Shown piece after piece: positions 1-64,000 of a stretch of 64,000 nucleotides of DNA. The position numbers were made by a program, and so were the translations under genes. Numbering within the stretch: the first letter of the stretch is position 1; each line of letters starts with the position of its first letter. The DNA comes from Candidatus Latescibacterota bacterium (GTDB lineage Bacteria > Latescibacterota > UBA2968 > GCA-2709665), in NCBI GenBank assembly GCA_965248435.1, contig OZ252100.1:2560001-2624000 (forward strand), given 5' to 3'. Below the pieces are notes generated by a model. It was not told the DNA's origin, searched no databases, and saw nothing but the letters and a program-made list of their open reading frames with translations.

Positions 1-3
1 CTT

Positions 4-1752
4 ATGATGCCGGAACCGGTCCAGGTCGATCCGATCAAGTTTGAAGTCATCCGAAACGCGCTCGTGGAAGCCACGGAGGAGATGGCGATCGCCCTCCGTC
101 GCAGCGCCTATTCCACGAACATCAAGACGCGGGCCGACTTCTCCTGCGCCCTGTTCGACAGCCAGTTGAGGACGATCGCCCAGGCCTTCACCCAGCCCGT
201 ACACCTTGGTTCTTTCGCCGTACACGTGCCCAGGGCGATCCAGGCCTACGGGCCCGAGAATCTAGGGCCCGGAGACGCCATCCTCTCCAACGACCCCTAT
301 CTGGGGGGTGTCCACCTCAACGACATCACCCTCATCTCGCCCGTTTATCACGAGGACCAGCTGTTTGGATACCTGGCCAACCTGGCTCACCACGTAGATG
401 TGGGCGGCGGTGCCCCGGCCAGCATCGGTGCCTTCCGGGAAGTCTTTCAGGAAGGCATCACCATCCCCCCCGTCAAGCTCGTTGAAGCGGGCAGGATGGT
501 TCAGGATGTCTTCGACCTGGTCCTCGCCCAGATTCGTTCCAAACACGAGACCGCCGGAGACTTTCGCGCCCAGATCGCGGCCAACAACACCGGAGCCCGA
601 CGACTGAAGGCCCTGCTGGACCGAATAGGATCTGAGACGGTCGCCTCCTATACGGAGGAGCTGATCGCCTATACGAGACGTCGTGCACAAGCAGAAGTCA
701 GCAAGCTTCCGAAGGGCGTCTTCACGGCGGAAAGCCTTCTGGACAATGACGGCTTCACAGACGAACCCGTGCACCTGGCCGTGAAAGTCGTCATCGACAG
801 CGACGGTGTCTGTTTCGACCTGACAGGGTGTGACCACCAGCGACCCGCCCCGGTGAACGCCACATACTCGCAGACGTTTGCCGCCTGTGCCTACGTGCTC
901 AAGTGCCTGATCGACCCCGATGTGCCCGTGAATGCCGGCTTCTACGACCTCGTGCGCTTAGTCGCGCCGGAGGGCACGGTCGTCAACTGCGAGCCCCCGG
1001 CCCCGGTGGTCGGCGGTTGGGAGACGAACCAGAGGATATCCGAAATGATTCTCAAAGCGCTTTCAACAGCCATTCCCGATGCCGTCCCGGCCGGCACCAA
1101 GGGGATGATGTGCCAGGTGGGGTTCGGTGGCACCGACCCGCGAACCGGCGAGCTCTATGCCTTCTACGAAACGGTCGCAGGCGGTTACGGAGGTCGGGTG
1201 GCCAGCGACGGTCCCGATGCGGTCCAGAGCCACGGGCAGAATACCGAAAATGCCCCGATCGAGGAGATCGAGATCAACTACCCGCTGAGGATCACACGTT
1301 ACGAACTCGTCGAGCAATCCGAAGGCGCCGGAAGGCATCGCGGAGGACTCGGGCTGCGCCGTGACTACCTGTTCACGAACCACGAAGTCTCCTTCACGAT
1401 CCTCGCCGACCGCGACCGCTGGGGTCCCTGGGGCCTCTTCGGCGGCCAGTCCGGAAGCAAGGCCAGCTATCTCCTGAATCCGGACGGCGATGCCGTCGAA
1501 TTGGGATCCAAAGTGACCGTTCAGCTTCGGCCGGGGGATGTCGTGAGCTATCGCACCTGCGGCGGGGGCGGGTATGGCCCGCCCCGGGAACGCCACCCCG
1601 ATCGCGTACTTCGCGACGTGCGAGACGGTAAGGTGAGCCGAGAACGCGCGTTGGAGGTCTACGGCGTAGTGATCGAAGCGGAACGCTGGACGGTAGACGA
1701 ACCAGAAACGGCGCTTCTACGAGAGCAATCCGCAGGACGGACAAACGCTTGA
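4..1752 (+). CDS. Hydantoinase B/5-oxoprolinase family subunit (copy 1)
   Basis: DPIKFEVIRNAL...RSAYSTNIK..ADFS, NDPYLGGVHLND, HHVDVGG, SEGAGRHRGGLG, GGGGYG motifs. Confidence 0.93.
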   Translation: MMPEPVQVDPIKFEVIRNALVEATEEMAIALRRSAYSTNIKTRADFSCALFDSQLRTIAQAFTQPVHLGSFAVHVPRAIQAYGPENLGPGDAILSNDPYLGGVHLNDITLISPVYHEDQLFGYLANLAHHVDVGGGAPASIGAFREVFQEGITIPPVKLVEAGRMVQDVFDLVLAQIRSKHETAGDFRAQIAANNTGARRLKALLDRIGSETVASYTEELIAYTRRRAQAEVSKLPKGVFTAESLLDNDGFTDEPVHLAVKVVIDSDGVCFDLTGCDHQRPAPVNATYSQTFAACAYVLKCLIDPDVPVNAGFYDLVRLVAPEGTVVNCEPPAPVVGGWETNQRISEMILKALSTAIPDAVPAGTKGMMCQVGFGGTDPRTGELYAFYETVAGGYGGRVASDGPDAVQSHGQNTENAPIEEIEINYPLRITRYELVEQSEGAGRHRGGLGLRRDYLFTNHEVSFTILADRDRWGPWGLFGGQSGSKASYLLNPDGDAVELGSKVTVQLRPGDVVSYRTCGGGGYGPPRERHPDRVLRDVRDGKVSRERALEVYGVVIEAERWTVDEPETALLREQSAGRTNA

Positions 1753-1795
1753 TGAAACGGGAAGATTCATATCATGTGGCACCGGCAGACGAGCC

Positions 1796-1930
1796 GCCCG
1801 TGTAACACAATGAAGAACTGATCAAACGGCCGGCTGAGCTGCCCGTGTAACACAATGAAGAACTGATCAAACGGCCGGCTGAGCTGCCCGTGTAACACAA
1901 TGAAGAACTGATCAAACAGCCGGCTGAGTT
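1796..1930. repeat. Tandem repeat, 3 x 45 bp (GCCCGTGTAACACAATGAAGAACTGATCAAACGGCCGGCTGAGCT)
   Basis: Units at 1796, 1841, 1886; third has two substitutions; partial fourth from 1931. Confidence 0.95.
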
Positions 1931-1999
1931 GCCCGTGGCACACGTGATTAGATCCGGTCTTACGATCCACGAACAACGAACAACGATTCACGGGTTTGC

Positions 2000-2026
2000 G
2001 GTACCCGGTACCCGTGTTTTGATTTC
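2000..2026 (+). repeat. Dispersed 27-bp motif GGTACCCGGTACCCGTGTTTTGATTTC (copy 1 of 3)
   Basis: Identical copies at 36987-37013 and 38253-38279. Confidence 0.85.
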
Positions 2027-2116
2027 TCGGGGCGACGCAGGCGTCGCCCCCAAACCGTCAGGTCTCTGTAACCTATCTACCTATCCCGGTACCCGGTCTT
2101 ATAGGAGGTGTAATCG

Positions 2117-4216
2117 ATGGCGGTGAAGCACCGTTTGGGCGTAGACATCGGGGGAACATTTACGGACTCTACGCTCATCAACGAAGAGACCGGAGAGATC
2201 CGCGTCGGCAAAGTCTCTTCCACGCCCGGTGATCCCTCTCTCGGCTTTATGGAGGCCACCCACCGCATCCTGCGTGAAGCAAACGTTGCGCCCGAGGACG
2301 TCAGCTACGTCGTTCACGGCACCACGGTGGCCACGAATTCGATTATCGAGGGCAAGACGGCCCGGACAGGCTTCATCACCACGGACGGCTTCCGCGACAT
2401 GCTTGAGATCGCCCGGCAGATTCGGCCGAAGCTCTACGACTTGCAGTTCGAGAAGCCCCGACCGCTGGTGCCTCGATACCTCTGTATCGGCGTGCCCGAG
2501 CGGCTGGATGCCAAGGGAAACGTGCTCACGCCGCTGGACGAGCAGGCCGTCAAAGCGGCAGCGCATCAGCTCCGCCAGGAAGGCGTGGAATCGATCGCCG
2601 TCTGTCTCCTCCACGCCTATGCGAACCCCGCTCACGAAAAGCGCATCGGTGAAATCCTTCGGGAGGAATTCCCGGAAGCGGTAATCTCCCTTTCTGCGGA
2701 GGTCGCCCCGGAATTCCGTGAATACTTCCGGGCGAGCACCGTGGTCATCAATGCGTGCATACGGCCGGTCGTCGAGCGATACCTCAAGAGCATCGAAGCC
2801 CGGCTGCGCGAAGAAGGGCTGACGGCGGAACTGCTGGTCATGCAGAGCAGCGGGGGCGTCCTGACCTTTTCGGCGGCCAGTGAGAAGCCGGTCTTCATGG
2901 TCGAATCCGGCCCTGCGGCGGGCGTGATCGCAGCCACACACCTGGGGACGACGCTGGGATATCCGGACGTCATCTCATTCGACATGGGAGGGACCACGGC
3001 CAAAGTCGGGCTGGTCCAGGACGGCACGCCGCAGATCACGAAGGACTACGAAGTCGGGGCGACGGCACAGAGCGGTGCGGGGGCCTCACGGAGCGGAGGC
3101 TATCCCATCCGTACCCCGGTGATCGATCTCGTCGAGATCGGGGCGGGCGGAGGGTCCATCGCCTGGGTCGATTCCGGCGGCGTGTTGCGTGTCGGGCCGC
3201 AAAGTGCCGGCGCCGACCCCGGCCCGGCCTGTTATGGCAAGGGAGGCAAGGAGCCGACGATCACCGATGCCAACCTCGTCCTTGGGCGCCTGAACCCCGC
3301 CTATTTCCTGGGGGGTGAAATCGAACTGGATCTGGCGGCAGCGCACGAGGCCATAAAGGAGAAATGCGCCGATCCGCTCGGGCTGGAGCTCGTAGAAACG
3401 GCCCACGGCATCGTGGAAATCGCCAATTCCGCGATGGTGAACGCCGTGCGCCTGGTCTCAGTCCAGCGGGGTTACGACCCGCGGGACTTTGTCCTCGTGG
3501 GCTTCGGCGGTGCCGGGCCGCTGCACGCCAACCGCCTCGCAGCGGAGATGGAGATCACGACCACGCTCCTCCCGATGAGCCCCGGGACCCACTCGGCGAT
3601 GGGGCTGCTGGTGACCGATCTCAAGCACGACTACGCCACGACGCTCATCGAGCGGATCGACCGGCTCGACCTGGCCGCCGTGGAGAAGGCCTTCCAGGAT
3701 ATGGAGCGGCAGGGACGGACCATCCTTGAACAGGAAAACGTGCGCGGGGAGGAGATGCGCTTTCTGCGGCAGGTGGAGATGCGCTACGTGGGGCAAAGCT
3801 ACGAACTCACCGTGCCGCTGCCCGATGGCAGACTCCAACCCGCCGAGGTCGCTTCCGTCCTGGAGCGGTTTCACCAGGAGCACGACCGCGCTTACGGCTA
3901 CAACGCCCCCGATGAGCCGGCCGAATTCGTAAATCTCCGGGTTTCGGCCATCGGAGAAATACTCAAACCCAGGCTGCGCGAATTGGGGAATGGGAAAAGC
4001 GGGCCTTCAGGCCCGAAAGACACGCGTTCCGTCTACTTCGCCGAAAACAGAGGTTTCATCGAAACGCCGATCTACGACCGCTATGCCCTCGGTCACGACG
4101 ACGTCATCCAGGGCCCCGCGGTCATCGAAGAAATCGATTCGACCTCGGTAATACATCCAGGCTACCGGGTTCGGGTCGACAAATTCGGAAACCTGGTCCT
4201 GACGCGGGGTGCCTAG
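2117..4216 (+). CDS. Hydantoinase A/oxoprolinase family ATP-binding subunit
   Basis: GVDIGGTFTD, HGTTVATN, ESGPAAG, DMGGTT, IGAGGGSI, SAGADPGPACY motifs; GGAGG RBS. Confidence 0.95.
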   Translation: MAVKHRLGVDIGGTFTDSTLINEETGEIRVGKVSSTPGDPSLGFMEATHRILREANVAPEDVSYVVHGTTVATNSIIEGKTARTGFITTDGFRDMLEIARQIRPKLYDLQFEKPRPLVPRYLCIGVPERLDAKGNVLTPLDEQAVKAAAHQLRQEGVESIAVCLLHAYANPAHEKRIGEILREEFPEAVISLSAEVAPEFREYFRASTVVINACIRPVVERYLKSIEARLREEGLTAELLVMQSSGGVLTFSAASEKPVFMVESGPAAGVIAATHLGTTLGYPDVISFDMGGTTAKVGLVQDGTPQITKDYEVGATAQSGAGASRSGGYPIRTPVIDLVEIGAGGGSIAWVDSGGVLRVGPQSAGADPGPACYGKGGKEPTITDANLVLGRLNPAYFLGGEIELDLAAAHEAIKEKCADPLGLELVETAHGIVEIANSAMVNAVRLVSVQRGYDPRDFVLVGFGGAGPLHANRLAAEMEITTTLLPMSPGTHSAMGLLVTDLKHDYATTLIERIDRLDLAAVEKAFQDMERQGRTILEQENVRGEEMRFLRQVEMRYVGQSYELTVPLPDGRLQPAEVASVLERFHQEHDRAYGYNAPDEPAEFVNLRVSAIGEILKPRLRELGNGKSGPSGPKDTRSVYFAENRGFIETPIYDRYALGHDDVIQGPAVIEEIDSTSVIHPGYRVRVDKFGNLVLTRGA

Positions 4217-6009
4217 TGTCCAAAGCCAGATCTACAGGTAATTACCCCGACGCCTACCGAAGGATCGAGAGCAAGATTGCGGATGGCCACTGCGTCGTTC
4301 TGGACGGTGGAGTCTCCACCGAACTGGAACGCGTTCTAAAGCAGGACCACCACATCAGCGATAAGGGCCTTTGGGGCACCTGGGCACTCTATCATGCCCC
4401 TTACGCCGTGCTCGAGGTCCATCGTCGCTACGTCGCGGCGGAGTGTGACCTGATCTCGACCAACACCTGGGCGATTATGAGTGCTCCGGAGATGGAAACG
4501 CACAGTATGGTCGAGTACACCGATCTCAGGCACTGGTTGGATATGGCGAGACTCGGCATAGGACTGGCGCGTCAGGCCGTTGAAGAGGAAGGAAAGACGG
4601 GCCAATGCGCGGTGGCGTTCAGCGTCGATGGGGACGTGGATGGGAAGCAGGACCTCGACAGACTCCAGCTGCTCACCAGAGTATTCGAGGAGGACCCGCC
4701 CGATCTGATCGCCATGGAGACGATGACACTGATTCGGGACGGACTGACGCTTCCGGCAGTAGAGATCATGCTCGGGACAGGGCTCCCGGTCTGGCTCAGC
4801 TTCCGACGCTGCCGACACGGCGTTTGTGGCGTCTTCGGCCAGCATTGGGGAGGGCCGGAAGGGGATCTGTTCGGACGGGCGGCCGGCAAGTTCGAAGAGA
4901 TGGGCGTGGGCGCCCTGTCGGTAAACTGTCTGCCCGAAGACCACGTGCCGGGGATGATATCGTGGCTGCGAGACTTCACCGATATGCCCCTGGGGGCCTA
5001 CCCCAACCTGGGGCGCTATCTGGATCCGGGGTGGAAGTTCGACGACAAGATCGGGCCTGAAGAGTACGCGCAGCTTGCCCTCGGGTGGCGCAAGGAGGGG
5101 GCTCAGATCGTGGGCGGATGCTGCGGGGTCACACCAGACCACATGAAGGCAGTGCGTGCGAAGCTTGAGGACACCAAGCCTGGAAGACAGCGGCCCGATT
5201 TCGCCGATCGCCGAGCCTCACGCGCTGTCGATTCCTCAGAGCATCAGCATCGGCCCTCCAGGAGACATAGACCCTGGGTCGATGAAAGAGATCGCGTCCT
5301 GTTTCCCGTTCCCTTTCCAGAAATCGTCTGCGATCCGGAAGTCTTCCGTCCGACCCAGGGTAGTTTCCTCATCTGGAAACATCTGTTTCATTCTGGATTA
5401 GGAAAAGGCAAGCGGTGCCTGGACGTGGGGTGTGGGAGTGGGATTCTGTCCGTTCAGCTGGCCTTGAATGGAGCCGAGCACGTCGATGCATTCGACATCC
5501 AGCGCGAAGCCGTCGCGAACACGATGGCGAATGCGTTTCGCAACGGGGTTTCGGATCAGGTCAGTGGGAAAGTAGTAGACCTTTATACCTACCTTCCGGA
5601 GGCGCGCTACGACCTCATCGTTGCGAGTCTCTACCAGATGCCGGTGGATCCCACGGGTGAGACGAAGAGCCATCGCCCCGCCGATTTCTGGGGCCGAAAC
5701 CTCCTCGACCATCTGATATCCCTCCTGGCGGAATTTCTGGAAGACGACGGTGTGGCCCTTTTCATGCAGATTTCCGTCCTGGGCCAGCTGCGGACCGCGG
5801 AACTCCTGGAAGATGCGGGTCTCGAAGCCAGGGTGGTCGATTTCAACTTTTTTCATTTCAGTCCGGTGTTCTATGAAAACATCGATCAGATTCGGCGAGT
5901 GGAAGAGATCTCCGATGCGTTCCATTTGAATTTCGCCGAAGATGAAGTGATGGTGATCTACTTGCTCGAGGTAAAAAAACGCTCTGGGACGGAGACACAA
6001 AATGCTTAA
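4216..6009 (+). CDS. Homocysteine S-methyltransferase family domain fused to class I SAM-dependent methyltransferase
   Basis: N-half LDGGVSTEL, SVNC, AYPN, VGGCCGVTPDH (Zn-thiol HMT motifs); C-half CLDVGCGSGILS SAM-binding motif. Confidence 0.85.
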   Translation: MSKARSTGNYPDAYRRIESKIADGHCVVLDGGVSTELERVLKQDHHISDKGLWGTWALYHAPYAVLEVHRRYVAAECDLISTNTWAIMSAPEMETHSMVEYTDLRHWLDMARLGIGLARQAVEEEGKTGQCAVAFSVDGDVDGKQDLDRLQLLTRVFEEDPPDLIAMETMTLIRDGLTLPAVEIMLGTGLPVWLSFRRCRHGVCGVFGQHWGGPEGDLFGRAAGKFEEMGVGALSVNCLPEDHVPGMISWLRDFTDMPLGAYPNLGRYLDPGWKFDDKIGPEEYAQLALGWRKEGAQIVGGCCGVTPDHMKAVRAKLEDTKPGRQRPDFADRRASRAVDSSEHQHRPSRRHRPWVDERDRVLFPVPFPEIVCDPEVFRPTQGSFLIWKHLFHSGLGKGKRCLDVGCGSGILSVQLALNGAEHVDAFDIQREAVANTMANAFRNGVSDQVSGKVVDLYTYLPEARYDLIVASLYQMPVDPTGETKSHRPADFWGRNLLDHLISLLAEFLEDDGVALFMQISVLGQLRTAELLEDAGLEARVVDFNFFHFSPVFYENIDQIRRVEEISDAFHLNFAEDEVMVIYLLEVKKRSGTETQNA

Positions 6010-6017
6010 GACAGCGG

Positions 6018-6426
6018 ATGCGCGAGATCCTCGCCGGATTGACCCCGCATAAGGAGGTGGAGCCGGTCGATATCGACGACTATGACCCCGCCCCGGATGA
6101 AAAGACCCGCAAGCGCATCGAGCGTGGTCTCTTGTCAGCGGATGCCCGCGCTGACAGCGGCCGAATACGTCAAGGGCTGGGGCTCGATATACACGATCAC
6201 GGACGATTGGCATCCCCTGGTCGGTCCGGAGCCGGGACTCGAAGGCTATTATGCCTGCTTCGGGGGCAGCGGACACGGGTTCAAGCTCGGGCCGCCGATC
6301 GGCGAGGCCTTGAGCGACGTCATCGCGGGAAAAAAGCCGGACATCGACATCCACGCCCTGCGCCCGAACCGCTTCATCGACGGCGAGATCTTCACCTCCG
6401 CGTGGGGCGGAGGCAACAGGGCGTAG
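6018..6426 (+). pseudogene. Truncated, frameshifted C-terminal fragment of an FAD-dependent oxidoreductase (DAO/sarcosine oxidase beta-like)
   Basis: WGSIYTITDDWHPLVG...GGSGHGFKLGPPIGE; upstream VDIDDYDP segment is in another frame; no N-terminal GxGxxG. Confidence 0.8.
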
Positions 6427-6501
6427 CGAAACTCGATGCGAAGTTGCGATCCTGAGATCGAATGACGCGATCTTGATCTGCAAACTGGAGTCCGAATTGA
6501 T

Positions 6502-8253
6502 ATGACGAGATACGAGATACGAGATACGAGACACGATCCTGTCGATCCCATCAAATTCGAAGTCATCCGCAACGCTCTGCTGGAAGCGACGGAGGAGATG
6601 GCGATCGCGCTCCGCCGTTCCGCCTACTCGACGAACATCAAGACCCGGGCCGATTTTTCCTGTGCGATCTTCGACGGCCGGCTCAGATCCGTCGCCCAGT
6701 CGTTTGCCCAGCCCAATCATCTGGGCTCACTCGTCGTCCTTGCGGCCCGGGCGGTCGAGGTCTATGGTCCCGAAAACCTGGAAGAGGGGGATGCCCTCCT
6801 CATCAACAATCCCTACATGGGTGGCGTGCACCTGAATGACATCGCACTCATCTCTCCCGTCTATGACAAAGGCGAACCCTTCGCCTACGTCGCCAACATG
6901 GCCCACCACATCGACGTCGGCGGCGGAGCCCCGGCGAGTATCGGTGCCTTCCGCGAGGTCTACCAGGAGGGCGTCATCATCCCGCCGGTAAAGCTGGTGA
7001 AAAGAGGACAGATAGATGACGATATCTTTCGGCTCGTCCTCGCGCAGATTCGTTCCAAACGTGAGACGTCCGGTGATTTCCGGGCTCAGGTGGCGGCCAA
7101 CAACACAGGCATACGCCGACTGAACGCCCTGATGGATCGACTGGGAACCGACACCGTCACACGCTACATCGACGAGCTGATCGACTACACGGAACGCCGA
7201 ACAAGGGCCGAGGTCAGCAAACTTCCCAAAGGTGTGTTTACGGCCGACGGATGCGTCGACAACGACGGCTACACAGACAAGCCGGTCCACCTGCAGGTCA
7301 AGATCTTGATCGACGAAGATGGGGTTTTCTTCGATATGTCGGGCTGCGATCCACAGCGCCCGGCGCCTGTGAATTCCACCCACGCGATGACCTTTTCCGC
7401 CTGCGCCTACGTCCTGAAGTGTCTAATGGACCCCGATGTGCCGGTAAATGCGGGGTTCTACAGCCAGGTACGCATGGTGGCACCGGAGGGCACGGTCGTC
7501 AACTGCACGCCGCCCTACCCGGTCGTGGGAGGTTGGGAGACACAGGTTCGTATGACGGACGTCATGTTGAAGGCCCTTGCGGATGCCGTTCCTGACCAGA
7601 TTTGTGCCGGCGGCAAGGCCATGCAGTGTCACGTCGGGTTCGGCGGCAAGGATCCCCGCACGGGCGAATACTACTGCTATCTTGAAACCCTGGCCGGCGG
7701 CTACGGCGCCAGGGCGACGACGGATGGGCCGGACGCCGTTCAGGCCCACGGGCAGAACACCGAGAATGCACCGATCGAGGAAGTCGAAGCCAGCTATCCG
7801 GTCCGCATCATCCGCTACGAGCTCGTGAATGATTCGGAAGGAGCCGGCAGGTCCAGAGGCGGGCTCGGCCTGCGACGCGACTACCTGTTCTTCGACCACG
7901 GGCCCTCCTTTACGGTCCTGGCCGATCGCGATCGGTGGGGGCCGTGGGGGCTCTTCGGCGGACAGCCCGGTCTGAAGGCCAGCTATATCATGAACCCGGA
8001 GGGTGAGACAGAAGTCCTGAGCTCGAAGGTGACGCTGCAGCTCAGTCCGGGAGATGTAATCAGTTACCGGACGTGCGGCGGCGGAGGTTACGGCCCTCCG
8101 GTAGAACGCGACCCGGAAAGGGTACTTCGCGACGTGCGGGATGGAAAAGTCAGTCCGTCACGCGCCCGAGACGTCTACCGCGTCGCGATCGACGCGGTGT
8201 CCTGGAGGGTCGACGAAGCGGAGACGGCAAAGCTGAGAGGTCAAGGGGCGTAA
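6502..8253 (+). CDS. Hydantoinase B/5-oxoprolinase family subunit (copy 2)
   Basis: Colinear paralog of 4..1752 with the same motifs. Confidence 0.93.
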   Translation: MTRYEIRDTRHDPVDPIKFEVIRNALLEATEEMAIALRRSAYSTNIKTRADFSCAIFDGRLRSVAQSFAQPNHLGSLVVLAARAVEVYGPENLEEGDALLINNPYMGGVHLNDIALISPVYDKGEPFAYVANMAHHIDVGGGAPASIGAFREVYQEGVIIPPVKLVKRGQIDDDIFRLVLAQIRSKRETSGDFRAQVAANNTGIRRLNALMDRLGTDTVTRYIDELIDYTERRTRAEVSKLPKGVFTADGCVDNDGYTDKPVHLQVKILIDEDGVFFDMSGCDPQRPAPVNSTHAMTFSACAYVLKCLMDPDVPVNAGFYSQVRMVAPEGTVVNCTPPYPVVGGWETQVRMTDVMLKALADAVPDQICAGGKAMQCHVGFGGKDPRTGEYYCYLETLAGGYGARATTDGPDAVQAHGQNTENAPIEEVEASYPVRIIRYELVNDSEGAGRSRGGLGLRRDYLFFDHGPSFTVLADRDRWGPWGLFGGQPGLKASYIMNPEGETEVLSSKVTLQLSPGDVISYRTCGGGGYGPPVERDPERVLRDVRDGKVSPSRARDVYRVAIDAVSWRVDEAETAKLRGQGA

Positions 8254-8254
8254 G

Positions 8255-8734
8255 ATGTCATTATCACGCGAACAGATGGAAAGGTCTATCTGCGGCTATT
8301 TCGACGGCTGCAACGAGGCAGATGCCGAAAAGATCATGAGCTACATGACGGCGGACGCCGTTCACTATTTTCCGGAGGGCGGCCCTTTTGGCGCGCTGCG
8401 GGGAGCGCGGGCGATCGCCGACTGCTGGGTCACCTGCGTGAAGCAGCTCGGCTCGTGCTGGACCGTCGACCACCTGATTGTTGACCCCGAGGCCGGAGAA
8501 GCTGTGATCGAATGGACCCATTTCAAGCCCAGGGCCGGTCAGATCCTGCGTGGCGACGAGTGGTACCGGTTCAATGATGAGGGACGGATTACCGAGATCA
8601 AGGCCTACTACGCATGCCCGACACACGAAGGCATCGACGTGCATCAGATCGGCGGATATCACTATGCGGAAAAGGGTTACGCTGTGGAGCCGCCGCCCGA
8701 GGTGATCGCTGCACGCCTGCAATTAGGCAGATGA
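8255..8734 (+). CDS. SnoaL-like/NTF2 family protein
   Basis: YFDGCNEADAEKIMSYMTADAVHYFP...AVIEWT..RGDEWYRF..GRITEIKAYY. Confidence 0.85.
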   Translation: MSLSREQMERSICGYFDGCNEADAEKIMSYMTADAVHYFPEGGPFGALRGARAIADCWVTCVKQLGSCWTVDHLIVDPEAGEAVIEWTHFKPRAGQILRGDEWYRFNDEGRITEIKAYYACPTHEGIDVHQIGGYHYAEKGYAVEPPPEVIAARLQLGR

Positions 8735-8876
8735 ATAAAAGTTCATCCGACAGATCAATCTTCTTATATTATGTAATATGCTTTCGCTGGCTACTATTCA
8801 AGTTTCGGAGTTTCCTTCCAGGTGACCTCCTGGTCCAGCGTGCAAAGGACCTCCGAATTTAACCAACAGGACTTCA

Positions 8877-9776
8877 ATGACAACTGTGACCGATTCTATT
8901 GAACCTGAATCACCTGCACGTCCACCCTACGATCTCGCCAAGCTCGCGTTCGTCTGGTCCATTCACACGTTGGCTTTGGCCGCAATCGTGCTCTGGGTTT
9001 TGGGTGCTTTTACTGTTTCGATGGCGACCCTTGGCCTCGCCGCTGTGTGGTTTACGCTCAGTTCTACGTCGATCACAGCTGGCTACCATCGCCTGTTTTC
9101 GCACAAGACTTATAAAGCGACTTGGCCGGTCGAGCTCTTCTACCTCCTCGCCGGCAGCGCCGCGATGCAGGGTTCTGCGCTTCAGTGGTCTGCCCAGCAT
9201 AGGGACCACCATACGTTTACGGATCAACCAAAAGATCCCTACAATATCAAACTGGGATTCTGGTATGCTCACATGGGGTGGGTAGTGAGGAAAACCAGCC
9301 CGGACTATGCGCGCGTCTCCGATCTGGACAAGAGTGCGCTTCTGCGTTTTCAGCACAATCTATTTGTCCCCGTTTCAATGCTTACGTGCTTCGTCCTGCC
9401 CTTAGCAATCGGCGCGTTGTGGCACGAGGGAATCGCCGCACTCATGGTGGCCGGATTCCTGCGGCTCACGATCCAGTGGCATATGACATTCTGCGTCAAC
9501 TCCGTCGCCCACTACTGGGGAAGCCAGAAGTATTCGGTCAAACAGTCAGCCCGAGGAAGCTGGTGGTTCTCGTTCCTGGTGTGGGGAGAAATGGACCACA
9601 ACTTTCACCATCGGTTCCCGAACGACTTTCGTACCGGCGTCCACTGGTGGGATTTCGACCCGGCCAAGTGGTGGATCTTCCTTTGTTCGAAAGTAAAGCT
9701 GGCCTCAAATCTCAGATCCACCCATGCCGCCAAAATACAGGAGGCAGTCGGCGACGTAACGATGGGGCAGGCGTAA
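8877..9776 (+). CDS. Acyl-CoA/acyl-lipid delta-9 type fatty acid desaturase
   Basis: His boxes GYHRLFSH, HRDHH, HNFHH; VNSVAH; transmembrane segments. Confidence 0.93.
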   Translation: MTTVTDSIEPESPARPPYDLAKLAFVWSIHTLALAAIVLWVLGAFTVSMATLGLAAVWFTLSSTSITAGYHRLFSHKTYKATWPVELFYLLAGSAAMQGSALQWSAQHRDHHTFTDQPKDPYNIKLGFWYAHMGWVVRKTSPDYARVSDLDKSALLRFQHNLFVPVSMLTCFVLPLAIGALWHEGIAALMVAGFLRLTIQWHMTFCVNSVAHYWGSQKYSVKQSARGSWWFSFLVWGEMDHNFHHRFPNDFRTGVHWWDFDPAKWWIFLCSKVKLASNLRSTHAAKIQEAVGDVTMGQA

Positions 9777-9805
9777 CCCTTCGAATCGGGTCGAGCATAT
9801 ACAAA

Positions 9806-9836
9806 GAGGGCTTACACGGACAACGTGTAAGCCCTC
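9806..9836. repeat. 13-bp-arm palindrome of the att-associated family
   Basis: GAGGGCTTACACG-gacaa-CGTGTAAGCCCTC followed by a weak tRNA-Pro 3'-like stretch; probably also terminates the convergent genes. Confidence 0.7.
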
Positions 9837-9859
9837 GATCTTGTTTGATCGGCGATGCG

Positions 9860-11383
9860 TCATTTGTATTCGATAACGATCTCTACGTTTTCCAGGTCCA
9901 GTTCTTCCGTCACCTCTTCATTCTTCTTCTTGAGGATCACCTCAACCTCGTTCTCCCCCGTCCGCACCTCGGGGCCCTCCGTCACGTCATACTCGATCCA
10001 TTTGGCGCTTCTCCATCCGCTTGTCGAGTGCCCTCTCGCGTAGCCCCCAGCAGCGTGGGCGATGTGTCCCCAAAAATCGAATTCAGTTTGACCCTGTGAC
10101 AGACTTTCGCCATTCAGCTTCACCTCCAGCTCGTCAGGAGGTGAAACGTTATTGATCCTCAATCGAAGCGTGATCCCCGCCAGGCTCCCGTCCTTCCGAG
10201 CGGCGGCGATGTCGTCGTCCACCAGGCTGAGGATCGTTGCACCCTGTGACAGCTTCAACGGGCAGGGAAGCTGCTTGGGATAAGTGAACTGCGGCAGTTC
10301 TCTGCCCGACCACTCCATACGGCGCGTCACTTGGTATTTCTTGTCTCTGCGCGCCATCATCTCCGGATCGGCCATCTCCTTCAGATGCGGCATCTCGATG
10401 CCTTCCAGATAGTAATAATTGCCCGCGTTGAAGATATGAAGGCCGTCCACGCCGGCCTTCCAATAGTGAGTGGCCACGGCTCGCCACATGTCGACCTCCA
10501 GGAGCGACGGGGAGCGGGGCTCGAAGCCAGCGAACACGAGCGTTTCCGTTCCTTCCGCTGCCTGGACGCACTCCTCGATCGGCATCTCGAACTCGGCGTA
10601 TCGAATGCCCGAAAAGACCGCGATATCCACCCGTCCTTCGCGGATCCAATTCAGGATGTCGATACCGATGCCGTGACAGACCTCTGCGACGGAGGGCACG
10701 CGGACCTCCAGCACAATCGGATGGCCCCGGCGTTCTCCCGCCTCACGGACCAGGTCCTGAATTTCACCGATCCACGCCATCATCAGATCCCGGTTCGCTT
10801 CCACCTCCGCCGCCTTGAACAGCGTGGGCATGCGGTTGAAATCCAGCTCCAGACCGTCCACATCCCAGCGATCCAGCGTCTCGCGAATGATCTCCTTCCG
10901 GTACTCCCGGACCTCAGCGTGGGCGAAGTTCAGGGCGCCCTTCCACCTCGCATCGATCGGGCAGTCTTCGCCGATGTGGAACTCCGGGTGGTCTACCCAG
11001 AACTTCGGATGCCGGTTGCGTGAGCAGTGGTGCACATCGTTCACGCGAATGCCCGCGAAGAAAGCCATCCCCGCTTTACGTGTCGCCGCGACCGTCTCGG
11101 CCGTCGAGTCCACGCCCTGCGCCTCGAAGTTCTCCTTGTGCTTCTTGTGCCGCCACCACGAGAGGTCGGTGTAAGGCGGCTGAGCGCCCTCCCCCACCTC
11201 GTCCTTACTCTCGTTCATGTGATAGACCATGGCGTTCACGTGGGTATTAGCACACCAGCCGACGGACACCTCTAGGAACTGCTCCATGGTCGCGGGAACC
11301 TCGAGGGTCACGAACGGAAACGCCTCATCCACGTGAAACATGAAGTGATGGTGGTCTCTCCCTCCCATGTTAATCTTGTTCAT
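9860..11383 (-). CDS. Uncharacterised glycoside hydrolase-like (GHL10-type TIM barrel) protein
   Basis: RVNDVH, FWVDHPE, LNFAHAEVRE, DVDGLELDFNR, GVDGLHIFN; GAGGAGG RBS. Confidence 0.65.
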   Translation of the reverse strand: MNKINMGGRDHHHFMFHVDEAFPFVTLEVPATMEQFLEVSVGWCANTHVNAMVYHMNESKDEVGEGAQPPYTDLSWWRHKKHKENFEAQGVDSTAETVAATRKAGMAFFAGIRVNDVHHCSRNRHPKFWVDHPEFHIGEDCPIDARWKGALNFAHAEVREYRKEIIRETLDRWDVDGLELDFNRMPTLFKAAEVEANRDLMMAWIGEIQDLVREAGERRGHPIVLEVRVPSVAEVCHGIGIDILNWIREGRVDIAVFSGIRYAEFEMPIEECVQAAEGTETLVFAGFEPRSPSLLEVDMWRAVATHYWKAGVDGLHIFNAGNYYYLEGIEMPHLKEMADPEMMARRDKKYQVTRRMEWSGRELPQFTYPKQLPCPLKLSQGATILSLVDDDIAAARKDGSLAGITLRLRINNVSPPDELEVKLNGESLSQGQTEFDFWGHIAHAAGGYARGHSTSGWRSAKWIEYDVTEGPEVRTGENEVEVILKKKNEEVTEELDLENVEIVIEYK

Positions 11384-12080
11384 TGCCCTGACCTCCTCTC
11401 GTGGTCTGAATATGGGCCTTTTGTTGTCCGGAAAGAACGTGAAGGATCAAGCTGGTGTGTCCCGGAAGATCGGTCATTTGGACGAAAACGGTGAATCCAT
11501 TCTGGGTGAGTTCGTATGCCTCGTCCAGATCCGAGAAAGTCCTCGACAGTGCTTGCCCGAGAAGGGGAAAATCTGTTGAGCAGCAGATAAGAATGTGGAT
11601 CTCTCTGCTCGGATTCGGGTGGGAAAAAGCCTTCAGTCCATCTCTCGAGTGGATGACTGTTTCGGGATCCTCGCCGTGAAACTCCTCATAATAGATCCGT
11701 TCCGCGTACAGATGGAAATGCACCTGCCGTACATCCTGATAGGGTCCGCCGTTCACACCCAGCGAATACTCGCGCCAGCACCTATCGCGGACCATCTGCT
11801 CGGCAACCGCCAGTGTATCCGAAAAGTAGTGAGTCCTATCGTCGGTGAGCAGTTCGGCGAAATTCGAAATCGCTTTTTTGGGAACGATCAGGATATGTTC
11901 TTCGAAGACCGGGCAAGGATGAGAAAAAACGACAACGCGATCGTTTTCAGCGAGTCGGCGAATTGGAAGTAATCCACAGGCGTGCTCAAACGCCAGTCCG
12001 ATCAATCTTCCAAGGAGGGCTTGTCTGGATGTCCATCTCGCGCATCGGAAAAGAAATCTACCAACCATCAAACAAACCAA
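11370..12080 (-). CDS. HIT-domain protein
   Basis: HILIVPKK and NGGPYQDVRQVHFHL (degenerate histidine triad). Confidence 0.65.
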   Translation of the reverse strand: MVCLMVGRFLFRCARWTSRQALLGRLIGLAFEHACGLLPIRRLAENDRVVVFSHPCPVFEEHILIVPKKAISNFAELLTDDRTHYFSDTLAVAEQMVRDRCWREYSLGVNGGPYQDVRQVHFHLYAERIYYEEFHGEDPETVIHSRDGLKAFSHPNPSREIHILICCSTDFPLLGQALSRTFSDLDEAYELTQNGFTVFVQMTDLPGHTSLILHVLSGQQKAHIQTTRGGQGNEQD

Positions 12081-12179
12081 CGGGGCAGTGACAAATGGAT
12101 CGTTAGAGGATGTATCACGGGGCTAGAGCGATGCTGTCATGCCTGCGCAAGCAGGCATCCAGGCACTTGAGCAGCTGAA

Positions 12180-12689
12180 TCATTCAATCTTCTTCCATTT
12201 CTGTTCCTTAGCCGATACGCCCCCCTTCCCGTAGATGTAGAATTCCATCCCCTTCCTTCTCAGAACGATCGCCGTATTCTCATCAACGAGTCTGAAGGAA
12301 AGGCTCGCCCTCAGCCCGTGCAGGGGATCACCCTTCTTCTGGCCGTGCCGCCTGGGATGGTGCGGGGCCAGGCCCAGCCTCTCAATCTCGATGTCTCCAC
12401 TGACCACGACGCCCGTGATTCTGATTGGATTCTTTGTGATGTTCCTGGCCTGGATCCTGACTTCGAGCTCCGTGATCTCTTTCCGCCAGAATCTCGGATC
12501 CGCGCTGCTGCCGATCTCTTCAGCGGTCGTGTAGGTGAAACGTGAGCTATTCCTATCTCCGAACACGAGGTAGCGCTCGTGCAGTCCCTCTTCATCCTCC
12601 CACGAGGTTCTCCACCTCGTATGCTGGACGAGGCTGAATGGGTCCGGTTCTTCCTTAGAGTCGTTTTTTATGTTTTCTTCGGCAGCCAA
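12180..12689 (-). CDS. Hypothetical protein
   Basis: 169-aa ORF filling the gap; no recognised motif. Confidence 0.45.
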   Translation of the reverse strand: MAAEENIKNDSKEEPDPFSLVQHTRWRTSWEDEEGLHERYLVFGDRNSSRFTYTTAEEIGSSADPRFWRKEITELEVRIQARNITKNPIRITGVVVSGDIEIERLGLAPHHPRRHGQKKGDPLHGLRASLSFRLVDENTAIVLRRKGMEFYIYGKGGVSAKEQKWKKIE

Positions 12690-12727
12690 GGGTCTGTCCT
12701 TCGTACGAGTAACAACAGTAAGCTAAT

Positions 12728-12907
12728 ATGAGACTTGTAGCGGAACAACCAAAAGTCTGGCGGGCCCTCAGCACACGGTTGCCTGGGCGGTTTCGAGAGG
12801 ACCCCGCAGACCGGATGATCGTCGCCACTGCTATGGCCGGCGACATTCCGCTTGTCACGAAAGACCAGCACATCCGGCGCTACCGCTACGTTCAGACGAT
12901 ATGGTGA
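12728..12907 (+). pseudogene. C-terminal remnant of PIN-domain (VapC-type) toxin
   Basis: Manual translation MRLVAEQPKVWRALSTRLPGRFREDPADRMIVATAMAGDIPLVTKDQHIRRYRYVQTIW*; DPADRMIVATA..LVTKD is the VapC C-terminal signature. Confidence 0.8.
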
Positions 12908-12933
12908 GCACTCGGCGTATATCAACTGGAAAA

Positions 12934-12959
12934 GGGTTACTGAAATCTCTCAGTAACCC
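12934..12959. repeat. Palindrome of the att-associated family
   Basis: GGGTTACTGA-aatctc-TCAGTAACCC. Confidence 0.7.
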
Positions 12960-13006
12960 CTCTCCGTGCGATCCCGTCTGTGAACCCCTATTCCCACTCT
13001 CTATTG

Positions 13007-15091
13007 CTATGCGCGTCCCACTTCCACCAGGGCATCGTGAAAGTCTCCTCCACCGCCCATATCACTCAACCCATCTGGCGTCAGCGCGTTAGCCGATGAC
13101 CCTCCGGGACTGAGCGACGCCCACCAGCCCGACGGCATCGAGACCACGCCGGGCCTGATCCGACTCGCCACTCTCGCCTTGATCTGAACTTTACCCCGAT
13201 CGTTGTATACGCTCACCTCATCCCCATCACGGATCCCTCGTGGCGCCGCGTCCTCGGGATGCATATCGAGCAGCGGCTCCTGTTCGGCTCTCAGGTAACG
13301 CGGCAGGTTGGCATACGTAGAATTCAGAAAGTGGAGTGCCGATTTGGCCGTAATCAGCATTAGCGGATACCGGGCCGCCAGCGCTGGACTGCCTGCTGGA
13401 CTCTCCGGCGGCGGGATGTAGGCCGGAAGCGGATCCACTCCCTGCGCGGTCAGACTCTCATTGTAGAACTCGCACTTTTCCGAGGGGGTGTGAAATCCCC
13501 CGCTGGCGAACGGGAGCCACGGTCTGGGCAGTTCCAGTTTAGCCCATCCCTCCTCCACCAGTCGATCGAACGTAATTCCTTCAAGGTAAGGATGATCACT
13601 GTCGAGAGCGGCACGGATCATATCCTCATCCGAATTCCTGAAATACGGCTCGTCGAATCCCATACGGCGGGCAAGCTCTCGGAAGAATTCCGTATTCGGC
13701 TTCGATTCACCCAATGGAGCGATCGCCGGACGATTCAGCGTCAAATAGGTGTGACCCCACGACCAGAGCATGTCCCAGTGTTCGATCTGAGTCGTCGCCG
13801 GAAAAACGTAGTCCGCGTACCGAGCCGTATCTGTCATAAAATGCTCGACGACCACCGTGAAGAGATTCTCCCGGGCAAACCCTTCCAGAACCCGGTTCTG
13901 GTTCGGCGTGATCGCCGCCGGGTTGCTGTTGTAAACGATCAGACTCCGGATCGGGGGATCCAGTTCGGGATCGGTCAACGCCTGGCCCAGCTGCGCCATG
14001 TTCACGATTCGAATCGTCTGATCTTCGAGCTCCGGCATGCGCAGTCGATCCAGATTCAGCGCTTCATAGAAATACGCGGACGTCGCCCGAAACAGTCCCC
14101 CGCCCAGGTCCCGCCAGGCCCCTACCAGGGCCGGCAAACAGGCGATGCTCCGGAAGATCATTGCCCCGTTGCCGTGGTGCTCCATGCCCAGAAGGGGGCG
14201 GATCAGTGAAGGGCGGGTCGTTGCGTAGGCCCTGGCGAGCTCGACCACCTCGTCTGCATCCAGACCGGTCAATTCGTCTGCTCGTTCGGGTGGATACTCG
14301 TCGAGACGCTTTCGAAGTCGATCGAACCCGAGCGTATGCTGGTCTACATACGCCTGATCGTGCAGACCCTCCTTGACAATCACGTGCATCATCCCGAGCG
14401 CCAGTGCGGTATCCGTTCCGGGCAGCGGCCGGACGTGCCAGTCCGCCTCTCTCGCCGTGCGCGTCTCCATCGGGTCGATCACCACGATCCTGGCACCCGC
14501 CTCACGGGCCTGAGTGATGAACGGCCACAGGTGGAGATTCGTCACGATCGTGTTCGTGCCCCAGAGCACGATAAACCGGCTGTGAACGATGTCTTCAGGC
14601 AGCACACCGGTCCCCGATCCCAGGGTCGCTTCAAGCCCCGAGGCACCGGCCCTGCCGCAGATCGCGCGTTCCAGCCGGGTCGCGCCGAGCCGCGCGAAAA
14701 ACCGGCGGTCCATCGAATCGCCCTGGACCATCCCCTGCGTGCCCAGGTAGCTGTAAGGCAGGATGGCCGTCGGCCCATCCTCGTCGATAATCTGCTGCAG
14801 GCGAACGGAAACATCGCGCAGCGCTTCATCCCAACCCACGCGCTCGAACCGGTTCTCTCCCTTGGGTCCAACGCGGCGCATCGGATAGAGCAATCGGTCG
14901 GGACTGTAGGTGCGTTCCAGGTAATGATTGACCTTCGCACAGAGCCCGCCCCGCGTGAACGGATGCGTGGCATCCCCAACCATCTCGATCGCCCGCCCGT
15001 CCTCGACCGTGACTTCCCACGCGCACGTGTCTGGACAATCGTGCGGGCACGCGCCGCGTATGATCTTTGGTGAAGAATCCGGCTGAGTCAT
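13007..15091 (-). CDS. Molybdopterin (bis-MGD) oxidoreductase catalytic subunit
   Basis: CPHDCPDTC..C Fe-S motif, GGLCAKV, TDTARYAD, C-terminal molybdopterin-binding domain; start moved to MTQPD (GGAG RBS). Confidence 0.92.
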   Translation of the reverse strand: MTQPDSSPKIIRGACPHDCPDTCAWEVTVEDGRAIEMVGDATHPFTRGGLCAKVNHYLERTYSPDRLLYPMRRVGPKGENRFERVGWDEALRDVSVRLQQIIDEDGPTAILPYSYLGTQGMVQGDSMDRRFFARLGATRLERAICGRAGASGLEATLGSGTGVLPEDIVHSRFIVLWGTNTIVTNLHLWPFITQAREAGARIVVIDPMETRTAREADWHVRPLPGTDTALALGMMHVIVKEGLHDQAYVDQHTLGFDRLRKRLDEYPPERADELTGLDADEVVELARAYATTRPSLIRPLLGMEHHGNGAMIFRSIACLPALVGAWRDLGGGLFRATSAYFYEALNLDRLRMPELEDQTIRIVNMAQLGQALTDPELDPPIRSLIVYNSNPAAITPNQNRVLEGFARENLFTVVVEHFMTDTARYADYVFPATTQIEHWDMLWSWGHTYLTLNRPAIAPLGESKPNTEFFRELARRMGFDEPYFRNSDEDMIRAALDSDHPYLEGITFDRLVEEGWAKLELPRPWLPFASGGFHTPSEKCEFYNESLTAQGVDPLPAYIPPPESPAGSPALAARYPLMLITAKSALHFLNSTYANLPRYLRAEQEPLLDMHPEDAAPRGIRDGDEVSVYNDRGKVQIKARVASRIRPGVVSMPSGWWASLSPGGSSANALTPDGLSDMGGGGDFHDALVEVGRA

Positions 15092-15632
15092 GAAATCTCC
15101 TGGAGCTGAGTCCTGCCGCAGACTTGCCCGAATCCCGGTCAATATACAAAGCTTCGCGGGCTTCGTCTACACGGACGGCCCGAAGTCCAATAGCTCAAAG
15201 GCATCGGGGCCGCGGTGTGCGAGTTCCTTGCAGCCAGCGCCTTTCTCCTCCCAATGGGTTGGGGCCCTCTGTGGGACCGGGTGAAGTGCGGGGGCGGTGG
15301 CGCGGGCGAATGGAAATTCGCGGGGCGGGGGCGGGTCCCACAGCGGGCATCAGGCGGGGGGAGGAGTCCAACCTTTTGCTGAGCCCGCCCCTTCCACCGA
15401 GGGTGAGGTGCCGCGGCCCAAGCCCCCGCGGCGTCTGAGCGGCGCCCTTCTTTTGTCCTCGGGCGCGGCACGCCGCGCCCCTGCTGCGAAATCTTGGAGT
15501 GTAGGGGCACAGCCGCGCTGAGCCCAAGGGTGGCGGTTGCGGTAGGCCTTTTCTTGTGGCGAGACAAGAAAAGGGGGCTGCGAGATTCCCACGCAACCCC
15601 CGATGGCTCACCTGACGATCAGATCTTGTCGA

Positions 15633-16334
15633 TCAGTCTCTTGAGCTCACAATTCTGAGCACGAACCAGAACATCAACGCCACCGAAGCGAACAGTTCCA
15701 GCGCGGCGCCCACGTGACAGTCCTCGGGAAAGTCGTAAATGATCCGCTGCGTATCATACAGGATGGCCGCGCCCGCGAGCCCCACCATCGCGACAGAGAA
15801 CCACGTGCCTAGAGACAACCCGAACATCACGCCGCCCACGATGGCCAGGAGCGCGAGGATCCCGCCCCAGCGGAGCAGTCCGCCCAGAAACGAGAAGTCC
15901 TTCTTGGTCCAGAACGCGATGCCGGTCAGCGCGCCGAATCCCAGCAGGGTGATCGTGCCCGCGCTCTGAATGGCCCCCGGGGCGTAATGACTCGCCATGA
16001 AGAGCATCGGCACGAAAATAATCGCTTGGGCCAACACGAATCCGGCAAGCGCCAGGTACTGGCTGGCCACCGAAGTCGCGGAATAGGCCACCTTCCTTGC
16101 CATCCAGCTCACCAGGATGAAGCCACCCAGAACGAACAGCCAGTTCACGCCCAGCATGCTCTCCGCCAGGGTCTGAGCGATTCCGCTGTTGAACAGAAAC
16201 CACTCGATCAGAATGAAAAGGAGAATGGAGCCAAACAGATGGTTGTAGGTGCGAACGAGAAACCCCTCTCGAGACACATCCCGCGTGGTCTCTCGGGCGA
16301 TCGTCTGTGAGCCGGCTGCATAACGCTCATCCAT
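15633..16334 (-). CDS. Bax inhibitor-1/YccA family membrane protein
   Basis: Seven hydrophobic segments, KKDFSFLG, ILYDTQRI, AALELF. Confidence 0.9.
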   Translation of the reverse strand: MDERYAAGSQTIARETTRDVSREGFLVRTYNHLFGSILLFILIEWFLFNSGIAQTLAESMLGVNWLFVLGGFILVSWMARKVAYSATSVASQYLALAGFVLAQAIIFVPMLFMASHYAPGAIQSAGTITLLGFGALTGIAFWTKKDFSFLGGLLRWGGILALLAIVGGVMFGLSLGTWFSVAMVGLAGAAILYDTQRIIYDFPEDCHVGAALELFASVALMFWFVLRIVSSRD

Positions 16335-16491
16335 AAAAGACCTCCTTCAGAAGCCAGTAACGAACTGTCTGGAATACAGTTAACATAAGGGATAGTGGCA
16401 ATTCAATCAAGGGAAGTTGGAAGATCTGTCGCGCACCTTCGTGTCATTTCGTGATCCAGCTTTACGATCCGACGATTCACGATCCACGGCC

Positions 16492-17664
16492 TCACTCCAC
16501 CGTCGCCACCGTCGGTGCACGAGTCAGCCGCTCCGGCCGATCAACCGTGATGATATAATCGTCCTCGAGATGCATGCCTCCCAAACCTGGAACGGTAAAC
16601 ATAACCTCAATCGCGACGGTCATCCCCTCAGCGAACTGCAGATCCAGCGTCCCCTGAGGGAGGGTCCCCCGCTTCGCGATCGGTGCGAGAAAGACCGGAT
16701 AAAAGGAAGGGAACAGACCGATCATATGTCCGGCCCCAACGCAGAACGGCTCATACCGGGAGCCTTTTACCACGCCTGCAGCGGCATCCATCACCTCTCG
16801 TACGGTGACACCGTTCCCAAGGGTTGAGACAGCGGCCGCCAGCGTTTCCTCCGCCAGCTTGAAGACATCCAGCTGCGCCTGACTTGCCTTTCCGTAAACG
16901 AACGACCTTGCGATGTCCGTAGCATAGCCCCGGTAAACCGGCGTCAAATCCATCCACAGGAGATCCCCGCTGCGGATTTCCCTGTCTGCGGGTGAATTCG
17001 GCCATTGCTCCGCCTCCGGACCGCTTGAAATGACGCTCGGATGCCAGACGCAGTCCGCGCCCTGCATTCTCATCTCGCTCTCGGCAAGGATCGACAACTC
17101 CCGCTCTGTGATGCCTTCGCAAACCGCGTCCATCACCTTTTCCACACCGCTGTCCACGATCTCTCCGGCCTTCCTCATGAGGTCCAGTTCCCGGTTGTCC
17201 AGGACCTTCCTCGACATCTCGAGGTCCAGGGAGACATCTTCAACCTGACAGCCCAACCCCGCAAGCGCACTCACGACAGAGGAGGACAGGTGACCGCAAT
17301 CGACGCCGACCTTGACCGCATCGAGCCCCGTCAGCGATCTGATCCCTTCGACCGCAAAATAAGCAAACTCCTCCGGCGCGTGCAGAAACGGCCCCCTGCG
17401 AGACCGCATCGGCTCGACCCTGTCGATCCAGGTCTTCGCCTTCGCTCGCTCGGCATCCTCAGCGCTCACCCAGACGCCGCATTCATCCTCGGTGAAGACG
17501 AGGAAGCACCAGGGAAAGAGTCCCAGAAGATCCGAAACATAGGTGAAATTGTAATTGTGCCGGACTGGAAGGAACGCCCCGAAATTCGCGAGAAGAATCG
17601 CATCCACATTTCTGGAGGAGAGAACGCTCCGGAAGTTTGCAAGATGTTTCTCAAAGTAGTTCAT
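16492..17664 (-). CDS. M24 family (Xaa-Pro) aminopeptidase-like protein
   Basis: GYATDIARSF, GHMIGL, IEV, GMHLEDD; creatinase-like N-domain. Confidence 0.85.
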   Translation of the reverse strand: MNYFEKHLANFRSVLSSRNVDAILLANFGAFLPVRHNYNFTYVSDLLGLFPWCFLVFTEDECGVWVSAEDAERAKAKTWIDRVEPMRSRRGPFLHAPEEFAYFAVEGIRSLTGLDAVKVGVDCGHLSSSVVSALAGLGCQVEDVSLDLEMSRKVLDNRELDLMRKAGEIVDSGVEKVMDAVCEGITERELSILAESEMRMQGADCVWHPSVISSGPEAEQWPNSPADREIRSGDLLWMDLTPVYRGYATDIARSFVYGKASQAQLDVFKLAEETLAAAVSTLGNGVTVREVMDAAAGVVKGSRYEPFCVGAGHMIGLFPSFYPVFLAPIAKRGTLPQGTLDLQFAEGMTVAIEVMFTVPGLGGMHLEDDYIITVDRPERLTRAPTVATVE

Positions 17665-17711
17665 CTCAAGTTCCTTTCTCTTCAGTCTGTTTACGTCAAG
17701 CGCCGATGGCC

Positions 17712-18575
17712 TTAAACCTCCCGCTGTGCCTCCTGAGATGGCGCGGTAAAGCCATCGCTGTACTCCCCTCGCTCCTTCATCCGCAGATATTCCCGTTCCC
17801 AGGGCGACTCCCTCAGGCGGTTGCGGCCGTTGCGGACATCGAACGGCATGTCGAAGGACTCCGGATAATGGCTGTAGATCATGATCCGACGAGGTCTGCC
17901 CGAAATGTTCGGCCTGGAGTTGTGCACCACCAGCACATGAAAAATGGCGATCGAACCGGCCGGCGCGATCATGTCCATCCCACCTTCGAAGTCGATCAGG
18001 CCCTCCTTGACCTGCAAACCGTTCTCCATCCGTTCGTGCTCCAGGTGCTGCTTGTGACTCCCGGGCCAGATGCGCAGGGGACCGCTCTCCTCGGTCACGT
18101 CGTCCAGGAAAAACGCTGAAGACAGAATGCTCTGGGGATAGTTCTGGGACTTGTAGTATGCCCAGTCGTTGTGAACAGGGAAGTAGTCATCCATCTCTTT
18201 GATCGGCAGGCCTTCGATCTTCTCAGCCAACGGCTGCTTGTAGTTCAGTTTTTCCTCCATCGAAATCGGCTCATCACCCATAATCTCGCGCATCGGTCCG
18301 ATCAGGCGTTCGTCTTCAGCAATTCGAGTGAAGGCGAGGGACAGGTCGTTGATCGGCTGAATCTTTCGAACGATCTGCTCCCCGCGCGAGTTGATCCGCC
18401 AATCCATCCTGCCGCTCTTGCGTCCGTGCGCCAGCGAAGAATTCATGATATGCTCGAGGATATAATCCGCCTCCCGCTGCATGCGGATGACCTCCTGCCT
18501 GTCAAATACACGCTCGAGGAGCAGATAGCCGTGTTCCTCGAAAAAGTCCAGTTGTTCCTGATCCAAAATGTTCAT
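17712..18575 (-). CDS. Phytanoyl-CoA dioxygenase (PhyH) family protein
   Basis: FFEEHGYL, HND, ESGPLRIWPGSH, HNSRPN..R. Confidence 0.9.
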   Translation of the reverse strand: MNILDQEQLDFFEEHGYLLLERVFDRQEVIRMQREADYILEHIMNSSLAHGRKSGRMDWRINSRGEQIVRKIQPINDLSLAFTRIAEDERLIGPMREIMGDEPISMEEKLNYKQPLAEKIEGLPIKEMDDYFPVHNDWAYYKSQNYPQSILSSAFFLDDVTEESGPLRIWPGSHKQHLEHERMENGLQVKEGLIDFEGGMDMIAPAGSIAIFHVLVVHNSRPNISGRPRRIMIYSHYPESFDMPFDVRNGRNRLRESPWEREYLRMKERGEYSDGFTAPSQEAQREV

Positions 18576-18912
18576 ACAACCCTCCATGCATCACCAGAAT
18601 CCCCTCCCGGGAGGGGTGCCCCGCTTCGCATCTCTGCGGCGTGTCCTAAGCAGGGCGTACGAATTAAGCCGGGGCGGGGTGGGTCAAGAAGCCCCTCAGG
18701 ACCTGACCGCTTCATCGCCCGAAATATCCAATATTCAGGGAAAGGCGGCTACAGCTCGCGCTGATCCATCCCTTGATTATTGGATATTATTGATTATTGC
18801 CTTCTCTCTGGTGAACAAGTCCCCTCCAAGGAAGGGACTGGCCAACAACTGAGCCTGTGCGCCCTCCCCGACCATGCACACGTTCATGGGCTTTCCTCCT
18901 AAGTCTCTCCAT

Positions 18913-20505
18913 CTACCTAAATCGAAAACCGTAGAGGTCCGCGTCCTGTACCGAGATGTAGAGGCGCACCGTCTTGCCTCGCAGCGACTCGAATTCGGAA
19001 TCCTTGAACTTCACATCGTACTCGATGCTGTTCGCGTGCACCGGCTCGCAATCGTCGAAATGGAATCCCTCTTCCAGGTGCGTCTGGCCCCACCGGTCCT
19101 CGACCATCCAGTGCGGGAGCTTTGCTTTGAACTTCCACGCGCCATCCCTGTGCTCGATCACCTTGTCGATCCCGACGGCCACCTTCACCTCGCCGCGGCT
19201 GGCATCCACGTTCAGTTGCAGCGTCTTCCCCGTCACTTCGATCGGTTGCGTGATGAGGATCTGATGCCGGTTGCCTGCCGTGAGGCTGGCGTAGCGATTG
19301 TGCTTCTGCACGTACAACGCCCCTTGTATCACTGTGATACGATCGCGATAGTAGCGCCTCGCCGACAGGTGGTCTCCGTTGTAGGCGGAGCAGTAGAACC
19401 AGTCCTCATCTCCCATACGCAGCGGCGGACAGTCCAGCCTGACGTAGCGATCGTAGCTATCCTCCTCTGTGCCGTGGGGGATCCAGGCCTCGCGGCTGAC
19501 GGTCCGGTCCCACGTGCGGCCCCCGTCCCAACTCGTGACGATCCGGACGTCCTGCGGGCCCTTGCCCGTGTTCGTACCGATGAGCCCGCAATCTTGATTG
19601 CTCGGGTGCGTGTCATCGCCGTGGAACCAGAGGGCGAAGCCCACGACGAATCCTTCGATGTGGATGGCCATGAGCCCGTAGACTTCGTCGAATGACCGTG
19701 GGTCTGTGGAATCGTGTGCGTCCGGATACAGGAAATGCTCCAGCGTCCAGTTCTGAAGATCCGGGGACGCGTAGCGTCCGGCGCAGCGAACGGGCGGATG
19801 GTTTGGGGCCTGGCGCATCGCCACCCACTCCTCGTGAAGGTCGTCCCAGAATTCCAGGGTGTTGTAGTGGCTGGGTTGGAAGCCGCCGGAGTCCACCAGT
19901 TTCTCCCGCCAGTCCGGATCGTTCATGAAATCCGGCGGCTCGCTGGCAAAACAGACCGGCGCGGGGTTCCCACGGTAGTGGAGCGTAAAGCGCTTGGCCG
20001 GGTCGCGAACATTGCCGTAGAGCCTCAGATCCCGCGGCTGGTTGCATGGCACGAGGTTGTTCAGGTTCGACTTGCCCCTACCGAATCGATAAGGAGGGCA
20101 CGTGTCACCGTCGATCTCCGACGGGCCCTCGACGAGTTTCAAAACAGGTTTCTCCCAGTGGACGCCATCCTCGCTCACAGCGTACGCGGTATGGTTCCTG
20201 AAGTCCGGGTGCTCGTACCTCGGGGGACCCTGCGCTGCCGGCTCTGTAATCCACCAGTGCGCCCGGTAATAACACTCCAGCATGCCATCCTTGCGCCGGC
20301 CGACGTAGACCGGCGTGTTCCCCTCAGTCTCCCACGGCTTGTCGGCCCGCAACACCACGCCGCGGGGCTGGGGGGGATGGACCACCCGTCGAAAGCCCGT
20401 GCTGCGGGTGATGCTGTGATCATCCAGGAACAAATGCCAGTAAGGTTCCCGCGGCTCGGTCTGGTTTGGCACCGGCGAAATCGGCGCCCCATCGGTCACT
20501 TTCAT
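18913..20505 (-). CDS. Uncharacterised beta-propeller glycoside-hydrolase-like protein
   Basis: LFLDD, YAVSEDGVHWEKP, SPDLQNW, SWDGGRTW Asp-box-like repeats, C-terminal ADLYGFRF. Confidence 0.65.
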   Translation of the reverse strand: MKVTDGAPISPVPNQTEPREPYWHLFLDDHSITRSTGFRRVVHPPQPRGVVLRADKPWETEGNTPVYVGRRKDGMLECYYRAHWWITEPAAQGPPRYEHPDFRNHTAYAVSEDGVHWEKPVLKLVEGPSEIDGDTCPPYRFGRGKSNLNNLVPCNQPRDLRLYGNVRDPAKRFTLHYRGNPAPVCFASEPPDFMNDPDWREKLVDSGGFQPSHYNTLEFWDDLHEEWVAMRQAPNHPPVRCAGRYASPDLQNWTLEHFLYPDAHDSTDPRSFDEVYGLMAIHIEGFVVGFALWFHGDDTHPSNQDCGLIGTNTGKGPQDVRIVTSWDGGRTWDRTVSREAWIPHGTEEDSYDRYVRLDCPPLRMGDEDWFYCSAYNGDHLSARRYYRDRITVIQGALYVQKHNRYASLTAGNRHQILITQPIEVTGKTLQLNVDASRGEVKVAVGIDKVIEHRDGAWKFKAKLPHWMVEDRWGQTHLEEGFHFDDCEPVHANSIEYDVKFKDSEFESLRGKTVRLYISVQDADLYGFRFR

Positions 20506-20569
20506 GATTCCTCCTCATACCGGATGATAATCTTCCCCGATTCGGCCAGATTCCCGAACGCGCCTCCGT

Positions 20570-20750
20570 TCACCGCCGCTGCCAGCGCGGCGCCATAGCG
20601 AGCTCTCGCTCAGCCCGTGGGGTCACCTCGCAGTCGTTCGGAGCGGAATGAGAGGCCACGACTTCGCCCGTCGACACATCCACTACAACGGCGGTGGTCG
20701 TCGTTCTACCTACGTCGAGTCCCAGGAACTTTGGCGTTGGACTCAATATA
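20570..20750 (-). pseudogene. N-terminal fragment of an FGGY-family carbohydrate kinase
   Basis: FLGLDVGRTTTTAVVVD..GEVVASHS then loss of frame. Confidence 0.6.
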
Positions 20751-20774
20751 GCAAGCAATCCAGGCACAGAAAAA

Positions 20775-20855
20775 GGCTTACGCGATCGCCAGCGCAAGCC
20801 CTTTGATTTGGTCTATCGAGGCGGCGTAATTAGAACCACGCTGCCCCTGCACTCC
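20775..20855 (-). other. att-family palindrome plus decayed tRNA-Pro 3' fragment
   Basis: GGCTTAC-N12-GCAAGCC, then TTTGGTC..GAGGCGGCG..GAACCACG..CCCCTGC..CTCC resembling 34817-34859. Confidence 0.65.
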
Positions 20856-20887
20856 AATCCAGAGGTGCCGACCTACACCCTACTCCT

Positions 20888-21479
20888 CTAATCTATCTGA
20901 CCTGACGCAAACGCATACGAAGCCTGCACGATCCTCCAGATAACCCCCAATTCGGTCGCGTCCCTGGGTCCAAAAACCAGAACATAGGTCGAGCCGGGGC
21001 CTGCGATCTGCTGGGTGTTTGCGTGAGGCTCGCCCCAGCGTTTCCCGATTACGACGTCTGCATAGGCAGCCGGGAGAAACAGGTGCAGGCTTCCGTCTTC
21101 CGGCCGATGCGAATGTCCAAATTCTCCGATCTGGTTTATCGCCCGGGGCGGCCCCGTTCTCGCCACGTCGGGGTCGATAAACCATCCTTCGGAGCCAGCC
21201 AGCGACGTACCTGTAGACGCAATCGTAATTCCGGGCAGTCCACGGATAGAGTCCTTGAGCGCGTTCTGCAGCGAAACCGGCGCGTTCTGATCGAGCTGCT
21301 GGTGAGGAACGGGCCTCGAGGTCGTCGGCAGGAGTCCCTGCCTGATGGACAGGGCAAGAAAAGCTTCGTCTACTTCCGTTGCCTGGATGTCGGCCGTCGT
21401 CGCTGTGGGTGAATCATCGCCTGAACAGGCAGTCAGGACGATAAATCCGGCCAGAAGTCGTAGCATTCCGCGATTCACG
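20888..21479 (-). CDS. Putative lipoprotein with DUF5519/luciferase-like domain
   Basis: LTAC lipobox; EFGHSH..DGSLHLFL, WGEPH, FGPRD..EL motifs; start approximate. Confidence 0.7.
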
Positions 21480-21620
21480 TCATTCTCCCCCTTAGTAGGT
21501 CTGTAGGTATGAGCCCGCCGAAGCGATATCCGACAGAAAAATAGCAAATTCGAGGATCGAAGGGAAGAGATCGGTCTGAACTTTCAGCGAAGGCCATCAG
21601 GGCCGCGGTGTGCGACTCCC

Positions 21621-21893
21621 TTGCAACTTGCCGCTTTCCTCCTCCCAGGGGTGGGGGCAACCTTCAAGGAAGCAGATCTCTCCGAGGCAAGTCTGTCAGA
21701 AGCGGAGATGACTCGCGCCTATCTTTTGGACGCCGTCACGAAGGACGTGGATCTATCCGGCGCGGATCTCGAACGCGTCGAAGCTCTTGTCCTTCAGCAA
21801 CTGTTTGAAGCGCGGTCACTCAAAGGCGCTTCAGGACTGGATCCCAGGCTTATGGACGAGATTCGACAACGCCGCCCCGATCTGCTCAGGTAA
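21621..21893 (+). pseudogene. Pentapeptide-repeat protein fragment
   Basis: ATFKEADLSEASLSEAEMTRAYL..VDLSGADL; no credible start. Confidence 0.6.
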
Positions 21894-21935
21894 GCCAGCC
21901 GCCGTGGTTTCAAGACTGGGTCTCTAACCAGGGAG

Positions 21936-21967
21936 AAGCCAACATTAAAGAATATTAATGTTGGCTT
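21936..21967. promoter_or_regulatory. Perfect inverted repeat, candidate operator
   Basis: AAGCCAACATTAA-agaata-TTAATGTTGGCTT in an AT-rich region upstream of the PepSY gene. Confidence 0.6.
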
Positions 21968-22043
21968 AACGTTGTTTTAATCTTCCACTGTGATATTTAA
22001 GAGCAATCTTCTATCCTTAGCTACCTCATTCCTGGAGGTTGAT

Positions 22044-22373
22044 ATGTTCCGGAAAGTCAAGGACGGTGCAGCTATAGCAACGGTGATTGCTCTTGCCGGA
22101 CTGTTTACTGCGTGCGGTCAATCGCCAACCAGTTCATTGGTTGCGGGAAAACAGGCGGGGGGCATCACTGCGGATGAGGCCAAAGCGATCGCGGCTGAAC
22201 ACGCGGGAGGAACGGCACTCGCGGTTAATCAGGAGGATGAAGACGGGACGCCGGTGTTCGAGGTTAAGGTTCTCGTTCACATTCCCAACGTGATCCACGT
22301 CCTCAAGGAAGTAGAGGTCAGAATTTCGGACGGCGTCGTCCTGGAAATGGAGGATGCCGACCACGACGACTAG
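22044..22373 (+). CDS. PepSY-domain lipoprotein
   Basis: FTAC lipobox; ITADEAKAIA...FEVKV..EVEVRISDGVVL; GGAGG RBS. Confidence 0.8.
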   Translation: MFRKVKDGAAIATVIALAGLFTACGQSPTSSLVAGKQAGGITADEAKAIAAEHAGGTALAVNQEDEDGTPVFEVKVLVHIPNVIHVLKEVEVRISDGVVLEMEDADHDD

Positions 22374-22399
22374 TCCGTAAGGCCGTGGCTGAATACCTG

Positions 22400-22430
22400 A
22401 GCGCCAGACTCGCGAGTCTGGCGCTTTTTT
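22400..22430 (+). terminator. Intrinsic terminator
   Basis: AGCGCCAGACT-cgcg-AGTCTGGCGCT followed by a T run. Confidence 0.8.
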
Positions 22431-22467
22431 GTGTAACGATTTTGTTTTGTCGGGACGGCGAATTTGG

Positions 22468-23073
22468 TCAGCGTAGGCGAAGCACCAGCACCCAGGCAAT
22501 GAAATCGGTCTTATCAGTTTCTCCGAAGCGTGTCCGGCTTACGGAATGGACCTCGAAGCGTGGCTCGCACGCGCCCACAAGCTCGGCGAAAGTGAGCCGA
22601 GGATAACCCCGGGGGTCTGGGCCGCCGTCCGGGTCGCGATTGTCTGCGCTCGCTGTGATGTCCAGCCACCAGCCCCTTGGCGAGAGCGAGGATGCAACGC
22701 GCTCCGCGAACTTGGTGCGCTCCGATTCGTCTTTGGCGTTGGCGAGCACGCTTCGGTCCAGCGCGAGATCGTAAGGGCCCCCCGGATCGTCGCGAAGGAA
22801 GTCCTCGACTGAGAACTCCGCATCCAGGCCGCGGCGGGCCGCTTCAGCACGCGCGGTTTCAACCGCTGTCTCCACGATATCGATCCCTCGAACATTGAAG
22901 CCGGCCTCCGCGAGATAAAGCGCCTGCGTACCCACGCCGCAGCCCACGTCCAGGACGCGCCCACCGTTGGGCAGCAGGTCCCTCACGATTCCCTCGAGCG
23001 GCGCCCACGGCTTTCCCTCCTCCCACGGTGTGTCGCCCTGTCGGTACAACTCGTGCCAGTCGCGCGAACTCAT
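22468..23073 (-). CDS. Class I SAM-dependent methyltransferase (TPMT-like)
   Basis: WHELY..GDTPW, VLDVGCGVG, YDLALDRS. Confidence 0.88.
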   Translation of the reverse strand: MSSRDWHELYRQGDTPWEEGKPWAPLEGIVRDLLPNGGRVLDVGCGVGTQALYLAEAGFNVRGIDIVETAVETARAEAARRGLDAEFSVEDFLRDDPGGPYDLALDRSVLANAKDESERTKFAERVASSLSPRGWWLDITASADNRDPDGGPDPRGYPRLTFAELVGACEPRFEVHSVSRTRFGETDKTDFIAWVLVLRLR

Positions 23074-23085
23074 AGAGATACCTGC

Positions 23086-23409
23086 CTACGACCCGAGAAT
23101 AGACACATTCTGTGCGCCTTTGGCGTAGATAAGGACCGCGGAAGACCCCCTTATGGCCTCAGCAAGGTGGGGCACGTCGTCGTAGTCGGTCCTGTCGGTG
23201 CTGCCCCACAGCGTGGCGCCGGCTTCCAGCTGCAGCGTAACGTGGTCTTTGAGGCGAATCGTCCCCGTGAGATAATCTCCCGAAGGCACCACGACCGTAC
23301 CCCCGCCCGCCTGATGGCAGTCGTCGACGGCCTGTTGGATGGCGCTCTTATCGTTGGCCTGCTTGTCCCCTTTCGCACCGTAACTTCGAACGCTCCAACC
23401 AGTCTCCAA
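23086..23409 (-). pseudogene. Truncated GH28/pectate lyase 3 family N-terminus
   Basis: YGAKGD..AIQQAVD..GGGTVVVPSGDYLTGTIRLK; stops after ~105 aa. Confidence 0.8.
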
Positions 23410-23459
23410 TGCTCGCTCCTTTTCTTATGCATTCATTCGCAGCATCTTCCAAAAATCAT

Positions 23460-24521
23460 TCATCTGCCAAGTTGCTCGAGCATCCACGGAATAGACTTCC
23501 TGCCATTGAACATGTGTCCCCCCTTGTAGCGATGAAGTCGCAAACGTTTTTCGACACCCAGAAAGCCATATGCCTTTTTCGTCAATGAATAGGCCGGCTC
23601 GTGTGGGTAGCGCGCATCGCTCACTCCGGATTCCACGAACTGAGGGCGGGGCGCAATGAGTGCGGAAAGATCGGGAAGATCACAGACGAGGCCGATACCA
23701 AAGGGATGATGACAAATACAATGGCCGTGCCACGCAGTCTGAAGGAAAGTCGTGAAGAAGCCGCTGAGGATAACCGCCTTGATTCGCCTGTCGAGAGCCG
23801 TGAGAACCTGAGACAGCCAGCACCCGCCAGATAACCCCGCACAACCGATGCGCCCTGCATCGACTTCGGGACGTTGGGCCAGAAGATTGATGCCTGCCAT
23901 CAGCTCAAACACGCGGAAACCGGTCAAGTCAAGTCCCATCTGATTCAACCTCGCCCACGTCAGGAAACACCCTGAGACGGGTAGATGTCCTTTCTGATTC
24001 TTTCCGAGACCGCGTTCACCCATCCCCGCATTGTCCGGTGCGAGAGCAACCAGACCGCGCCTGGCGAATTCATGCGCATAGGCCACACCCTTCGGGCGGG
24101 CTATGCCCACCACATTCTCTTTGGCGCCTTCAACGTGGCCGTGAGGACAGATCACAGCAGGTCCTTGCTCCCTGCCATCGGGGATCAGCAGATATGCGCT
24201 CACCCAATCGCCCGGCAAGACCTCGTAGGCCAGCTTCTCGCGCCGATAGCCTTCGCATTGCACGGTTTCCAGCACAAGCGATGTTGGCGTTGGTACGGTG
24301 CCGAGGCGATCCAGGCATAGCGTCCTGCGCAAGGCGCGACGCAGCTTCCTGCGCCAGCGTTGCCATTGACCCGCATCTGAAGTCTCCGGATAGGCGAGTT
24401 TCCGATCAAACCTGAAGAATCTCTGGTTCAGATATGATGGTGTACTGGGATCTTCCGGACCCGTTGACCGTTCGGGATCGACCAGTCTCGAACCTGTTTG
24501 CGTTACTCTCCGAATAATCAC
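23460..24521 (-). CDS. Dienelactone hydrolase-like alpha/beta hydrolase
   Basis: AVICPHGH, RIGCAGLSGG nucleophile elbow, LIAPRP, GGH. Confidence 0.85.
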   Translation of the reverse strand: MIIRRVTQTGSRLVDPERSTGPEDPSTPSYLNQRFFRFDRKLAYPETSDAGQWQRWRRKLRRALRRTLCLDRLGTVPTPTSLVLETVQCEGYRREKLAYEVLPGDWVSAYLLIPDGREQGPAVICPHGHVEGAKENVVGIARPKGVAYAHEFARRGLVALAPDNAGMGERGLGKNQKGHLPVSGCFLTWARLNQMGLDLTGFRVFELMAGINLLAQRPEVDAGRIGCAGLSGGCWLSQVLTALDRRIKAVILSGFFTTFLQTAWHGHCICHHPFGIGLVCDLPDLSALIAPRPQFVESGVSDARYPHEPAYSLTKKAYGFLGVEKRLRLHRYKGGHMFNGRKSIPWMLEQLGR

Positions 24522-24527
24522 CCCTAT

Positions 24528-24625
24528 AGCCCGGTGAACTGTGTGGGCGGAACCTATTGTACTGCCGTCGCCACACCTCGGTCAACACCTTTGCCTCCGC
24601 AGCGTCGTGAAGAATTCACCGTCAC
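24528..24625 (-). mobile_element. IS3-family transposase C-terminal remnant
   Basis: EFFTTLREAKVLTEVWRRQYNRFRPHSSPGYR integrase-core tail. Confidence 0.75.
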
Positions 24626-24679
24626 TGATAAATAGGCAGAAAGTAGGTTCTTGTTAGCACGCGGCTAGCAATCACGAAA

Positions 24680-24712
24680 CAACGGGTTACAGCAATTGCC
24701 TGTAACCCGTTG
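24680..24712. repeat. 13-bp-arm palindrome adjacent to the att duplication
   Basis: CAACGGGTTACAG-caattgc-CTGTAACCCGTTG. Confidence 0.8.
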
Positions 24713-24717
24713 TCATT

Positions 24718-24760
24718 TTTGGTCGGGGCGGCGGGATTTGAACCCACGACCCCCTGCTCC
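24718..24760 (-). repeat. att direct repeat: 43-bp exact copy of the tRNA-Pro 3' half
   Basis: Identical to 34817-34859. Confidence 0.95.
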
Positions 24761-24771
24761 TAAATAGGAGG

Positions 24772-25431
24772 TCAGTTTGCCAAAAGGCTCCTAAACTCAG
24801 ATGGGCTGGCAGACTGCCTCACCCTGAGCCACTCAAGACTTGGCAGGGACAGATCGATATGACATAGCCTACTTCGCCGCAAGGGGCGAAACCAGAACGC
24901 GATTGTAGGCTGCACTGGTGGCAATAGAACGCCATCCCCTTGGGTCAAACTTCGCACGAGCATGCCCATCGGATAACGAAACCGGCCTACCATCCACCGG
25001 CAAATCGGGTTGGCAGCTTTCAGATGCGCCACTTCGTATCGCACCAGATCCACGACCCACGGCGGCTCAATACCCTCTCCAAGAACGACGTGTTTAACAA
25101 AGGCACAGAAAGCAAAAGCATCCTCTTGGTGTTTCTTCATCCCCTTCGGAACATAGGTAACGGCATATCGCCAGAAAAGCTTTACAAACCCCTCACCCAA
25201 CACGCGATGCGTGAGCGGCAGCAGTTTACAGACTTCGTTCAGCCGTTTCCGCCGCAGGGAATTAGCGAAGAAATTGACCTGCGGCGCGGCCAGTTGAGCA
25301 AGCTGCTGTTCCTCATCAGAACTCAGTTCTAAAGCGCGGCCTACCGCTTGAGGATCGGCAAAGAAACGATCTCGAAAGGAAGCATCCGTATAAAGCTTGG
25401 TCATGACTCGCTGTATCTGCGCTAACCCCAT
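24772..25431 (-). CDS. DUF692-partner protein (DUF2063/SCO6045-like)
   Basis: LYTDASFRDRF..FANSLRRKR..LLPLT..DLVRYE; overlaps the restored DUF692 stop. Confidence 0.65.
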   Translation of the reverse strand: MGLAQIQRVMTKLYTDASFRDRFFADPQAVGRALELSSDEEQQLAQLAAPQVNFFANSLRRKRLNEVCKLLPLTHRVLGEGFVKLFWRYAVTYVPKGMKKHQEDAFAFCAFVKHVVLGEGIEPPWVVDLVRYEVAHLKAANPICRWMVGRFRYPMGMLVRSLTQGDGVLLPPVQPTIAFWFRPLRRSRLCHIDLSLPSLEWLRVRQSASPSEFRSLLAN

Positions 25432-26263
25432 CGTTCGTGCGCCTTCCCTATGCAGCGCGCCATTTCCAATTCCTTCAGCAATTCTTCAAACGGCGGCAGG
25501 TTCTCATCCCGCTCCAGCACGACCCCTTTCACAGGCGTGGTGGCAACGACCGCATCCATCAGTGTCCACGCCTCGGACGGTGCCGCTGCGAATGGCTATC
25601 AACGAGCACACCTTCATGCCAATGCCCTCCTGCGAAATGAAGCTGCACGATGCGCTCCAATGGCAATTGCTCCAGAAAGATAGAAGGGTCATAGCCGTGG
25701 TTGACAGCGTTGGTGTGCAGGTTCGTGACGTCTAACAACAGGCCGCAATCTGTCTGCTGCAGCACTTCATTCAAAAACTGCGATTCGCTCATCTCTCCGC
25801 CAGGCATGTTCACCACGTAGGTGATATTCTCTAAAATCAGTGGTTTCTCAATCCGATTTCGCACTTGTGCGATGTTGCGACAGAGTACCTTAACCGCCTC
25901 GCGCGTAAAAGGAAGCTGAGAGAGATGCCCGATGTCGATCCCGCCTGCCCTGGTAAAGGCGATGTGTTCGCTCCACCAAGGGGGGTTTAGACGCCGAACA
26001 AGCCCCGCCAGCTTGTCCAGGTATTCGTTATCTACTCCCTCGGCGCTTCCCAGGGATAGATTAATGGAGTGTGGAATGAGAGTGAAATGCTCTGCGAGCA
26101 AATCCAGCTCTTGCTCTTTCTCAGGCGGTGCGTCGATGTAGTGATCAGCCGTAATTTCGAGAAAATCAACCTCCGGCCGGTGTAAAAAAAGGTCGCTTCG
26201 GAACGGTTCCCTAAATCCCAGCCCTACACCTAGTGTCGGCAGATGTGAAAGTAGATCTTTCAT
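25422..26263 (-). pseudogene. DUF692 multinuclear non-heme iron oxidase (MNIO), frameshifted near 25585
   Basis: GVGLGFR, DFLEITADHY, WSEHIAF, ILENI, LLLDVTNL, QLHFAGG, VDSHS; C-terminus (AWTLM..VVLERDENLPPFEELLKEL..*) continues in a shifted frame. Confidence 0.88.
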
Positions 26264-26267
26264 GTTC

Positions 26268-27149
26268 TCACCCTCCTCCACAGCCGCCACAGCCGCCTCC
26301 ACACGATCCTTCACTCCCTGTGGACTTGTGAAACATTCTTTGGTAGTACTCGTAGGGAGTTCCAGCAAGCACTCCGACGCCGAAGAGCCCTAGAGTCAGC
26401 AACAGGGTCGGACCCGCTGCAGTTTTGGTGGCCGCAAGAGCCCTCTCTTTCAGCCCTTCGAACGCCAACTGGAGCTTTTGCAAATAAGCCCGTCCTCTAC
26501 TGCTGAGACGGGGCGTCTCGCAGATACTGAACAGAATTCCAAGCGAAAAAAGACCCAAAAGGACGAGGCCTAATTTGGACTGACCCTTCATTAAAGCGAA
26601 TAACAGCTTGTATCCCCCCAGGCCCACGATGACGATCGCGCCTTTAAGCCTTATCTGCTGAGCCGCTTCCTGCACTTCGGCAGGCATCAGCAGTTGCTCC
26701 TCTTCAAGTCTCTGGTCGAAGGACGCGTAGTGATACTTGATTTCGGATGGCAGCTCTGATTGGAAAATCTCCTCCGAAGCAAGACGGTTGTGGAACCAAT
26801 CGAAAACTTCGCGCTCCATTTGAGACAGATGGCGAGTGTGAGGATGGTCTGGGACCTGTTCTATTCGCTCATTCGACTCCTCCGTCACACGTAGGTAGCC
26901 TCGTTGAAGCAGGTTGAAGATAGCGACTCGTGCCACCTCACTCTCTTCGCCACGCAAATAGGCAGTTTCGTAGGGATTCGGGGTCCTAGTGGGAACTTTC
27001 AGCGGAGGCAGCGACGCCGTTGGGTCAGACTGGCGTAACCTCCACCAACAGGCCGCCAGCGTGAAAACGATGACGATCGCGTAAAAGAAGAAAAAGTGAG
27101 GCCCATACATATCGGCAATAGGGTTTTGCATAAGCCAATCCACTATCAT
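26268..27149 (-). CDS. TIGR04222-domain membrane protein with Gly/Cys C-terminal tail
   Basis: NPIADMYGPHFFFFY, PYETAYLRG, three TM segments, ends GSEGSCGGGCGGCGG. Confidence 0.85.
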   Translation of the reverse strand: MIVDWLMQNPIADMYGPHFFFFYAIVIVFTLAACWWRLRQSDPTASLPPLKVPTRTPNPYETAYLRGEESEVARVAIFNLLQRGYLRVTEESNERIEQVPDHPHTRHLSQMEREVFDWFHNRLASEEIFQSELPSEIKYHYASFDQRLEEEQLLMPAEVQEAAQQIRLKGAIVIVGLGGYKLLFALMKGQSKLGLVLLGLFSLGILFSICETPRLSSRGRAYLQKLQLAFEGLKERALAATKTAAGPTLLLTLGLFGVGVLAGTPYEYYQRMFHKSTGSEGSCGGGCGGCGGG

Positions 27150-27262
27150 CACCTCCTAGAGCCGGTCAAAAATGCTGGCCGCTTGTCCAACTGTTGACAT
27201 TAAAGCATTGTAGTGAGCTCTGCAGCGTCAGGCGTGTGATCTCCTGACTTCAGGGTCTTGGA

Positions 27263-27781
27263 TTAACCCAGGGGCCATGGTAGTAGTATGATTCCTGCGG
27301 GCCAATCGAGTGAGAGAATGACCGAGATAAGAAGGATGAAGTTAAACCCCATCAGACCCGCGGCGGCGGCTAGTATCCAATCGGTTTTGACGACATAGCG
27401 GTAAAAAAGGGCAATGAAGATCGCTATGCTCAGGGGATAACCAACGAGCCATATTCCTAAGTAGAGGAGAGAACCATAAATACCCACCTCTCTCATGCGT
27501 ATGTTCCTTGTGTGTCCATCCTCCTCCGTCTTTCCTACATCGGAAACCTTTAATTCCGAATCTCCTCTGTCATCTACATTGGCCTCTTGTTTCACCCTAC
27601 TGAAAGACACTACCTCCAACCCAAGATGAACGCACGCTAGAAGGAGAAACGTAAGGCTTACAAACAAAGGGAAGATCTTTGCCAGATATGAATAGGAAAC
27701 GGCCTCCCCTGCCCCGTATCCAAACCCCAGCGCAACCAGCCCTGCAAAAAGGACCTTCATATTGAATATTTTAGTCTGCAA
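27263..27781 (-). CDS. tctB: Tripartite tricarboxylate transporter small membrane subunit
   Basis: Four TM segments, FP motif, position after tctA. Confidence 0.75.
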   Translation of the reverse strand: MQTKIFNMKVLFAGLVALGFGYGAGEAVSYSYLAKIFPLFVSLTFLLLACVHLGLEVVSFSRVKQEANVDDRGDSELKVSDVGKTEEDGHTRNIRMREVGIYGSLLYLGIWLVGYPLSIAIFIALFYRYVVKTDWILAAAAGLMGFNFILLISVILSLDWPAGIILLPWPLG

Positions 27782-29255
27782 AGTCGTCTCCAGGACTCAG
27801 AGGTTTTGCTCGATAACGAATGCTCATGACCAGGGATACAAGAATAATGAGGAACAGAACTAATACACCGGGACGAGCAAACCAGCTCAAACCGTACCGT
27901 TGTACTGAGATGAAGAGATACGTTTCCAGGTTGCCCGCCAGCACGAAGCCGATGAGAGCAGCGGGCCGAGGCCATGCCAGATGTTTCATCACCCACCCCA
28001 GCGTTCCAATCAGTAAGAGCGCTACCAAATCGCCCCAGCTTCTCGTCGCCTGATATGAGACCAATGTTACGACGAGTACCATAAAAGGCGCTACATAGTG
28101 GAAAGGGATGATCGTAATCTGGGAGATGGGTCGGGACAAGAGAATGCAAAGCCCTGCTCCAACGACATTGGCCAGCGCTAGACTCCAAATTGCTGTGTAG
28201 AGCAGGTCCGCTTTTTCGGTCACCATGGAAGGCCCTGGTTGAATTCCAAGAATAAGAAGACCCCCCAAAAAAACGGCCATAGAGCCAGAGCCGGGGATAC
28301 CGAAAAGGAGTGTCGGAATGAGCCCCCCTCCTTCCTTCGCATTGTTGGCGCTCTCAGGCGCCAAAACGCCTCGAATATCCCCTCTTCCGAAATTCTTCGG
28401 GGGCCTGGCTGTTGTTATGATATGCCCGTAGGCGAGCCAATCTACCACCGAACCACCGAGACCTGGCAGGAACCCCACAACGACACCGATCAGGCTGCAC
28501 CGCAAGACGATGAATTTGTAGCGAATGACATCTTTTACGCCGTCCAACCAGCCTTTTTCAATCTTGCCGGCTTGAGCAATGGGCCGCCCTTGCCTGATGA
28601 GGTCTATCAGCTCGGGAACTGCGAACAGCCCGAGCCCTACAACGACAAGAGAGATGCCGTCCAGCAGATACGCTGTGCCAAAGGTGTAGCGGTATTCGGG
28701 GACCGCCGGGGCCGATCCCATCGATCCGATCATGAGTCCGATGCCAGCAGCCAGCAGGCCTTTGAGGATGTGTTTGCCGGAGAGAATTCCGACCATCGAT
28801 ATCCCGAGGAGCGCCAGCATGAAAAGCTCCGGAGAGCCGAAAGCGAGTATGAGTGGCCGGGCGATGGGTACTATGACGGAGAGCGCCAACGCCCCAATAA
28901 GTCCACCGATAAGTGACGCCGAAAAGGCGGCGGAAAGGGCCCGCGCCGCCTGACCTTTTTGGGCCAAAGGATACCCGTCCATGACGGTGGCCTGAGATCC
29001 TGCTGAGCCCGGAATGCCCATCAACACCGAGGGGAACGTGTCCGAAGTGGGAATGACCGCGATCATCCCGATTAGAAGGGCAAACGCGCTATGGGGAGCC
29101 ATGCCGTATATCACAGGTAGGAGCATGGTCATACCTACGATGCCACCAAGCCCTGGAATGATCCCGACCAAGAGTCCTACCAGAACGCCTGTGATCAACA
29201 TCAATAAGTGCGTCATGCTAAAAACAGTGTGTAAGGACTCCAGGAATGCATCCAC
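27771..29255 (-). CDS. tctA: Tripartite tricarboxylate transporter large permease
   Basis: GIIPGLG, DGYPLA, APESANNAKEGG, GIPGS. Confidence 0.93.
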   Translation of the reverse strand: MDAFLESLHTVFSMTHLLMLITGVLVGLLVGIIPGLGGIVGMTMLLPVIYGMAPHSAFALLIGMIAVIPTSDTFPSVLMGIPGSAGSQATVMDGYPLAQKGQAARALSAAFSASLIGGLIGALALSVIVPIARPLILAFGSPELFMLALLGISMVGILSGKHILKGLLAAGIGLMIGSMGSAPAVPEYRYTFGTAYLLDGISLVVVGLGLFAVPELIDLIRQGRPIAQAGKIEKGWLDGVKDVIRYKFIVLRCSLIGVVVGFLPGLGGSVVDWLAYGHIITTARPPKNFGRGDIRGVLAPESANNAKEGGGLIPTLLFGIPGSGSMAVFLGGLLILGIQPGPSMVTEKADLLYTAIWSLALANVVGAGLCILLSRPISQITIIPFHYVAPFMVLVVTLVSYQATRSWGDLVALLLIGTLGWVMKHLAWPRPAALIGFVLAGNLETYLFISVQRYGLSWFARPGVLVLFLIILVSLVMSIRYRAKPLSPGDDFAD

Positions 29256-29267
29256 GACTCTTCCTCC

Positions 29268-30359
29268 CTATTCCGCAGTAATCCCATACTTGCTCGTGAT
29301 CCAATCGCGCATCCAGGATTTGCTCTCATCTGGAACGTCTATGACTTGCTTGAACGATTCATGTGCCAACTTCCCGACGAGTTGCGGATAGCCTCCCAGG
29401 CTCTTCTCAACCTCTCCTTGAAACTGGGAATCCGCGATGATTTTGGCGGCCGCTGCCCGATAATCCTGTACGATTTCATCTGGCGTATTTTCAGGCAGCC
29501 ACATGGCCTTTTGCAGGCCGAAGCCCGCAATTAAAAACGCCTTCCAGGCTTGCCACTCCGGCCCGGAAGGCTTTTCCCCGTGCACCATCTCGTACACTTC
29601 GGGAAAACACGGCAGGTCCGGCTCGATTGGATCTCTGACAATAGTCCCGTCCCGATCCAACACACCCCATGTCATTAAAGGTACGGCGAGTTTCTGTTTT
29701 ACTAGAGGACGGACGTTTTTGATGTAAGCGGTAGTAGTCTGATAGTCGATGTTGGCTTCCCCCTGCTCGAACGCGACTCGTCCGGCGCCTCTGCCCTTGT
29801 AGCCGAAGATTGCGCTGACTTCAAGTTTGAGCATATGGAAAGCCAATAATGGAACAATATCGAGGGATGTTGGCCCTTGAGAGGCATAAGAGAGTTTCAG
29901 GTTGAATCCCTTGAGGTCCCGGGCGGACGTAACCCCCATGCCGGGTTTGGTATAGACCACCCCACCGGAAGGGGAAGCGAATACGATTTGATACTTTGCG
30001 AAGTCGTACTGGACTTTGCGGTTTTCCAGTAGATAGGGGAACGTTGTAGACCCTGAAGAGCCAAAGACCGTCAAGCCATCAGCACTGACCCCCGTGTGAA
30101 AGTAGTTCCCTCCATTGATACTCCCGCCGCCCGGCATATTCTTTACAACAACCACAGGATGGCCTGGAAGATACTTCTGAAAATAGGGTGCGTAGATTCT
30201 TGCCCATATATCGGAGCCCCCACCCACTTTAAAAGGGATGATCCACTTAATGGTGCTGCGAGAACCTTTCGTCTGGTAAGCGACATATACGTTCAGCAAG
30301 GTGAGAAGAATAACGCTTACAAGGAAAATTATCCTTTTCTTCTGAAGCCGTGTGGTCAT
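29268..30359 (-). CDS. tctC: Tripartite tricarboxylate transporter substrate-binding protein
   Basis: IIPFKVGGGSD..AR, NMPGGG, ADGLT, GYKG..AFEQGE. Confidence 0.88.
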   Translation of the reverse strand: MTTRLQKKRIIFLVSVILLTLLNVYVAYQTKGSRSTIKWIIPFKVGGGSDIWARIYAPYFQKYLPGHPVVVVKNMPGGGSINGGNYFHTGVSADGLTVFGSSGSTTFPYLLENRKVQYDFAKYQIVFASPSGGVVYTKPGMGVTSARDLKGFNLKLSYASQGPTSLDIVPLLAFHMLKLEVSAIFGYKGRGAGRVAFEQGEANIDYQTTTAYIKNVRPLVKQKLAVPLMTWGVLDRDGTIVRDPIEPDLPCFPEVYEMVHGEKPSGPEWQAWKAFLIAGFGLQKAMWLPENTPDEIVQDYRAAAAKIIADSQFQGEVEKSLGGYPQLVGKLAHESFKQVIDVPDESKSWMRDWITSKYGITAE

Positions 30360-30563
30360 AATTCCTTCACCGTTTCAAATCCCAATTTCTCGGTCTTTCA
30401 ACTCCGTGACGCGCCCTCTTTTCAGAGATCCATTCGATCGTCTTGCCAGAGAAATCAACATCACCGGGTAGCAGACCTTGAACTTCCTATCGCTTATCGA
30501 TTCCGTCGTTCTCCCGGCGCAGGCACCGACGCTGAACGTCCCGGGCCGGTGGGTTCGTCAAGT

Positions 30564-32603
30564 CTACGGAGGGACCATCCGATCAGCCTCGCGCACCTGG
30601 ACAATCACACAAAAGCGCGTCCCAGGGACCTTTGCGAAGCCGGCCAGCCAGCGGCCGGCGTGCGCGGAATTCTCTTGTCCAACCGGATCGCGGTAGTCTT
30701 CAAACGCGCCGCCCGAAAGCATATGGGCCTGATCCTTCGGGAAGGGAACGGGACAAGCACGAGGCTCGAATGTCGGGTGGAGCACGATCAGATACTCCGC
30801 GGGTTGTTTGGGCTCGCCTCTTGCGGGATTGGGATCCCAGAGACCCACCACGGCGACCTTATACCTCGAATCCTTGATCTGCTCCAAGCCCATGGTTCGG
30901 CCGGTGGTGATTGACGCATGGATCACCCCAATGATTTCCCCCTCTTCGGACTGCACAACGCGGTCAATACCAAACTTGTAGATCTTCTGCGCCTTGGAAA
31001 AATAGAGCCTCGAGACGTACACGGCCTGGACCCCGGGTTCACTCGCCCGGGCAAGCGCCCCCTGTATGTAATCGCGAAAGAGGAAGTTCTTCCCGAGCAA
31101 AGGCTCCTCCCGATCTTCTTGGTCCATCGACTGTTCAAGCATCTTCCCCTTGGCATCATAGATCGCGGAGGTCTCGAAGGGGCGGTAACCTTCTAGGCCG
31201 AGGCGGCTCTTCGCCAGATTCTTTAGGAAGGCATGAAGGCCGTCCACGTCGTCCGACCGCAGCATCACTCTCAACTTGTCGCTCCCCGCCGCCTCGTTCA
31301 CGACCGCCTTCAGCTTTTCGAGCCGGTTGTGCAGGATCGAGGCTACCAATCCGGCGACATATTCGCAGCTCTCCAGCGTTGCCCTTTTTTGGGCTGAGAC
31401 CGTGATCTCAGCGTTACGCTTGTCCAACCAGGTCTTTCCGCCAACACCAGAAAGCGACAGGGCCACAACCGTGAAGACGGCCGCAGCGGGATTGCGCCGG
31501 CTCCACCGCCACACGTGTTTCCAGACAGGCCAGCGTGGAACCGCTCTTGGTTTCTTTAGATCCAGCCATCGTTGCAGGTCGCGGGCTACAGCCTCCGCGG
31601 ATCCATAGCGTTCCTCTGGGTTCTTCTCCAAGCATTTGAGACAGGTCCTTTCCAGATCGGGGTCGCAGCGACCGTGCAGTGCCTTCGGGAACTCCGGGAT
31701 GCGGTTCCTGACCAGGGTCTGGGGGTCCGCCCACGACTCGTCGGGACTTTCGACTCGATAGGGCGCCTTTCCGGTAAGGATGGCAAAGAGAACGGCGCCC
31801 AGCCCGTGCACGTCGCTCGTCGTGGTCAGGTCTAAATTCGGCTCTGTCTGTTCGGGAGACATGAAACCAATCGTGCCTTCGACGTTTCCCGTAGCCGGGA
31901 TTTTCTCATCCTTCTCAAAAGGCTTGGCCAGGCCAAAGTCTGTAACATATGGCCGCTGTTCGTCGTCCAGCAGGATGTTATCTGGTTTCAGGTCACCATG
32001 CTGGAGTCGGCGCGTGTGCGCGTGATGCACGGCCAGTGCGAGCTTCTTCACCAAGTAAGCCGCGGCGCGATGATCATGAGTAAATTCCGATAAGCGATCG
32101 TTCAGGCTGCAACCTTCGATGAAATCCATGGTGAAGTACGGCCTGCCGTCTGCGTGGATCCCAACTTCGTGTACCGGGACGATGTAGCTGTGCTTCAGAT
32201 TTGCCTGATGCTGCGCTTCTGTGCGAAAGCGCTTAACATCTTCCCGGGTCAGAGATGCGCCGGGCCGTGTGATCTTCAAGGCCACCCATCGCTTGAGGTT
32301 GGCATCAAAAGCTTTGTACACGACCCCCATTCCGCCGTGACCCACGTATTGGATCTTCGTGTATCGCGGTTCCTCGCCAAGCACACCGAAGTCTTCAAGA
32401 ACGAGTGGAATATCGTCGACGATCCACGGAGGATCTTTCAAGAACCCCTCAGACTCCGCCTTCGCTGCGTGCGGCAAGAGAGCTTCCACCTCGCCACGCA
32501 CGTGTGGATCCATTTCGTCGAGGTAGGTTCGGCGCTCGGAGGGTTCGAGCGCCTGTGCCTCCGCGAGGGCATCGGAGACTTCCTCCCAACGTTCAGCGCT
32601 CAT
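30564..32603 (-). CDS. Membrane Ser/Thr protein kinase with Cache-like C-terminal sensor
   Basis: GHGGMGVVY, VALK, HGDLKPDN, DFGLA, GTIGFMSPEQ; TM after RRNP; NFLFRDYIQGA, VYVSRLY. Confidence 0.9.
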   Translation of the reverse strand: MSAERWEEVSDALAEAQALEPSERRTYLDEMDPHVRGEVEALLPHAAKAESEGFLKDPPWIVDDIPLVLEDFGVLGEEPRYTKIQYVGHGGMGVVYKAFDANLKRWVALKITRPGASLTREDVKRFRTEAQHQANLKHSYIVPVHEVGIHADGRPYFTMDFIEGCSLNDRLSEFTHDHRAAAYLVKKLALAVHHAHTRRLQHGDLKPDNILLDDEQRPYVTDFGLAKPFEKDEKIPATGNVEGTIGFMSPEQTEPNLDLTTTSDVHGLGAVLFAILTGKAPYRVESPDESWADPQTLVRNRIPEFPKALHGRCDPDLERTCLKCLEKNPEERYGSAEAVARDLQRWLDLKKPRAVPRWPVWKHVWRWSRRNPAAAVFTVVALSLSGVGGKTWLDKRNAEITVSAQKRATLESCEYVAGLVASILHNRLEKLKAVVNEAAGSDKLRVMLRSDDVDGLHAFLKNLAKSRLGLEGYRPFETSAIYDAKGKMLEQSMDQEDREEPLLGKNFLFRDYIQGALARASEPGVQAVYVSRLYFSKAQKIYKFGIDRVVQSEEGEIIGVIHASITTGRTMGLEQIKDSRYKVAVVGLWDPNPARGEPKQPAEYLIVLHPTFEPRACPVPFPKDQAHMLSGGAFEDYRDPVGQENSAHAGRWLAGFAKVPGTRFCVIVQVREADRMVPP

Positions 32604-33226
32604 GATTCTTCTCCTCGCAAGCGTTGATGAAGCCAGGCCCGAGCGGCGCGCCAGTCTTTTTCCACTGTGGACACGGAAACCCCCAGGTAACCGGCGATCT
32701 CTCTCTCCTTGAGACCGCCAAAAAAGCGGAGCGAGACGACCTTGCTCTGTCGCTGGCTTTTCTGTGTGAGTTCGTCAAGGGCTGCGTGCAAGTCTAGATA
32801 CTTCACTTTCTGCGTTGCTTCAAGCGCTTCGACCGCCCGGTCCCATATATCCTGTTCGGATCCTTGTCGTTTCGCTAGCCGTCGAGCATGCTCAATAAGG
32901 ATGCGGCGCATCGCCAACGCCATGGCGCCGAAAAAATAAGCGCGATTTGGGGCTTTAAAGTTGCCCTTGCTGAAAATTCTGATCCACGCCTCATGCACTA
33001 TCGACGACGCCTGGCACATGGCATTCGTTCGCTCCCTGAAGAGCTTTCCGCGGGCCATCTCCTTAAGCTCCTCATAGACCTGTTCGATGAGTTGATGCTT
33101 TGCAACCGGATCACCTGCCGCCGCATTCTGAATAAGTCGCGTCAGCTCTCCGGCGGACTGGAGGTCCATGGAATTCACCTCCTGCGACGAGTCTCTTTCC
33201 GCATCATCAGGGGGTCTTTTTTCCAT
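32600..33226 (-). CDS. ECF-type sigma factor (TIGR02999-like, kinase-associated)
   Basis: VYEELKEMA, IVHEAW, YFFGAMALAMRRILIEHAR, LRFFGGL, TVEKDWRAARAWL. Confidence 0.92.
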   Translation of the reverse strand: MEKRPPDDAERDSSQEVNSMDLQSAGELTRLIQNAAAGDPVAKHQLIEQVYEELKEMARGKLFRERTNAMCQASSIVHEAWIRIFSKGNFKAPNRAYFFGAMALAMRRILIEHARRLAKRQGSEQDIWDRAVEALEATQKVKYLDLHAALDELTQKSQRQSKVVSLRFFGGLKEREIAGYLGVSVSTVEKDWRAARAWLHQRLRGEES

Positions 33227-33514
33227 CTATGCGACTCCTCCTGCCACACTCTATACATACATGCGTCGAGAATCACCGAAATCCGTAACGGATTTTCCAA
33301 CCTTCCACATTTTGTGCAACTCGATGTAGTCGCAAAAGTTAGGGACTGTATGCCGCACACAGGGGAATCCACGCCCGGCCCGCGGATCACGTTGGAGGGC
33401 CGCAAGCTACCTTTGCCTATGGTTTGGGCCGGGGCCGGCGTGAGGGGAAGATCAAGGCCCGTAGAAACCACAGGATCTTCCAACCGCGGTGCTGAAGGCG
33501 AGTCCGGGACTCCT

Positions 33515-34591
33515 TCAGGCGCGTTGTTGATTGCCGTGAAGCCGGATCGTCTCGGAGGTCCAGCGCGGGTCCCGGATTCGCTGCTTCGTCTTCCGGGCGA
33601 CTTCCTCCGTGAATTCCGACGTCGAGCAGCTACCCCGTAGATCCGGTGTGCAAACGCCTTCCCGCAGAAGATCTAGGCAGGAGTTCTTGATGGCGCTCGC
33701 CGGTCTGACCTCGCCGAGGTGGTACAACAGCAGGGCGAAGGCCAGAAAGATTGCAGTCGGGTTGGCTTTTCCTTGGCCCGAGATGTCGGGCGCCGTCCCG
33801 TGGGCAGCGTCGTAGAGTCCTACTCGAATGTTACCCTTTGCGTCGAATCCATAGTTTCCGCTCGCGCCGATGCCAAGGGAGCCGATCAGCCCGCACGCCA
33901 TATCCGAGAGAAAGTCTCCGTATTCGTTAAGCACCAGGACAACCTTGAAATCCTGAGGACGCAGCACGATCTTTGCCAGGAGCGCGTCGAATAGCTCGAT
34001 ATGGTGGGAGACGTCGTCGTAGCGTTGCGCTACCGTCCGAACGATCGATTCAAAGAGACCGTCCGTGACCTTCTGGATCGTGTGCTTCGAGGAAGACGTG
34101 ACGCTCTTCTTTGTCTTCCTGGCCAAGTCGAAAGCGAACGACGCCGCCTGGAGGCAGGGTTCTCGTTCGATGATCCGGAGGGAAACCGCGGCCTCGTGCC
34201 CGATCATCTGTCCGGGATCGTCGTATGTGCCGCCGGTCGCGATGCGCACGATATCAAGGTCGAGTTCCTCTTTGAAATTCGACGGGATCCCTGGGATGGT
34301 CTGGACGGGACGGTGGATAACGTGGAGTCGTAGCCGTTTGCGAAGTACTTGATTCGGGCTTTCGCGGACCGTGGCGGTCGGATGTTTGAGCGCAACGCTC
34401 GTCTTTTCGATGGCCTCTACTATTTCATCATAGAGAGCCATTCCCTCCGCGTCGCGCCGTTCGACGCTGAGGTCGAATGGCCGCCAGTCGATCCCGAACG
34501 GAAGTGCTTGTTCGGCGAGGTGGTGGACCGCCTCCGAGAGCTCCGACCCGATCCCATCGCCGAGAAGTTCAACGACCGAATAGGATTTCAT
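33515..34591 (-). CDS. Isocitrate/isopropylmalate dehydrogenase family protein
   Basis: GDGIGSE, NEYGDFLSD, AAHGTAPDISGQGKANPTA. Confidence 0.92.
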   Translation of the reverse strand: MKSYSVVELLGDGIGSELSEAVHHLAEQALPFGIDWRPFDLSVERRDAEGMALYDEIVEAIEKTSVALKHPTATVRESPNQVLRKRLRLHVIHRPVQTIPGIPSNFKEELDLDIVRIATGGTYDDPGQMIGHEAAVSLRIIEREPCLQAASFAFDLARKTKKSVTSSSKHTIQKVTDGLFESIVRTVAQRYDDVSHHIELFDALLAKIVLRPQDFKVVLVLNEYGDFLSDMACGLIGSLGIGASGNYGFDAKGNIRVGLYDAAHGTAPDISGQGKANPTAIFLAFALLLYHLGEVRPASAIKNSCLDLLREGVCTPDLRGSCSTSEFTEEVARKTKQRIRDPRWTSETIRLHGNQQRA

Positions 34592-34779
34592 ATGTACACC
34601 TCCTCTTCTATCATTAGTATATAATCAGCCTATTCAAGAATTTTGAAACAATTCATAAAGGTAGAATGGGGAAGCTACAATATAATCCTGCAAATTCGCC
34701 TCGCCAAACTCTGATGATGTTCTAATTGCCGACGGCGATTATGGTCACAGGTGGGTCACAGGCTTTAAGGTAAGAGAAG

Positions 34780-34809
34780 AGGGCTTGCACCCTCATCAGT
34801 GCAAGCCCT
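34780..34809. terminator. Palindrome downstream of tRNA-Pro (att-family, probable terminator)
   Basis: AGGGCTTGCAC-N8-GTGCAAGCCCT; GGTCACAGG direct repeat at 34743-34762 may be integrase arm sites. Confidence 0.7.
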
Positions 34810-34818
34810 TGTTTTATT

Positions 34819-34895
34819 TGGTCGGGGCGGCGGGATTTGAACCCACGACCCCCTGCTCCCAAAGCAGGTGCTCTACCGGGCTGAGCCACGCCCCG
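34819..34895 (-). tRNA. tRNA-Pro(TGG)
   Basis: CGGGGCG acceptor stem, CCTGC-tt-TGG-ga-GCAGG anticodon arm, GGTTCAAATCC, CCA end. Confidence 0.97.
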
Positions 34896-35071
34896 ACCGT
34901 CAGGATGCGTCTATGTTCATTCAACTTCTCTTACTGAGAACGATGCCACTCACAAGGCTTGCATTTGCCTCAGATAACGCGTGATGCACGGACGGCGGAC
35001 GACAGACGCCTGCCCCGAGCCCTGTCGAGGGGGCAGACCGCCTAAAGGCAGACGACCGACAGCGGAACGCT

Positions 35072-35368
35072 TCATCTGGTGCTCGCCACTCGTGTCAGTG
35101 GGGTAACGGTCGGTTCTTCCTCGCACCTTTCTTCGACTCCCGAGACATACTCTTCAAAGAAGGCGTAAAGCTGGAGCATTTTTTCCGCTTCCTCATCTTC
35201 GAACGTGGTGATGTTGTAGAAGGAAACCCCGTCCGGAAGCTCGTAACTCGTGTACTCGATCTTCGAATCGTGCAGCTCCTTGATCTGCTTCACAAATTCA
35301 CGTACGGCGGCTCTATGCTCGTCCACCCTGTCAGGCTTCACGCAAAACTGTATAAGGAAATCCATCAT
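35072..35368 (-). CDS. Small ABM/dimeric alpha-beta barrel protein
   Basis: IQFCVKPDRVDE..YTSY..DGVSF..CEEEP. Confidence 0.6.
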   Translation of the reverse strand: MMDFLIQFCVKPDRVDEHRAAVREFVKQIKELHDSKIEYTSYELPDGVSFYNITTFEDEEAEKMLQLYAFFEEYVSGVEERCEEEPTVTPLTRVASTR

Positions 35369-35642
35369 CTCCTCCAGAACACGAAAACTGATTCACGAGG
35401 CGCACTAGGATCCCTGCCCCGGCGAAAAAGTAAGCGACTTGGGGAAACCTGTCAACGGAATTCGGTGGTTTCTTTCGCCCTTGCGATCACCTTTGCGGCG
35501 TGTTAGCTTAACAGTTCTTGCAACGAAGGGCGAAAGAAACCGGACGGTAGACAACGGACGGCAGACCGCAGAATGAATTGACCGATTCCTGTGGTACTAC
35601 GCGGTCCGCGGTCTGTGGTCTGCAGTCATGGAGAGCGTCTTC

Positions 35643-36764
35643 ATGTCTATGCTAATCATAGATGGCCATCTAGACCTGGCCTTCAACGGCCTCTTTAATC
35701 GCCGTGACCAGAGGCAGCCCGCAATGGTCCTGCGCAATCGGGAGGACATCTTTCTAAGCGGCCCTTCCGCTGACCCGGAGGCCGTACTCATTAAAGAAAA
35801 TGCCTGGGCGGACAAGCAGCACGGCATGGCCACGGTCTCCCTTCCAGACATGCGCAGGGGTCACGTCGGCATAGGGCTGATTACGATCATGTCGCGTATC
35901 CAGCTGCCCGGTCCGAACAGTCACAACTCCGTGCGAACGCAGGCGGTCGCTCACGCGCAGGGCATCTCCCACCTGGCCTACTACGAAGCCCTGGAGCGCG
36001 AAGGCGAAGTTCGGTTCATCAAGTCCGTAAAAGACCTGGATGTATCTGTCGCGGAGTGGGAGAATCCAACTCCGGAGACTCCCATCGGTCTGATCCTTTC
36101 CATGGAGGGGGCCGACCCGATTCTCGGGCCGGACAACGTTCAGGACTGGTGGGAGGCCGGACTCCGATCCGTCTCCCTCACCCACTTCGGGGCCAACACC
36201 TACGGTCACGGCACGGGAACCGAAGGCGGACTCTACACGCCTGCCTTTCCCCTGATGGACGCCCTGCGAGACGCGGGCGTCATGCTGGACGTGACCCACT
36301 CCGCCGACCTCGCCTTCTGGCAGCTGCTTGACTACTGGGACGGACCCATCCACGCCAGCCACTGCAACTGCCGCGCCCTCGTTCCGGTCCAGCGGATGTT
36401 GACGGACGAGATGATCAAAGCGCTTTGCGAGCGCGACGCCGTGATCGGCGTCGTCTTCGCCGATACGTTCGTGAATCCGAACGCGCACATGTTCGGGCCC
36501 ACAACCGCCATGACCCGGCCGATGAGCGCCAACGTCGAACACATCGACCACATCTGCCAGCTCACCGGAAACACCGACCACGTCGCTATCGGAAGCGACC
36601 TGGACGGCGGCTTCGGTCGCGAGAAGTCTCCCTGTGACCTGGACACCATCGCAGACCTGCAGGGCTTCCTGGACGCCCTGAGACAGCGCGGATACAGCGA
36701 GGACGACGTCGCCAAGATCGCCCACGGCAACACGCTGCGGCTTTTCAGGAAAGCGTGGAGTTGA
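35643..36764 (+). CDS. M19 membrane-dipeptidase family (amidohydrolase) paralog 1
   Basis: IDGHLDLA, SMEGAD, DVTH, HASHCN, IGSDLDGG. Confidence 0.92.
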   Translation: MSMLIIDGHLDLAFNGLFNRRDQRQPAMVLRNREDIFLSGPSADPEAVLIKENAWADKQHGMATVSLPDMRRGHVGIGLITIMSRIQLPGPNSHNSVRTQAVAHAQGISHLAYYEALEREGEVRFIKSVKDLDVSVAEWENPTPETPIGLILSMEGADPILGPDNVQDWWEAGLRSVSLTHFGANTYGHGTGTEGGLYTPAFPLMDALRDAGVMLDVTHSADLAFWQLLDYWDGPIHASHCNCRALVPVQRMLTDEMIKALCERDAVIGVVFADTFVNPNAHMFGPTTAMTRPMSANVEHIDHICQLTGNTDHVAIGSDLDGGFGREKSPCDLDTIADLQGFLDALRQRGYSEDDVAKIAHGNTLRLFRKAWS

Positions 36765-36782
36765 TCAAGCCAAATCTCTTCC

Positions 36783-36838
36783 TTGTCCCGATCTCTCGAT
36801 ACACGGCGCGCGGAGATAGGAACCTCATCAGCGCCGCA
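36783..36838 (+). repeat. 56-bp direct repeat, second copy at 38168-38223
   Basis: Two mismatches between copies; each follows a dipeptidase stop. Confidence 0.9.
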
Positions 36839-37037
36839 CTCGAGGTTCCAGTTCTTTTGCGTAAGGTGATTCTGTGATTTCTTTGTCGGTTTCCCTTCAT
36901 CATTCGGTACGACGTCGACTTTTTTCGTGCCTTTCGTGATCCTTCGTGCAATTTCGTGATCCAGCTTTTACGAACGACGGTTTTGCGGTACCCGGTACCC
37001 GTGTTTTGATTTCCCTGTACCCGATCATTGCGCCTTT

Positions 37038-38162
37038 ATGCCCACTCTAATCATAGACGGCCATCTAGACCTGGCCCACAACGCCCTCTTCCACCGCCGG
37101 GACCAGACGCAGCCGGTCGAAGTCCTTCGCGAGCGGGACGACGGGTTCCTCCTGGGGCCCACAGCCGACCCGGAGGCGGTCCTGGTCCGTTACGACCCCT
37201 GGGCTGACACGCCAAAAGGGATTGCAACCGTCTCCTTTCCAGAGATGCGAAAGGGACACGTCGGCATCGCGCTCGGGACGATCATGGCCCGTGTGCAGGA
37301 ACCGGGTCCGAAGCGTGGCGAAACGGACCGTACTCAGGCCGCGGCTCACGCTCGCGGCATGGGCCACCTGGCCTACTACCGCGCCCTGGAGCGAGAGGGC
37401 CAGATCCGGTTCATCAAATCCACAAAAGATCTGAATGCCTCCGTCGCGGAGTGGGACAATCCGACTCCGGAGACGCCCATCGGCCTGATTCTCACCATGG
37501 AGAGCGCCGACCCCATCCTCGGGCCCGACAACGTGGAGGACTGGTGGGAGGCCGGACTCCGCTCCGTCTCCCTTACCCATTTCGGAGCCAACACCTACGG
37601 CCACGGAACGGGCACCGTCGGGGGGCTGTATCCTCCCGCCTTCCCGTTGATGGATGCCCTGCGTGCGGCAGGTGTCATCCTTGACGTCACCCACGCCTCC
37701 GACCTGGCCCTCCGTCAGATCCTGGACTACTGGGACGGTCCGATCCACGCCAGCCACTGCAACTGCCGCGCACTCGTCGACATTCAGCGCCTCCTGACTG
37801 ACGACATCATCAAGGAGCTCTGCAAGCGCGGAGGCGTGATCGGTGTCGTCTTCGTCGAGAACTTCATCAACCCTGCGACCGCGGCCCTGGCTAGCGTACC
37901 GCCCGCTTCCACTCGGCCGATGAGCGCGGTCGTGGATCACATCGATCACATCTGCCAGCTCGCGGGAAACGCCGACCACGTCGCCATCGGAAGCGACCTG
38001 GACGGCGGGTTCGGGCGGGAGTATTCGCCCACCGACATGGACAGCATCGCAGATCTGCAGAAGTTCCTGGGCATATTGCAACAGCGGGGATACAGCGAGG
38101 AGGACGTCACTAAGATCGCCCACGGCAACATGCTTCGTCTCTTTGGAAGCGCCTGGCAGTGA
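37038..38162 (+). CDS. M19 dipeptidase family paralog 2
   Basis: Same motifs; closest to paralog 1. Confidence 0.92.
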   Translation: MPTLIIDGHLDLAHNALFHRRDQTQPVEVLRERDDGFLLGPTADPEAVLVRYDPWADTPKGIATVSFPEMRKGHVGIALGTIMARVQEPGPKRGETDRTQAAAHARGMGHLAYYRALEREGQIRFIKSTKDLNASVAEWDNPTPETPIGLILTMESADPILGPDNVEDWWEAGLRSVSLTHFGANTYGHGTGTVGGLYPPAFPLMDALRAAGVILDVTHASDLALRQILDYWDGPIHASHCNCRALVDIQRLLTDDIIKELCKRGGVIGVVFVENFINPATAALASVPPASTRPMSAVVDHIDHICQLAGNADHVAIGSDLDGGFGREYSPTDMDSIADLQKFLGILQQRGYSEEDVTKIAHGNMLRLFGSAWQ

Positions 38163-38315
38163 TTGCGTTGTCCCGATCTCTCGATACACGGCGCGCGGGG
38201 ATAGGATCCTCATCAGCGCCGCAAACCACGAAAGAAGAGCGACGACCTTTCCGGTACCCGGTACCCGTGTTTTGATTTCCCGGTACCCCGAATAACCTCT
38301 GTTACTCGAGCGCCC

Positions 38316-39410
38316 ATGCCTGATAAACCCCTCCTCATCGCCGACAGCCATCTCGACCTCGGCTTCACTGCGCTTCAGGTCAACCGAGACCTCACGGTGC
38401 CGGCAGCGACTGTTCGCACACACGACCCACCTTCGGTCATGCGGACCTTTGGGAGCTGTACCGTCACCTTTCCCGAGCTCAGAAAGGGAAACGTCGGGCT
38501 CGTCTTCGGAACCGCGACAGCCAAAGTCGGACCGAAGGACAACTGGACTGGACTCGGCATGTACGACCAGACCCAGTGCTACGGCATGGTCAGGGGCCAC
38601 GTCGCTTACTACCAGGCCATGGAGCGGGAAGGCGTCATCCGGATGATCCGTTCCGCCCAGGATCTGGATCAATTGCTCGCGAGCTGGGAAGACCCCGCCC
38701 CCGACACCCCGATCGGCCTCGTGCTGGCCCTGGAAGGCTGTGACGGCATTCGGGATCCCGAGCAGGTGCCGGAGTGGTACGACCTGGGTGTGCGCGTGTC
38801 CGGCCTCAGCCACTACGGCGTGAGCCGATACGCCCACGGCACCGGTACGGAGGGGGGGCTCAAGCCCATAGCCAAACCCCTCCTGGACGCCTTCCGCGAG
38901 GCCGGCATCATCGTCGATCTCACTCACCTGAGCGACCAGTCTCATTGGGAGGTGATGGACTATTACGACGGTCCCGTCCTCGCTTCCCACAGCAACTGCC
39001 GCGCGCTCGTGCACAACCAGCGCCAGTTCAGCGACGACATGATCAAGTCCATCATCGAGCGGGGCGGGGTAATCGGCGCCGCCTTCGACGTCTGGATGCT
39101 GGACCCCGAGTGGGGTCACGAAACGCCAGCCCACGAACAGATCACGAATGCGACCCTGGAAACGGTCGCGGATCACATCGACCACGTCTGCGAGCTCGCG
39201 GGCAACGCGCACCACGCCGCGCTCGGGACCGACCTGGACGGCGGCTGGGGTACCGAACAGGCCCCGCGTGACCTGAACACGATCGCGGACCTCCAGAAAT
39301 TTGCGGAGATCTTCACGCACAGAGGCTACTCGGAAGAAGACGTCAGCAATGTCCTCTCAGGGAACTGGATCCGGCTCTTGAAGGAAGTGTGGAGCGAGAA
39401 GGAAGGCTAG
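38316..39410 (+). CDS. M19 dipeptidase family paralog 3
   Basis: DSHLDLG, ALEGCD, DLTH, ASHSN, GTDLDGG. Confidence 0.92.
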   Translation: MPDKPLLIADSHLDLGFTALQVNRDLTVPAATVRTHDPPSVMRTFGSCTVTFPELRKGNVGLVFGTATAKVGPKDNWTGLGMYDQTQCYGMVRGHVAYYQAMEREGVIRMIRSAQDLDQLLASWEDPAPDTPIGLVLALEGCDGIRDPEQVPEWYDLGVRVSGLSHYGVSRYAHGTGTEGGLKPIAKPLLDAFREAGIIVDLTHLSDQSHWEVMDYYDGPVLASHSNCRALVHNQRQFSDDMIKSIIERGGVIGAAFDVWMLDPEWGHETPAHEQITNATLETVADHIDHVCELAGNAHHAALGTDLDGGWGTEQAPRDLNTIADLQKFAEIFTHRGYSEEDVSNVLSGNWIRLLKEVWSEKEG

Positions 39411-39531
39411 GGGCCCTCACCCTGCCTCGCTGTCGCTCGGCATCCCTCTCCCATAAACGGGAAAGGGAAAAACAAAGCGCATCGCCATCTCCCCTCTCCC
39501 ACGTGTGGGAGAGGGGTTGGGGGTGAGGGCC
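39411..39531. repeat. REP-like compound palindrome
   Basis: GGCCCTCACCC...GGGTGAGGGCC enclosing CCCTCTCCC/GGGAGAGGG hairpins. Confidence 0.75.
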
Positions 39532-39566
39532 TCCAGCGAATAACGATTTTAATCCTGGTCCTATTC

Positions 39567-40661
39567 ATGACTGACAAACCCATATTCATCGCCGACGGTC
39601 ATCTCGACCTCGCCTTCACCGCGCTGCACGCCAATCGTGACCTCACCCAGCCGGCTGCGACCGTTCGTACCCACGACTCGCCGAAAGTCATGCAGACCTA
39701 CGGCAGCAGCACCACCACATTCCACGAACTCCACAAGGGTCACGTCGGACTCGTCATCGCGACGGCGACCGCCAGGCTGGCCCCGAAAGACAACTGGACC
39801 CGCATCGGGATGTATACCCAGGCACAGTGCTACGGCGTCGCGTGCAGTCACGCCGCATACTACCACGCCATGGAACGGGAGGGCGTCATCCGAATCGTCC
39901 GCTCCGTGCAGGACCTGGATGAAGTCATCGCCAGCTGGAAGGACCCCGCACCCGATACCCCCATCGGCCTCGTCCTCGCACTGGAAGGGTGCGACCCCAT
40001 TCTTGACCCCGATCAGGTCCCGGAGTGGTACGACATGGGCCTCCGCGTCGCCAGCCTCTCTCACTACGGCGTCACCAGCTATGCCCACGGAAGCGGTACA
40101 GAAGGGGGCCTCCTCCCACCCGCCAAGCCCCTCCTGGATGCCTTCAGTGAGTTTGGCATCATCGTTGACCTCTCCCACCTGACCGACCAGTCCTACTGGG
40201 AGCTCCTGGACATCTACGACGGTCCCGTCCTCGCCTCCCACTGCAACTGCCGCGCCCTCGTGCCTGACCAGCGCCAGCTCAGCGACGACATGCTAAAGGC
40301 CGTCATCGAGCGAGGTGGCGTAATCGGTTCCGCGTTCGACTCCTGGATGCTGGACACCGAGTGGAAGCACACCGCGGCCCCTTATCATCAGATTTCAAAT
40401 GCCACACTCGAGACCGTCGCCGATCACATCGATCACGTCTGTGAGGTCGCTGGCAACGCGCGCCACGCCGGACTCGGCACCGACGTGGATGCCGGCTTCG
40501 GCACCGAACAGACCCCGCGTGACTTCAACACAAGCCCCGACCTGCAAAAATTCAGAGAAATCTTCGAACGCAGGGGATACTCTGAAGAAGATGTCCGAAA
40601 CATCCTCTCCGGAAACTGGATTCGGCTCCTGAGAAAGGTCTGGAGCAATCAGGCAGGCTGA
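39567..40661 (+). CDS. M19 dipeptidase family paralog 4
   Basis: Same motifs; closest to paralog 3. Confidence 0.92.
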   Translation: MTDKPIFIADGHLDLAFTALHANRDLTQPAATVRTHDSPKVMQTYGSSTTTFHELHKGHVGLVIATATARLAPKDNWTRIGMYTQAQCYGVACSHAAYYHAMEREGVIRIVRSVQDLDEVIASWKDPAPDTPIGLVLALEGCDPILDPDQVPEWYDMGLRVASLSHYGVTSYAHGSGTEGGLLPPAKPLLDAFSEFGIIVDLSHLTDQSYWELLDIYDGPVLASHCNCRALVPDQRQLSDDMLKAVIERGGVIGSAFDSWMLDTEWKHTAAPYHQISNATLETVADHIDHVCEVAGNARHAGLGTDVDAGFGTEQTPRDFNTSPDLQKFREIFERRGYSEEDVRNILSGNWIRLLRKVWSNQAG

Positions 40662-40668
40662 AACCAGA

Positions 40669-40803
40669 CCTCTCCCCCCCGGCCCCTCTCCTAAAGGAGA
40701 GGGAAGACAAACGTGATACATTTGGACCGAACAGAATCTGTTCCCCCTTCCCTTTAGGGAAGCATGTCCCGAGCTTGCCGAGGGAGGGGCTAGGGGGTTA
40801 GGT
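40669..40803. repeat. REP-like compound palindrome with nested AAGCATGTCCCGAGCTTG insert
   Basis: C-rich/G-rich arms; insert also at 49652 and 51893. Confidence 0.7.
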
Positions 40804-41832
40804 ATGCCAAAGCAACTCCATCTTTCGCCCTCCGTTCATCACCGCCACGTGATGGACCGAACCGAACAAACCCTCGCCTACGACGGTGGAGACGTCAAGA
40901 CCTGGCAGCGCAGACTCCGTCGAAAGCTCCGGCAGCTCGTAGGCGATATGCCCGAGGAGCGGGTCCCCCTCAAAGTTCGGACGCTGTGGAAACGCCAGCA
41001 CCCGCTCGGCACGATCGAAAAGATCGTCTTCACGAGTGAACCTTATTCAGATGTGCTCGCCTTCGTCTGCCTGCCCAAAGACGTCGGTCCACCCTACACC
41101 TTCTTCATCTGCGTCCAGGGCCACTCCACCGGGATGCACAATTCAATCGCCGTAACACGCGACGACAATACCAGGCCTCTGAAGGTCCCGGGAGATAGAG
41201 ACTTCGGCCTCGGATGCATGAAGCGGGGCCTCGCCGCCCTCTGCATCGAGCAGAGGTCCTTCGGAGAGCGGCGGGAACAGCTCCAGAAAAGGACCGCCGA
41301 AATGGGCTGTCACGACGCTACCATGCACGCGCTGATGCTCGGCCGCACCCTCGTCGGCGAGCGTGTCTTCGACATCGACCGGGGCATCGACTACCTCGAA
41401 TCGCGCGGGGATGTGGACGTGCGGCGCATCGGCGTGATGGGCAACTCTGGAGGCGGGACTGCGACCCTCTTTTCCGCCGTGATGCTGCCTCGAATCCGAT
41501 ACGCCATGCCTTCCTGCTACTTCTGCACCTTCCGGGACTCCATCATGTCCATCTACCACTGCATGGACAACTACGTCCCCAGTCTCCTCAAATACGCCGA
41601 GATGGCCGACGTCATGGGCTTGTTCGCTCCAAAACCGGTGGTGATCGTCGCCGGAAAATCGGACCCCATCTTCCCGTTCGCCGGAGTCAGGAAAGCGTTC
41701 AGGCACCTGAAAAAGATCTACGCCGCCGCCGGCGCGGCAGACCGCTGCCGCCTCGTCGTCGGCAACGGCGGACACAGGTTCTTCGCGAAACAGGCCTGGC
41801 CGGTCATGCTGAAAGAGATCGCCAAAGACTGA
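40804..41832 (+). CDS. Dienelactone hydrolase-like alpha/beta hydrolase
   Basis: CVQGH, GVMGNSGGG, LFAPKP, GGHRF. Confidence 0.88.
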   Translation: MPKQLHLSPSVHHRHVMDRTEQTLAYDGGDVKTWQRRLRRKLRQLVGDMPEERVPLKVRTLWKRQHPLGTIEKIVFTSEPYSDVLAFVCLPKDVGPPYTFFICVQGHSTGMHNSIAVTRDDNTRPLKVPGDRDFGLGCMKRGLAALCIEQRSFGERREQLQKRTAEMGCHDATMHALMLGRTLVGERVFDIDRGIDYLESRGDVDVRRIGVMGNSGGGTATLFSAVMLPRIRYAMPSCYFCTFRDSIMSIYHCMDNYVPSLLKYAEMADVMGLFAPKPVVIVAGKSDPIFPFAGVRKAFRHLKKIYAAAGAADRCRLVVGNGGHRFFAKQAWPVMLKEIAKD

Positions 41833-41932
41833 CAAACTTGGTTTCCGCGCCGCGAACGTAACCAGAGTCTGCCGACAGGCGGACTTCCCCATCTCTCCAG
41901 CGCGGGAATTCATTCCCTCGCCAAAACCAAAA

Positions 41933-41960
41933 AAGCGCGGGAGTAAATTCCCGCGCTCTT
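41933..41960. terminator. Probable bidirectional terminator
   Basis: AGCGCGGGA-gtaaat-TCCCGCGCT between convergent genes, flanked by A and T-rich runs. Confidence 0.65.
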
Positions 41961-42050
41961 CCTCAAGTGATTCGGTCGAATCCTAAGCTTGCTTCTGTGT
42001 CCTTTTCGTGGCCCTCCGGATTTTTCCGTGTTCTTCCGTGATCCAGCCTT

Positions 42051-43295
42051 TTAACGCATCCTTTGTTTAGCCGGCCTTTTTTTCCGCCCGAACGGAGGGC
42101 CCTTCGGACGCGGTTGTGACCTGGCCAGATCTCGATCGCGCAGCTCGGCGATCCTGGAACAGTGGAACGGATGGTCTTCCTCTGTCGTGAGTTGGCTCTT
42201 GGTCAACTTCTCTATCCCTCTGAGCAGCGGTACTTCCTCCGCGCCGCAGAATGACAGGGCCGTGCCGATCGCGTCGGCCCGTGCCGTCCTCCCGATTCGG
42301 TGCACGTAGCTTTCCGGATTCTCCGGAAGCTCGAAATTGATCACGTGCGAAATCCCCTCGACGTCGATCCCCCGGGCGACCACATCGGTACCGACGAGGA
42401 CCTTTATCCTCCCCCGGTGGAATGCAGTTAGTGCGCGTTGGCGCTGGCCCTGGCTCTTGTTCGAATGGATCGTATCGGCGGAAATGCCTGACTTCGAAAG
42501 CTGCCGTGATATGCGGTTCGCACGGTGTTTTGTGCGCGTGAAGACCAGGGCTCTCTCTACATTCTCCCCTCTCAGAATGTCAGTGAGGAGTTCCCGTTTA
42601 TGCATCTGCTGAACGAAGAAGACTTTCTGCGCAATGCTTTCGGACACCGACGCGGCTGGCGTGACCGCCACTTCCGACGGGTTCCTCAGCATATCTGAAG
42701 CGAGGTTGGCGATCTCCCAGGAAAGCGTGGCGGAGAAGAACAAGGTCTGCCGATCCCTGGGAAGTTTGGAAACGATCCTGCGGACGTCATCCACGAATCC
42801 CATGTCCAGCATACGATCGGCCTCGTCCAGGACCAGTACTTCTACCTGATCGAGACGGATAAACCCCTGATTGAACAGATCCAACAGGCGTCCTGGAGTC
42901 GCAACGAGGATTTCCGGCTTCTTTTGGAGGGACTTGATCTGTGGAGGTGCAGGTACGCCGCCCAGGATGACCACAGTGCGCGATTTAAGGTGGCGGCCAT
43001 AGGTGCGGAAGCTCTCGTTGACCTGGAGCGCGAGCTCCCGAGTTGGAGTTAGGACCAGGGCTCGGATGCCCCTGGAACCGGGAACGCGCCGCTCATCCAG
43101 CCCCTGCAGAATAGGCAGGGCGAACGCCGCCGTCTTCCCTGTGCCCGTTTGGGCCGTGGCAAGAAGGTCATTCCCGGCGAGTACTTTAGGAATTGCTTCA
43201 CGCTGAACGTCGGTCGGCTTCTTGTAACCTTCATCCGACAGGGCTCGGAGAAGGGGGCTGATCAGCGAGAGTTTCTCGAAAGGATTTGTATCCAT
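42051..43295 (-). CDS. rhlE: DEAD-box RNA helicase (RhlE-like)
   Basis: Q motif, AQTGTGKT, PTRELA, DEAD, SAT, ARGID, HRIGRT; start moved to MDTNP. Confidence 0.9.
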   Translation of the reverse strand: MDTNPFEKLSLISPLLRALSDEGYKKPTDVQREAIPKVLAGNDLLATAQTGTGKTAAFALPILQGLDERRVPGSRGIRALVLTPTRELALQVNESFRTYGRHLKSRTVVILGGVPAPPQIKSLQKKPEILVATPGRLLDLFNQGFIRLDQVEVLVLDEADRMLDMGFVDDVRRIVSKLPRDRQTLFFSATLSWEIANLASDMLRNPSEVAVTPAASVSESIAQKVFFVQQMHKRELLTDILRGENVERALVFTRTKHRANRISRQLSKSGISADTIHSNKSQGQRQRALTAFHRGRIKVLVGTDVVARGIDVEGISHVINFELPENPESYVHRIGRTARADAIGTALSFCGAEEVPLLRGIEKLTKSQLTTEEDHPFHCSRIAELRDRDLARSQPRPKGPPFGRKKRPAKQRMR

Positions 43296-43424
43296 GGACT
43301 CCTGTCTTGAAGACCCGAGATCAACGGCGATGGTCTCTGGATGCACTCAAGACAGAACCAGAATGCGAGAAGTAGCGCAGGAAATCTTCGGAGGTTAATG
43401 TGGAGCAGACAACGTAGAGCATTT

Positions 43425-43453
43425 AATATACTAAAAAATCAAGATTTAGGCAA
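43425..43453 (-). promoter_or_regulatory. Sigma70-like promoter of the helicase gene
   Basis: TTGCCT-N17-TATATT on the minus strand. Confidence 0.55.
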
Positions 43454-43563
43454 GGGCCATGGAGAAATGGCCCAAGGTGCACGGCGCCCCGTGGTCTCTA
43501 CAGGTAAGAGATAGGGTTCTTGATTAATCAAGGCGAACACAAGGTTGGCCCTGCATACGCGTC

Positions 43564-44361
43564 CTACCGCCTTACCCAGTGCCTGTAGAGTGGCTTCACG
43601 GCTTCCGGCAGTCCTTCATAGACCTCCGGTTCCACCGCCGGCATCTCATTCTCCTTCAGGCCCGGCTCGTCCACCATTCGGCGCCGCTCCTCCGAACCCG
43701 GCATCAGGATCTCCGCGTTGAACCACCACGGAATATATCGCACGACCATGCCCACGCGCGGCCCGTCGCTGTGATTCGTCGCGGTCGCGTGCCAGAGCCG
43801 GCTGTCGAAAACCATCACACTACCGGCGCGCCCCGTCGCGTTCATCTCTGTCGGGTAGGGCTCGAACAGGGGGACACCAATATCGCCGGTCGGATTGTTG
43901 GACGCCCGGTGGCTCCCGGGCACGATCCAGGTGCCGCCGTTCTCCTCCGTGAAATCCGAGATCATCCAGAGAGATGAGAGCTGAACGGAAAAGTCCGGAT
44001 AGGGCGGTTCAATGTGGCCCGGCTTCTCCTGATTGTAGGGCCAGTCTGCGTGCCAGCGGCCGCGATCGTTACCTGGCTGTGTGATCAAAGTGGCCGTGAA
44101 GGAGATTCTTGCGTGCGGCCCGAACCAGTTCTCTGCCACGTTCAGCACGCGCGCATCCGCAACGTGAGGCACGAAGGTGGGCAGATCGCCCAGGATATCG
44201 TACGCGCTCACCACGCCCTGATAGGTCCTGCTCACGCCCTGGGCCGCTGTGACCGCCTCGATCTCCTGACGAATCTGCGCCACATTTTCCTCGGGAATGA
44301 CCCCCTCGATGACACACCAGCCATCGATCTCCAGATGCTGCAGAATCTCTTCAAGTTTCAC
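43564..44361 (-). CDS. PhyH family dioxygenase
   Basis: WHAD, DFTEENGGTWIVPGSH, DSRLWH. Confidence 0.9.
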   Translation of the reverse strand: MKLEEILQHLEIDGWCVIEGVIPEENVAQIRQEIEAVTAAQGVSRTYQGVVSAYDILGDLPTFVPHVADARVLNVAENWFGPHARISFTATLITQPGNDRGRWHADWPYNQEKPGHIEPPYPDFSVQLSSLWMISDFTEENGGTWIVPGSHRASNNPTGDIGVPLFEPYPTEMNATGRAGSVMVFDSRLWHATATNHSDGPRVGMVVRYIPWWFNAEILMPGSEERRRMVDEPGLKENEMPAVEPEVYEGLPEAVKPLYRHWVRR

Positions 44362-44411
44362 GATCCGTTTCCTTTTTTCGCCGCAATTTCCACGCGACCC
44401 GTTCTGTGATT

Positions 44412-44535
44412 CTGGAGTGTTGCAGTACTGGAGTGCTGGAGTATTGGAAGATTTTGCCTTTCCTTTCCATTACTCCATTACTCCACTCCCCCAGCACTCA
44501 CGTTCTCTTCTGACTACTCCATTCCCCAACACTCG
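44412..44535. repeat. Inverted array of imperfect octamer repeats (TGGAGTRY / RYACTCCA)
   Basis: TGGAGTGT..TGGAGTGC TGGAGTAT facing TTACTCCA TTACTCCA.. Confidence 0.8.
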
Positions 44536-44548
44536 CAGCTCCCGCTCC

Positions 44549-45379
44549 TCATTCCTCCGGTATCTCGATCGGCAGATCTGTCCGATCTCCCCACTCCTTC
44601 CACGACCCAACATAATTTCGCACGCGTGGATAACCGAGCAGACGAAGCGCCAGGTAGGCGTGTGCGGAGCGATAGCCCCCCTGACAGTAGCACGCGATCT
44701 CCTGTTCCGGCACCACGCCGGCGTCCTCATACATCTGGCTCAGCTCGTCCGCCGGCTTGAATGCCCCGTCTTCATCCAGGTTCCTGAGGTATTCCACGTG
44801 AACCGCACCGGGTATCGCACCCGCCCGCGCAGCACGTGCAATCCTGCCGTAATACTCATCATCACTCCGCGTATCGAGCACGACAAAACCTTCTTTCCCC
44901 AGGGAGTTCTTCAGTTCTTCCGCTCCGATCTGGCGTTCTGGAACCGGTCTCGCCTCAAATGAAGCCCGCTCGGGCGCCGGACATTCCGTGGTCAGAGGAT
45001 ATCCCATTCCCTTCCACGCCTCCAGGCCGCCGTCCAGCACGTGCACCTCTTCGTGTCCCAGGTATTCGCAGATCCAGAAGCCCCGCGCTGCCCGCATGCC
45101 GGAATCGTTTTCGTAGAACACAATCCTTCTGTCTGATCCGATCCCCCGGCTTCCCAGGAGATAGCCGCACGTCCACATGAACGCCTTGAATGCGACTTCG
45201 TCGGTGTTGTTCAGACTGAATCCATACAGGTCCAGGTTCTGCGCGCCCAGAATATGACCGGCGACGTATTCGTGAGTCGGTCGAGTATCTACAACACAGA
45301 GGGAGGGATCCTCAAGACGATCGTGCAGGTCGTCCGCGCTCCAAACCAGGTCCGGATTCGCGTATCCCTTGTCGCTCAT
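44549..45379 (-). CDS. Tandem-rhodanese sulfurtransferase
   Basis: VDTR..EY..GHI, LDGG, YCQGGYRS, NYVGSWKEW. Confidence 0.92.
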   Translation of the reverse strand: MSDKGYANPDLVWSADDLHDRLEDPSLCVVDTRPTHEYVAGHILGAQNLDLYGFSLNNTDEVAFKAFMWTCGYLLGSRGIGSDRRIVFYENDSGMRAARGFWICEYLGHEEVHVLDGGLEAWKGMGYPLTTECPAPERASFEARPVPERQIGAEELKNSLGKEGFVVLDTRSDDEYYGRIARAARAGAIPGAVHVEYLRNLDEDGAFKPADELSQMYEDAGVVPEQEIACYCQGGYRSAHAYLALRLLGYPRVRNYVGSWKEWGDRTDLPIEIPEE

Positions 45380-45515
45380 GCATCAACTCCTTGAATCTGA
45401 TTCCTAAAGAGGATTGTCTTCAAATCCAGAAATCGCAAGAATCAAAACGTTTTTACCTTCGCGGTCCGCGGTCTGCGGTCTATGACTACTGCAACAATCG
45501 CGACCTATCTTTAGG

Positions 45516-46175
45516 TCAGGGACTGAAGAGCAATCGGGCATACAGGTAAGCCAGTGCCTCCGCGATCACCGTGCGCACGCCCCCGCTCGTCCTCCACCAC
45601 GCGTCCGGGTCATACCCCTCATTCTTCAGGGCAACGATTCCGACCTGGAACTCCCCGTCCATCGCCGTTTCGTAGAGCAGCCGCGTACGCCTCGCGTGAG
45701 GCCCCACCGAATAAAGGTCAAACGACCGCGCCCCCGTTTCCGAGTCGCGCAGCCAGGCCTTCAGCGCCGCCGCAGTGGAGTAGGTCCGATCTCTCTGAAC
45801 ATAGGCTGCAGGCACCGCAACGACCCGGTCCGATGCTACGCCCAGGTCCCGAATCGAAGCCGCCGTCACCTCCGCGTAGCTTTCATACTCCGGAAAACAC
45901 TGCCTGAAATAGGAGGCATCGGGAATCGGGATCCCGGTGGCGATCACTCGCCGATACCCTTTTGAATGGAACTCAGCGGCTACTTTCTCCAACGCATACT
46001 TCGGCAGCCAACCTTCTACTACCATCAGATCCCCGCCCACTGGCTGATTGACTGCCAGGAACGGATGGATCCCGGTCACCACGACGGCAAGGATGATCAA
46101 TCCGCACGCACCGATCATCAGCCAGCCCAGGCCGGTCGGGATCCAGACTTCCTTTTTCCGGAGAAATCGTGACAA
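45516..46175 (-). CDS. YdcF/DUF218-like membrane-anchored protein
   Basis: N-terminal TM, VVEGW, DRTY, GPHARR, WW. Confidence 0.7.
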   Translation of the reverse strand: MSRFLRKKEVWIPTGLGWLMIGACGLIILAVVVTGIHPFLAVNQPVGGDLMVVEGWLPKYALEKVAAEFHSKGYRRVIATGIPIPDASYFRQCFPEYESYAEVTAASIRDLGVASDRVVAVPAAYVQRDRTYSTAAALKAWLRDSETGARSFDLYSVGPHARRTRLLYETAMDGEFQVGIVALKNEGYDPDAWWRTSGGVRTVIAEALAYLYARLLFSP

Positions 46176-46275
46176 GTGAGGAAATTCGTATTTCGTTGGA
46201 ATGAATCACATCGATGGATGAATCAGGTGCTTCCGAGAACCACGAAAGACAAGCGACGAACCTCGACCAACGGAC

Positions 46276-47484
46276 CTACGCTCGACTCGTGACTGCCTTT
46301 TCCACCAGATTTCGAATTTCGGCAACTCGGAACGGCTTCTGCAGCTGGAAGTCGAATGGCGAGAGCCTGGCATCTCCATCTTCGGGGATCAGCCCGGTGA
46401 TCAACACCGTCCTGACGGTGGGATCGATCTCCTTCATCCTGCGAGCGATTTCATCTCCGGGGATCCCCGGAATCGCCAGATCGATCAGTGCCACGTCATA
46501 CTTCCCTTCCTCAAAACGCGCAAGGCCTGTCTCTCCATTATCGACGGCCTCCACAACTCGAGGCTCGAGCGCAATCTTTACGACCTCGAGCACGGCAGCG
46601 TCGTCGTCTATGACGATGACCCTGCCGCCGACTTCCTCCAGCTCGGCATCTTCCCATAAGGGAATCAGGAGGCTGAACGTGGAGCCGCCTCCCGGGGAGG
46701 TCTCGACCTCCACACTTCCCCCCCATCCCGTGATCAGCTGATGCACGATCGAGAGACTCAGGCCGCTGCCTACATCCTTCTTCGTAGTGAAGAATGGCTC
46801 GAAGATTCTCTCCCGTGTCTCCTCGTCCATTCCGATGCCTCTGTCCTTCACCTTCAATTCCACTTGATTCTGGGCAGAAGCAGTTGAAACCTCGATCCTT
46901 CCACCACTCGTCGTAGCTTCAACGGCATTGCCAAGGAGACTGTCCAGGATCATCCGAAGTTCCTCAGGCGTGCCTTTCACCGGTGGAACATCCTCCAATC
47001 TTGCTACAATCTCGATCCCTGGGGAGCTCCCGTCCTCCTTTACCGCCGCTTCTGTTCGGTGAGCCGCCTCTTCCACGAGTGAGTTAAGGACGTCCACACG
47101 GCGTGGGTTGCTTTCCTTGCTGGCTCTGACCGAAAGGTTGAGGCGATTCACCAGTTCTTTTGCCCGCATGGCGCTCTCGACGATCTTTCCCACCATCTCG
47201 ACCGTCTCGGGATCTTTACTCTGCATCTCGATAATCTGAGCATAGCCCAGGACACCAACCAGAATGTTGTTGAAATTATGCGCCACACCCTTGGCGAACC
47301 GTTCCAGCACCTCCATGCGTTCGTCGTAGATCGCCTCCGGATCGGCCTTGGCGTGTTCCAGGCCCTCGAGTTTTTGGATGCGATCCACGAGGCCTTTCTC
47401 GCGCGCATCCAGCTCGGCCATGTGTCTGCGCATCTCCTCGAGTTCTTCGATCAGCTCGCTTCCTCTCTTTTCGCCCTTATTCAT
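46276..47484 (-). CDS. Cytoplasmic hybrid histidine kinase with receiver domain
   Basis: GVAHNFNN H-box, [20 protein letters not shown], receiver IDDD..D..K. Confidence 0.9.
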
Positions 47485-47503
47485 AACCTATCGTCAGGCG
47501 GCC

Positions 47504-48634
47504 TCAGGACGCCGCAAACTGAGGCGCTCTGATCTCCGTCGGTTTCTCGTGCGACCCGTAGTGAGTCCATTCGTTTTCGCACACCGGTCCACATGCGATC
47601 CAGATCCTCCGCTCCAGAGGTTCCAGCACGATCCCGCAGATCGTCAGCCCGCACCCGGCGCCGTGCACCACCTCATCGTGACGACAGATCGCGATGGGGC
47701 TGTTCACGTGGTCGGCAAGGATCTCACGGAGCGTCTCCGCGTTCGGGCGTTCGATCGTGCGCAGAAGCCGGGTCGCGCGGCCCCACCTGAAGATGCTGTT
47801 GCTCCGATGCTCCGGGGCACGGCGATCCAAGTGTTTGAATCGATCGCTCAAATAGTGATTCGTGTGGACCATCGGTCCGTCGAACGGGCAGAACACCTCG
47901 TAGTCTCTCGATGTCGTTTCGAAGTCGTAAATCTCTCCGTTCGGATCGCAGATGACGTAGTTCAAACCCGAGGCCCTTGGATGTGTGAGGATGGCGTCCA
48001 TCGCCTCGCCGATCGTCTCGCTCGCGAGGATCCGACGCGTCACGAACGGGTAGATCACGCCCGGTCCGGCGTCGGCCGGAATCAGATTGTTGATCACCAC
48101 CCCGATCCCCGCGCTGTTCAGACCGGCGCAACCCACCATCCCGATCATCGTGAAGACCATCGCGTCGGGCCCCTCGGAATCCGTGATCCTCAGTAAGATC
48201 GTCCCTGGTGCGAAGATGGATGGGAGATCGTAATTCTGGCCGATCGTAGCGCCGTTCCCGTCGCGGTCTCCGGGCACCATCAGACTCGTACAGCCCGCTT
48301 CCGTCACCGACCACGATGTGTAGTCCCGAGTCTCCAGAAAGGCGTTCAGCGCGAAGATCTCCTCGAATGACGCGTCCGCCCCTTCCGCGATCCCCCTGAC
48401 CTCCTCGAAGAGATCGGGCGAGTGGGCCTCAGAGGGCTCGGCATAGGTCTGACTGATCTCCAGCACGCGCTGTTTCGTCAGCGGCTCGAGCTCGTGGAGC
48501 CTGGCTCCGTCTTCCAGCTCTTTGAAATAGGCCGCGACGAGCGTCTGGATCTCGGCCCGAAACGCCTCCCCGTGCGCCCGCCCTCGTTCCTTCGGACTTC
48601 CTGAAATTTCCAGTACCGGAAGTTCAGCATTCAT
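47504..48634 (-). CDS. Peptidase C45 (Ntn hydrolase/acyltransferase) family
   Basis: RGRAHG, GCTS autoproteolysis site, GQNYD, GLNSAG, HTNHY. Confidence 0.9.
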   Translation of the reverse strand: MNAELPVLEISGSPKERGRAHGEAFRAEIQTLVAAYFKELEDGARLHELEPLTKQRVLEISQTYAEPSEAHSPDLFEEVRGIAEGADASFEEIFALNAFLETRDYTSWSVTEAGCTSLMVPGDRDGNGATIGQNYDLPSIFAPGTILLRITDSEGPDAMVFTMIGMVGCAGLNSAGIGVVINNLIPADAGPGVIYPFVTRRILASETIGEAMDAILTHPRASGLNYVICDPNGEIYDFETTSRDYEVFCPFDGPMVHTNHYLSDRFKHLDRRAPEHRSNSIFRWGRATRLLRTIERPNAETLREILADHVNSPIAICRHDEVVHGAGCGLTICGIVLEPLERRIWIACGPVCENEWTHYGSHEKPTEIRAPQFAAS

Positions 48635-48646
48635 ATCGGCCTCCCT

Positions 48647-49537
48647 TTAGACGCGAGAGAATTTCTGAAGCCTCTGGCCGCACCCCGTGTCGTCAGAGAT
48701 CTCCGCCACGTAGATGCTGCCTTCATCGTCCACACAGACGCCGTGCGGCTTCTGCAGCACGCCCCCTTCGGACCCCTTGAACCAGCTGAGCCGCTCTCCA
48801 TCCTGCGTCCACACACTGGCGCGGCCGTGGCCGCCCTGCTCGATCATGTAGACCATGTCGTCCACAATATAGACATCTCCCGGCATATCCAGGTCTTTCC
48901 ATTCTTCGATAAACACGCCGTCTGGGTCGAAGACCTGTACCCGATCGTTCTCTCGATCGCAGACCAGCACACGACCGTCTTTGGTGCACCCCAGGTTGTG
49001 CACCACGGCGAACTGTCCCGGACCGGTGCCCCCTTCCCCCCACGACTTCAAGCGCTCGCCCTCTTTCGAGTACTTGTGTACACAGCGGCCGCCGTAGCCA
49101 TCCGATACGTAGATCGATCCGTCCGGGCCGATCGCCACGCCCGTCGGCATGTTATATTCGACGCGAGCAAACGTCACCCCGGAAATTCCCCGCCTTCCCC
49201 ATTCCCGCTCCATCTCGCCGAGGCGTGTGTAGCGCCTGACGATGTGCTGCCAGGAATCGGTCAGGTAGACCTCGTCGTCCGGGCCGATAAAGATCCCGTG
49301 CGACTGGCTCACCAGGTTCGGGGACTGGCCGAACTGTCCGTAGCCCCAGGAGGTGATGAAATTCCCCGCCTTGTCGAACACGATGATCGGGTGCGTCCCG
49401 CGGGTGAAGGCGTAGATCCGCCCCTTGGAATCGATCGCCGTGTCCGACACCAATGAAAATTCCCAGCCCTCCGGCAGCTTCGCCCAGTCCTCCACTTCTT
49501 CGTAGCGATAGTCCCCTTCTCCGTAAACCATTTCCAC
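48647..49537 (-). CDS. NHL-repeat protein (peptidyl-alpha-hydroxyglycine lyase-like)
   Basis: PTGVA..YVSDGYG, GPGQF..H, CDRENDRVQVF. Confidence 0.85.
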   Translation of the reverse strand: MEMVYGEGDYRYEEVEDWAKLPEGWEFSLVSDTAIDSKGRIYAFTRGTHPIIVFDKAGNFITSWGYGQFGQSPNLVSQSHGIFIGPDDEVYLTDSWQHIVRRYTRLGEMEREWGRRGISGVTFARVEYNMPTGVAIGPDGSIYVSDGYGGRCVHKYSKEGERLKSWGEGGTGPGQFAVVHNLGCTKDGRVLVCDRENDRVQVFDPDGVFIEEWKDLDMPGDVYIVDDMVYMIEQGGHGRASVWTQDGERLSWFKGSEGGVLQKPHGVCVDDEGSIYVAEISDDTGCGQRLQKFSRV

Positions 49538-49562
49538 CTCTTAATTATTGTGATGCATTTTG

Positions 49563-49695
49563 GAATCCCCTCAATCCCGCCTTAAGAAAGCGGGAGGACC
49601 GTATTCCTTTATGGGTACTCTATCACAGAGAGCTACCTCCCCCCTTTGGAAAAGCATGTCCCGAGCTTGTCGAGGGAGGGGGTAGGGGGGATTTG
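49563..49695. repeat. REP-like compound palindrome with nested insert
   Basis: AATCCCC...GGGGATTT arms; AAGCATGTCCCGAGCTTG at 49652. Confidence 0.7.
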
Positions 49696-49774
49696 TTTCC
49701 ATGTCAATACCAAACTTCAGTAACGTAATGCGTAAGCTGTTTCAGATCAAGCAGAAACAGCCGCCCGCCATCAA

Positions 49775-49803
49775 TTGACAAGGGGGTTGACGCGCGCTAT
49801 CTT
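49775..49803 (+). promoter_or_regulatory. Sigma70-like promoter of manA
   Basis: TTGACA-N17-TATCTT. Confidence 0.6.
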
Positions 49804-49859
49804 GGGCGCGCAACCGTGTGTATCCTGCTCATTCGTTCCCTCACATCTGACCCTTTCAA

Positions 49860-50855
49860 ATGGCATTACCCGATCTGTTCCCCCTCCGTCCCACCTATCG
49901 AGAGATGATCTGGGGTGGCCGCGGACTCGAGCAGCATCTGAACAAGGACCTTCCTCCCGAGAGGGCAATCGGCGAATCCTGGGAGGTGTCCGCCTGCGAG
50001 GGCATGGAATCCACGGTTTCGGAAGGCCCTTTCTCGGGATGGGACCTGAGGTCTCTCGTCGCCGAGCACGGCCCCGAGCTCCTCGGTCAGCCTGTCTACG
50101 AAAGATACCAGGGCGAATTCCCCCTGCTCATTAAGCTCCTGGACGCCAGGGACAGCCTCTCCATACAGGTCCATCCCAATGATGCCTACGCGAAGGACAG
50201 GGTCCTCGGGCCGTTCGGAAAGATGGAAGCCTGGTACGTCATCCAATCCGAAGGCGGCCGCATCGTCTACGGCCTCCAGGATGGCGTTAATAAGGTGGCA
50301 TTGCAGAGAGCGATCCAGGAGCAGCGTGTAGAAGAACTCGTGAGGACCTTTGACGTCGTCGCCGGAGACGTCGTCTTTATACCGCCCGGCACCGTACACG
50401 CTCTCTGCGGGGGCGCGATGGTCTACGAGGTCCAGCAGTCCAGCGACCTCGTCTTCCGCATCCACGATTACGACCGACTCGGACCCGACGGAAAACCGCG
50501 GGAGCTCCACATCAAGCGGGCCCTCGACGTCATCGACTTCGGCGGTGAGGTCAGGAAACCGTCATACTGGCGCCAGCTCCCAGGAGCGACAAAAGAGGAG
50601 ACGACCCTGGTCGATTCGGAGCACTTCCGGCTGCAGCGCTTCGCCCCCTCCGAAACCCGGACCGAGCATGCCCCGTATCAGAGTTTCGCCTGCCTCACAC
50701 TTCTGGATGGCGAAGCCGATCTGAGCAGGGAGACGGAATCGTATCCAGCGCGAAAGGGCGACACCTTCCTCATCGCGGCAAACCGAGCATTTAGTGTCGC
50801 CTGCCGAGACAATTCGCAAGTTGAGTACATTATCTCATCTGCTGCTTCGAGCTAG
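49860..50855 (+). CDS. manA: Type I mannose-6-phosphate isomerase
   Basis: IWGG, IGESW, FPLLIK, LSIQVHP, KMEAW, GTVHA, EVQQSSD. Confidence 0.9.
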   Translation: MALPDLFPLRPTYREMIWGGRGLEQHLNKDLPPERAIGESWEVSACEGMESTVSEGPFSGWDLRSLVAEHGPELLGQPVYERYQGEFPLLIKLLDARDSLSIQVHPNDAYAKDRVLGPFGKMEAWYVIQSEGGRIVYGLQDGVNKVALQRAIQEQRVEELVRTFDVVAGDVVFIPPGTVHALCGGAMVYEVQQSSDLVFRIHDYDRLGPDGKPRELHIKRALDVIDFGGEVRKPSYWRQLPGATKEETTLVDSEHFRLQRFAPSETRTEHAPYQSFACLTLLDGEADLSRETESYPARKGDTFLIAANRAFSVACRDNSQVEYIISSAASS

Positions 50856-50956
50856 ATCCTGGCAGGCTCAGGGGCCTGTGCCGAGTAGGCCCGCAGGGCC
50901 GTACCGAGGTACCTGCCCCTAGGGTGATTCAATTTTTTCAACGATCTCCTAAACTG

Positions 50957-50997
50957 GTGACAATTGTCACAGCTATTATAAAGAAAAATGCTATAAT
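50957..50997 (+). promoter_or_regulatory. Palindromic operator candidate plus extended -10
   Basis: GTGACAATTGTCAC perfect palindrome; TGCTATAAT at 50989-50997. Confidence 0.55.
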
Positions 50998-51058
50998 TAG
51001 GGCCGTGCATAAGTCATTCGATTTCGACGAACACAACCCCCCACAGAGGAGGATCTCC

Positions 51059-51712
51059 ATGTTCCGAACGATATGTTCAGCGCTGCTCGTCGCGGCTGCG
51101 CTCCTTGGGATGACCCTGAACCCGGCCATCGCCCAGGAGGAAGAGGAAGAGGAGCTCCAGGCGCTCACGTTCCCTGACGCGCTGAAGGGGCAGTTTCAGG
51201 CCATGCTCCGGGCCGAAAAGGCACACAAGCAGGCCAAGCTGCAGCTCCTGATGAACACCCAGCAGTTTCTCGGCGTCGCCAATGGATACCTGCAGAATGC
51301 GTCTGAACCTGAAAGGGAGATGCTCGGCAGGGTCCTGATGATGGTCGTGGGCGAGAGGAGTCACCCTGGCGAAGGGGGCCCTGCAGGCCAGAAAGGGGTT
51401 TTGCCAGTACCGCCGCCGATGCCGCGAGGCGGAACACCTGCCGGGCCACCACGGCGCGGCCCGAGCGTGCGCTCCGGTCCGCCCTCGCAGCCCCAGGCTG
51501 GCCCGAATGTGCAAAGAGGCGGAACGGCACCTCGTGCGCTGATGACTCTGGATCTGAACGCCATCATCCTTCAGATTCCAAAGAAAGAGGGCCAGATTCA
51601 GCAGCAAATCCAGCATCTACAGCAGGGGCTGCAGAATTACCCTGGCGATGAGTGGATTCCGGGAGCTCAGTGGATCCCTGGCTCTGAGTGGATGCCGGGA
51701 GAACAGCGGTAG
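51059..51712 (+). CDS. Secreted low-complexity protein with C-terminal PGxxW repeats
   Basis: AGGAGG RBS, signal peptide ending AIA, poly-E, Pro/Gly linker, PGDEWIPGAQWIPGSEWMPGEQR. Confidence 0.75.
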   Translation: MFRTICSALLVAAALLGMTLNPAIAQEEEEEELQALTFPDALKGQFQAMLRAEKAHKQAKLQLLMNTQQFLGVANGYLQNASEPEREMLGRVLMMVVGERSHPGEGGPAGQKGVLPVPPPMPRGGTPAGPPRRGPSVRSGPPSQPQAGPNVQRGGTAPRALMTLDLNAIILQIPKKEGQIQQQIQHLQQGLQNYPGDEWIPGAQWIPGSEWMPGEQR

Positions 51713-51866
51713 GATATCAAGAAAGCTCGAACAAGAAGAGGCCCCGGGACATCCCAGGGACCAATGGGATAGTGATTGGTTTACGGGAAGCGACTGGTTG
51801 CCCCGGCAGCGAATGGTTTCCTGGAATGGCGGACCGGTAATATCAAACAGATCGTGATGCATTCTG

Positions 51867-51999
51867 AAATCCCCCTCAATCCCCCTTTAGGAAAGCATGT
51901 CCCGAGCTTGCCGTGGAGGGGAAGAATCTATTTCTGGATGGGTACTCTTTCAGCAAGAGCAACCTTCCCCCTTTGGAAAAGGGGGGCAGGGGGGATTTG
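51867..51999. repeat. REP-like compound palindrome with nested insert
   Basis: AAATCCCCCT...AGGGGGATTT arms; insert at 51893. Confidence 0.7.
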
Positions 52000-52094
52000 T
52001 TCCCACGTCAGCCTGAAGAACGAATGCATCTCAAAACAATGGCCCCGGGACTTCCCATCCCGGGGCCTTTTGCATTGCTCCATGATTCCAGTTC

Positions 52095-53798
52095 TTACGT
52101 CACCTTGTTCCCATAGCTCTGGGCGAACACGATTAAATCACTGAAGTTCACCACGCCGTCCCCCGTCAGATCGAACTGCGCATCCTTCTTGCCGAACGCC
52201 ACCGCGAACATCGTAAAGTCCTTGAACTCCACCTCCCCATCCCCGTCGAAATCCGGCGTCGTCGCGGTCAGGCCGCCGACCCATTCAGGCGGACCGGTCT
52301 CGTCCATCTGTTCGATCGTCGCGGCCGACCGGAACAGGATCGGCCCGCCCGGCCTACCGTCGTTCGCAAAAGGCCGCGACCGAATCTCCCGCCCGTCTTT
52401 GAGTGTCACCACGAGGACCACGTCCTCCGGCTTGGTAGAATCCGTACATTCGAAATGAGCATCTGCTGTACGTGTGTTAGAGACCTCGGGTAGCTCCGGA
52501 TTGAAAGAAAACGACGGATCCACCGTCATCTCATCGGCCGAAAGCGTCGTATACAGCCGGGTCAGGTACGAAAAATCGCGCACCAGGTCCTCAGCGTCGC
52601 GGAGCGGCACGAGGATCACTTCATCCAGCTCCGCAACGAAAACGGCCTGATCGAACACCAGGTCGGTGATCCATTCCCGGTAGAGCTCCATGTTGTTGTA
52701 GAAAGACTGCTCGGCTGTCCCCTGGAGGGTGCCGTCCTCTTCTGCGCGCGCGTAGGCCTCCTCATCCCCACCGAACACCACCTGCAGCACCCCCTGCTCC
52801 AGTACGACAGTCGGCATCGGAATGTGACGGCGAATCAGCGCCTGCGTCTGCGCGTCCCGCGGGAACCCCTGTCTGAACATCTCGTCCAGAAAATCGGCCG
52901 GGTCCTTGAAGCTCTCCAGCAGCTCCAGGTCGAAACGACCTTCCTCGTAGAAACGGCCCTGCATCAGCTCACTCGAACCGGCGTAGTCGGTCGCGAACGC
53001 CTGTCCGCCCGCCTCGTTCGCCGCCTCGGTCACGACCTCCGCGTAGTTCGATCCGCCCCGAAACCAGTCGATCCTGGCCTCGTTGATCTGTACGTGAAGA
53101 TAGTTCTTCGGGATCGCGCGGTTGGCGCCCAACACCCAAACAAGAACACCCATGTCCGGCTCGGCGGCCACGGCCGTGAGGCGAATCGGAATCCCCGGAT
53201 TCTCCGCCGGATACGTCAGCGCCAGCGGCTGCAGGTCGCCCAGCTCCTGGCCGGGCGCCAGTCGCAGCACCACGAAGTAAGCACCCGCCTCCACGTAGGG
53301 CGCGAGAAGCTCGCTGCCCAGCGCGTCCAGATTGTACCCGTTGTCGACCAGCCAGGCCGTAATCGCCTCCGGATCGTCCGAGGTAATCACCGCCGTCTCG
53401 TAAGGCCCGACGCGTTCCTCTGAAACGACCTCCACGTCACCACGTGAACTGGCGACATCCTCCGCGGTCGGGAAGGGAAAGAAGATGTTGCAATCGTTCT
53501 CTTCAAAGTTCAGTACGAAGTTCGGCTGTGTGGCGGACTGGAGCTGCCGAAAGATCTCGTTGTGACTGACACTCAGCTCCGGCAGCGACGGCATCGGCAG
53601 GATCCAGGCGAAATCGGAGGCCTTACCGGTGTACTGGATCTGGACGTGTGTCGTCACCTCGCCCTCACCGGCGACGAAAAGGATCCGTTCACTCACCTGA
53701 TTCGTCGGGAAGATGCGGCAGAAGAACCCGCCGCAGGCGTGGACACGTATCGGGCCCAACATCAGCAGCAGGAAGAGGAGGGACGCGGTTCGCTTCAT
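52095..53798 (-). CDS. Secreted DUF2330 protein with C-terminal dockerin/EF-hand-like domain
   Basis: Signal peptide then CGGFFC, FAWILP, IPIRLT, LTRLYT; DFDGDGEVEFKDF / DLTGDGVVNFSDL. Confidence 0.82.
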   Translation of the reverse strand: MKRTASLLFLLLMLGPIRVHACGGFFCRIFPTNQVSERILFVAGEGEVTTHVQIQYTGKASDFAWILPMPSLPELSVSHNEIFRQLQSATQPNFVLNFEENDCNIFFPFPTAEDVASSRGDVEVVSEERVGPYETAVITSDDPEAITAWLVDNGYNLDALGSELLAPYVEAGAYFVVLRLAPGQELGDLQPLALTYPAENPGIPIRLTAVAAEPDMGVLVWVLGANRAIPKNYLHVQINEARIDWFRGGSNYAEVVTEAANEAGGQAFATDYAGSSELMQGRFYEEGRFDLELLESFKDPADFLDEMFRQGFPRDAQTQALIRRHIPMPTVVLEQGVLQVVFGGDEEAYARAEEDGTLQGTAEQSFYNNMELYREWITDLVFDQAVFVAELDEVILVPLRDAEDLVRDFSYLTRLYTTLSADEMTVDPSFSFNPELPEVSNTRTADAHFECTDSTKPEDVVLVVTLKDGREIRSRPFANDGRPGGPILFRSAATIEQMDETGPPEWVGGLTATTPDFDGDGEVEFKDFTMFAVAFGKKDAQFDLTGDGVVNFSDLIVFAQSYGNKVT

Positions 53799-54143
53799 AT
53801 CGAATTTATGACGTCTTACAGCAGGTCGGGTTCCCCGAATTTCGATCTACCCTAACCCGTTGCATGACAAGAGCCTGCATCGGTTCTTCTGATGCAGGCC
53901 CTCGAGATGCCCTCTACAAAAACTTTCTCGCCGAGTATTGGGGTGAATTCAGTAGGACACACTTTCTTGTGGGACCCGACTCCAGTCGGGGAAAGGGCTG
54001 TCAGCTAGGAAATAGGGCCCGTGCCAAAAGTGCCTATAACCCCTCTTCTGAGATCACCGGCTCTATGATCTGGCACGATTGAGGAAGTGAAGGCCAGTTC
54101 CCGGTCGGGAGACCGGTCCCACACCGATGGCCGGTCACTGCCC

Positions 54144-55844
54144 CTATTTTCCCTTTTTCTTCGCCATCCTCGCCCACGAATCCCGCAGCGTCACCGTCCG
54201 GTTGAACACGAGGCCGTCTTCTGACGAATCCGGGTCGACACAGAAATATCCGAGACGCTCGAACTGGCACCGATATCCCGGCTCTGCGCCCTTCAGGCTC
54301 GGCTCCACGTAGCAGTCGGGTCGAACCTCCAGGGAGTCGGGATTTAGGTTGTCGACCCAGTCGCCCCCCTCCGGCGCTTTCATCGGGTCCGCCACGCGGA
54401 ACAACCGATCGTAGAGCCTTACCTCCACCTTCTCCGCGTGCTCGGCCGACACCCAGTGCAGCGTCGCCTTCACCTTCCGTCCGTTCGGCGCGTCGCCGCC
54501 CCGCGTTTCCGGATCGTATGTGCACCTCAGCTCCACCACCTCGCCGTTTTCGTCCTTCACCGCCTCCCTGCACGTGATGAAATAGGCGTATCGGAGGCGG
54601 ACCTCTCGTCCGGGTGCGAGCCTGTAAAACTTCTTTGGCGGGTCCTCCATGAAATCATCACGCTCGATGTAGAGGACGCGAGAGAAGGGGACCTTCCGCC
54701 TTCCGGCGGACGGGTCTTCCGGGTTGTTGACCGCCTCCATCTCCTCGCTCTTCCCCTCCGGGTAATTTTCGATCACGACACGCAGCGGGTTGATCACGCC
54801 CATCACCCGGGGCGCGACCTTGTTCAGGTGGTCCCGGACGCAGTGCTCCAGCTGCTCGATCTCGACCGTCGTCACCCGGTTCGTGACCCCGACGAGGTCG
54901 ACGAACTTCCGGACGGACTCAGGTGTGTACCCCCTTCGGCGCAGCCCCCGCAGGGAGACCATCCTCGGGTCATCCCATCCCGTCACACCGCCTTCCTCCA
55001 CGAGACGAAGGAGCCGCCGCTTGCTCATCATGCTGTAGGTCAGGTTGACCCGCGCGAACTCGATCTGCCGCGAGGGGAAGATCTCGAGCTCGCGGATGTA
55101 CCAGTCATAGAGTGGTCGATGGTCGATGTACTCGTGCGAGCACAGAGAGTGGCTCACGTGCTCGATCGAATCGCTCTGTCCGTGCGCGAAATCGTAGATC
55201 GGGTAGATGCACCACGCATCTCCTGTACGATGATGCGGCGTCTTCTGGATCCGGTACATCACCGGGTCGCGCATGTTGATGTTCGGCGCCGCCATGTCGA
55301 TCTTCGCGCGCAGGGTCCGGGACCCTTCCCCGAATTCACCCGCCCGCATATGCTCGAAAAGGTCGAGGTTCTCTTCCACAGACCGGTCCCGATTCGGGCT
55401 GTTCCGACCCGGCTCGGTCAGCGTACCGCGGTACTCCCGCATCTCGTCCTGCGACAGGTCGCAGACAAATGCCTTTCCCTTCTTGATGAGACGAATCGCA
55501 TACTCGTAAAGCTGGTCGAAGTAGTCCGACGCGAAGTAGAGACGATCGCCCCAATCGAACCCGAGCCACCGGATGTCTTCGATGATGGCGTCGACGTACT
55601 CTTCTTCCTCCTTGACCGGGTTCGTATCATCGAAACGGAGGTTGCACTCGCCGCCGTGCTCGTCGGCGACCTCGAAGTCGAGTCCGAACGCCATCGCGTG
55701 CCCGATGTGGAGGTAACCGTTCGGCTCCGGCGGAAACCGGGTGATCACCTTCTCGTACCGGCCGTTCTCCACGTCTTCCTTCACGGCCTGGCGGATGAAG
55801 TCGAGGGATCGTTTGCCTTCGGTGTCTGAGGTCTCAGTCGTCAT
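54144..55844 (-). CDS. glnS: Glutamine--tRNA ligase
   Basis: [37 protein letters not shown]. Confidence 0.97.
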
Positions 55845-55875
55845 CGCAGTCTGCTCGAGAAATTGAATATGGAAA

Positions 55876-55898
55876 CGGGGCCCGATGCGCGGGCCCCG
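55876..55898 (-). terminator. Hairpin after tRNA-Gln
   Basis: CGGGGCCCG-atgcg-CGGGCCCCG followed by TTT on the minus strand. Confidence 0.55.
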
Positions 55899-55906
55899 AG
55901 CGTTCC

Positions 55907-55980
55907 TGGCTGCCCCTCAGGGATTCGAACCCCGATCCTACGGTCCAGAGCCGCATGTCTTGCCATTAGACGAAGGGGCA
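55907..55980 (-). tRNA. tRNA-Gln(CTG)
   Basis: TGCCCCT acceptor stem, TGCGG-ct-CTG-ga-CCGTA, GTTCGAATC, CCA end. Confidence 0.95.
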
Positions 55981-55996
55981 GTGTGTACTCAAAAAT

Positions 55997-57451
55997 TCAT
56001 TCCGCCGAGACGGGCGCCTCCCGGCCCAGCAACTCGATCCCCCTGTGCAGGCGCCTGATGCACGTCTCCCGCCCCAGCACCTCCATCAACTCGAACAACC
56101 CCGGCCCGAAGCCCACACCGCACAGGGCGAGACGTGCCGGATGGATCAGTCGGGCTGGAGAGATCCCGAGTTCTCCGGCCAGGGTCCGCGTCACCCGTTC
56201 TACATCGCCGTCTGTGAACGTGTCCAGTGCCTCGAGCCTGGATGCGAGGGCCTCGATCCGGGCCGATGTATCCGCTTTCCAGTGTTTTTTTCTCGCCTTT
56301 TCCTCGAACGCTTCAGGATCGTCGAAGAAGTAGCCGAACGACAGAAAGTCCTTGTAGGTCTGAATGCGTTCACGCAGCAGCGCGCAGATCCGTATCAGCT
56401 CCGCCTCGCGACCCTCCGCCTCCGCTTCGTCCATCCACCCCGCCTCGACCCAGACCTTCGTGGCGACCTCCGCGAGTTCAGCGGCCGACTTTGTGCGGAT
56501 GTGCTCGCCTTGCAGCCAGTCCAGCTTTTTCTCGTCGAAGATCGCGTCCTTCTTCAACATCCCCTCGACCGAAAACGCCTCAACCAGTTCCTCTCGCTGG
56601 AACAGCTCTCGGCCCTCCTCCTCCGGGGCCCAGCCCAACAGCGCGAGGAAGTTGTAGATCGTCTCCGGCAGCAGCCCCGCCTCGCGGTACTCGGTAACCG
56701 TCGTCGCGCCGTGGCGTTTGCTCAGCTTTTTCCCGTCGGGTCCCAGGATGAGCGTCGTATGCGCGTAATCCGGAACGTCATATCCGAGCGCCTTGAACAG
56801 AAGGATCTGCTTCGGCGCATTGGACAGGTGGTCCGCCCCTCGCATCACGAGCGTAACCCCCATGTCGTGGTCGTCCACCACCACCGCGAGCTGGTAGGTC
56901 GGCGATCCATCCGCTCGCAGGATGATGAAGTCGCCGATCTGTTCGTTCACCCAGACCGAGTCTCCCCGGATGAGATCCTCCCACGCCGTCTCCCCTTCAG
57001 GGACCTGGAACCGAACCGCCGATGGTGCCCCTTCCCGTTCCCTTTCGTCCCGCGCCTCCGGAGTCACGTCCCGGCACGTCCCGTCGTACTTGACGTGACG
57101 CTTCTCCGCAATCGCCTGCTTTCGCTTCGCTTCAAGCTCGTCAGGCGTGCAGTAACACCTGAAGGCCCGTCCGCCCTCAAGAAGCGCCTCGGCGGCCGCT
57201 CGGTGGGCCTCCGCGTTCCCTGACTGAAAGACCGGGTCCCCGTCGAACGCGATCCCGAGCCACGCCAGGCCGTCCAGGATCGTCTGTAGGGAATCCTCCG
57301 TGAAGCGCTCCCGGTCCGTATCCTCTACACGAAGGAGCAGACGACCCCCGTAATGGCGCGCGTAGAGGTCGTTGAAGACAGCCGTTCGCGCATTCCCGAC
57401 GTGAAATCCGCCGGTCGGCGACGGCGCAAACCTGAGAATAGGATCGGACAT
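55997..57451 (-). CDS. gltX: Glutamate--tRNA ligase
   Basis: RFAPSPTG.HVG, LRVEDTD, VVDDH, KLSKRHG. Confidence 0.96.
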   Translation of the reverse strand: MSDPILRFAPSPTGGFHVGNARTAVFNDLYARHYGGRLLLRVEDTDRERFTEDSLQTILDGLAWLGIAFDGDPVFQSGNAEAHRAAAEALLEGGRAFRCYCTPDELEAKRKQAIAEKRHVKYDGTCRDVTPEARDEREREGAPSAVRFQVPEGETAWEDLIRGDSVWVNEQIGDFIILRADGSPTYQLAVVVDDHDMGVTLVMRGADHLSNAPKQILLFKALGYDVPDYAHTTLILGPDGKKLSKRHGATTVTEYREAGLLPETIYNFLALLGWAPEEEGRELFQREELVEAFSVEGMLKKDAIFDEKKLDWLQGEHIRTKSAAELAEVATKVWVEAGWMDEAEAEGREAELIRICALLRERIQTYKDFLSFGYFFDDPEAFEEKARKKHWKADTSARIEALASRLEALDTFTDGDVERVTRTLAGELGISPARLIHPARLALCGVGFGPGLFELMEVLGRETCIRRLHRGIELLGREAPVSAE

Positions 57452-57472
57452 GGAATCGAGCAGACAAAAAAG

Positions 57473-57564
<92 letters not shown>

Positions 57565-57649
57565 GGGTCGCGAAAATAACAGATCAAACAATACTATACG
57601 CAAATATAGGCAAAATCAAGGCCAAACCATTTGGAAGCGAGGGGAAAAT

Positions 57650-57737
57650 TGGCGGTGGGGGTGGGATTCGAACCCACGGACCCGTGAGGGTCAACGGTTT
57701 TCAAGACCGTCTCCTTCAACCGCTCGGACACCCCACC
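57650..57737 (-). tRNA. tRNA-Ser(TGA)
   Basis: GGTGGGG stem, ACGGT-ct-TGA-aa-ACCGT, long variable arm, CCA end. Confidence 0.96.
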
Positions 57738-57783
57738 GGTCCTCCGAACAAAAGGAGCGAGTGCTGACAGCCCAGCGAAAAAT

Positions 57784-57811
57784 AGTATAGAAAAGGGGCT
57801 GTTTCTGTCAA
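57784..57811 (-). promoter_or_regulatory. Sigma70 promoter for the tRNA-Ser/gltX unit
   Basis: TTGACA-N16-TATACT on the minus strand. Confidence 0.75.
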
Positions 57812-57900
57812 GGAATTTGTCCGTGAACGGGGCGACGAACCGCACGCCTTTCCGCCTTGTTTTTACCCGCTTTCAGGCGGTTTTCGCACCTAAATAACGG

Positions 57901-57929
57901 TTGCTTTGAGTGGGAGATTCCCGTATTAT
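57901..57929 (+). promoter_or_regulatory. Sigma70-like promoter for acpS-nnr
   Basis: TTGCTT-N17-TATTAT. Confidence 0.6.
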
Positions 57930-57965
57930 TATTTCAGTTTTTAACCGATTCGAACAGGCATCCGG

Positions 57966-58349
57966 GTGATTAGCGCCATCGGAATAGACCTCATAGAAAT
58001 CGATCGAATCCAGGCGGCGGTTACCCGATGGGGAGATCGGTTCTTAAACCGGGTTTATACCCCGGCCGAAGTTGCTTACTGCTTCAGAAAAGGTGAAAAC
58101 TACCCCTCTCTGGCCGCCCGATTTGCCGCCAAAGAGGCCGCGATGAAGGCTCTGGGCACAGGTTGGAAGCGAGGGGTGCGCTGGGTGGATCTCGAAGTGA
58201 CGCGTAAACCGGGTTCCGCGCCGCAGATGGTTCTGCACGGTCGGTCCGGTGAACTGGCTGCGGGGCGCCGTTTCCTGGTGAGCCTCACGCATACCGATAC
58301 GCAGGCCATTGCTGTCGTGATCGCCGAGGCACCCGAGTCCGGGGTCTGA
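57966..58349 (+). CDS. acpS: Holo-ACP synthase
   Basis: IGIDLIEIDRI, ARFAAKEAAMKALGTG, VSLTH. Confidence 0.95.
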   Translation: MISAIGIDLIEIDRIQAAVTRWGDRFLNRVYTPAEVAYCFRKGENYPSLAARFAAKEAAMKALGTGWKRGVRWVDLEVTRKPGSAPQMVLHGRSGELAAGRRFLVSLTHTDTQAIAVVIAEAPESGV

Positions 58350-58351
58350 AT

Positions 58352-59956
58352 GTGCGGCTGGCCCACACCAAGCTGGTAACCTCTTCGCAGATGGCCCGGA
58401 TCGACAAAAGGGCCATAGCCGGCGGCATTCCTGGAAAAGATTTGATGGAGGCGGCGGGTTGCGGTGTCACCCGCGTCGTTACGTCCCTCCTCGGAGATCT
58501 CCAGAACAAGAACCTGATCCTCCTCTGCGGCAAGGGTAACAACGGAGGAGACGGATTTGTCGTTGCACGTCTAGCGTCAAGCGCAGGGGCGAGCCCTCAA
58601 GTCTTCCTCGCCGCCTCCGAAGACGAGATCACCGGCGACGCCCGGATTCATCTGGATAAAACGAGGGACTGCGGCATCCAGATCACGGAGGTGCGCGAAA
58701 GGGCCGACCTGAAACAGGTCGAGCAGGCCGTTTCAAGCGGCCACGCGGTCGTCGATGCACTCTTGGGGACGGGAATACGGGGCGGTGCGAAAGGCCTGAC
58801 CGCAGACCTCATCGAGATGTTGAGTCGGGCAGCCTGTCCGATCGTCGCCGTAGACGTGCCCTCGGGCCTCAGCGCCGACACAGGTCGGGCCGAAGGTGCC
58901 TGCACGCAGGCCACCTGCACGGTCACGTTCGGGCTCCCTAAGATCGGGCAGTTCTTCCATCCCGGTCGAGGCCTTTCGGGGCGGCTCAACCTGGTAGACA
59001 TCGGTCTTGAGCCATCCGCGGTTGAGGCTGAAGACGTTAAGACGTATCTTTTAGAAGATCGGCTCGCCTCGGAGCTTCTTCCTGCGAGGAAGCCGGACGC
59101 GCACAAGGGTAGCTGTGGTCGTGTCGTCATCGTCGGCGGTTCAGTCGGCCTCACGGGCGCCCCGACACTCTCGGCGATGGCCGCCCTCAAGTCGGGGGCC
59201 GGCCTGGTCACAGTCGGCGCACCCGAAAGCCTCAACGATATCTTAGAAGTAAAACTCACGGAGGCGATGACGCGTCCCCTCCCGGAGGTCCGGAGAACCA
59301 GGTGCCTGGCCCTCCGTGCGCGGGGCGAGATCAAGAAACTCCTTGAAGGCGCCGACGCCCTGGCCCTGGGTCCCGGGCTCGGCACGCATCGTGAAACCGT
59401 CGAACTTGTCAAACGTCTGATCCCGAACGTTGAAATCCCGATCGTGCTGGACGCAGACGGTTTGAACGCCCTGGCTGGAGATCCCGGTCATCTGAAAACC
59501 CTGACCTCGCCCGCGGTTATCACACCCCATCCAGGTGAATTCAGTCGGCTGACCGGAACTGAGGTTTCGAAGGTCCTGGTAGATCCGATAGAGGCGGCGA
59601 GCGGTCTCGCACAATCTACCGGGGTAACGGTCGTGTTGAAAGGGGCACCGACCGTTGTGGCCACACCCGACGGGAAATCGTTCGTCAATTCGAGTGGAAA
59701 CGCGGGGATGGCCACAGGCGGCTCCGGAGATGTCTTGACAGGCGTGATCGCTGCGCTGCTCGGCCAGGGCCTGGTGCCGGAGGAAGCGGCCTGTCTGGGT
59801 GTCTATCTTCACGGTCTAGCGGGAGATCTGGGTGCCGAGAAGGTTGGCGAGGCAGGCCTGGTCGCTCGCGATATCGTTGAATCGCTGCCTCGAGCCGAGC
59901 AGCAGATTCGAAGCGGGAATGACAGCGGCCGCTACATTCAGTATGTTTCAACCTGA
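58352..59956 (+). CDS. nnr: Bifunctional NAD(P)HX epimerase/dehydratase
   Basis: LMEAAG, GKGNNGGDG, DALLGTG, HKG..G, DADGL, TPHPGE, ATGGSGDVL. Confidence 0.95.
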   Translation: MRLAHTKLVTSSQMARIDKRAIAGGIPGKDLMEAAGCGVTRVVTSLLGDLQNKNLILLCGKGNNGGDGFVVARLASSAGASPQVFLAASEDEITGDARIHLDKTRDCGIQITEVRERADLKQVEQAVSSGHAVVDALLGTGIRGGAKGLTADLIEMLSRAACPIVAVDVPSGLSADTGRAEGACTQATCTVTFGLPKIGQFFHPGRGLSGRLNLVDIGLEPSAVEAEDVKTYLLEDRLASELLPARKPDAHKGSCGRVVIVGGSVGLTGAPTLSAMAALKSGAGLVTVGAPESLNDILEVKLTEAMTRPLPEVRRTRCLALRARGEIKKLLEGADALALGPGLGTHRETVELVKRLIPNVEIPIVLDADGLNALAGDPGHLKTLTSPAVITPHPGEFSRLTGTEVSKVLVDPIEAASGLAQSTGVTVVLKGAPTVVATPDGKSFVNSSGNAGMATGGSGDVLTGVIAALLGQGLVPEEAACLGVYLHGLAGDLGAEKVGEAGLVARDIVESLPRAEQQIRSGNDSGRYIQYVST

Positions 59957-59978
59957 CTAAACTGAGAAGGTTGAGGGA

Positions 59979-60497
59979 ATGCCGAACATCCGAGAAAGCA
60001 TAGATGAGATGATCGAGGAGTCCTATCTCCTCGGGCTGAGCGAGAGTGAGATCAAGGCCGATCTGGACCGCTTTGTGGAGATCTGCGGCCGCGTGATCCA
60101 CGAAAACATCGACGATCGAAAGCAGATGCAGGTTTTGGCCGAGAAACTGGCCAGGGCCAGGGCTCTCGGCCTGATCGAGGATAACAGCGAAGGCGAGGAA
60201 GAGGAACCTATACCCGTAGAAGGCACCGTAAAATCGTCCCGCCAGAAGTTTGCTCAGAAAGTCGCCCGAAACAAACGCCTGATCCTTCGGACGATTAGAG
60301 ACTGCGACCCGAAACTCGAGCGGCTCATCGAACAGCAGCGATTTCCAGACGGGACCAAACGTGAACTCGCTCAGGCGCTTCCCATTAAGATGGCATCCCG
60401 AAGCCGGGTCAAAGATCTCCTCATGAAGACCTGCTACGCGGTCACGCTGCTCCTTGTGCTGTTGCTGGTCTACCTTGTCCTCCTGCAGAACATATGA
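59979..60497 (+). CDS. Hypothetical protein with C-terminal membrane anchor
   Basis: GAGGG RBS; hydrophobic C-terminus. Confidence 0.65.
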   Translation: MPNIRESIDEMIEESYLLGLSESEIKADLDRFVEICGRVIHENIDDRKQMQVLAEKLARARALGLIEDNSEGEEEEPIPVEGTVKSSRQKFAQKVARNKRLILRTIRDCDPKLERLIEQQRFPDGTKRELAQALPIKMASRSRVKDLLMKTCYAVTLLLVLLLVYLVLLQNI

Positions 60498-60677
60498 TCG
60501 GGAAGCCCCGACAAACCGTTTCCGCCATTCGCCTGCGGTCACCCCGAAGGGTCGCAGGCTTTTTTGTGGCTGCCCAGAGGATCAGACCGCAGACCGTAGA
60601 CGGCGGGATGAATAGCTTGATTTTTTCGATTTGAGTCGTCCGCGGTCATAGATAGCTTCATCTTAGGTCACAGCCGC

Positions 60678-62126
60678 TTGCCAAAACGCACCGACATAGA
60701 AAAGGTCATGCTCATCGGCTCGGGCCCGATCGTCATCGGTCAGGCGTGCGAGTTCGATTACTCCGGGACACAGGCCTGTAAAGCCCTCAAAGAGGAGGGT
60801 TATTCCCTGGTCCTGGTCAACAGCAATCCCGCCACGATCATGACCGACCCGGAGATGGCCGATCACACCTACGTGGAACCGGTCACGCCCGAGGTCTGCG
60901 CGGCCGTGATCGAGCGGGAAAAACCGGATGCCCTGCTCCCCACACTGGGTGGGCAGACCGGCCTGAACGTGGCGATGGACCTCCATCGGCAGGGCGTTCT
61001 GAAGCAGTTCGACGTAGAGTTGATCGGGGCGAATGCCGAGGCCATCGAGAAAGCCGAAAACCGGGAGCGCTTTCAGGAGGCCATGGCGAGCATCGGCCTG
61101 GACCTGCCCCAGGGGGGATTCGCACACACGCTGGATGAGGCGCTGGAGGTCGTGTCGAAAATCGGTTATCCCGCAATCATCCGTCCCTCCTACACCCTGG
61201 GCGGAACCGGTGCAGGCACGGCATACAACGCCGAAGAGTTCGAGACCGTCGCGTCCAACGGACTCGACCTCTCACCCACCAGCGAGATCCTCATAGAAGA
61301 GTCTGTTATAGGTTGGAAGGAGTTCGAACTGGAAGTGATGCGCGACCTGAACGACAACGTCGTCATCATCTGTTCGATCGAAAATTTCGATCCGATGGGA
61401 ATTCATACCGGCGACTCCGTTACCGTGGCTCCGGCGCAGACGCTGACGGACAAGGAGTATCAGTTGATGCGAAACGCGTCCATCGACGTGATCCGGGAAA
61501 TCGGTGTCGAGACCGGGGGATCCAACATTCAGTTCGCCGTGGATCCTGAAACGGGGCGTATGGTCATCATCGAAATGAACCCTCGTGTTTCCCGAAGTTC
61601 GGCGCTGGCCTCAAAGGCCACAGGATTTCCAATCGCGAAGATCGCGGCAAAGCTCGCGATCGGCTACACACTGGATGAAATCCGAAACGACATCACGCAA
61701 GAGACGCCTGCCTCTTTCGAACCCACGATCGACTACTGCGTTGTCAAGATCCCTCGATGGACGTTCGAAAAGTTTCCGCAGGCAGACGATCTGCTCGGAA
61801 CCCAGATGAAGTCGGTAGGAGAAACGATGGCCATCGGGCGGACCTTCAAGGAGGCCCTGCAGAAGGGATTCAGGTCGCTCGAAATCGGGCGCGCGGGTTT
61901 CGGGGCAGATGGCAAAGACCTGGATATCGCCGAGCAGGATCCGTCGGAGTTGAGGCACCAGCTCAGGAAGCCCAGCTCTCAGCGACTGTTTTACATCCGA
62001 TCGGCCTTCATCGCGGGGTTGTCGACGTCTGATATTCACGAATTGACGCACATCGATCCCTGGTTCTTGGAAAATATACGAGAGCTCATAGAAGTCGAGA
62101 AGGAACTGGCAGGTTTGGTGAGTTGA
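60678..62126 (+). CDS. carB: Carbamoyl-phosphate synthase large subunit, N-terminal section
   Basis: [43 protein letters not shown]; stops at residue 482. Confidence 0.93.
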
Positions 62127-62273
62127 GGTCCACCGATGAAGATCACTTGAGGTCCCCGATCCTTCAGCGAGTCGAAAGTTGTCATCTTTTATCTTGACGC
62201 CCGAAAACGATCCCCCGTTCTGAGATAACGAATCAACCCGTCTGCCACGCCACACTGCACCCCTAGATCCAAA

Positions 62274-64000
62274 ATGAAAAGACACAACACGCTGAATGAC
62301 CTTAGAGCCCGAATCAGCAGGGACGCTCTGTTCAGGAGCAAGCAGTACGGCTTCAGCGACCGCCAGCTCGCCCACCTCTGGAAGAGCGACGAATGGACCG
62401 TGAGGGCGCTGAGGAAGGAACTTGGCGTCATTCCGACGTTCAAGACGGTGGATACATGTGCGGCGGAGTTCGAGGCCTATACCCCCTACCACTATTCGAC
62501 CTACGAGTCTGAATGCGAGGCGGTCAGGTCCGACCGGAAGAAGATTATGATCCTGGGCGGCGGACCAAACCGGATCGGGCAGGGAATCGAGTTTGACTAC
62601 TGCTGTGTCCACGCCGCTTTCGCCCTGAAGGAGGACGGGTTCGAAACCATCATGGTCAACTCGAATCCTGAAACAGTCAGCACCGACTACGACACTTCAG
62701 ACAAACTCTACTTTGAGCCCTTGACCGCAGAAGACGTCCTCAACATCGCGGATGTGGAGAATCCGGACGGCGCGATCGTCCAGTTCGGTGGACAGACGCC
62801 CCTGAATCTCGCCAACGATCTTGAAAAAGGCGGTCTCAAGATCATAGGAACCTCTCCAGAAAACATCGATCTCGCGGAAGACCGGGAGCGGTTCGGCGCC
62901 CTCATCAAGAAACTTGGCCTGCGACAGCCGGAAAACGGAACCGCGACGAGTGCGGATCAGGCCGTGGCCGTGGCAGAATCTATCGGGTATCCGGTGCTCG
63001 TACGCCCCTCCTATGTGCTTGGGGGGCGGGCCATGGTCATCGTATACGAAACCGAGGCGCTCTTGAGCTACATGGAAAAGGCGATTCAGTCTTCGCCGGA
63101 ACACCCGGTTCTCATCGACCGCTTCCTGGAAGATGCCCAGGAGTTCGACGTCGATGCCGTATGCGATCCCTCCGCAGTGATCATCGGCGGGATCATGCAA
63201 CACATCGAGAGTGCCGGCATCCACTCCGGCGACAGCGCGTGTGTGCTCCCGCCATACATGATTTCCGATGAAAATCTCGAGGAACTCAGGAAACACACCC
63301 ATGCCCTCGCGCGCGCCCTTCAGGTCGTTGGCCTGATGAACGTCCAATACGCGATTCAGGATGAGGAGGTCTACGTCCTCGAAGTCAACCCAAGGGCCTC
63401 ACGCACCGTTCCCTTCGTCAGCAAGACCATCGGGATCCCACTCGCAAAGGTCGCAGCACGAGCGATGGTCGGGAAGACGCTCGAGGAACAGGAGATTCCC
63501 CACCACGTCGCCATCGAACACATCGCGGTCAAGGAAGCGGTGCTGCCATTCATCAAATTTCCTGGCGTGGATACGCTCCTCGGTCCTGAAATGAAGTCGA
63601 CGGGCGAAGTCATGGGCATCGATACCGACTTCGGACTCAGCTTCTGTAAAGCACAGCTTGGCGCAGGCGTTCGATTGCCTGATTCGGGAACTGTGTTCGT
63701 CAGCGTAAACGATCGAGATAAGCCGGCCGTGGTGCCCGTGGCGCAGCGCCTGGTGGATCTTGGATTTCACATCCTCGCGACGCAGGGTACGCAGAAATTC
63801 CTGGCCGGCCAGGGGATCCAGGCCGAACATGTCTTCAAGATACAAGAAGGACGCCCTCACGTCGTGGATGCCATCAAGAACAAAGGCATCGACCTGATGG
63901 TCAACACCCCAGCCGGGGAGAAGTCTCATGCCTACGACTTCCAGATTCGGCGGGCTGCCGTTCAGTACGACATCCCCTACACGACAACCCTCTCGGGCGC
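62274..64000 (+). CDS. carB: Carbamoyl-phosphate synthase large subunit, C-terminal section (runs off window)
   Basis: Manual translation [46 protein letters not shown]; open to the window end. Confidence 0.93.

Follow-up and report, generated by a model that had tools for sequence, protein, structure and literature searches.

Integration at tRNA genes is divided into sublocation classes, and crossover in the anticodon loop is one of them. In classical tRNA-integrating prophages and islands, a 3' repeat of about 43-46 nt from the anticodon loop onwards bounds the element, the tRNA is restored, and a recombinase gene lies inside. Cis-mobilizable elements (CIMEs), known from a streptococcal host, keep attL and attR, have lost their integration and transfer genes and can be excised or transferred when a related element provides the integrase (Pavlovic 2004; Bellanger 2011, both as cited in a review). 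Tandem accretion of ICE- and IME-type islands follows a scheme of three steps: integration, then decay, then accretion. The available part of a report on Prochlorococcus describes tycheposons that build tRNA-anchored variable islands, in which newcomers push older elements deeper and most of the material is not recognisable as elements (10.1101/2020.12.28.424599).

We analysed a stretch of 64,000 nucleotides from a Candidatus Latescibacterota genome (the window). The region downstream of tRNA-Pro(tgg) is probably a tandem array of decayed, integrase-less islands that targeted this tRNA. Its islets are equivalent to CIMEs in the published sense: segment A (Table 1) keeps attL and attR in direct orientation, lacks integration and transfer genes and thus fits the definition, and the array fits the three-step scheme. 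In contrast to the CIME, ICE and IME systems, genes for conjugation, mobilization or a relaxase were not seen at this locus, nor was a helper element; mobilization is at most predicted, and the host is an environmental bacterium rather than a streptococcus. With tycheposons the array would share tRNA anchoring and the outward displacement of older elements, as far as the available part of that report goes, but it is set apart by the absence of an integrase, and the window holds no tycheposon-type replication or integration module. The hairpin-plus-repeat flank described below is a feature of this array for which that part notes no counterpart. The locus resembles a classical island in its intact, restored tRNA, in the tRNA 3' repeat at the far boundary and in the arm-type-looking repeats beside the core, and an intact example of such an island lies at tRNA-Thr(tgt) in the same genome (G000). 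It differs in that the window contains no integrase, excisionase or other element gene.

The initial annotation had proposed an integron-like gene-capture platform, and in outline the two are alike, with ordered, promoter-poor cargo units, imperfect palindromes between them and the newest unit by the anchor. We abandoned this comparison because the window encodes neither IntI nor any other tyrosine recombinase, and because the boundaries are tRNA 3' copies and tRNA-type terminators rather than attC sites. In addition, the units here are multi-gene (4-10 kb) and the hairpins terminate tRNA genes family-wide.

The tRNA-Pro gene, its 3' copies and the segments between them

Table 1. Window coordinates of the features discussed
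Feature	Position	Strand	Support
Bidirectional terminator, 13-bp stem, between convergent genes	9806..9836	.	census, terminator scan, fold
C-terminal piece of PIN (VapC-like) gene	12722..12907	+	Pfam PIN E = 2.5e-5, match at 12722-12904
GGGTTAC hairpin between convergent genes	12934..12959	.	consensus match, fold
Segment C, 7.8 kb, strain-specific; putative far end	12960..20774	-	Pfam; relatives search
Hairpin with one arm mismatch, terminator of Bax1-I gene, no tRNA remnant	15573..15601	-	fold
Terminator hairpin after decayed copy (copy 2), imperfect stem GGCTTACGCG/CGCAAGCC	20775..20800	-	fold -19.5 kcal/mol
Decayed, gapped tRNA-Pro 3' copy, 45/61 columns identical, 56 nt of tRNA covered	20816..20873	-	alignment
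Segment B, about 3.8 kb, older islet	about 20874..24678	-	Pfam; relatives' loci
Truncated IS3-family transposase, last part of rve_3 only	24451..24615	-	Pfam E = 9.3e-7, profile positions 39-65/67
Repeat module TGCTAGC-N4-GTGCTAAC (TGCTAAC module)	24653..24670	-	sequence comparison
Terminator hairpin after exact copy (copy 1), 14-bp stem ACAACGGGTTACAG	24679..24713	-	fold -25.2 kcal/mol
Exact copy of tRNA-Pro 3' end, 43/43 nt; right junction of segment A	24718..24760	-	blastn-short
Segment A, 10 kb, youngest islet, no integrase	24761..34818	-	Pfam; exact 43-nt repeat as boundary
Direct repeat CTGTGACC-CAC-CTGTGACC, element side of left junction	34743..34761	-	sequence search
Terminator hairpin directly after tRNA, 11-bp stem AGGGCTTGCAC	34780..34809	-	fold -22.9 kcal/mol, z = -4.4
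Intact tRNA-Pro(tgg), attachment target	34819..34895	-	ARAGORN; Rfam tRNA 67.3 bits; blastn-short

As first annotated, an intact tRNA-Pro abuts the last palindrome, an exact 43-bp copy of its 3' end lies beside the palindrome at 24680, and a gapped, decayed copy lies beside the one at 20775. The repeated core is the last 43 nt of tRNA-Pro(tgg), including 2 nt beyond CCA. Identity begins in the anticodon loop, and in the alignment a weaker likeness continues beyond the exact copy into the anticodon stem-loop. The decayed copy scored 22-24 against a 99.9th percentile of 14 and a maximum of 18 among 5000 random windows. A strong hairpin follows the intact tRNA, the exact copy and the decayed copy, and both copies are in register with respect to their hairpins.

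The hairpins at 9806, 12934 and 15573 had no tRNA remnant above the null when alignment scores were compared with those of random windows. A 17/23-nt tRNA match had been claimed beside 9806; that stretch scored 12 (p about 0.01) only when a T-rich spacer was counted, was inside the null range when the comparison covered all 48 tRNA 3' ends, and is in part the conserved stop-codon region of the adjoining gene. The claim that likeness falls with distance from the tRNA is therefore true of the two copies but cannot be extended further out. Repeated site-specific insertion likewise applies to the tRNA-proximal part: the tRNA copies support an origin of at least two segments, A and B, from repeated insertion at the tRNA-Pro 3' end.

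All nine ORFs of segment A are cargo by Pfam, and they include isocitrate/isopropylmalate dehydrogenase-like, ECF sigma, Ser/Thr kinase, TctA/TctB, DUF2207_C and MbnB/DUF692-like genes and a 219-aa unknown. Coding sequence comes as close as 12 nt to the distal core, the distal end has no CTGTGACC site, and in runs X20 and X22 the region forms a contig of its own (24731-34846). Segment B carries alpha/beta hydrolase, pectate-lyase-like (a fragment), methyltransferase, PepSY, pentapeptide and luciferase-like domain genes; segment C carries molybdopterin oxidoreductase, Bax1-I, M24 peptidase and PhyH genes, a 530-aa unknown and an FGGY_N fragment. Broken genes had been reported right beside the junctions, and we recovered the PIN/VapC and IS3 rve_3 pieces, but the FGGY_N piece (20573-20812; E = 0.0024) falls under the Pfam cut-off.

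Hairpins in terminator position

The consensus GGSTTRC-N11/12-GYAASCC was matched at 9809, 12934, 20775, 24684 and 34782, and the 15573 site forms a hairpin with one arm mismatch. As minus-strand RNA all six fold strongly (-19.5 to -28.1 kcal/mol), in agreement with the original description of six related palindromes. Genome-wide (5.67 Mb) the consensus occurs only 14 times with N11-12 and 19 times when loops of 7-16 are allowed, and 5 of these 19 fall inside 25 kb (Poisson p = 3e-8). An unbiased census found 1971 GC-rich perfect hairpins in the genome, 16 with the motif; between 9.7 and 34.9 kb the motif occurs in 4 of 13, compared with 12 of 1958 elsewhere (Fisher p = 2e-6).

Each of the six hairpins is found shortly downstream of a minus-strand stop codon or of the tRNA and has a U-rich tail on the minus strand, and a terminator consensus scan calls two of them (9806 and 24679). 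As GC-rich hairpins with U-rich tails at the 3' end of a unit, all six palindromes are intrinsic (rho-independent) terminators, of the type that follows tRNA genes family-wide. Among 21 family loci, the strict GGGTTAC hairpin lies 10-23 nt downstream of an intact tRNA in 18 and downstream of tRNA fragments in at least two more, so that it is tRNA-linked in at least 20. It is tRNA-linked at 8 of 10 sites in G000, and the tRNA-Pro(tgg) genes of seven other genomes also carry a GGGTTAC-type hairpin. We therefore do not regard the palindromes as a shared recombination site, as had been suggested, since all are placed as terminators and only three of the six abut the tRNA or its copies. The opposite case named in the initial annotation, a generic terminator unlinked to tRNA, describes the hairpins in one respect: they are terminators, but the motif is rare in the genome and mostly tRNA-linked across the family.

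These observations could also mean that segment A is the sole true island, that the rest is ordinary variable chromosome, and that the hairpins are unrelated terminators whose likeness was picked post hoc. Half of the hairpins have no tRNA remnant, all occupy terminator positions, the consensus was fitted to the data, and indel edges are expected in intergenic DNA, where terminators sit. We nevertheless consider this reading very unlikely, as the decayed tRNA copy is far above the null, the census finds the enrichment without bias, the motif is linked to tRNA almost everywhere else, and a methyltransferase near the tRNA-Pro of sister species G001 ties segment B to the tRNA flank. The 9806 hairpin, which borders a 1.6-kb indel in the comparison with G001, and the 15573 hairpin, at the end of an interspersed repeat, are ordinary gene terminators. 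The hairpin at 12934 may be the original tRNA terminator, displaced to what is now the far end of the array. Since hairpins 9806 and 12934 carry the motif without a tRNA remnant, it is uncertain how far the array reaches to the left.

Repeat modules and the missing integrase

Short direct repeats follow the hairpins and are candidate arm-type integrase sites; in the case of the CTGTGACC repeats, these would belong to the element's side at the left junction. The CTGTGACC module comes after a tRNA or tRNA fragment plus hairpin in G004, G073, G077 and G098 (the hairpin is of the GGGTTAC type in all but G073), and in G004 it lies beside a 380-aa integrase. The pattern gave 8 matches in 168 genomes versus 6 for the reversed control, and its evidential weight lies in context only, not in this count. 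The module at 24653-24670 has about 50 nt of homology to modules that follow tRNA-Pro(cgg) and tRNA-Gly(ccc). All six exact matches to the TGCTAAC module, in 4 of 168 genomes, are just past a tRNA or tRNA fragment plus hairpin. At tRNA-Pro(tgg) in G081 the module abuts an intact 382-aa integrase, whose closest relative in G000 is a pseudogene in the module-bearing tRNA-Pro(cgg) island. Because the repeat modules adjoin tyrosine integrase genes in relatives, we favor the interpretation of the array as former islands.

None of the 16 PF00589 matches in the genome falls inside the window, and tblastn with the G081 integrase found no window match even at E<=10. Nor was an integrase with tRNA-Pro(tgg) specificity identified in G000. 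The truncated IS3 gene abuts the 24.6 kb module where G081 has its integrase, which suggests that the integrase was lost by deletion. Decay alone does not readily account for segment A, whose repeat is undecayed although no remnant of an integrase is left; it would take a coincidence for a random deletion to remove the integrase together with one arm and yet leave the entire core in place.

Seven tRNA genes of G000 have tRNA 3' fragments within 26 kb downstream. The tRNA-Thr(tgt) island spans 25.7 kb, with an intact 370-aa integrase and a 46-nt repeat at 25.7 kb; the tRNA-Pro(cgg) island has the integrase pseudogene, and G008 retains an integrase remnant 3.6 kb from its own tRNA-Pro(tgg). No integrase was found in the islets between tRNA-Pro(tgg) copies in G004, G009 and G018. 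G000 has four tRNA-Leu(gag) segments, whose downstream flanks have more than 100 nt in common; three of them likewise contain no integrase, and the fourth has only an IS91-associated one.

The islets may have been moved by an integrase acting in trans, as the initial annotation had inferred. In its full form, this explanation holds that the islets never had an integrase in this genome and were cargo-only cassettes with functional att ends, which an integrase encoded elsewhere would excise, transfer and insert, such that the tRNA 3' end served as a gene-capture platform. Segment A is in line with this, since its repeat is perfect at either end, its cargo reaches the core and it shows no trace of an integrase; so are the integrase-free islets and tRNA-Leu(gag) segments just described. 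A DUF3800 islet is patchy, being present in G009 and G018 and a remnant in G007, each of which is sister to an islet-free genome in the tree of the adjacent dipeptidase gene. G000 has several tyrosine integrases that could in principle act in trans, and by analogy such cassettes would behave as CIMEs do. However, no 24760-34819 excision joint was found among those listed in the contigs of two runs (contigs drop rare forms), none of the G000 integrases was identified as having a fitting specificity, and the 24.6 kb junction bears a deletion scar in the integrase position of G081. The islet tree represents a single gene, and patchy presence could also arise without an integrase by recombination between 45-80-nt direct repeats. 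Most genomes of genus g3 have only 2-3 tyrosine recombinases, two of them conserved Xer-like genes. On balance we find this explanation, in its full form, unlikely.

A broader and rather improbable proposal is that the A-rich spacer, GGGTTAC hairpin and short direct repeats behind a tRNA 3' end form a conserved module on the attachment side of tRNA-targeting elements, which would make up an undescribed superfamily in the phylum. These elements would bring their own tRNA terminator, their integrase-less cargo islets would be moved in trans from one att site to another, and several tRNA genes per genome would be open gene-capture platforms. Element-borne terminators would explain one hairpin family at unrelated tRNA genes (Pro, Leu, Val, Arg and Ala).

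Relatives, order of insertion and significance

From about 12.9 to 34.8 kb, some 22 kb of strain-specific genes are absent from 30 relatives. Segment A had no DNA match at E<=1e-20 in these genomes, none of which is close enough to provide an empty site; the one clean empty-versus-filled pair, in genus g3, concerns a different islet. In segments B and C the matches were limited to an interspersed repeat and a PhyH gene (67%). Synteny with G001 ends at the VapC stop codon (12907), 27 nt from hairpin 12934, and the last syntenic stretch, the VapC fragment, has 84% identity. One presence/absence breakpoint relative to G001 is thus close to a proposed site, though not at a verified tRNA copy. When 32 window proteins were compared with the loci downstream of tRNA-Pro in 10 relatives, a methyltransferase fragment was the only one found: the 3' part of the methyltransferase gene (22471-22685) is located in G001 at 1.2 kb from tRNA-Pro, on its downstream side and in unchanged orientation. 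This position suggests that segment B is older than the species split and that segment A came later, and supports the newest segment being nearest the tRNA.

In the array model, elements would insert serially at the tRNA-Pro 3' end by means of tyrosine integrases whose crossover lies in the anticodon loop. Every insertion would restore the tRNA and displace the prior junction outward, as a tRNA 3' copy together with whatever stood downstream. Two such junctions would be left, the exact and the decayed copy, and the hairpins beside them would be the tRNA-type terminator travelling with the attachment region. Integrase genes would later have been lost, leaving islets bounded by att sites.

Our current understanding of island formation is left unchanged by these results, as accretion at tRNA genes is a familiar route of bacterial genome growth. 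GGGTTAC hairpins are a practical marker within this family: where no intact tRNA is next to them, they flag an old attachment junction. The common hairpin-plus-repeat flank at different tRNA genes hints that elements, and not the host, supplied many tRNA terminators, which, if known, would aid the annotation of islands with no remaining integrase. The array provides a worked case, from a bacterium that is not among the usual models, of accessory metabolic genes collecting next to a tRNA while the genes for mobility are lost.

Hairpins beyond tRNA-Pro(tgg)

Five sites in the window matched GGSTTRC-N11/12-GYAASCC, the palindrome consensus of the initial annotation, in a regular-expression search (9809, referred to as 9806, 12934, 20775, 24684 and 34782), and site 15573 forms a comparable hairpin in which one arm position is mismatched. 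All six lie just beyond a minus-strand stop codon or tRNA end, those at 9806 and 12934 between convergent genes, and each folds as minus-strand RNA (-19.5 to -28.1 kcal/mol) followed by a U-rich tail. Across the whole 5.67-Mb genome (G000), in which the window spans G000:C1:2560001-2624000, the consensus has 14 matches at N11-12; loops of 7-16 raise this to 19. We also took a pattern-independent census of GC-rich perfect hairpins (arm of at least 8 bp, loop 3-16), which found 1971 hairpins in the genome, 16 of them with GGSTTRC. The region from 9.7 to 34.9 kb holds 13 of these hairpins, and the motif is present in four (Fisher p = 2e-6). Because the motif is rare and its regional excess appears in a census independent of the pattern, the clustering reported initially is real.

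The hairpins are linked to tRNA genes. Eleven of the 19 genomic motif hairpins adjoin a tRNA 3' end or tRNA fragment, and in seven of ten fetched loci from relatives, tRNA-Pro(tgg) precedes a hairpin of this kind (AAAACAAGGGGTTACGAG...CTCGTAACCCCTTGT or a variant of it). With a strict form, GGGTTAC-N7-16-GTAACCC, G000 yielded 10 matches and the 21 other family genomes 0-4 apiece, while the reversed control gave 0 in every family genome except one. We examined the context of the strict hairpin at one locus per match-bearing genome (21 loci, G000 among them). An intact tRNA, namely Leu(gag), Leu(cag), Pro(tgg), Ala(ggc) or Arg(ccg), ends 10-23 nt before the hairpin at 18 of them, and a tRNA fragment precedes it at two others. 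Since the linkage is family-wide, the palindrome is not a generic terminator, the reading that the initial annotation had set against its own. Nor is it a new type of recombination site: tRNA genes of this family have it as their terminator type, and a hairpin distant from an intact tRNA marks a displaced tRNA flank.

The terminator family GGGTTACG...CGTAACCC, preceded by AAACAA, is common to these five unrelated tRNAs; the sister species (G001) has no such hairpin by the strict pattern. A hairpin family shared 3' of different tRNAs together with element-type repeats is the one aspect not found in the island-literature passages that we compared, and we do not claim that it is unpublished.

tRNA copies, junction repeats and integrases

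Features of the tRNA-Pro(tgg) array and its surroundings, in window coordinates
Feature	Position	Strand	Basis
Tandem M19 membrane dipeptidase paralogues	35628-40327		
tRNA-Pro(tgg)	34819-34895	minus	ARAGORN
Segment A	24761-34818		
Three-gene cluster of segment A	24772-27152		
Exact 43-nt tRNA copy	24718-24760		blastn-short, tRNA region as query
rve_3 (IS3-type) C-terminal piece	24451-24615		Pfam
Segment B	20874-24678		
Pectate-lyase-like piece	23089-23424		Pfam
Methyltransferase fragment	22471-22685		
Decayed tRNA copy	20816-20873		Alignment, identity 45/61 columns
FGGY_N piece	20573-20812		Pfam, weak, E = 0.0024
Segment C	12960-20774		
Interspersed repeat	15201-15572		
PIN C-terminal piece	12722-12904		Pfam
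Short repeats	21594-21885, 36958-37029, 38229-38291		

For each hairpin, the adjoining 75 nt on the right were aligned to the tRNA and scored against 5000 random genome windows. Sites 24684 and 20775 scored 48 and 24, respectively, compared to a null 99.9th percentile of 14 and maximum of 18. Site 9806 scored 12 (p ~0.01), a value that needs the T-rich spacer, and its stretch overlaps the stop-codon region of a neighbouring gene that is kept in G001. In alignments with all 48 tRNA 3' ends, sites 9806, 12934 and 15573 scored 10-12, within the null (mean 11.3, 95th percentile 14). A tRNA remnant at 12934 was rejected, its top local match being 12/15 (score 9, p = 0.16). Rfam at gathering thresholds reported four tRNAs and nothing else in the whole window. 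Judged by these scores, half of the six sites qualify as tRNA junctions, and the other half (9806, 12934 and 15573) do not. The broken genes described near the junctions were recovered by Pfam as PIN (VapC) and IS3 pieces, and weakly as FGGY. The pectate-lyase-like fragment (23093-23453, 361 nt) recurs at G000:C1:4905372-4905732 with 94% identity.

Hairpin 24684 is followed by TGCTAGC-N4-GTGCTAAC, within ~50 nt that are homologous to the flanks of tRNA-Pro(cgg) and tRNA-Gly(ccc) in the same genome. Searches with tblastx and blastn among the downstream regions of five junctions found nothing shared past this ~50-nt module. The exact module occurs six times, in four of 168 phylum-sample genomes, always with a tRNA or tRNA fragment and a hairpin 60-75 nt before it, and a wider contig scan found at least 118 stretches carrying the module, mostly from unrelated phyla and many from actinomycetes. 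One relative (G081) carries the exact module at tRNA-Pro(tgg), and there an intact 382-aa tyrosine integrase has its stop codon ~28 nt away. The top non-trivial G000 relative of that integrase is a pseudogene in the module-bearing tRNA-Pro(cgg) island (60% over 55 residues). The corresponding place in the window is taken by an IS3 transposase that retains its final 27 residues and lacks the 5' part, which looks like a deletion scar.

The intact tRNA's hairpin is followed by CTGTGACC-CAC-CTGTGACC. This second module comes after a tRNA or tRNA fragment and hairpin in G004, G073, G077 and G098, and adjoins a 380-aa integrase in G004. Its raw count is 8 versus 6 for the reversed control, so its context alone is informative. 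We infer that the junction repeats are putative arm-type integrase sites. A 479-aa ORF after the module in G004 was dismissed as an integrase candidate, as it is unrelated to the integrase pseudogene pieces of G000.

Segments A and B in relatives

The linkage between tRNA-Pro(tgg) and dipeptidase is kept across the family; the dipeptidase paralogues after tRNA-Pro share 65-76% DNA identity and are in tandem in relatives too. Synteny with G001 runs from window position 5 to 12907 and resumes from 35409 onward, the latter part being inverted in G001. On the left, homology stops exactly at the VapC stop codon, and hairpin 12934, 27 nt beyond, is absent from G001. Window positions 12907 and 34811 compare to G001:C1:982348 and 1065619, with the stretch starting at tRNA-Pro inverted, and the left flank in G001 runs on into DNA near 3.32 Mb in G000. 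By these comparisons, the tRNA-Pro island region holds one end of a large rearrangement.

Segment A (24650-34820) had no DNA match at E<=1e-20 among 30 relatives, and matches to 12930-24700 were limited to the interspersed repeat and a PhyH gene. We compared 32 window proteins with 10 relatives, taking the 20 kb that lie downstream of each tRNA-Pro, and the sole likely ortholog was the methyltransferase fragment, which G001 has in the same orientation, 1.2 kb downstream of its tRNA-Pro. This position argues that segment B was probably tRNA-linked before the two species split and that segment A would have arrived later, an order consistent with the exact versus decayed repeats and with insertion at the tRNA-proximal site.

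The interspersed repeat is GC-rich and apparently non-coding, with ~126-nt units, and as a whole terminates in ...CTTGTGGCGAGACAAGAAAAG; it has 88 blastn hits in G000, more than 40 in G001 at ~80% identity, and no Pfam or Rfam match. The cluster of segment A encodes a 219-aa unknown protein, a MbnB/TglH/ChrH-family DUF692 enzyme and a DUF2207_C membrane protein, and is a candidate peptide-modification module. It recurs in one distant phylum-sample genome (G039; 58-77% protein identity), not beside a tRNA. A plasmid search with segment A matched only TctA-type transporter genes (64-68% identity) and yielded no plasmid relative.

In sequencing run X24 (organism B), contigs are 98-99% identical over 19000-19966 and parts of 36062-37769, with more divergence between 19948 and 22828; most of segment A is without cover and no contig crosses it, missing cover not being evidence of absence. 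Segment A had a depth of 15.6 versus ~11-14 for its flanks in X20 and 36.5 versus ~44-50 in X22, figures given one per contig and not readable as excision. In two runs of the organism, both copies of the 43-nt repeat coincide with contig breaks. No excision joint was among the joints listed for two runs, in which contigs may miss rare forms. A joint between 21627 and 36990 was discarded, one side being 26 nt within short repeats; these repeats, with dozens of matches in G001, are the source of such false joints. Nineteen marine/seawater metagenome rows had small shares (0.08-0.20) that are not evidence of habitat.

Integrase-less segments and probable accretion at tRNA genes

Within 26 kb downstream of tRNA genes, our search found tRNA 3' fragments at seven G000 loci: four at Leu(gag), two each at Pro(cgg) and Val(tac), and one each at Gly(ccc), Glu(ttc), Thr(tgt) and Pro(tgg), where the decayed copy was missed. 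Among these, an intact adjacent integrase is confined to the 25.7-kb tRNA-Thr island. tRNA-Leu(gag) anchors a second tandem array outside the window (G000:C1:5154843-5179055; L023, L024), with segments of 3.2, 2.2, 10 and 8.5 kb that hold cargo and one IS91-type unit. A GGGTTACGTC hairpin comes after each of its four fragments, the first three of which also share up to ~60 nt of flank past it. tRNA-Pro(tgg) fragments are present in at least 6 of 22 family genomes; the examined islets of G004, G009 and G018 contain no integrase, and in G008 the remnant of an integrase persists 3.6 kb away from tRNA-Pro.

Orphan copies also occur in G000. At G000:C1:784726-784782 (L026), far from any tRNA-Pro gene, the 3' end of tRNA-Pro(tgg) is copied at 95% with its hairpin shortened, and other orphans derive from tRNA-Val(tac) and tRNA-Pro(cgg) ends. 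A 314-aa tyrosine recombinase gene, which looks like a multi-copy mobile unit, has six near-identical copies (G000:C1:1448697, 2072009, 3850323, 4651755, 4843473 and 5171870), the last partnered by an IS91/Y2-type transposase.

The integrase-less segments probably arose by decay of islands, given the IS3 scar at the 24.6-kb junction, the integrase pseudogene at tRNA-Pro(cgg), the remnant in G008 and the intact elements in G081 and G004. Mobilization of integrase-less islets in trans, as initially proposed, is a rather unlikely source. Segment A fits it in having an undecayed repeat, cargo reaching to 12 nt from the distal core without arm repeats there, and no integrase trace; so does a DUF3800 islet in G009 and G018, with a remnant in G007, since each is sister to an islet-less genome in a tree of the adjacent dipeptidase. 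However, that tree represents one gene, and islet loss through direct-repeat recombination requires no integrase.

The initial likeness to an integron fails on every defining feature tested, and we reject an integron-like platform because the window has no recombinase and the hairpins are tRNA terminators family-wide. The published accretion account of tRNA/att islands gives exactly the order seen at tRNA-Pro. Passages of the tycheposon preprint describe elements parted only by partial tRNA, older elements pushed inward by newcomers, and scattered partial tRNAs with fragmented integrases (10.1101/2020.12.28.424599); Dehalococcoides ssrA islands are the subject of PMC3146451. The tandem array at tRNA-Pro is real and of an ordinary kind, its hairpins having been misassigned in the initial annotation.

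Follow-up and report, generated by a model that had tools for sequence, protein, structure and literature searches.

A TIGR04222/MNIO/partner module with a conserved Cys/Gly tail, borne on a tRNA-Pro island and decayed in a Candidatus Latescibacterota genome

The locus analysed here raises the question of whether the Cys/Gly-rich tail of an integral membrane protein is the substrate of the MNIO (DUF692) enzyme encoded next to it, and of whether such a system still operates in this genome. The window, i.e. the whole 64,000-nucleotide stretch of Candidatus Latescibacterota DNA that was analysed, carries on its minus strand genes for a TIGR04222 membrane protein, an MNIO and a 219-aa partner. These are tightly coupled, with a 4-nt gap between the TIGR04222 stop and the MNIO start (ATG 26263) followed by a 10-nt overlap of the partner ATG with the end of the MNIO gene. 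The tight three-gene operon of the preliminary description was confirmed, as all three genes lie at the claimed positions in the ORF list. The features of the module are the following:

26268..27152, minus strand: gene encoding the TIGR04222-domain membrane protein, with 294 aa when counted from GTG 27152 (ORF and NCBIfam TIGR04222)
26271..26306, minus strand: core of the tail, SCGGGCGGCGGG, with a Gly after each of its three Cys, the proposed modification site (from the sequence; motif in 30 of 32 homologues)
26271..26279, minus strand: GGAGGAGGG, comprising the three final Gly codons of the tail and serving as Shine-Dalgarno sequence of the MNIO gene
25586..26263, minus strand: in-frame part of the MNIO, residues 1-226 (MKDLLSHLP...VDSHSQ; Pfam PF05114)
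25584..25585, minus strand: frameshift site, one C missing next to 25585 (window DNA against the sister-strain protein P0139)
25422..25583, minus strand: C-terminal part of the MNIO in a shifted frame (APSEAWTLMDAVV...LERDENLPPF...; PF05114, tblastn)
24772..25431, minus strand: gene for the 219-aa MNIO partner ('PME-type 2' / SCO6045_C family)
24679..24713, minus strand: hairpin with a 14-bp stem (pattern scan)

The membrane protein, its tail and the partner

The membrane protein matches NCBIfam TIGR04222 with 112.1 bits against a cut-off of 43 (model positions 1-229), while Pfam DUF2207_C scores 31.9 bits, just below its cut-off of 33. A Shine-Dalgarno word at 27152-27157 suggests that the true start is ATG 27149 or GTG 27143. 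The protein aligns over its full length with 22 homologues and retains every invariant position. Its hydropathy profile shows four hydrophobic segments (approximately residues 19-37, 169-187, 194-212 and 245-263), the first two of which are separated by a 130-aa soluble domain; that this domain is a winged helix is a guess. When the TIGR04222 profile was searched against the sequences of the PDB, only matches to Gly/Ser linkers were returned. Positive-inside counts over 23 homologues place the C-terminal tail outside the membrane, in line with the location predicted for TIGR04222 proteins in a bioinformatic study (Microb Genom 2025, PMC12452194).

The protein ends in ...GSEGSCGGGCGGCGGG, with the tail ...SCGGGCGGCGGG. 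The Cys/Gly tail described previously is thus present, although the earlier reading, SCGGGCGGCGG, has one Gly too few compared with the ORF translation. Behind the last transmembrane helix lies a Ser/Gly/Cys low-complexity segment, ...STGSEGSCGGGCGGCGGG, which is the shortest tail of the family: 27 aa follow the conserved LAGTPY, compared with 38-103 aa in relatives, and it holds three Cys compared with 4-12. Among the TIGR04222 proteins in the related loci that were fetched, 30 of 32 end in CG{2,4}CG{2,4}CG{1,4}[DE]?, i.e. CGGGCGG(G)CGG, and loci with two TIGR04222 paralogues carry the motif in both. A GGAG, GAGG or AGGA word is found at the place of GGAGGAGGG in 18 of 25 related loci as well as in the window. 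As the terminal Gly codons double as the ribosome-binding site of the MNIO gene, the conservation of the tail motif may in part reflect a constraint at the nucleotide level.

The partner, whose gene directly follows that of the MNIO, comprises an N-terminal NHLP/Os1348-like subdomain (residues 1-63), a helical region up to approximately residue 139 and a small alpha/beta C-terminal domain (residues 146-195). It folds like TglI (8hi7) and NGO1945 (3dee) and is for this reason assigned to the 'PME-type 2' MNIO partners; DUF2063 gave no match in it even at E-values up to 10. Residues 1-63 share their fold with the NHLP-type RiPP leader. Such a fold relationship of MNIO partners with NHLP leader domains is unreported and new here, and the main text of PMC12452194 contains no mention of NHLP, nitrile hydratase or Os1348 for the partner N-terminus. 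In the case of Os1348 itself (PDB 6lk7; PMC7726476), an 85-aa presumed precursor whose gene is accompanied by GNAT, peptidase and SagB-type genes but not by an MNIO gene, the domain belongs to the presumed precursor, whereas here it forms the N-terminus of a helper protein and not of a substrate. The partner itself was considered as a substrate on account of this N-terminus and rejected, given that it has no conserved Cys and shows a TglI-like two-domain fold.

Conservation of the three genes and the search for a precursor

The 32 related loci were fetched by two peptide patterns only, taken from an 8-row alignment, and are therefore a sample. In 24 of them, one or two TIGR04222 genes, a whole MNIO gene and the partner gene are adjacent and in the same order; one further locus has the triad with a frame-broken MNIO, and six hold fragments or weak matches. 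In the remaining one (G041), the MNIO and partner genes lie on the same contig as a TIGR04222 gene with the same kind of tail, 94 kb away. The 10-nt overlap of MNIO and partner recurs in 24 of 24 loci, and the gap between TIGR04222 and MNIO is 2-8 nt in 19 of 24. Across loci from Cyanobacteriota, Latescibacterota, Acidobacteriota and Planctomycetota, only these three genes are common. The co-occurrence analysis that had been proposed as a check was favourable: in 121 genomes of one cyanobacterial order, the partner was found in 10, all of which also have TIGR04222 and PF05114 matches, with adjacency visible in eight. Conversely, 12 of the 14 TIGR04222-positive genomes of this sample that have no partner gave no PF05114 match. 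Judged from the sequences compared, the triad pattern is far beyond what chance would be expected to produce.

No separate small precursor was detected in 26 related loci, in which ORFs of at least 25 aa within 3 kb of the module were clustered, and none of the resulting 170 flanking ORF clusters links the three non-cyanobacterial loci to the cyanobacterial ones. This agrees with the previous observation that no separate precursor ORF lies nearby; a precursor conserved in homologous loci had been named as a finding that would count against the tail. The genome contains one MNIO and one TIGR04222 protein, and no match to the DUF2282 precursor family.

These data bear on the possibility that the TIGR04222 protein is an accessory component, such as a membrane anchor, scaffold, exporter or sensor, and that the true substrate is encoded elsewhere or by a small unannotated ORF. 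According to PMC12452194, a third of the TIGR04222 genomes have no MNIO at all and more than a quarter of the TIGR04222 proteins have no C-proximal Cys. Together with our own sample, this indicates that an MNIO is not a general requirement of TIGR04222 proteins; many of the genes have no MNIO nearby and the family is heterogeneous. The distant TIGR04222 gene of G041 also fits an accessory role, as does the fact that the clustering covered ORFs of at least 25 aa. Nevertheless, no flanking ORF of this size is common across phyla, the near-invariant Cys-Gly motif at the extreme C-terminus resembles a core peptide, both copies keep it in loci with two paralogues, and the DUF2282 precursor is missing from the genome. 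We consequently regard an accessory role as unlikely.

A tRNA-Pro island and a broken MNIO gene

The module lies at the distal end of a genomic island of approximately 10.1 kb that borders on a tRNA gene:

34819..34895, minus strand: tRNA-Pro(TGG) (ARAGORN; Rfam 67.3 bits)
34817-34859, minus strand: proximal repeat, consisting of the 3' 41 nt of tRNA-Pro plus 2 nt (blastn)
24761..34816, no strand: island body, ~10.1 kb (repeats, Pfam, GC content, comparison with a congener)
24718..24760, minus strand: distal repeat in direct orientation, identical over 43 nt to the 3' end of tRNA-Pro(TGG), att-like border (blastn)

In a whole-genome blastn search, the distal repeat was 100% identical to 34817-34859 over 43 nt, as is typical of a tRNA-island border, and it is 98% identical to the tRNA-Pro of a congener (G001) over 48 nt. 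In this congener, a distance of 1.2 kb separates tRNA-Pro from the methyltransferase homologue, compared with 12.1 kb here, which corresponds to an empty site. The island also encodes a protein of the isocitrate/isopropylmalate-dehydrogenase family, an ECF sigma factor, a Ser/Thr kinase, a 363-aa ORF, TctA and a TctB-like ORF. Its GC content is 0.515-0.574, compared with 0.586 and 0.622 in the flanks, and Logan contigs of 10,116 nt end within the two repeats. The distribution of the partner is patchy: it is present in none of 40 relatives and, within the phylum, in two of 168 genomes (counting G000). It has no match in 72,556 plasmid records. The idea that the module is carried on a mobile island is thus largely supported by the 43-nt repeat and the empty congener site, although none of the 16 matches to the integrase model PF00589 in the genome, the only such model used, falls within the window. 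The hairpin at 24679..24713 follows directly on the distal repeat and probably served as terminator for the ancestral tRNA-Pro; it would now also close the operon. An ORF at 24406-24588, read by eye as a transposase remnant, was dropped, as it has no Pfam or NCBIfam support.

The preliminary description had called for a 'frame-repaired' DUF692, thereby implying a broken frame, and such a break is indeed present. The N-terminal part of the MNIO matches PF05114 with 248.9 bits against a cut-off of 25, whereas the C-terminal part alone scores 22.8 bits (model positions 227-260), and an uninterrupted TIM-barrel reading frame is missing from the window. With the whole homologue P0021 as query, tblastn aligned residues 1-223 in frame -1 and residues 228-276 in frame -3, with the change between 25586 and 25574. 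The reading CAG-CCG-GCA of a near-identical sister strain stands against CAG-CGG-CA in the window. Past this site the frame reads RHRPRRGH up to a stop at 25559-25561, and the last ~45 residues fall in a separate ORF (25422-25559), whose ATG at 25559 overlaps the premature stop (TGATG). The MNIO is a single ORF of 276-286 aa in 25 related loci, and in the sister strain the whole protein P0139 reads through as ...DSHSQPAPSEAWTLMDAVV... (QPAPSEAW). An alignment of MNIO homologues places the invariant W, G and LERDEN motif after the break. The MNIO of this genome is a pseudogene, truncated by a 1-nt deletion before the invariant C-terminal motif; the window copy of the module is therefore no longer functional, and no modification of the tail is expected in this genome. 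Programmed frameshifting was rejected, as the break does not fall on a slippery sequence and the gene of the sister strain continues there without a frame change.

It is very unlikely that the module still works here, whether through a sequencing artefact or through production and reassembly of both MNIO pieces, of 234 and 45 aa. The TGATG overlap would permit re-initiation, and the TIGR04222 and partner genes are intact. However, the two pieces would miss nine residues, PAPSEAWTL, including the invariant Trp, and no homopolymer is present at the site. For each of four sequencing runs, separately built contigs match the window exactly, free of indels, at a depth of 15-44; since the runs come from one sample, which is possibly the source of the assembly, they exclude assembler error and do not represent independent DNA. 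None of the sequencing runs was listed as holding RNA. The sister strain provides a case of independent decay, its TIGR04222 gene being broken by a deletion of ~2.7 kb that extends into it and by a frame change before the tail.

Substrate, chemistry and relation to known systems

We favour, with a probability of roughly 0.6, a self-contained TIGR04222/MNIO/PME-type-2 module whose tail would be oxidised in relatives, the window copy being island-borne and nonfunctional. The conserved triad in four phyla, the near-invariant Cys-Gly motif, the co-occurrence in 10 of 10 genomes and the partner fold support the Cys/Gly tail as the likely MNIO substrate in intact relatives. The earlier proposal that the tail Cys are the substrate is thus supported by comparison for these relatives, but not for this genome, in which the MNIO is a pseudogene.

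With regard to the chemistry, the sequences suggest that the MNIOs of this subfamily are the nearest relatives of BufB and HvfB and not members of these families. Whole subfamily MNIOs score 234-252 bits with the BufB model (cut-off 310) and 206-223 bits with the HvfB model (cut-off 360), and the broken window MNIO scores 198.1 and 175.1 bits, respectively, likewise below the cut-offs. As these scores are under both equivalog cut-offs, the chemistry may differ; nevertheless, given the proximity to BufB/HvfB, the products are likely 5-thiooxazole copper ligands. According to a preprint (10.1101/2025.11.18.689057), MNIOs that form 5-thiooxazoles favour a Cys-Gly dyad and yield copper-binding products; it associates 5-thiooxazole with absorbance near 305 nm.

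The proposed module would be a self-contained protein-modification system. In intact relatives, a cytoplasmic MNIO, held and activated by the TglI-like partner, would oxidise the Cys residue of each Cys-Gly dyad within the TIGR04222 tail, giving 5-thiooxazole-type copper ligands as from the nearest characterised MNIOs, BufB, HvfB and FonB. Since the enzyme is cytoplasmic and the tail is predicted outside, we add the assumption that modification must precede membrane insertion: oxidation would take place before the last transmembrane helix moves the tail across to the outer side, and the predicted outcome is a membrane-tethered metal-binding tail. The copy in the window would have been acquired on the ~10.1-kb island at tRNA-Pro and would then have lost its function through the 1-nt deletion.

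An alternative that keeps the tail as substrate assumes another chemistry, either a C-terminus-directed reaction of the TglH type or a modification serving sorting, cross-linking or redox functions, and not copper binding. In the TglH reaction, a C-terminal Cys loses its beta-carbon. The best structural match of the partner is TglI, whose MNIO carries out a different reaction, and this counts against the thiooxazole reading. On the other hand, whole subfamily MNIOs are far nearer to BufB/HvfB (206-252 bits) than to ApyH (113-126 bits), ChrH (55-74 bits) or MbnB (43-50 bits), and the Cys-Gly dyads match the preference reported for 5-thiooxazole MNIOs. Another chemistry consequently appears improbable.

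More tentatively, and in our view doubtfully, a polytopic membrane protein could itself act as the 'precursor': the MNIO-partner pair would turn its near-invariant dyads into thiooxazole-type metal ligands in the cytoplasm, and the last helix, serving as export signal, would flip the tail outward. The result would be a membrane-anchored metallophore that requires neither a leader peptide nor proteolysis, as the 63-residue N-terminus of the partner would take over the role of the leader. As part of this reading, the NHLP-like N-terminus would link leader peptides and MNIO partners by descent.

The idea that TIGR04222 tails are modified is not new. PMC12452194 already proposed in 2025, as a bioinformatic hypothesis, that the C-terminal Cys-rich segments of TIGR04222 proteins are MNIO substrates with 'PME-type 2' partners. 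The clusters it describes contain the same three families in the same order, with MNIOs close to those of bufferins and oxazolin and a partner that has no DUF2063 signature and is structurally akin to NGO1945 and TglI. The window copy differs from them in its tail, the shortest with three Cys, its frameshifted MNIO and its tRNA-Pro island. Nostocales genomes with adjacent DUF692 and TIGR04222 genes appear in a supplementary table of that work, and its main text mentions neither cyanobacteria nor pseudogenes. The only full-text matches to TIGR04222 were this study, its preprint and one unrelated paper, and no experiment on any TIGR04222 protein was found, which bears out the earlier remark that no modification of these tails has been demonstrated.

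The bufferins, oxazolin and fontiphorin ('captophorins': BufABC, HvfABC, FonABC) resemble the present system in that their MNIOs are the nearest by sequence, a partner is required, the enzyme probably acts on Cys-Gly dyads, and modification in the cytoplasm precedes export of the product, as is proposed here. In contrast, captophorin precursors are small Sec-signal peptides and not four-helix membrane proteins, their partner is a DUF2063 protein (PME-type 1) and not PME-type 2, and their DoxX and DUF2282 genes have no counterpart here. No small Sec precursor of this type was found with the DUF2282 model or among conserved small ORFs. The sequence identity to the TglHI-TglA system of the 3-thiaglutamate pathway (PDB 8hi7/8hci) is 13%, and comparison with the family models used does not place the MNIO near TglH. 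The likeness to methanobactin (MbnABC) consists of an MNIO and a partner that turn Cys into copper ligands, as proposed here.

Being decayed, the window copy is unsuited to expression work, and because the idea of a membrane-protein substrate has already been published, the window adds little to it. What it does add is a sharply defined subfamily, with a three-gene core, the near-invariant C-terminal CGGGCGGCGG motif and co-occurrence in 10 of 10 partner-bearing cyanobacterial genomes, as well as the fold link from MNIO partners to NHLP leader domains. It also adds evidence that the module may move between phyla and subsequently decay. If the tail is modified, RiPP-type chemistry would in this case act on an entire integral membrane protein and provide the cell surface with a tethered ligand for copper or another metal.

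The module, its lesions and its island

The three closely packed genes at 24772-27152 on the minus strand, predicted in the preliminary description as a TIGR04222 membrane protein, a DUF692 enzyme (MNIO) and a partner, were confirmed by their open reading frames and by profile scores.

Genes of the module
26268-27152, minus strand: TIGR04222 membrane protein, 294 aa; NCBIfam TIGR04222 112.1 bits (cut-off 43)
ATG at 26263, minus strand, 4 nt past the TIGR04222 stop: MNIO (DUF692); PF05114 248.9 bits
24772-25431, minus strand: partner, 219 aa; start 10 nt ahead of the MNIO end

The TIGR04222 protein has four hydrophobic segments, ends in ...GSEGSCGGGCGGCGGG and scores slightly below the cut-off for Pfam DUF2207_C (31.9 against 33). 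In NCBIfam the MNIO comes closest to BufB, at 198.1 bits, and HvfB, at 175.1 bits, without reaching either cut-off, and the partner gave no match in the Pfam library searched at E values up to 10. The MNIO gene and the TIGR04222 gene each occur once in the 5.67-Mb genome (two contigs), both in the module, and no DUF2282 bufferin-type precursor was found in this genome.

The MNIO gene is interrupted by a frameshift. In a tblastn search with a whole homologue, frame -1 (26254-25586) covers MNIO residues 1-223 and frame -3 (25574-25428) covers residues 228-276; the translation of the window reads ...VDSHSQ, then RHRPRRGH, then a stop. P0139, a protein of a near-identical sister strain whose partner (P0001) is 97% identical to that of the window, reads ...VDSHSQPAPSEAWTLMDAVV... 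at the break, which places one missing C next to 25585 in the window. Among the invariant positions of the MNIO alignment, a Trp, a Gly and the LERDEN motif lie 3' of the break. Contigs assembled separately from four sequencing runs showed zero differences and zero indels over 25300-26400 at a depth of 15-44, which argues against an assembly error, the four runs representing one sample, perhaps the assembly's own source, rather than independent DNA.

The sister strain carries a different lesion. Residues 1-73 of P0139 are identical to residues 258-330 of the window ORF 29268-30359, after which the protein carries on at residue ~157 of TIGR04222, shifts frame ahead of a slightly longer tail and enters a whole MNIO. 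As called, and read from the protein alone, ~2.7 kb have been lost in this strain (window ~26685-29369), comprising TctA, a TctB-like ORF and half of TIGR04222, with the MNIO kept. Two different lesions in two strains suggest ongoing decay of the module within this lineage.

The module had also been proposed to lie on a mobile island. The 3' end of tRNA-Pro(TGG) (34817-34859) is repeated exactly over 43 nt, in the same orientation, at 24718-24760, and the ~10.1 kb between the repeats have a GC content of 0.515-0.574, compared with 0.586 and 0.622 in the flanks. The distance from the tRNA-Pro to the methyltransferase gene (22468-23073) is 12.1 kb here, versus 1.2 kb to its homologue in the single other genome of the genus (G001). 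The partner was not found among the 40 same-order relatives searched, two of which gave weak PF05114 matches (47-48 bits), and was found in two of the 168 genomes of the phylum sample, namely the present one and G050, where the match lies at the contig coordinate of locus L007, a Latescibacterota MAG. The partner had no match in the plasmid collection, and no tyrosine integrase was found within the 64-kb window. The segment is an integrase-less island remnant and is probably immobile. Logan contigs of 10,116 nt start and end within the two repeats, as k-mer assemblies do at repeats, and these ends carry no information on excision.

Several other features were observed. A third copy of the tRNA-Pro 3' end, 97% identical over 39 nt, lies elsewhere in the genome (C1:784738-784776), where no tRNA-Pro gene is called, and may be another att remnant. 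On the island, 30564-33226 (minus strand), which lies upstream of the genes for the transporter, encodes a Ser/Thr kinase of 679 aa and an ECF sigma factor (PF07638); these two are not conserved beside the module in the other loci. Four tandem ORFs of 364-378 aa occupy 35628-40661 on the plus strand (35628-36764, 37038-38162, 38316-39410 and 39567-40661); Pfam Peptidase_M19 was found in the first and last, and because all four resemble the dipeptidase gene of the congener, they form a paralogue array adjoining the tRNA-Pro.

Conservation of the triad and of the TIGR04222 tail

Using the partner alignment, 32 loci were obtained from one-genome-per-species contigs, and the three proteins were mapped on each. 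An intact, side-by-side triad with a single-ORF MNIO of 276-286 aa was present in 24 of them, with TIGR04222 in single copy or, in 7 loci, as a tandem pair. Judged by record titles, the hosts are Nostocales and further cyanobacteria together with three MAGs, one each from Latescibacterota (L007), Pyrinomonadaceae and Planctomycetota (L033). L007 is the closest locus, with 64% identity for the partner, 77% for the MNIO and 58% for TIGR04222. In L027, which has the MNIO and partner, the only TIGR04222 gene of the genome lies on the same contig at a distance of 94 kb and ends ...CGGGCGGCGGS. L033 has the triad, with its MNIO reading split over three frames (L033:5173-6007), which could be a long-read error. 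L034-L038 are partial or weak matches and L024 is a remnant; on this Acetobacteraceae MAG contig (L024:5596-6186), the partner from residue 14 is fused behind 24 N-terminal residues of TIGR04222, and the MNIO is absent.

The 10-nt MNIO/partner overlap is found in all 24 whole-triad loci, and a TIGR04222-MNIO gap of 2-8 nt in 19. When ORFs of at least 25 aa within 3 kb of the module were clustered over 26 loci, nothing other than the three genes and their shadow frames was common to all. None of the 170 flanking clusters links L007, L025 or L033 to a cyanobacterial locus, and one links L025 with L033. As no cluster crosses between these groups, no distinct conserved precursor was found among ORFs of this size, in agreement with the absence of a separate precursor noted earlier.

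Identity of the homologous TIGR04222 proteins to that of the window is only 37-59%, yet 30 of 32 share the C-terminal motif CG{2,4}CG{2,4}CG{1,4}[DE]?, the other two ending CGGGCGGG and CGGGGCGGG. A Ser/Gly/Cys linker of variable length precedes this motif. By a script heuristic, the tails of the relatives span 38-103 aa with 4-12 Cys; that of the window is the shortest (27 aa, 3 Cys). The final Gly codons read GGA-GGA-GG(G/T); the stop comes next, and 4-5 nt separate it from the MNIO ATG. In the window (26261-26279, minus strand), the last three, GGA GGA GGG, also form the MNIO Shine-Dalgarno, and a Shine-Dalgarno word occurs at the tail Gly codons of 18 of 25 related loci as well. Because these codons serve both roles, conservation of the terminal GGG may in part reflect a translational-coupling constraint.

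Co-occurrence was counted in 121 genomes of the cyanobacterial order to which G041, the genome of L027, belongs, as plain counts without statistics, the genomes being kin. The partner was found in 10 genomes, TIGR04222 in 24 and PF05114 in 21. All 10 partner genomes have both TIGR04222 and PF05114, with the three visibly adjacent in 8. Of the 14 genomes with TIGR04222 but not the partner, 12 gave no PF05114 match. A longer TIGR04222 type, with open frames of 463-552 aa scoring 121-175 bits, is carried by 10 of the 14 (G288, G231, G279, G263, G201, G271, G172, G242, G187 and G287); the MNIO is absent in 9 of these 10. This pattern fits the published view that the MNIO link is confined to some TIGR04222 subfamilies.

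Partner relationships and proposed chemistry

An AlphaFold2 model of the partner, built from 19 homologues (pLDDT 83.4, pTM 0.72), has a helical N-terminal part (to ~139) followed by a small alpha/beta C-terminal domain. A Foldseek search of the PDB returned two matches at E <= 0.001, both chain A of the TglHI holoenzyme (8hi7_A, 3.2e-6; 8hci_A, 7.1e-6), and the next was NGO1945 (3dee; E 0.018, probability 1.00). A gene located after the MNIO, without the DUF2063 signature and with a structure related to 3dee and 8hi7, is how PMC12452194 defines 'PME-type 2' partners, and the partner of the window shows all three traits. All 18 partner homologues carry the precomputed Pfam label PF26136, named SCO6045_C in Atlas output (a lead only). 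The family is large, since among 1.84 billion representatives the partner profile matched 1,791 proteins at E <= 0.001, of which 291 reached E <= 1e-30.

Against BufB, whole MNIOs of this subfamily reach 234-252 bits, against HvfB 206-223 bits, and against ApyH, ChrH and MbnB far lower scores. They are a sister group to the enzymes that form thiooxazoles and, by the NCBI cut-offs, not members. MNIOs of the BufB, HvfB and FonB types are reported to install 5-thiooxazoles that bind copper (10.1101/2025.11.18.689057), and the active mixed-valent diiron state of HvfB is described as dependent on its partner (2026 preprint). As Gly directly follows every Cys of the conserved tail motif, the tail Cys would most likely be converted to ligands of the thiooxazole type.

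Counts of positive charges in 23 TIGR04222 homologues, read by the positive-inside rule, gave K+R values of 0.2 for the N-terminus, 6.0 for the 33-aa loop ahead of the last helix and 2.6 for the tails (mean length 66 aa). The tail is thus predicted to lie outside the cell, a location likewise stated in PMC12452194. Because neither the MNIO nor the partner has an export signal, the Cys would have to be modified before the last TIGR04222 helix is inserted. Whereas bufferins are exported by a signal peptide, the last transmembrane helix may take that part here.

Relation to the published family

The three-gene architecture and the substrate hypothesis are already found in PMC12452194, a 2025 landscape paper, in which TIGR04222 proteins make up 40% of those Cys proteins that lack a signal peptide and are encoded ahead of MNIO genes, and the nature of the modification is left for investigation. 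Nostocales genomes in which DUF692 and TIGR04222 accessions are neighbours appear in its supplementary tables. In line with the preliminary description, the literature searched, with subscription journals outside its scope, yielded no experimental work on a TIGR04222-MNIO modification. Because the architecture is published and such experiments were not found there, the module of the window is a new, damaged example of a described but biochemically uncharacterised kind.

The proposal that the Cys/Gly tail is the substrate is plausible and strengthened by the intact triads, the tail motif and the co-occurrence counts, but it is inapplicable to the frame-broken copy of the window. The tail Gly codons that form the MNIO Shine-Dalgarno add a new detail to this family.
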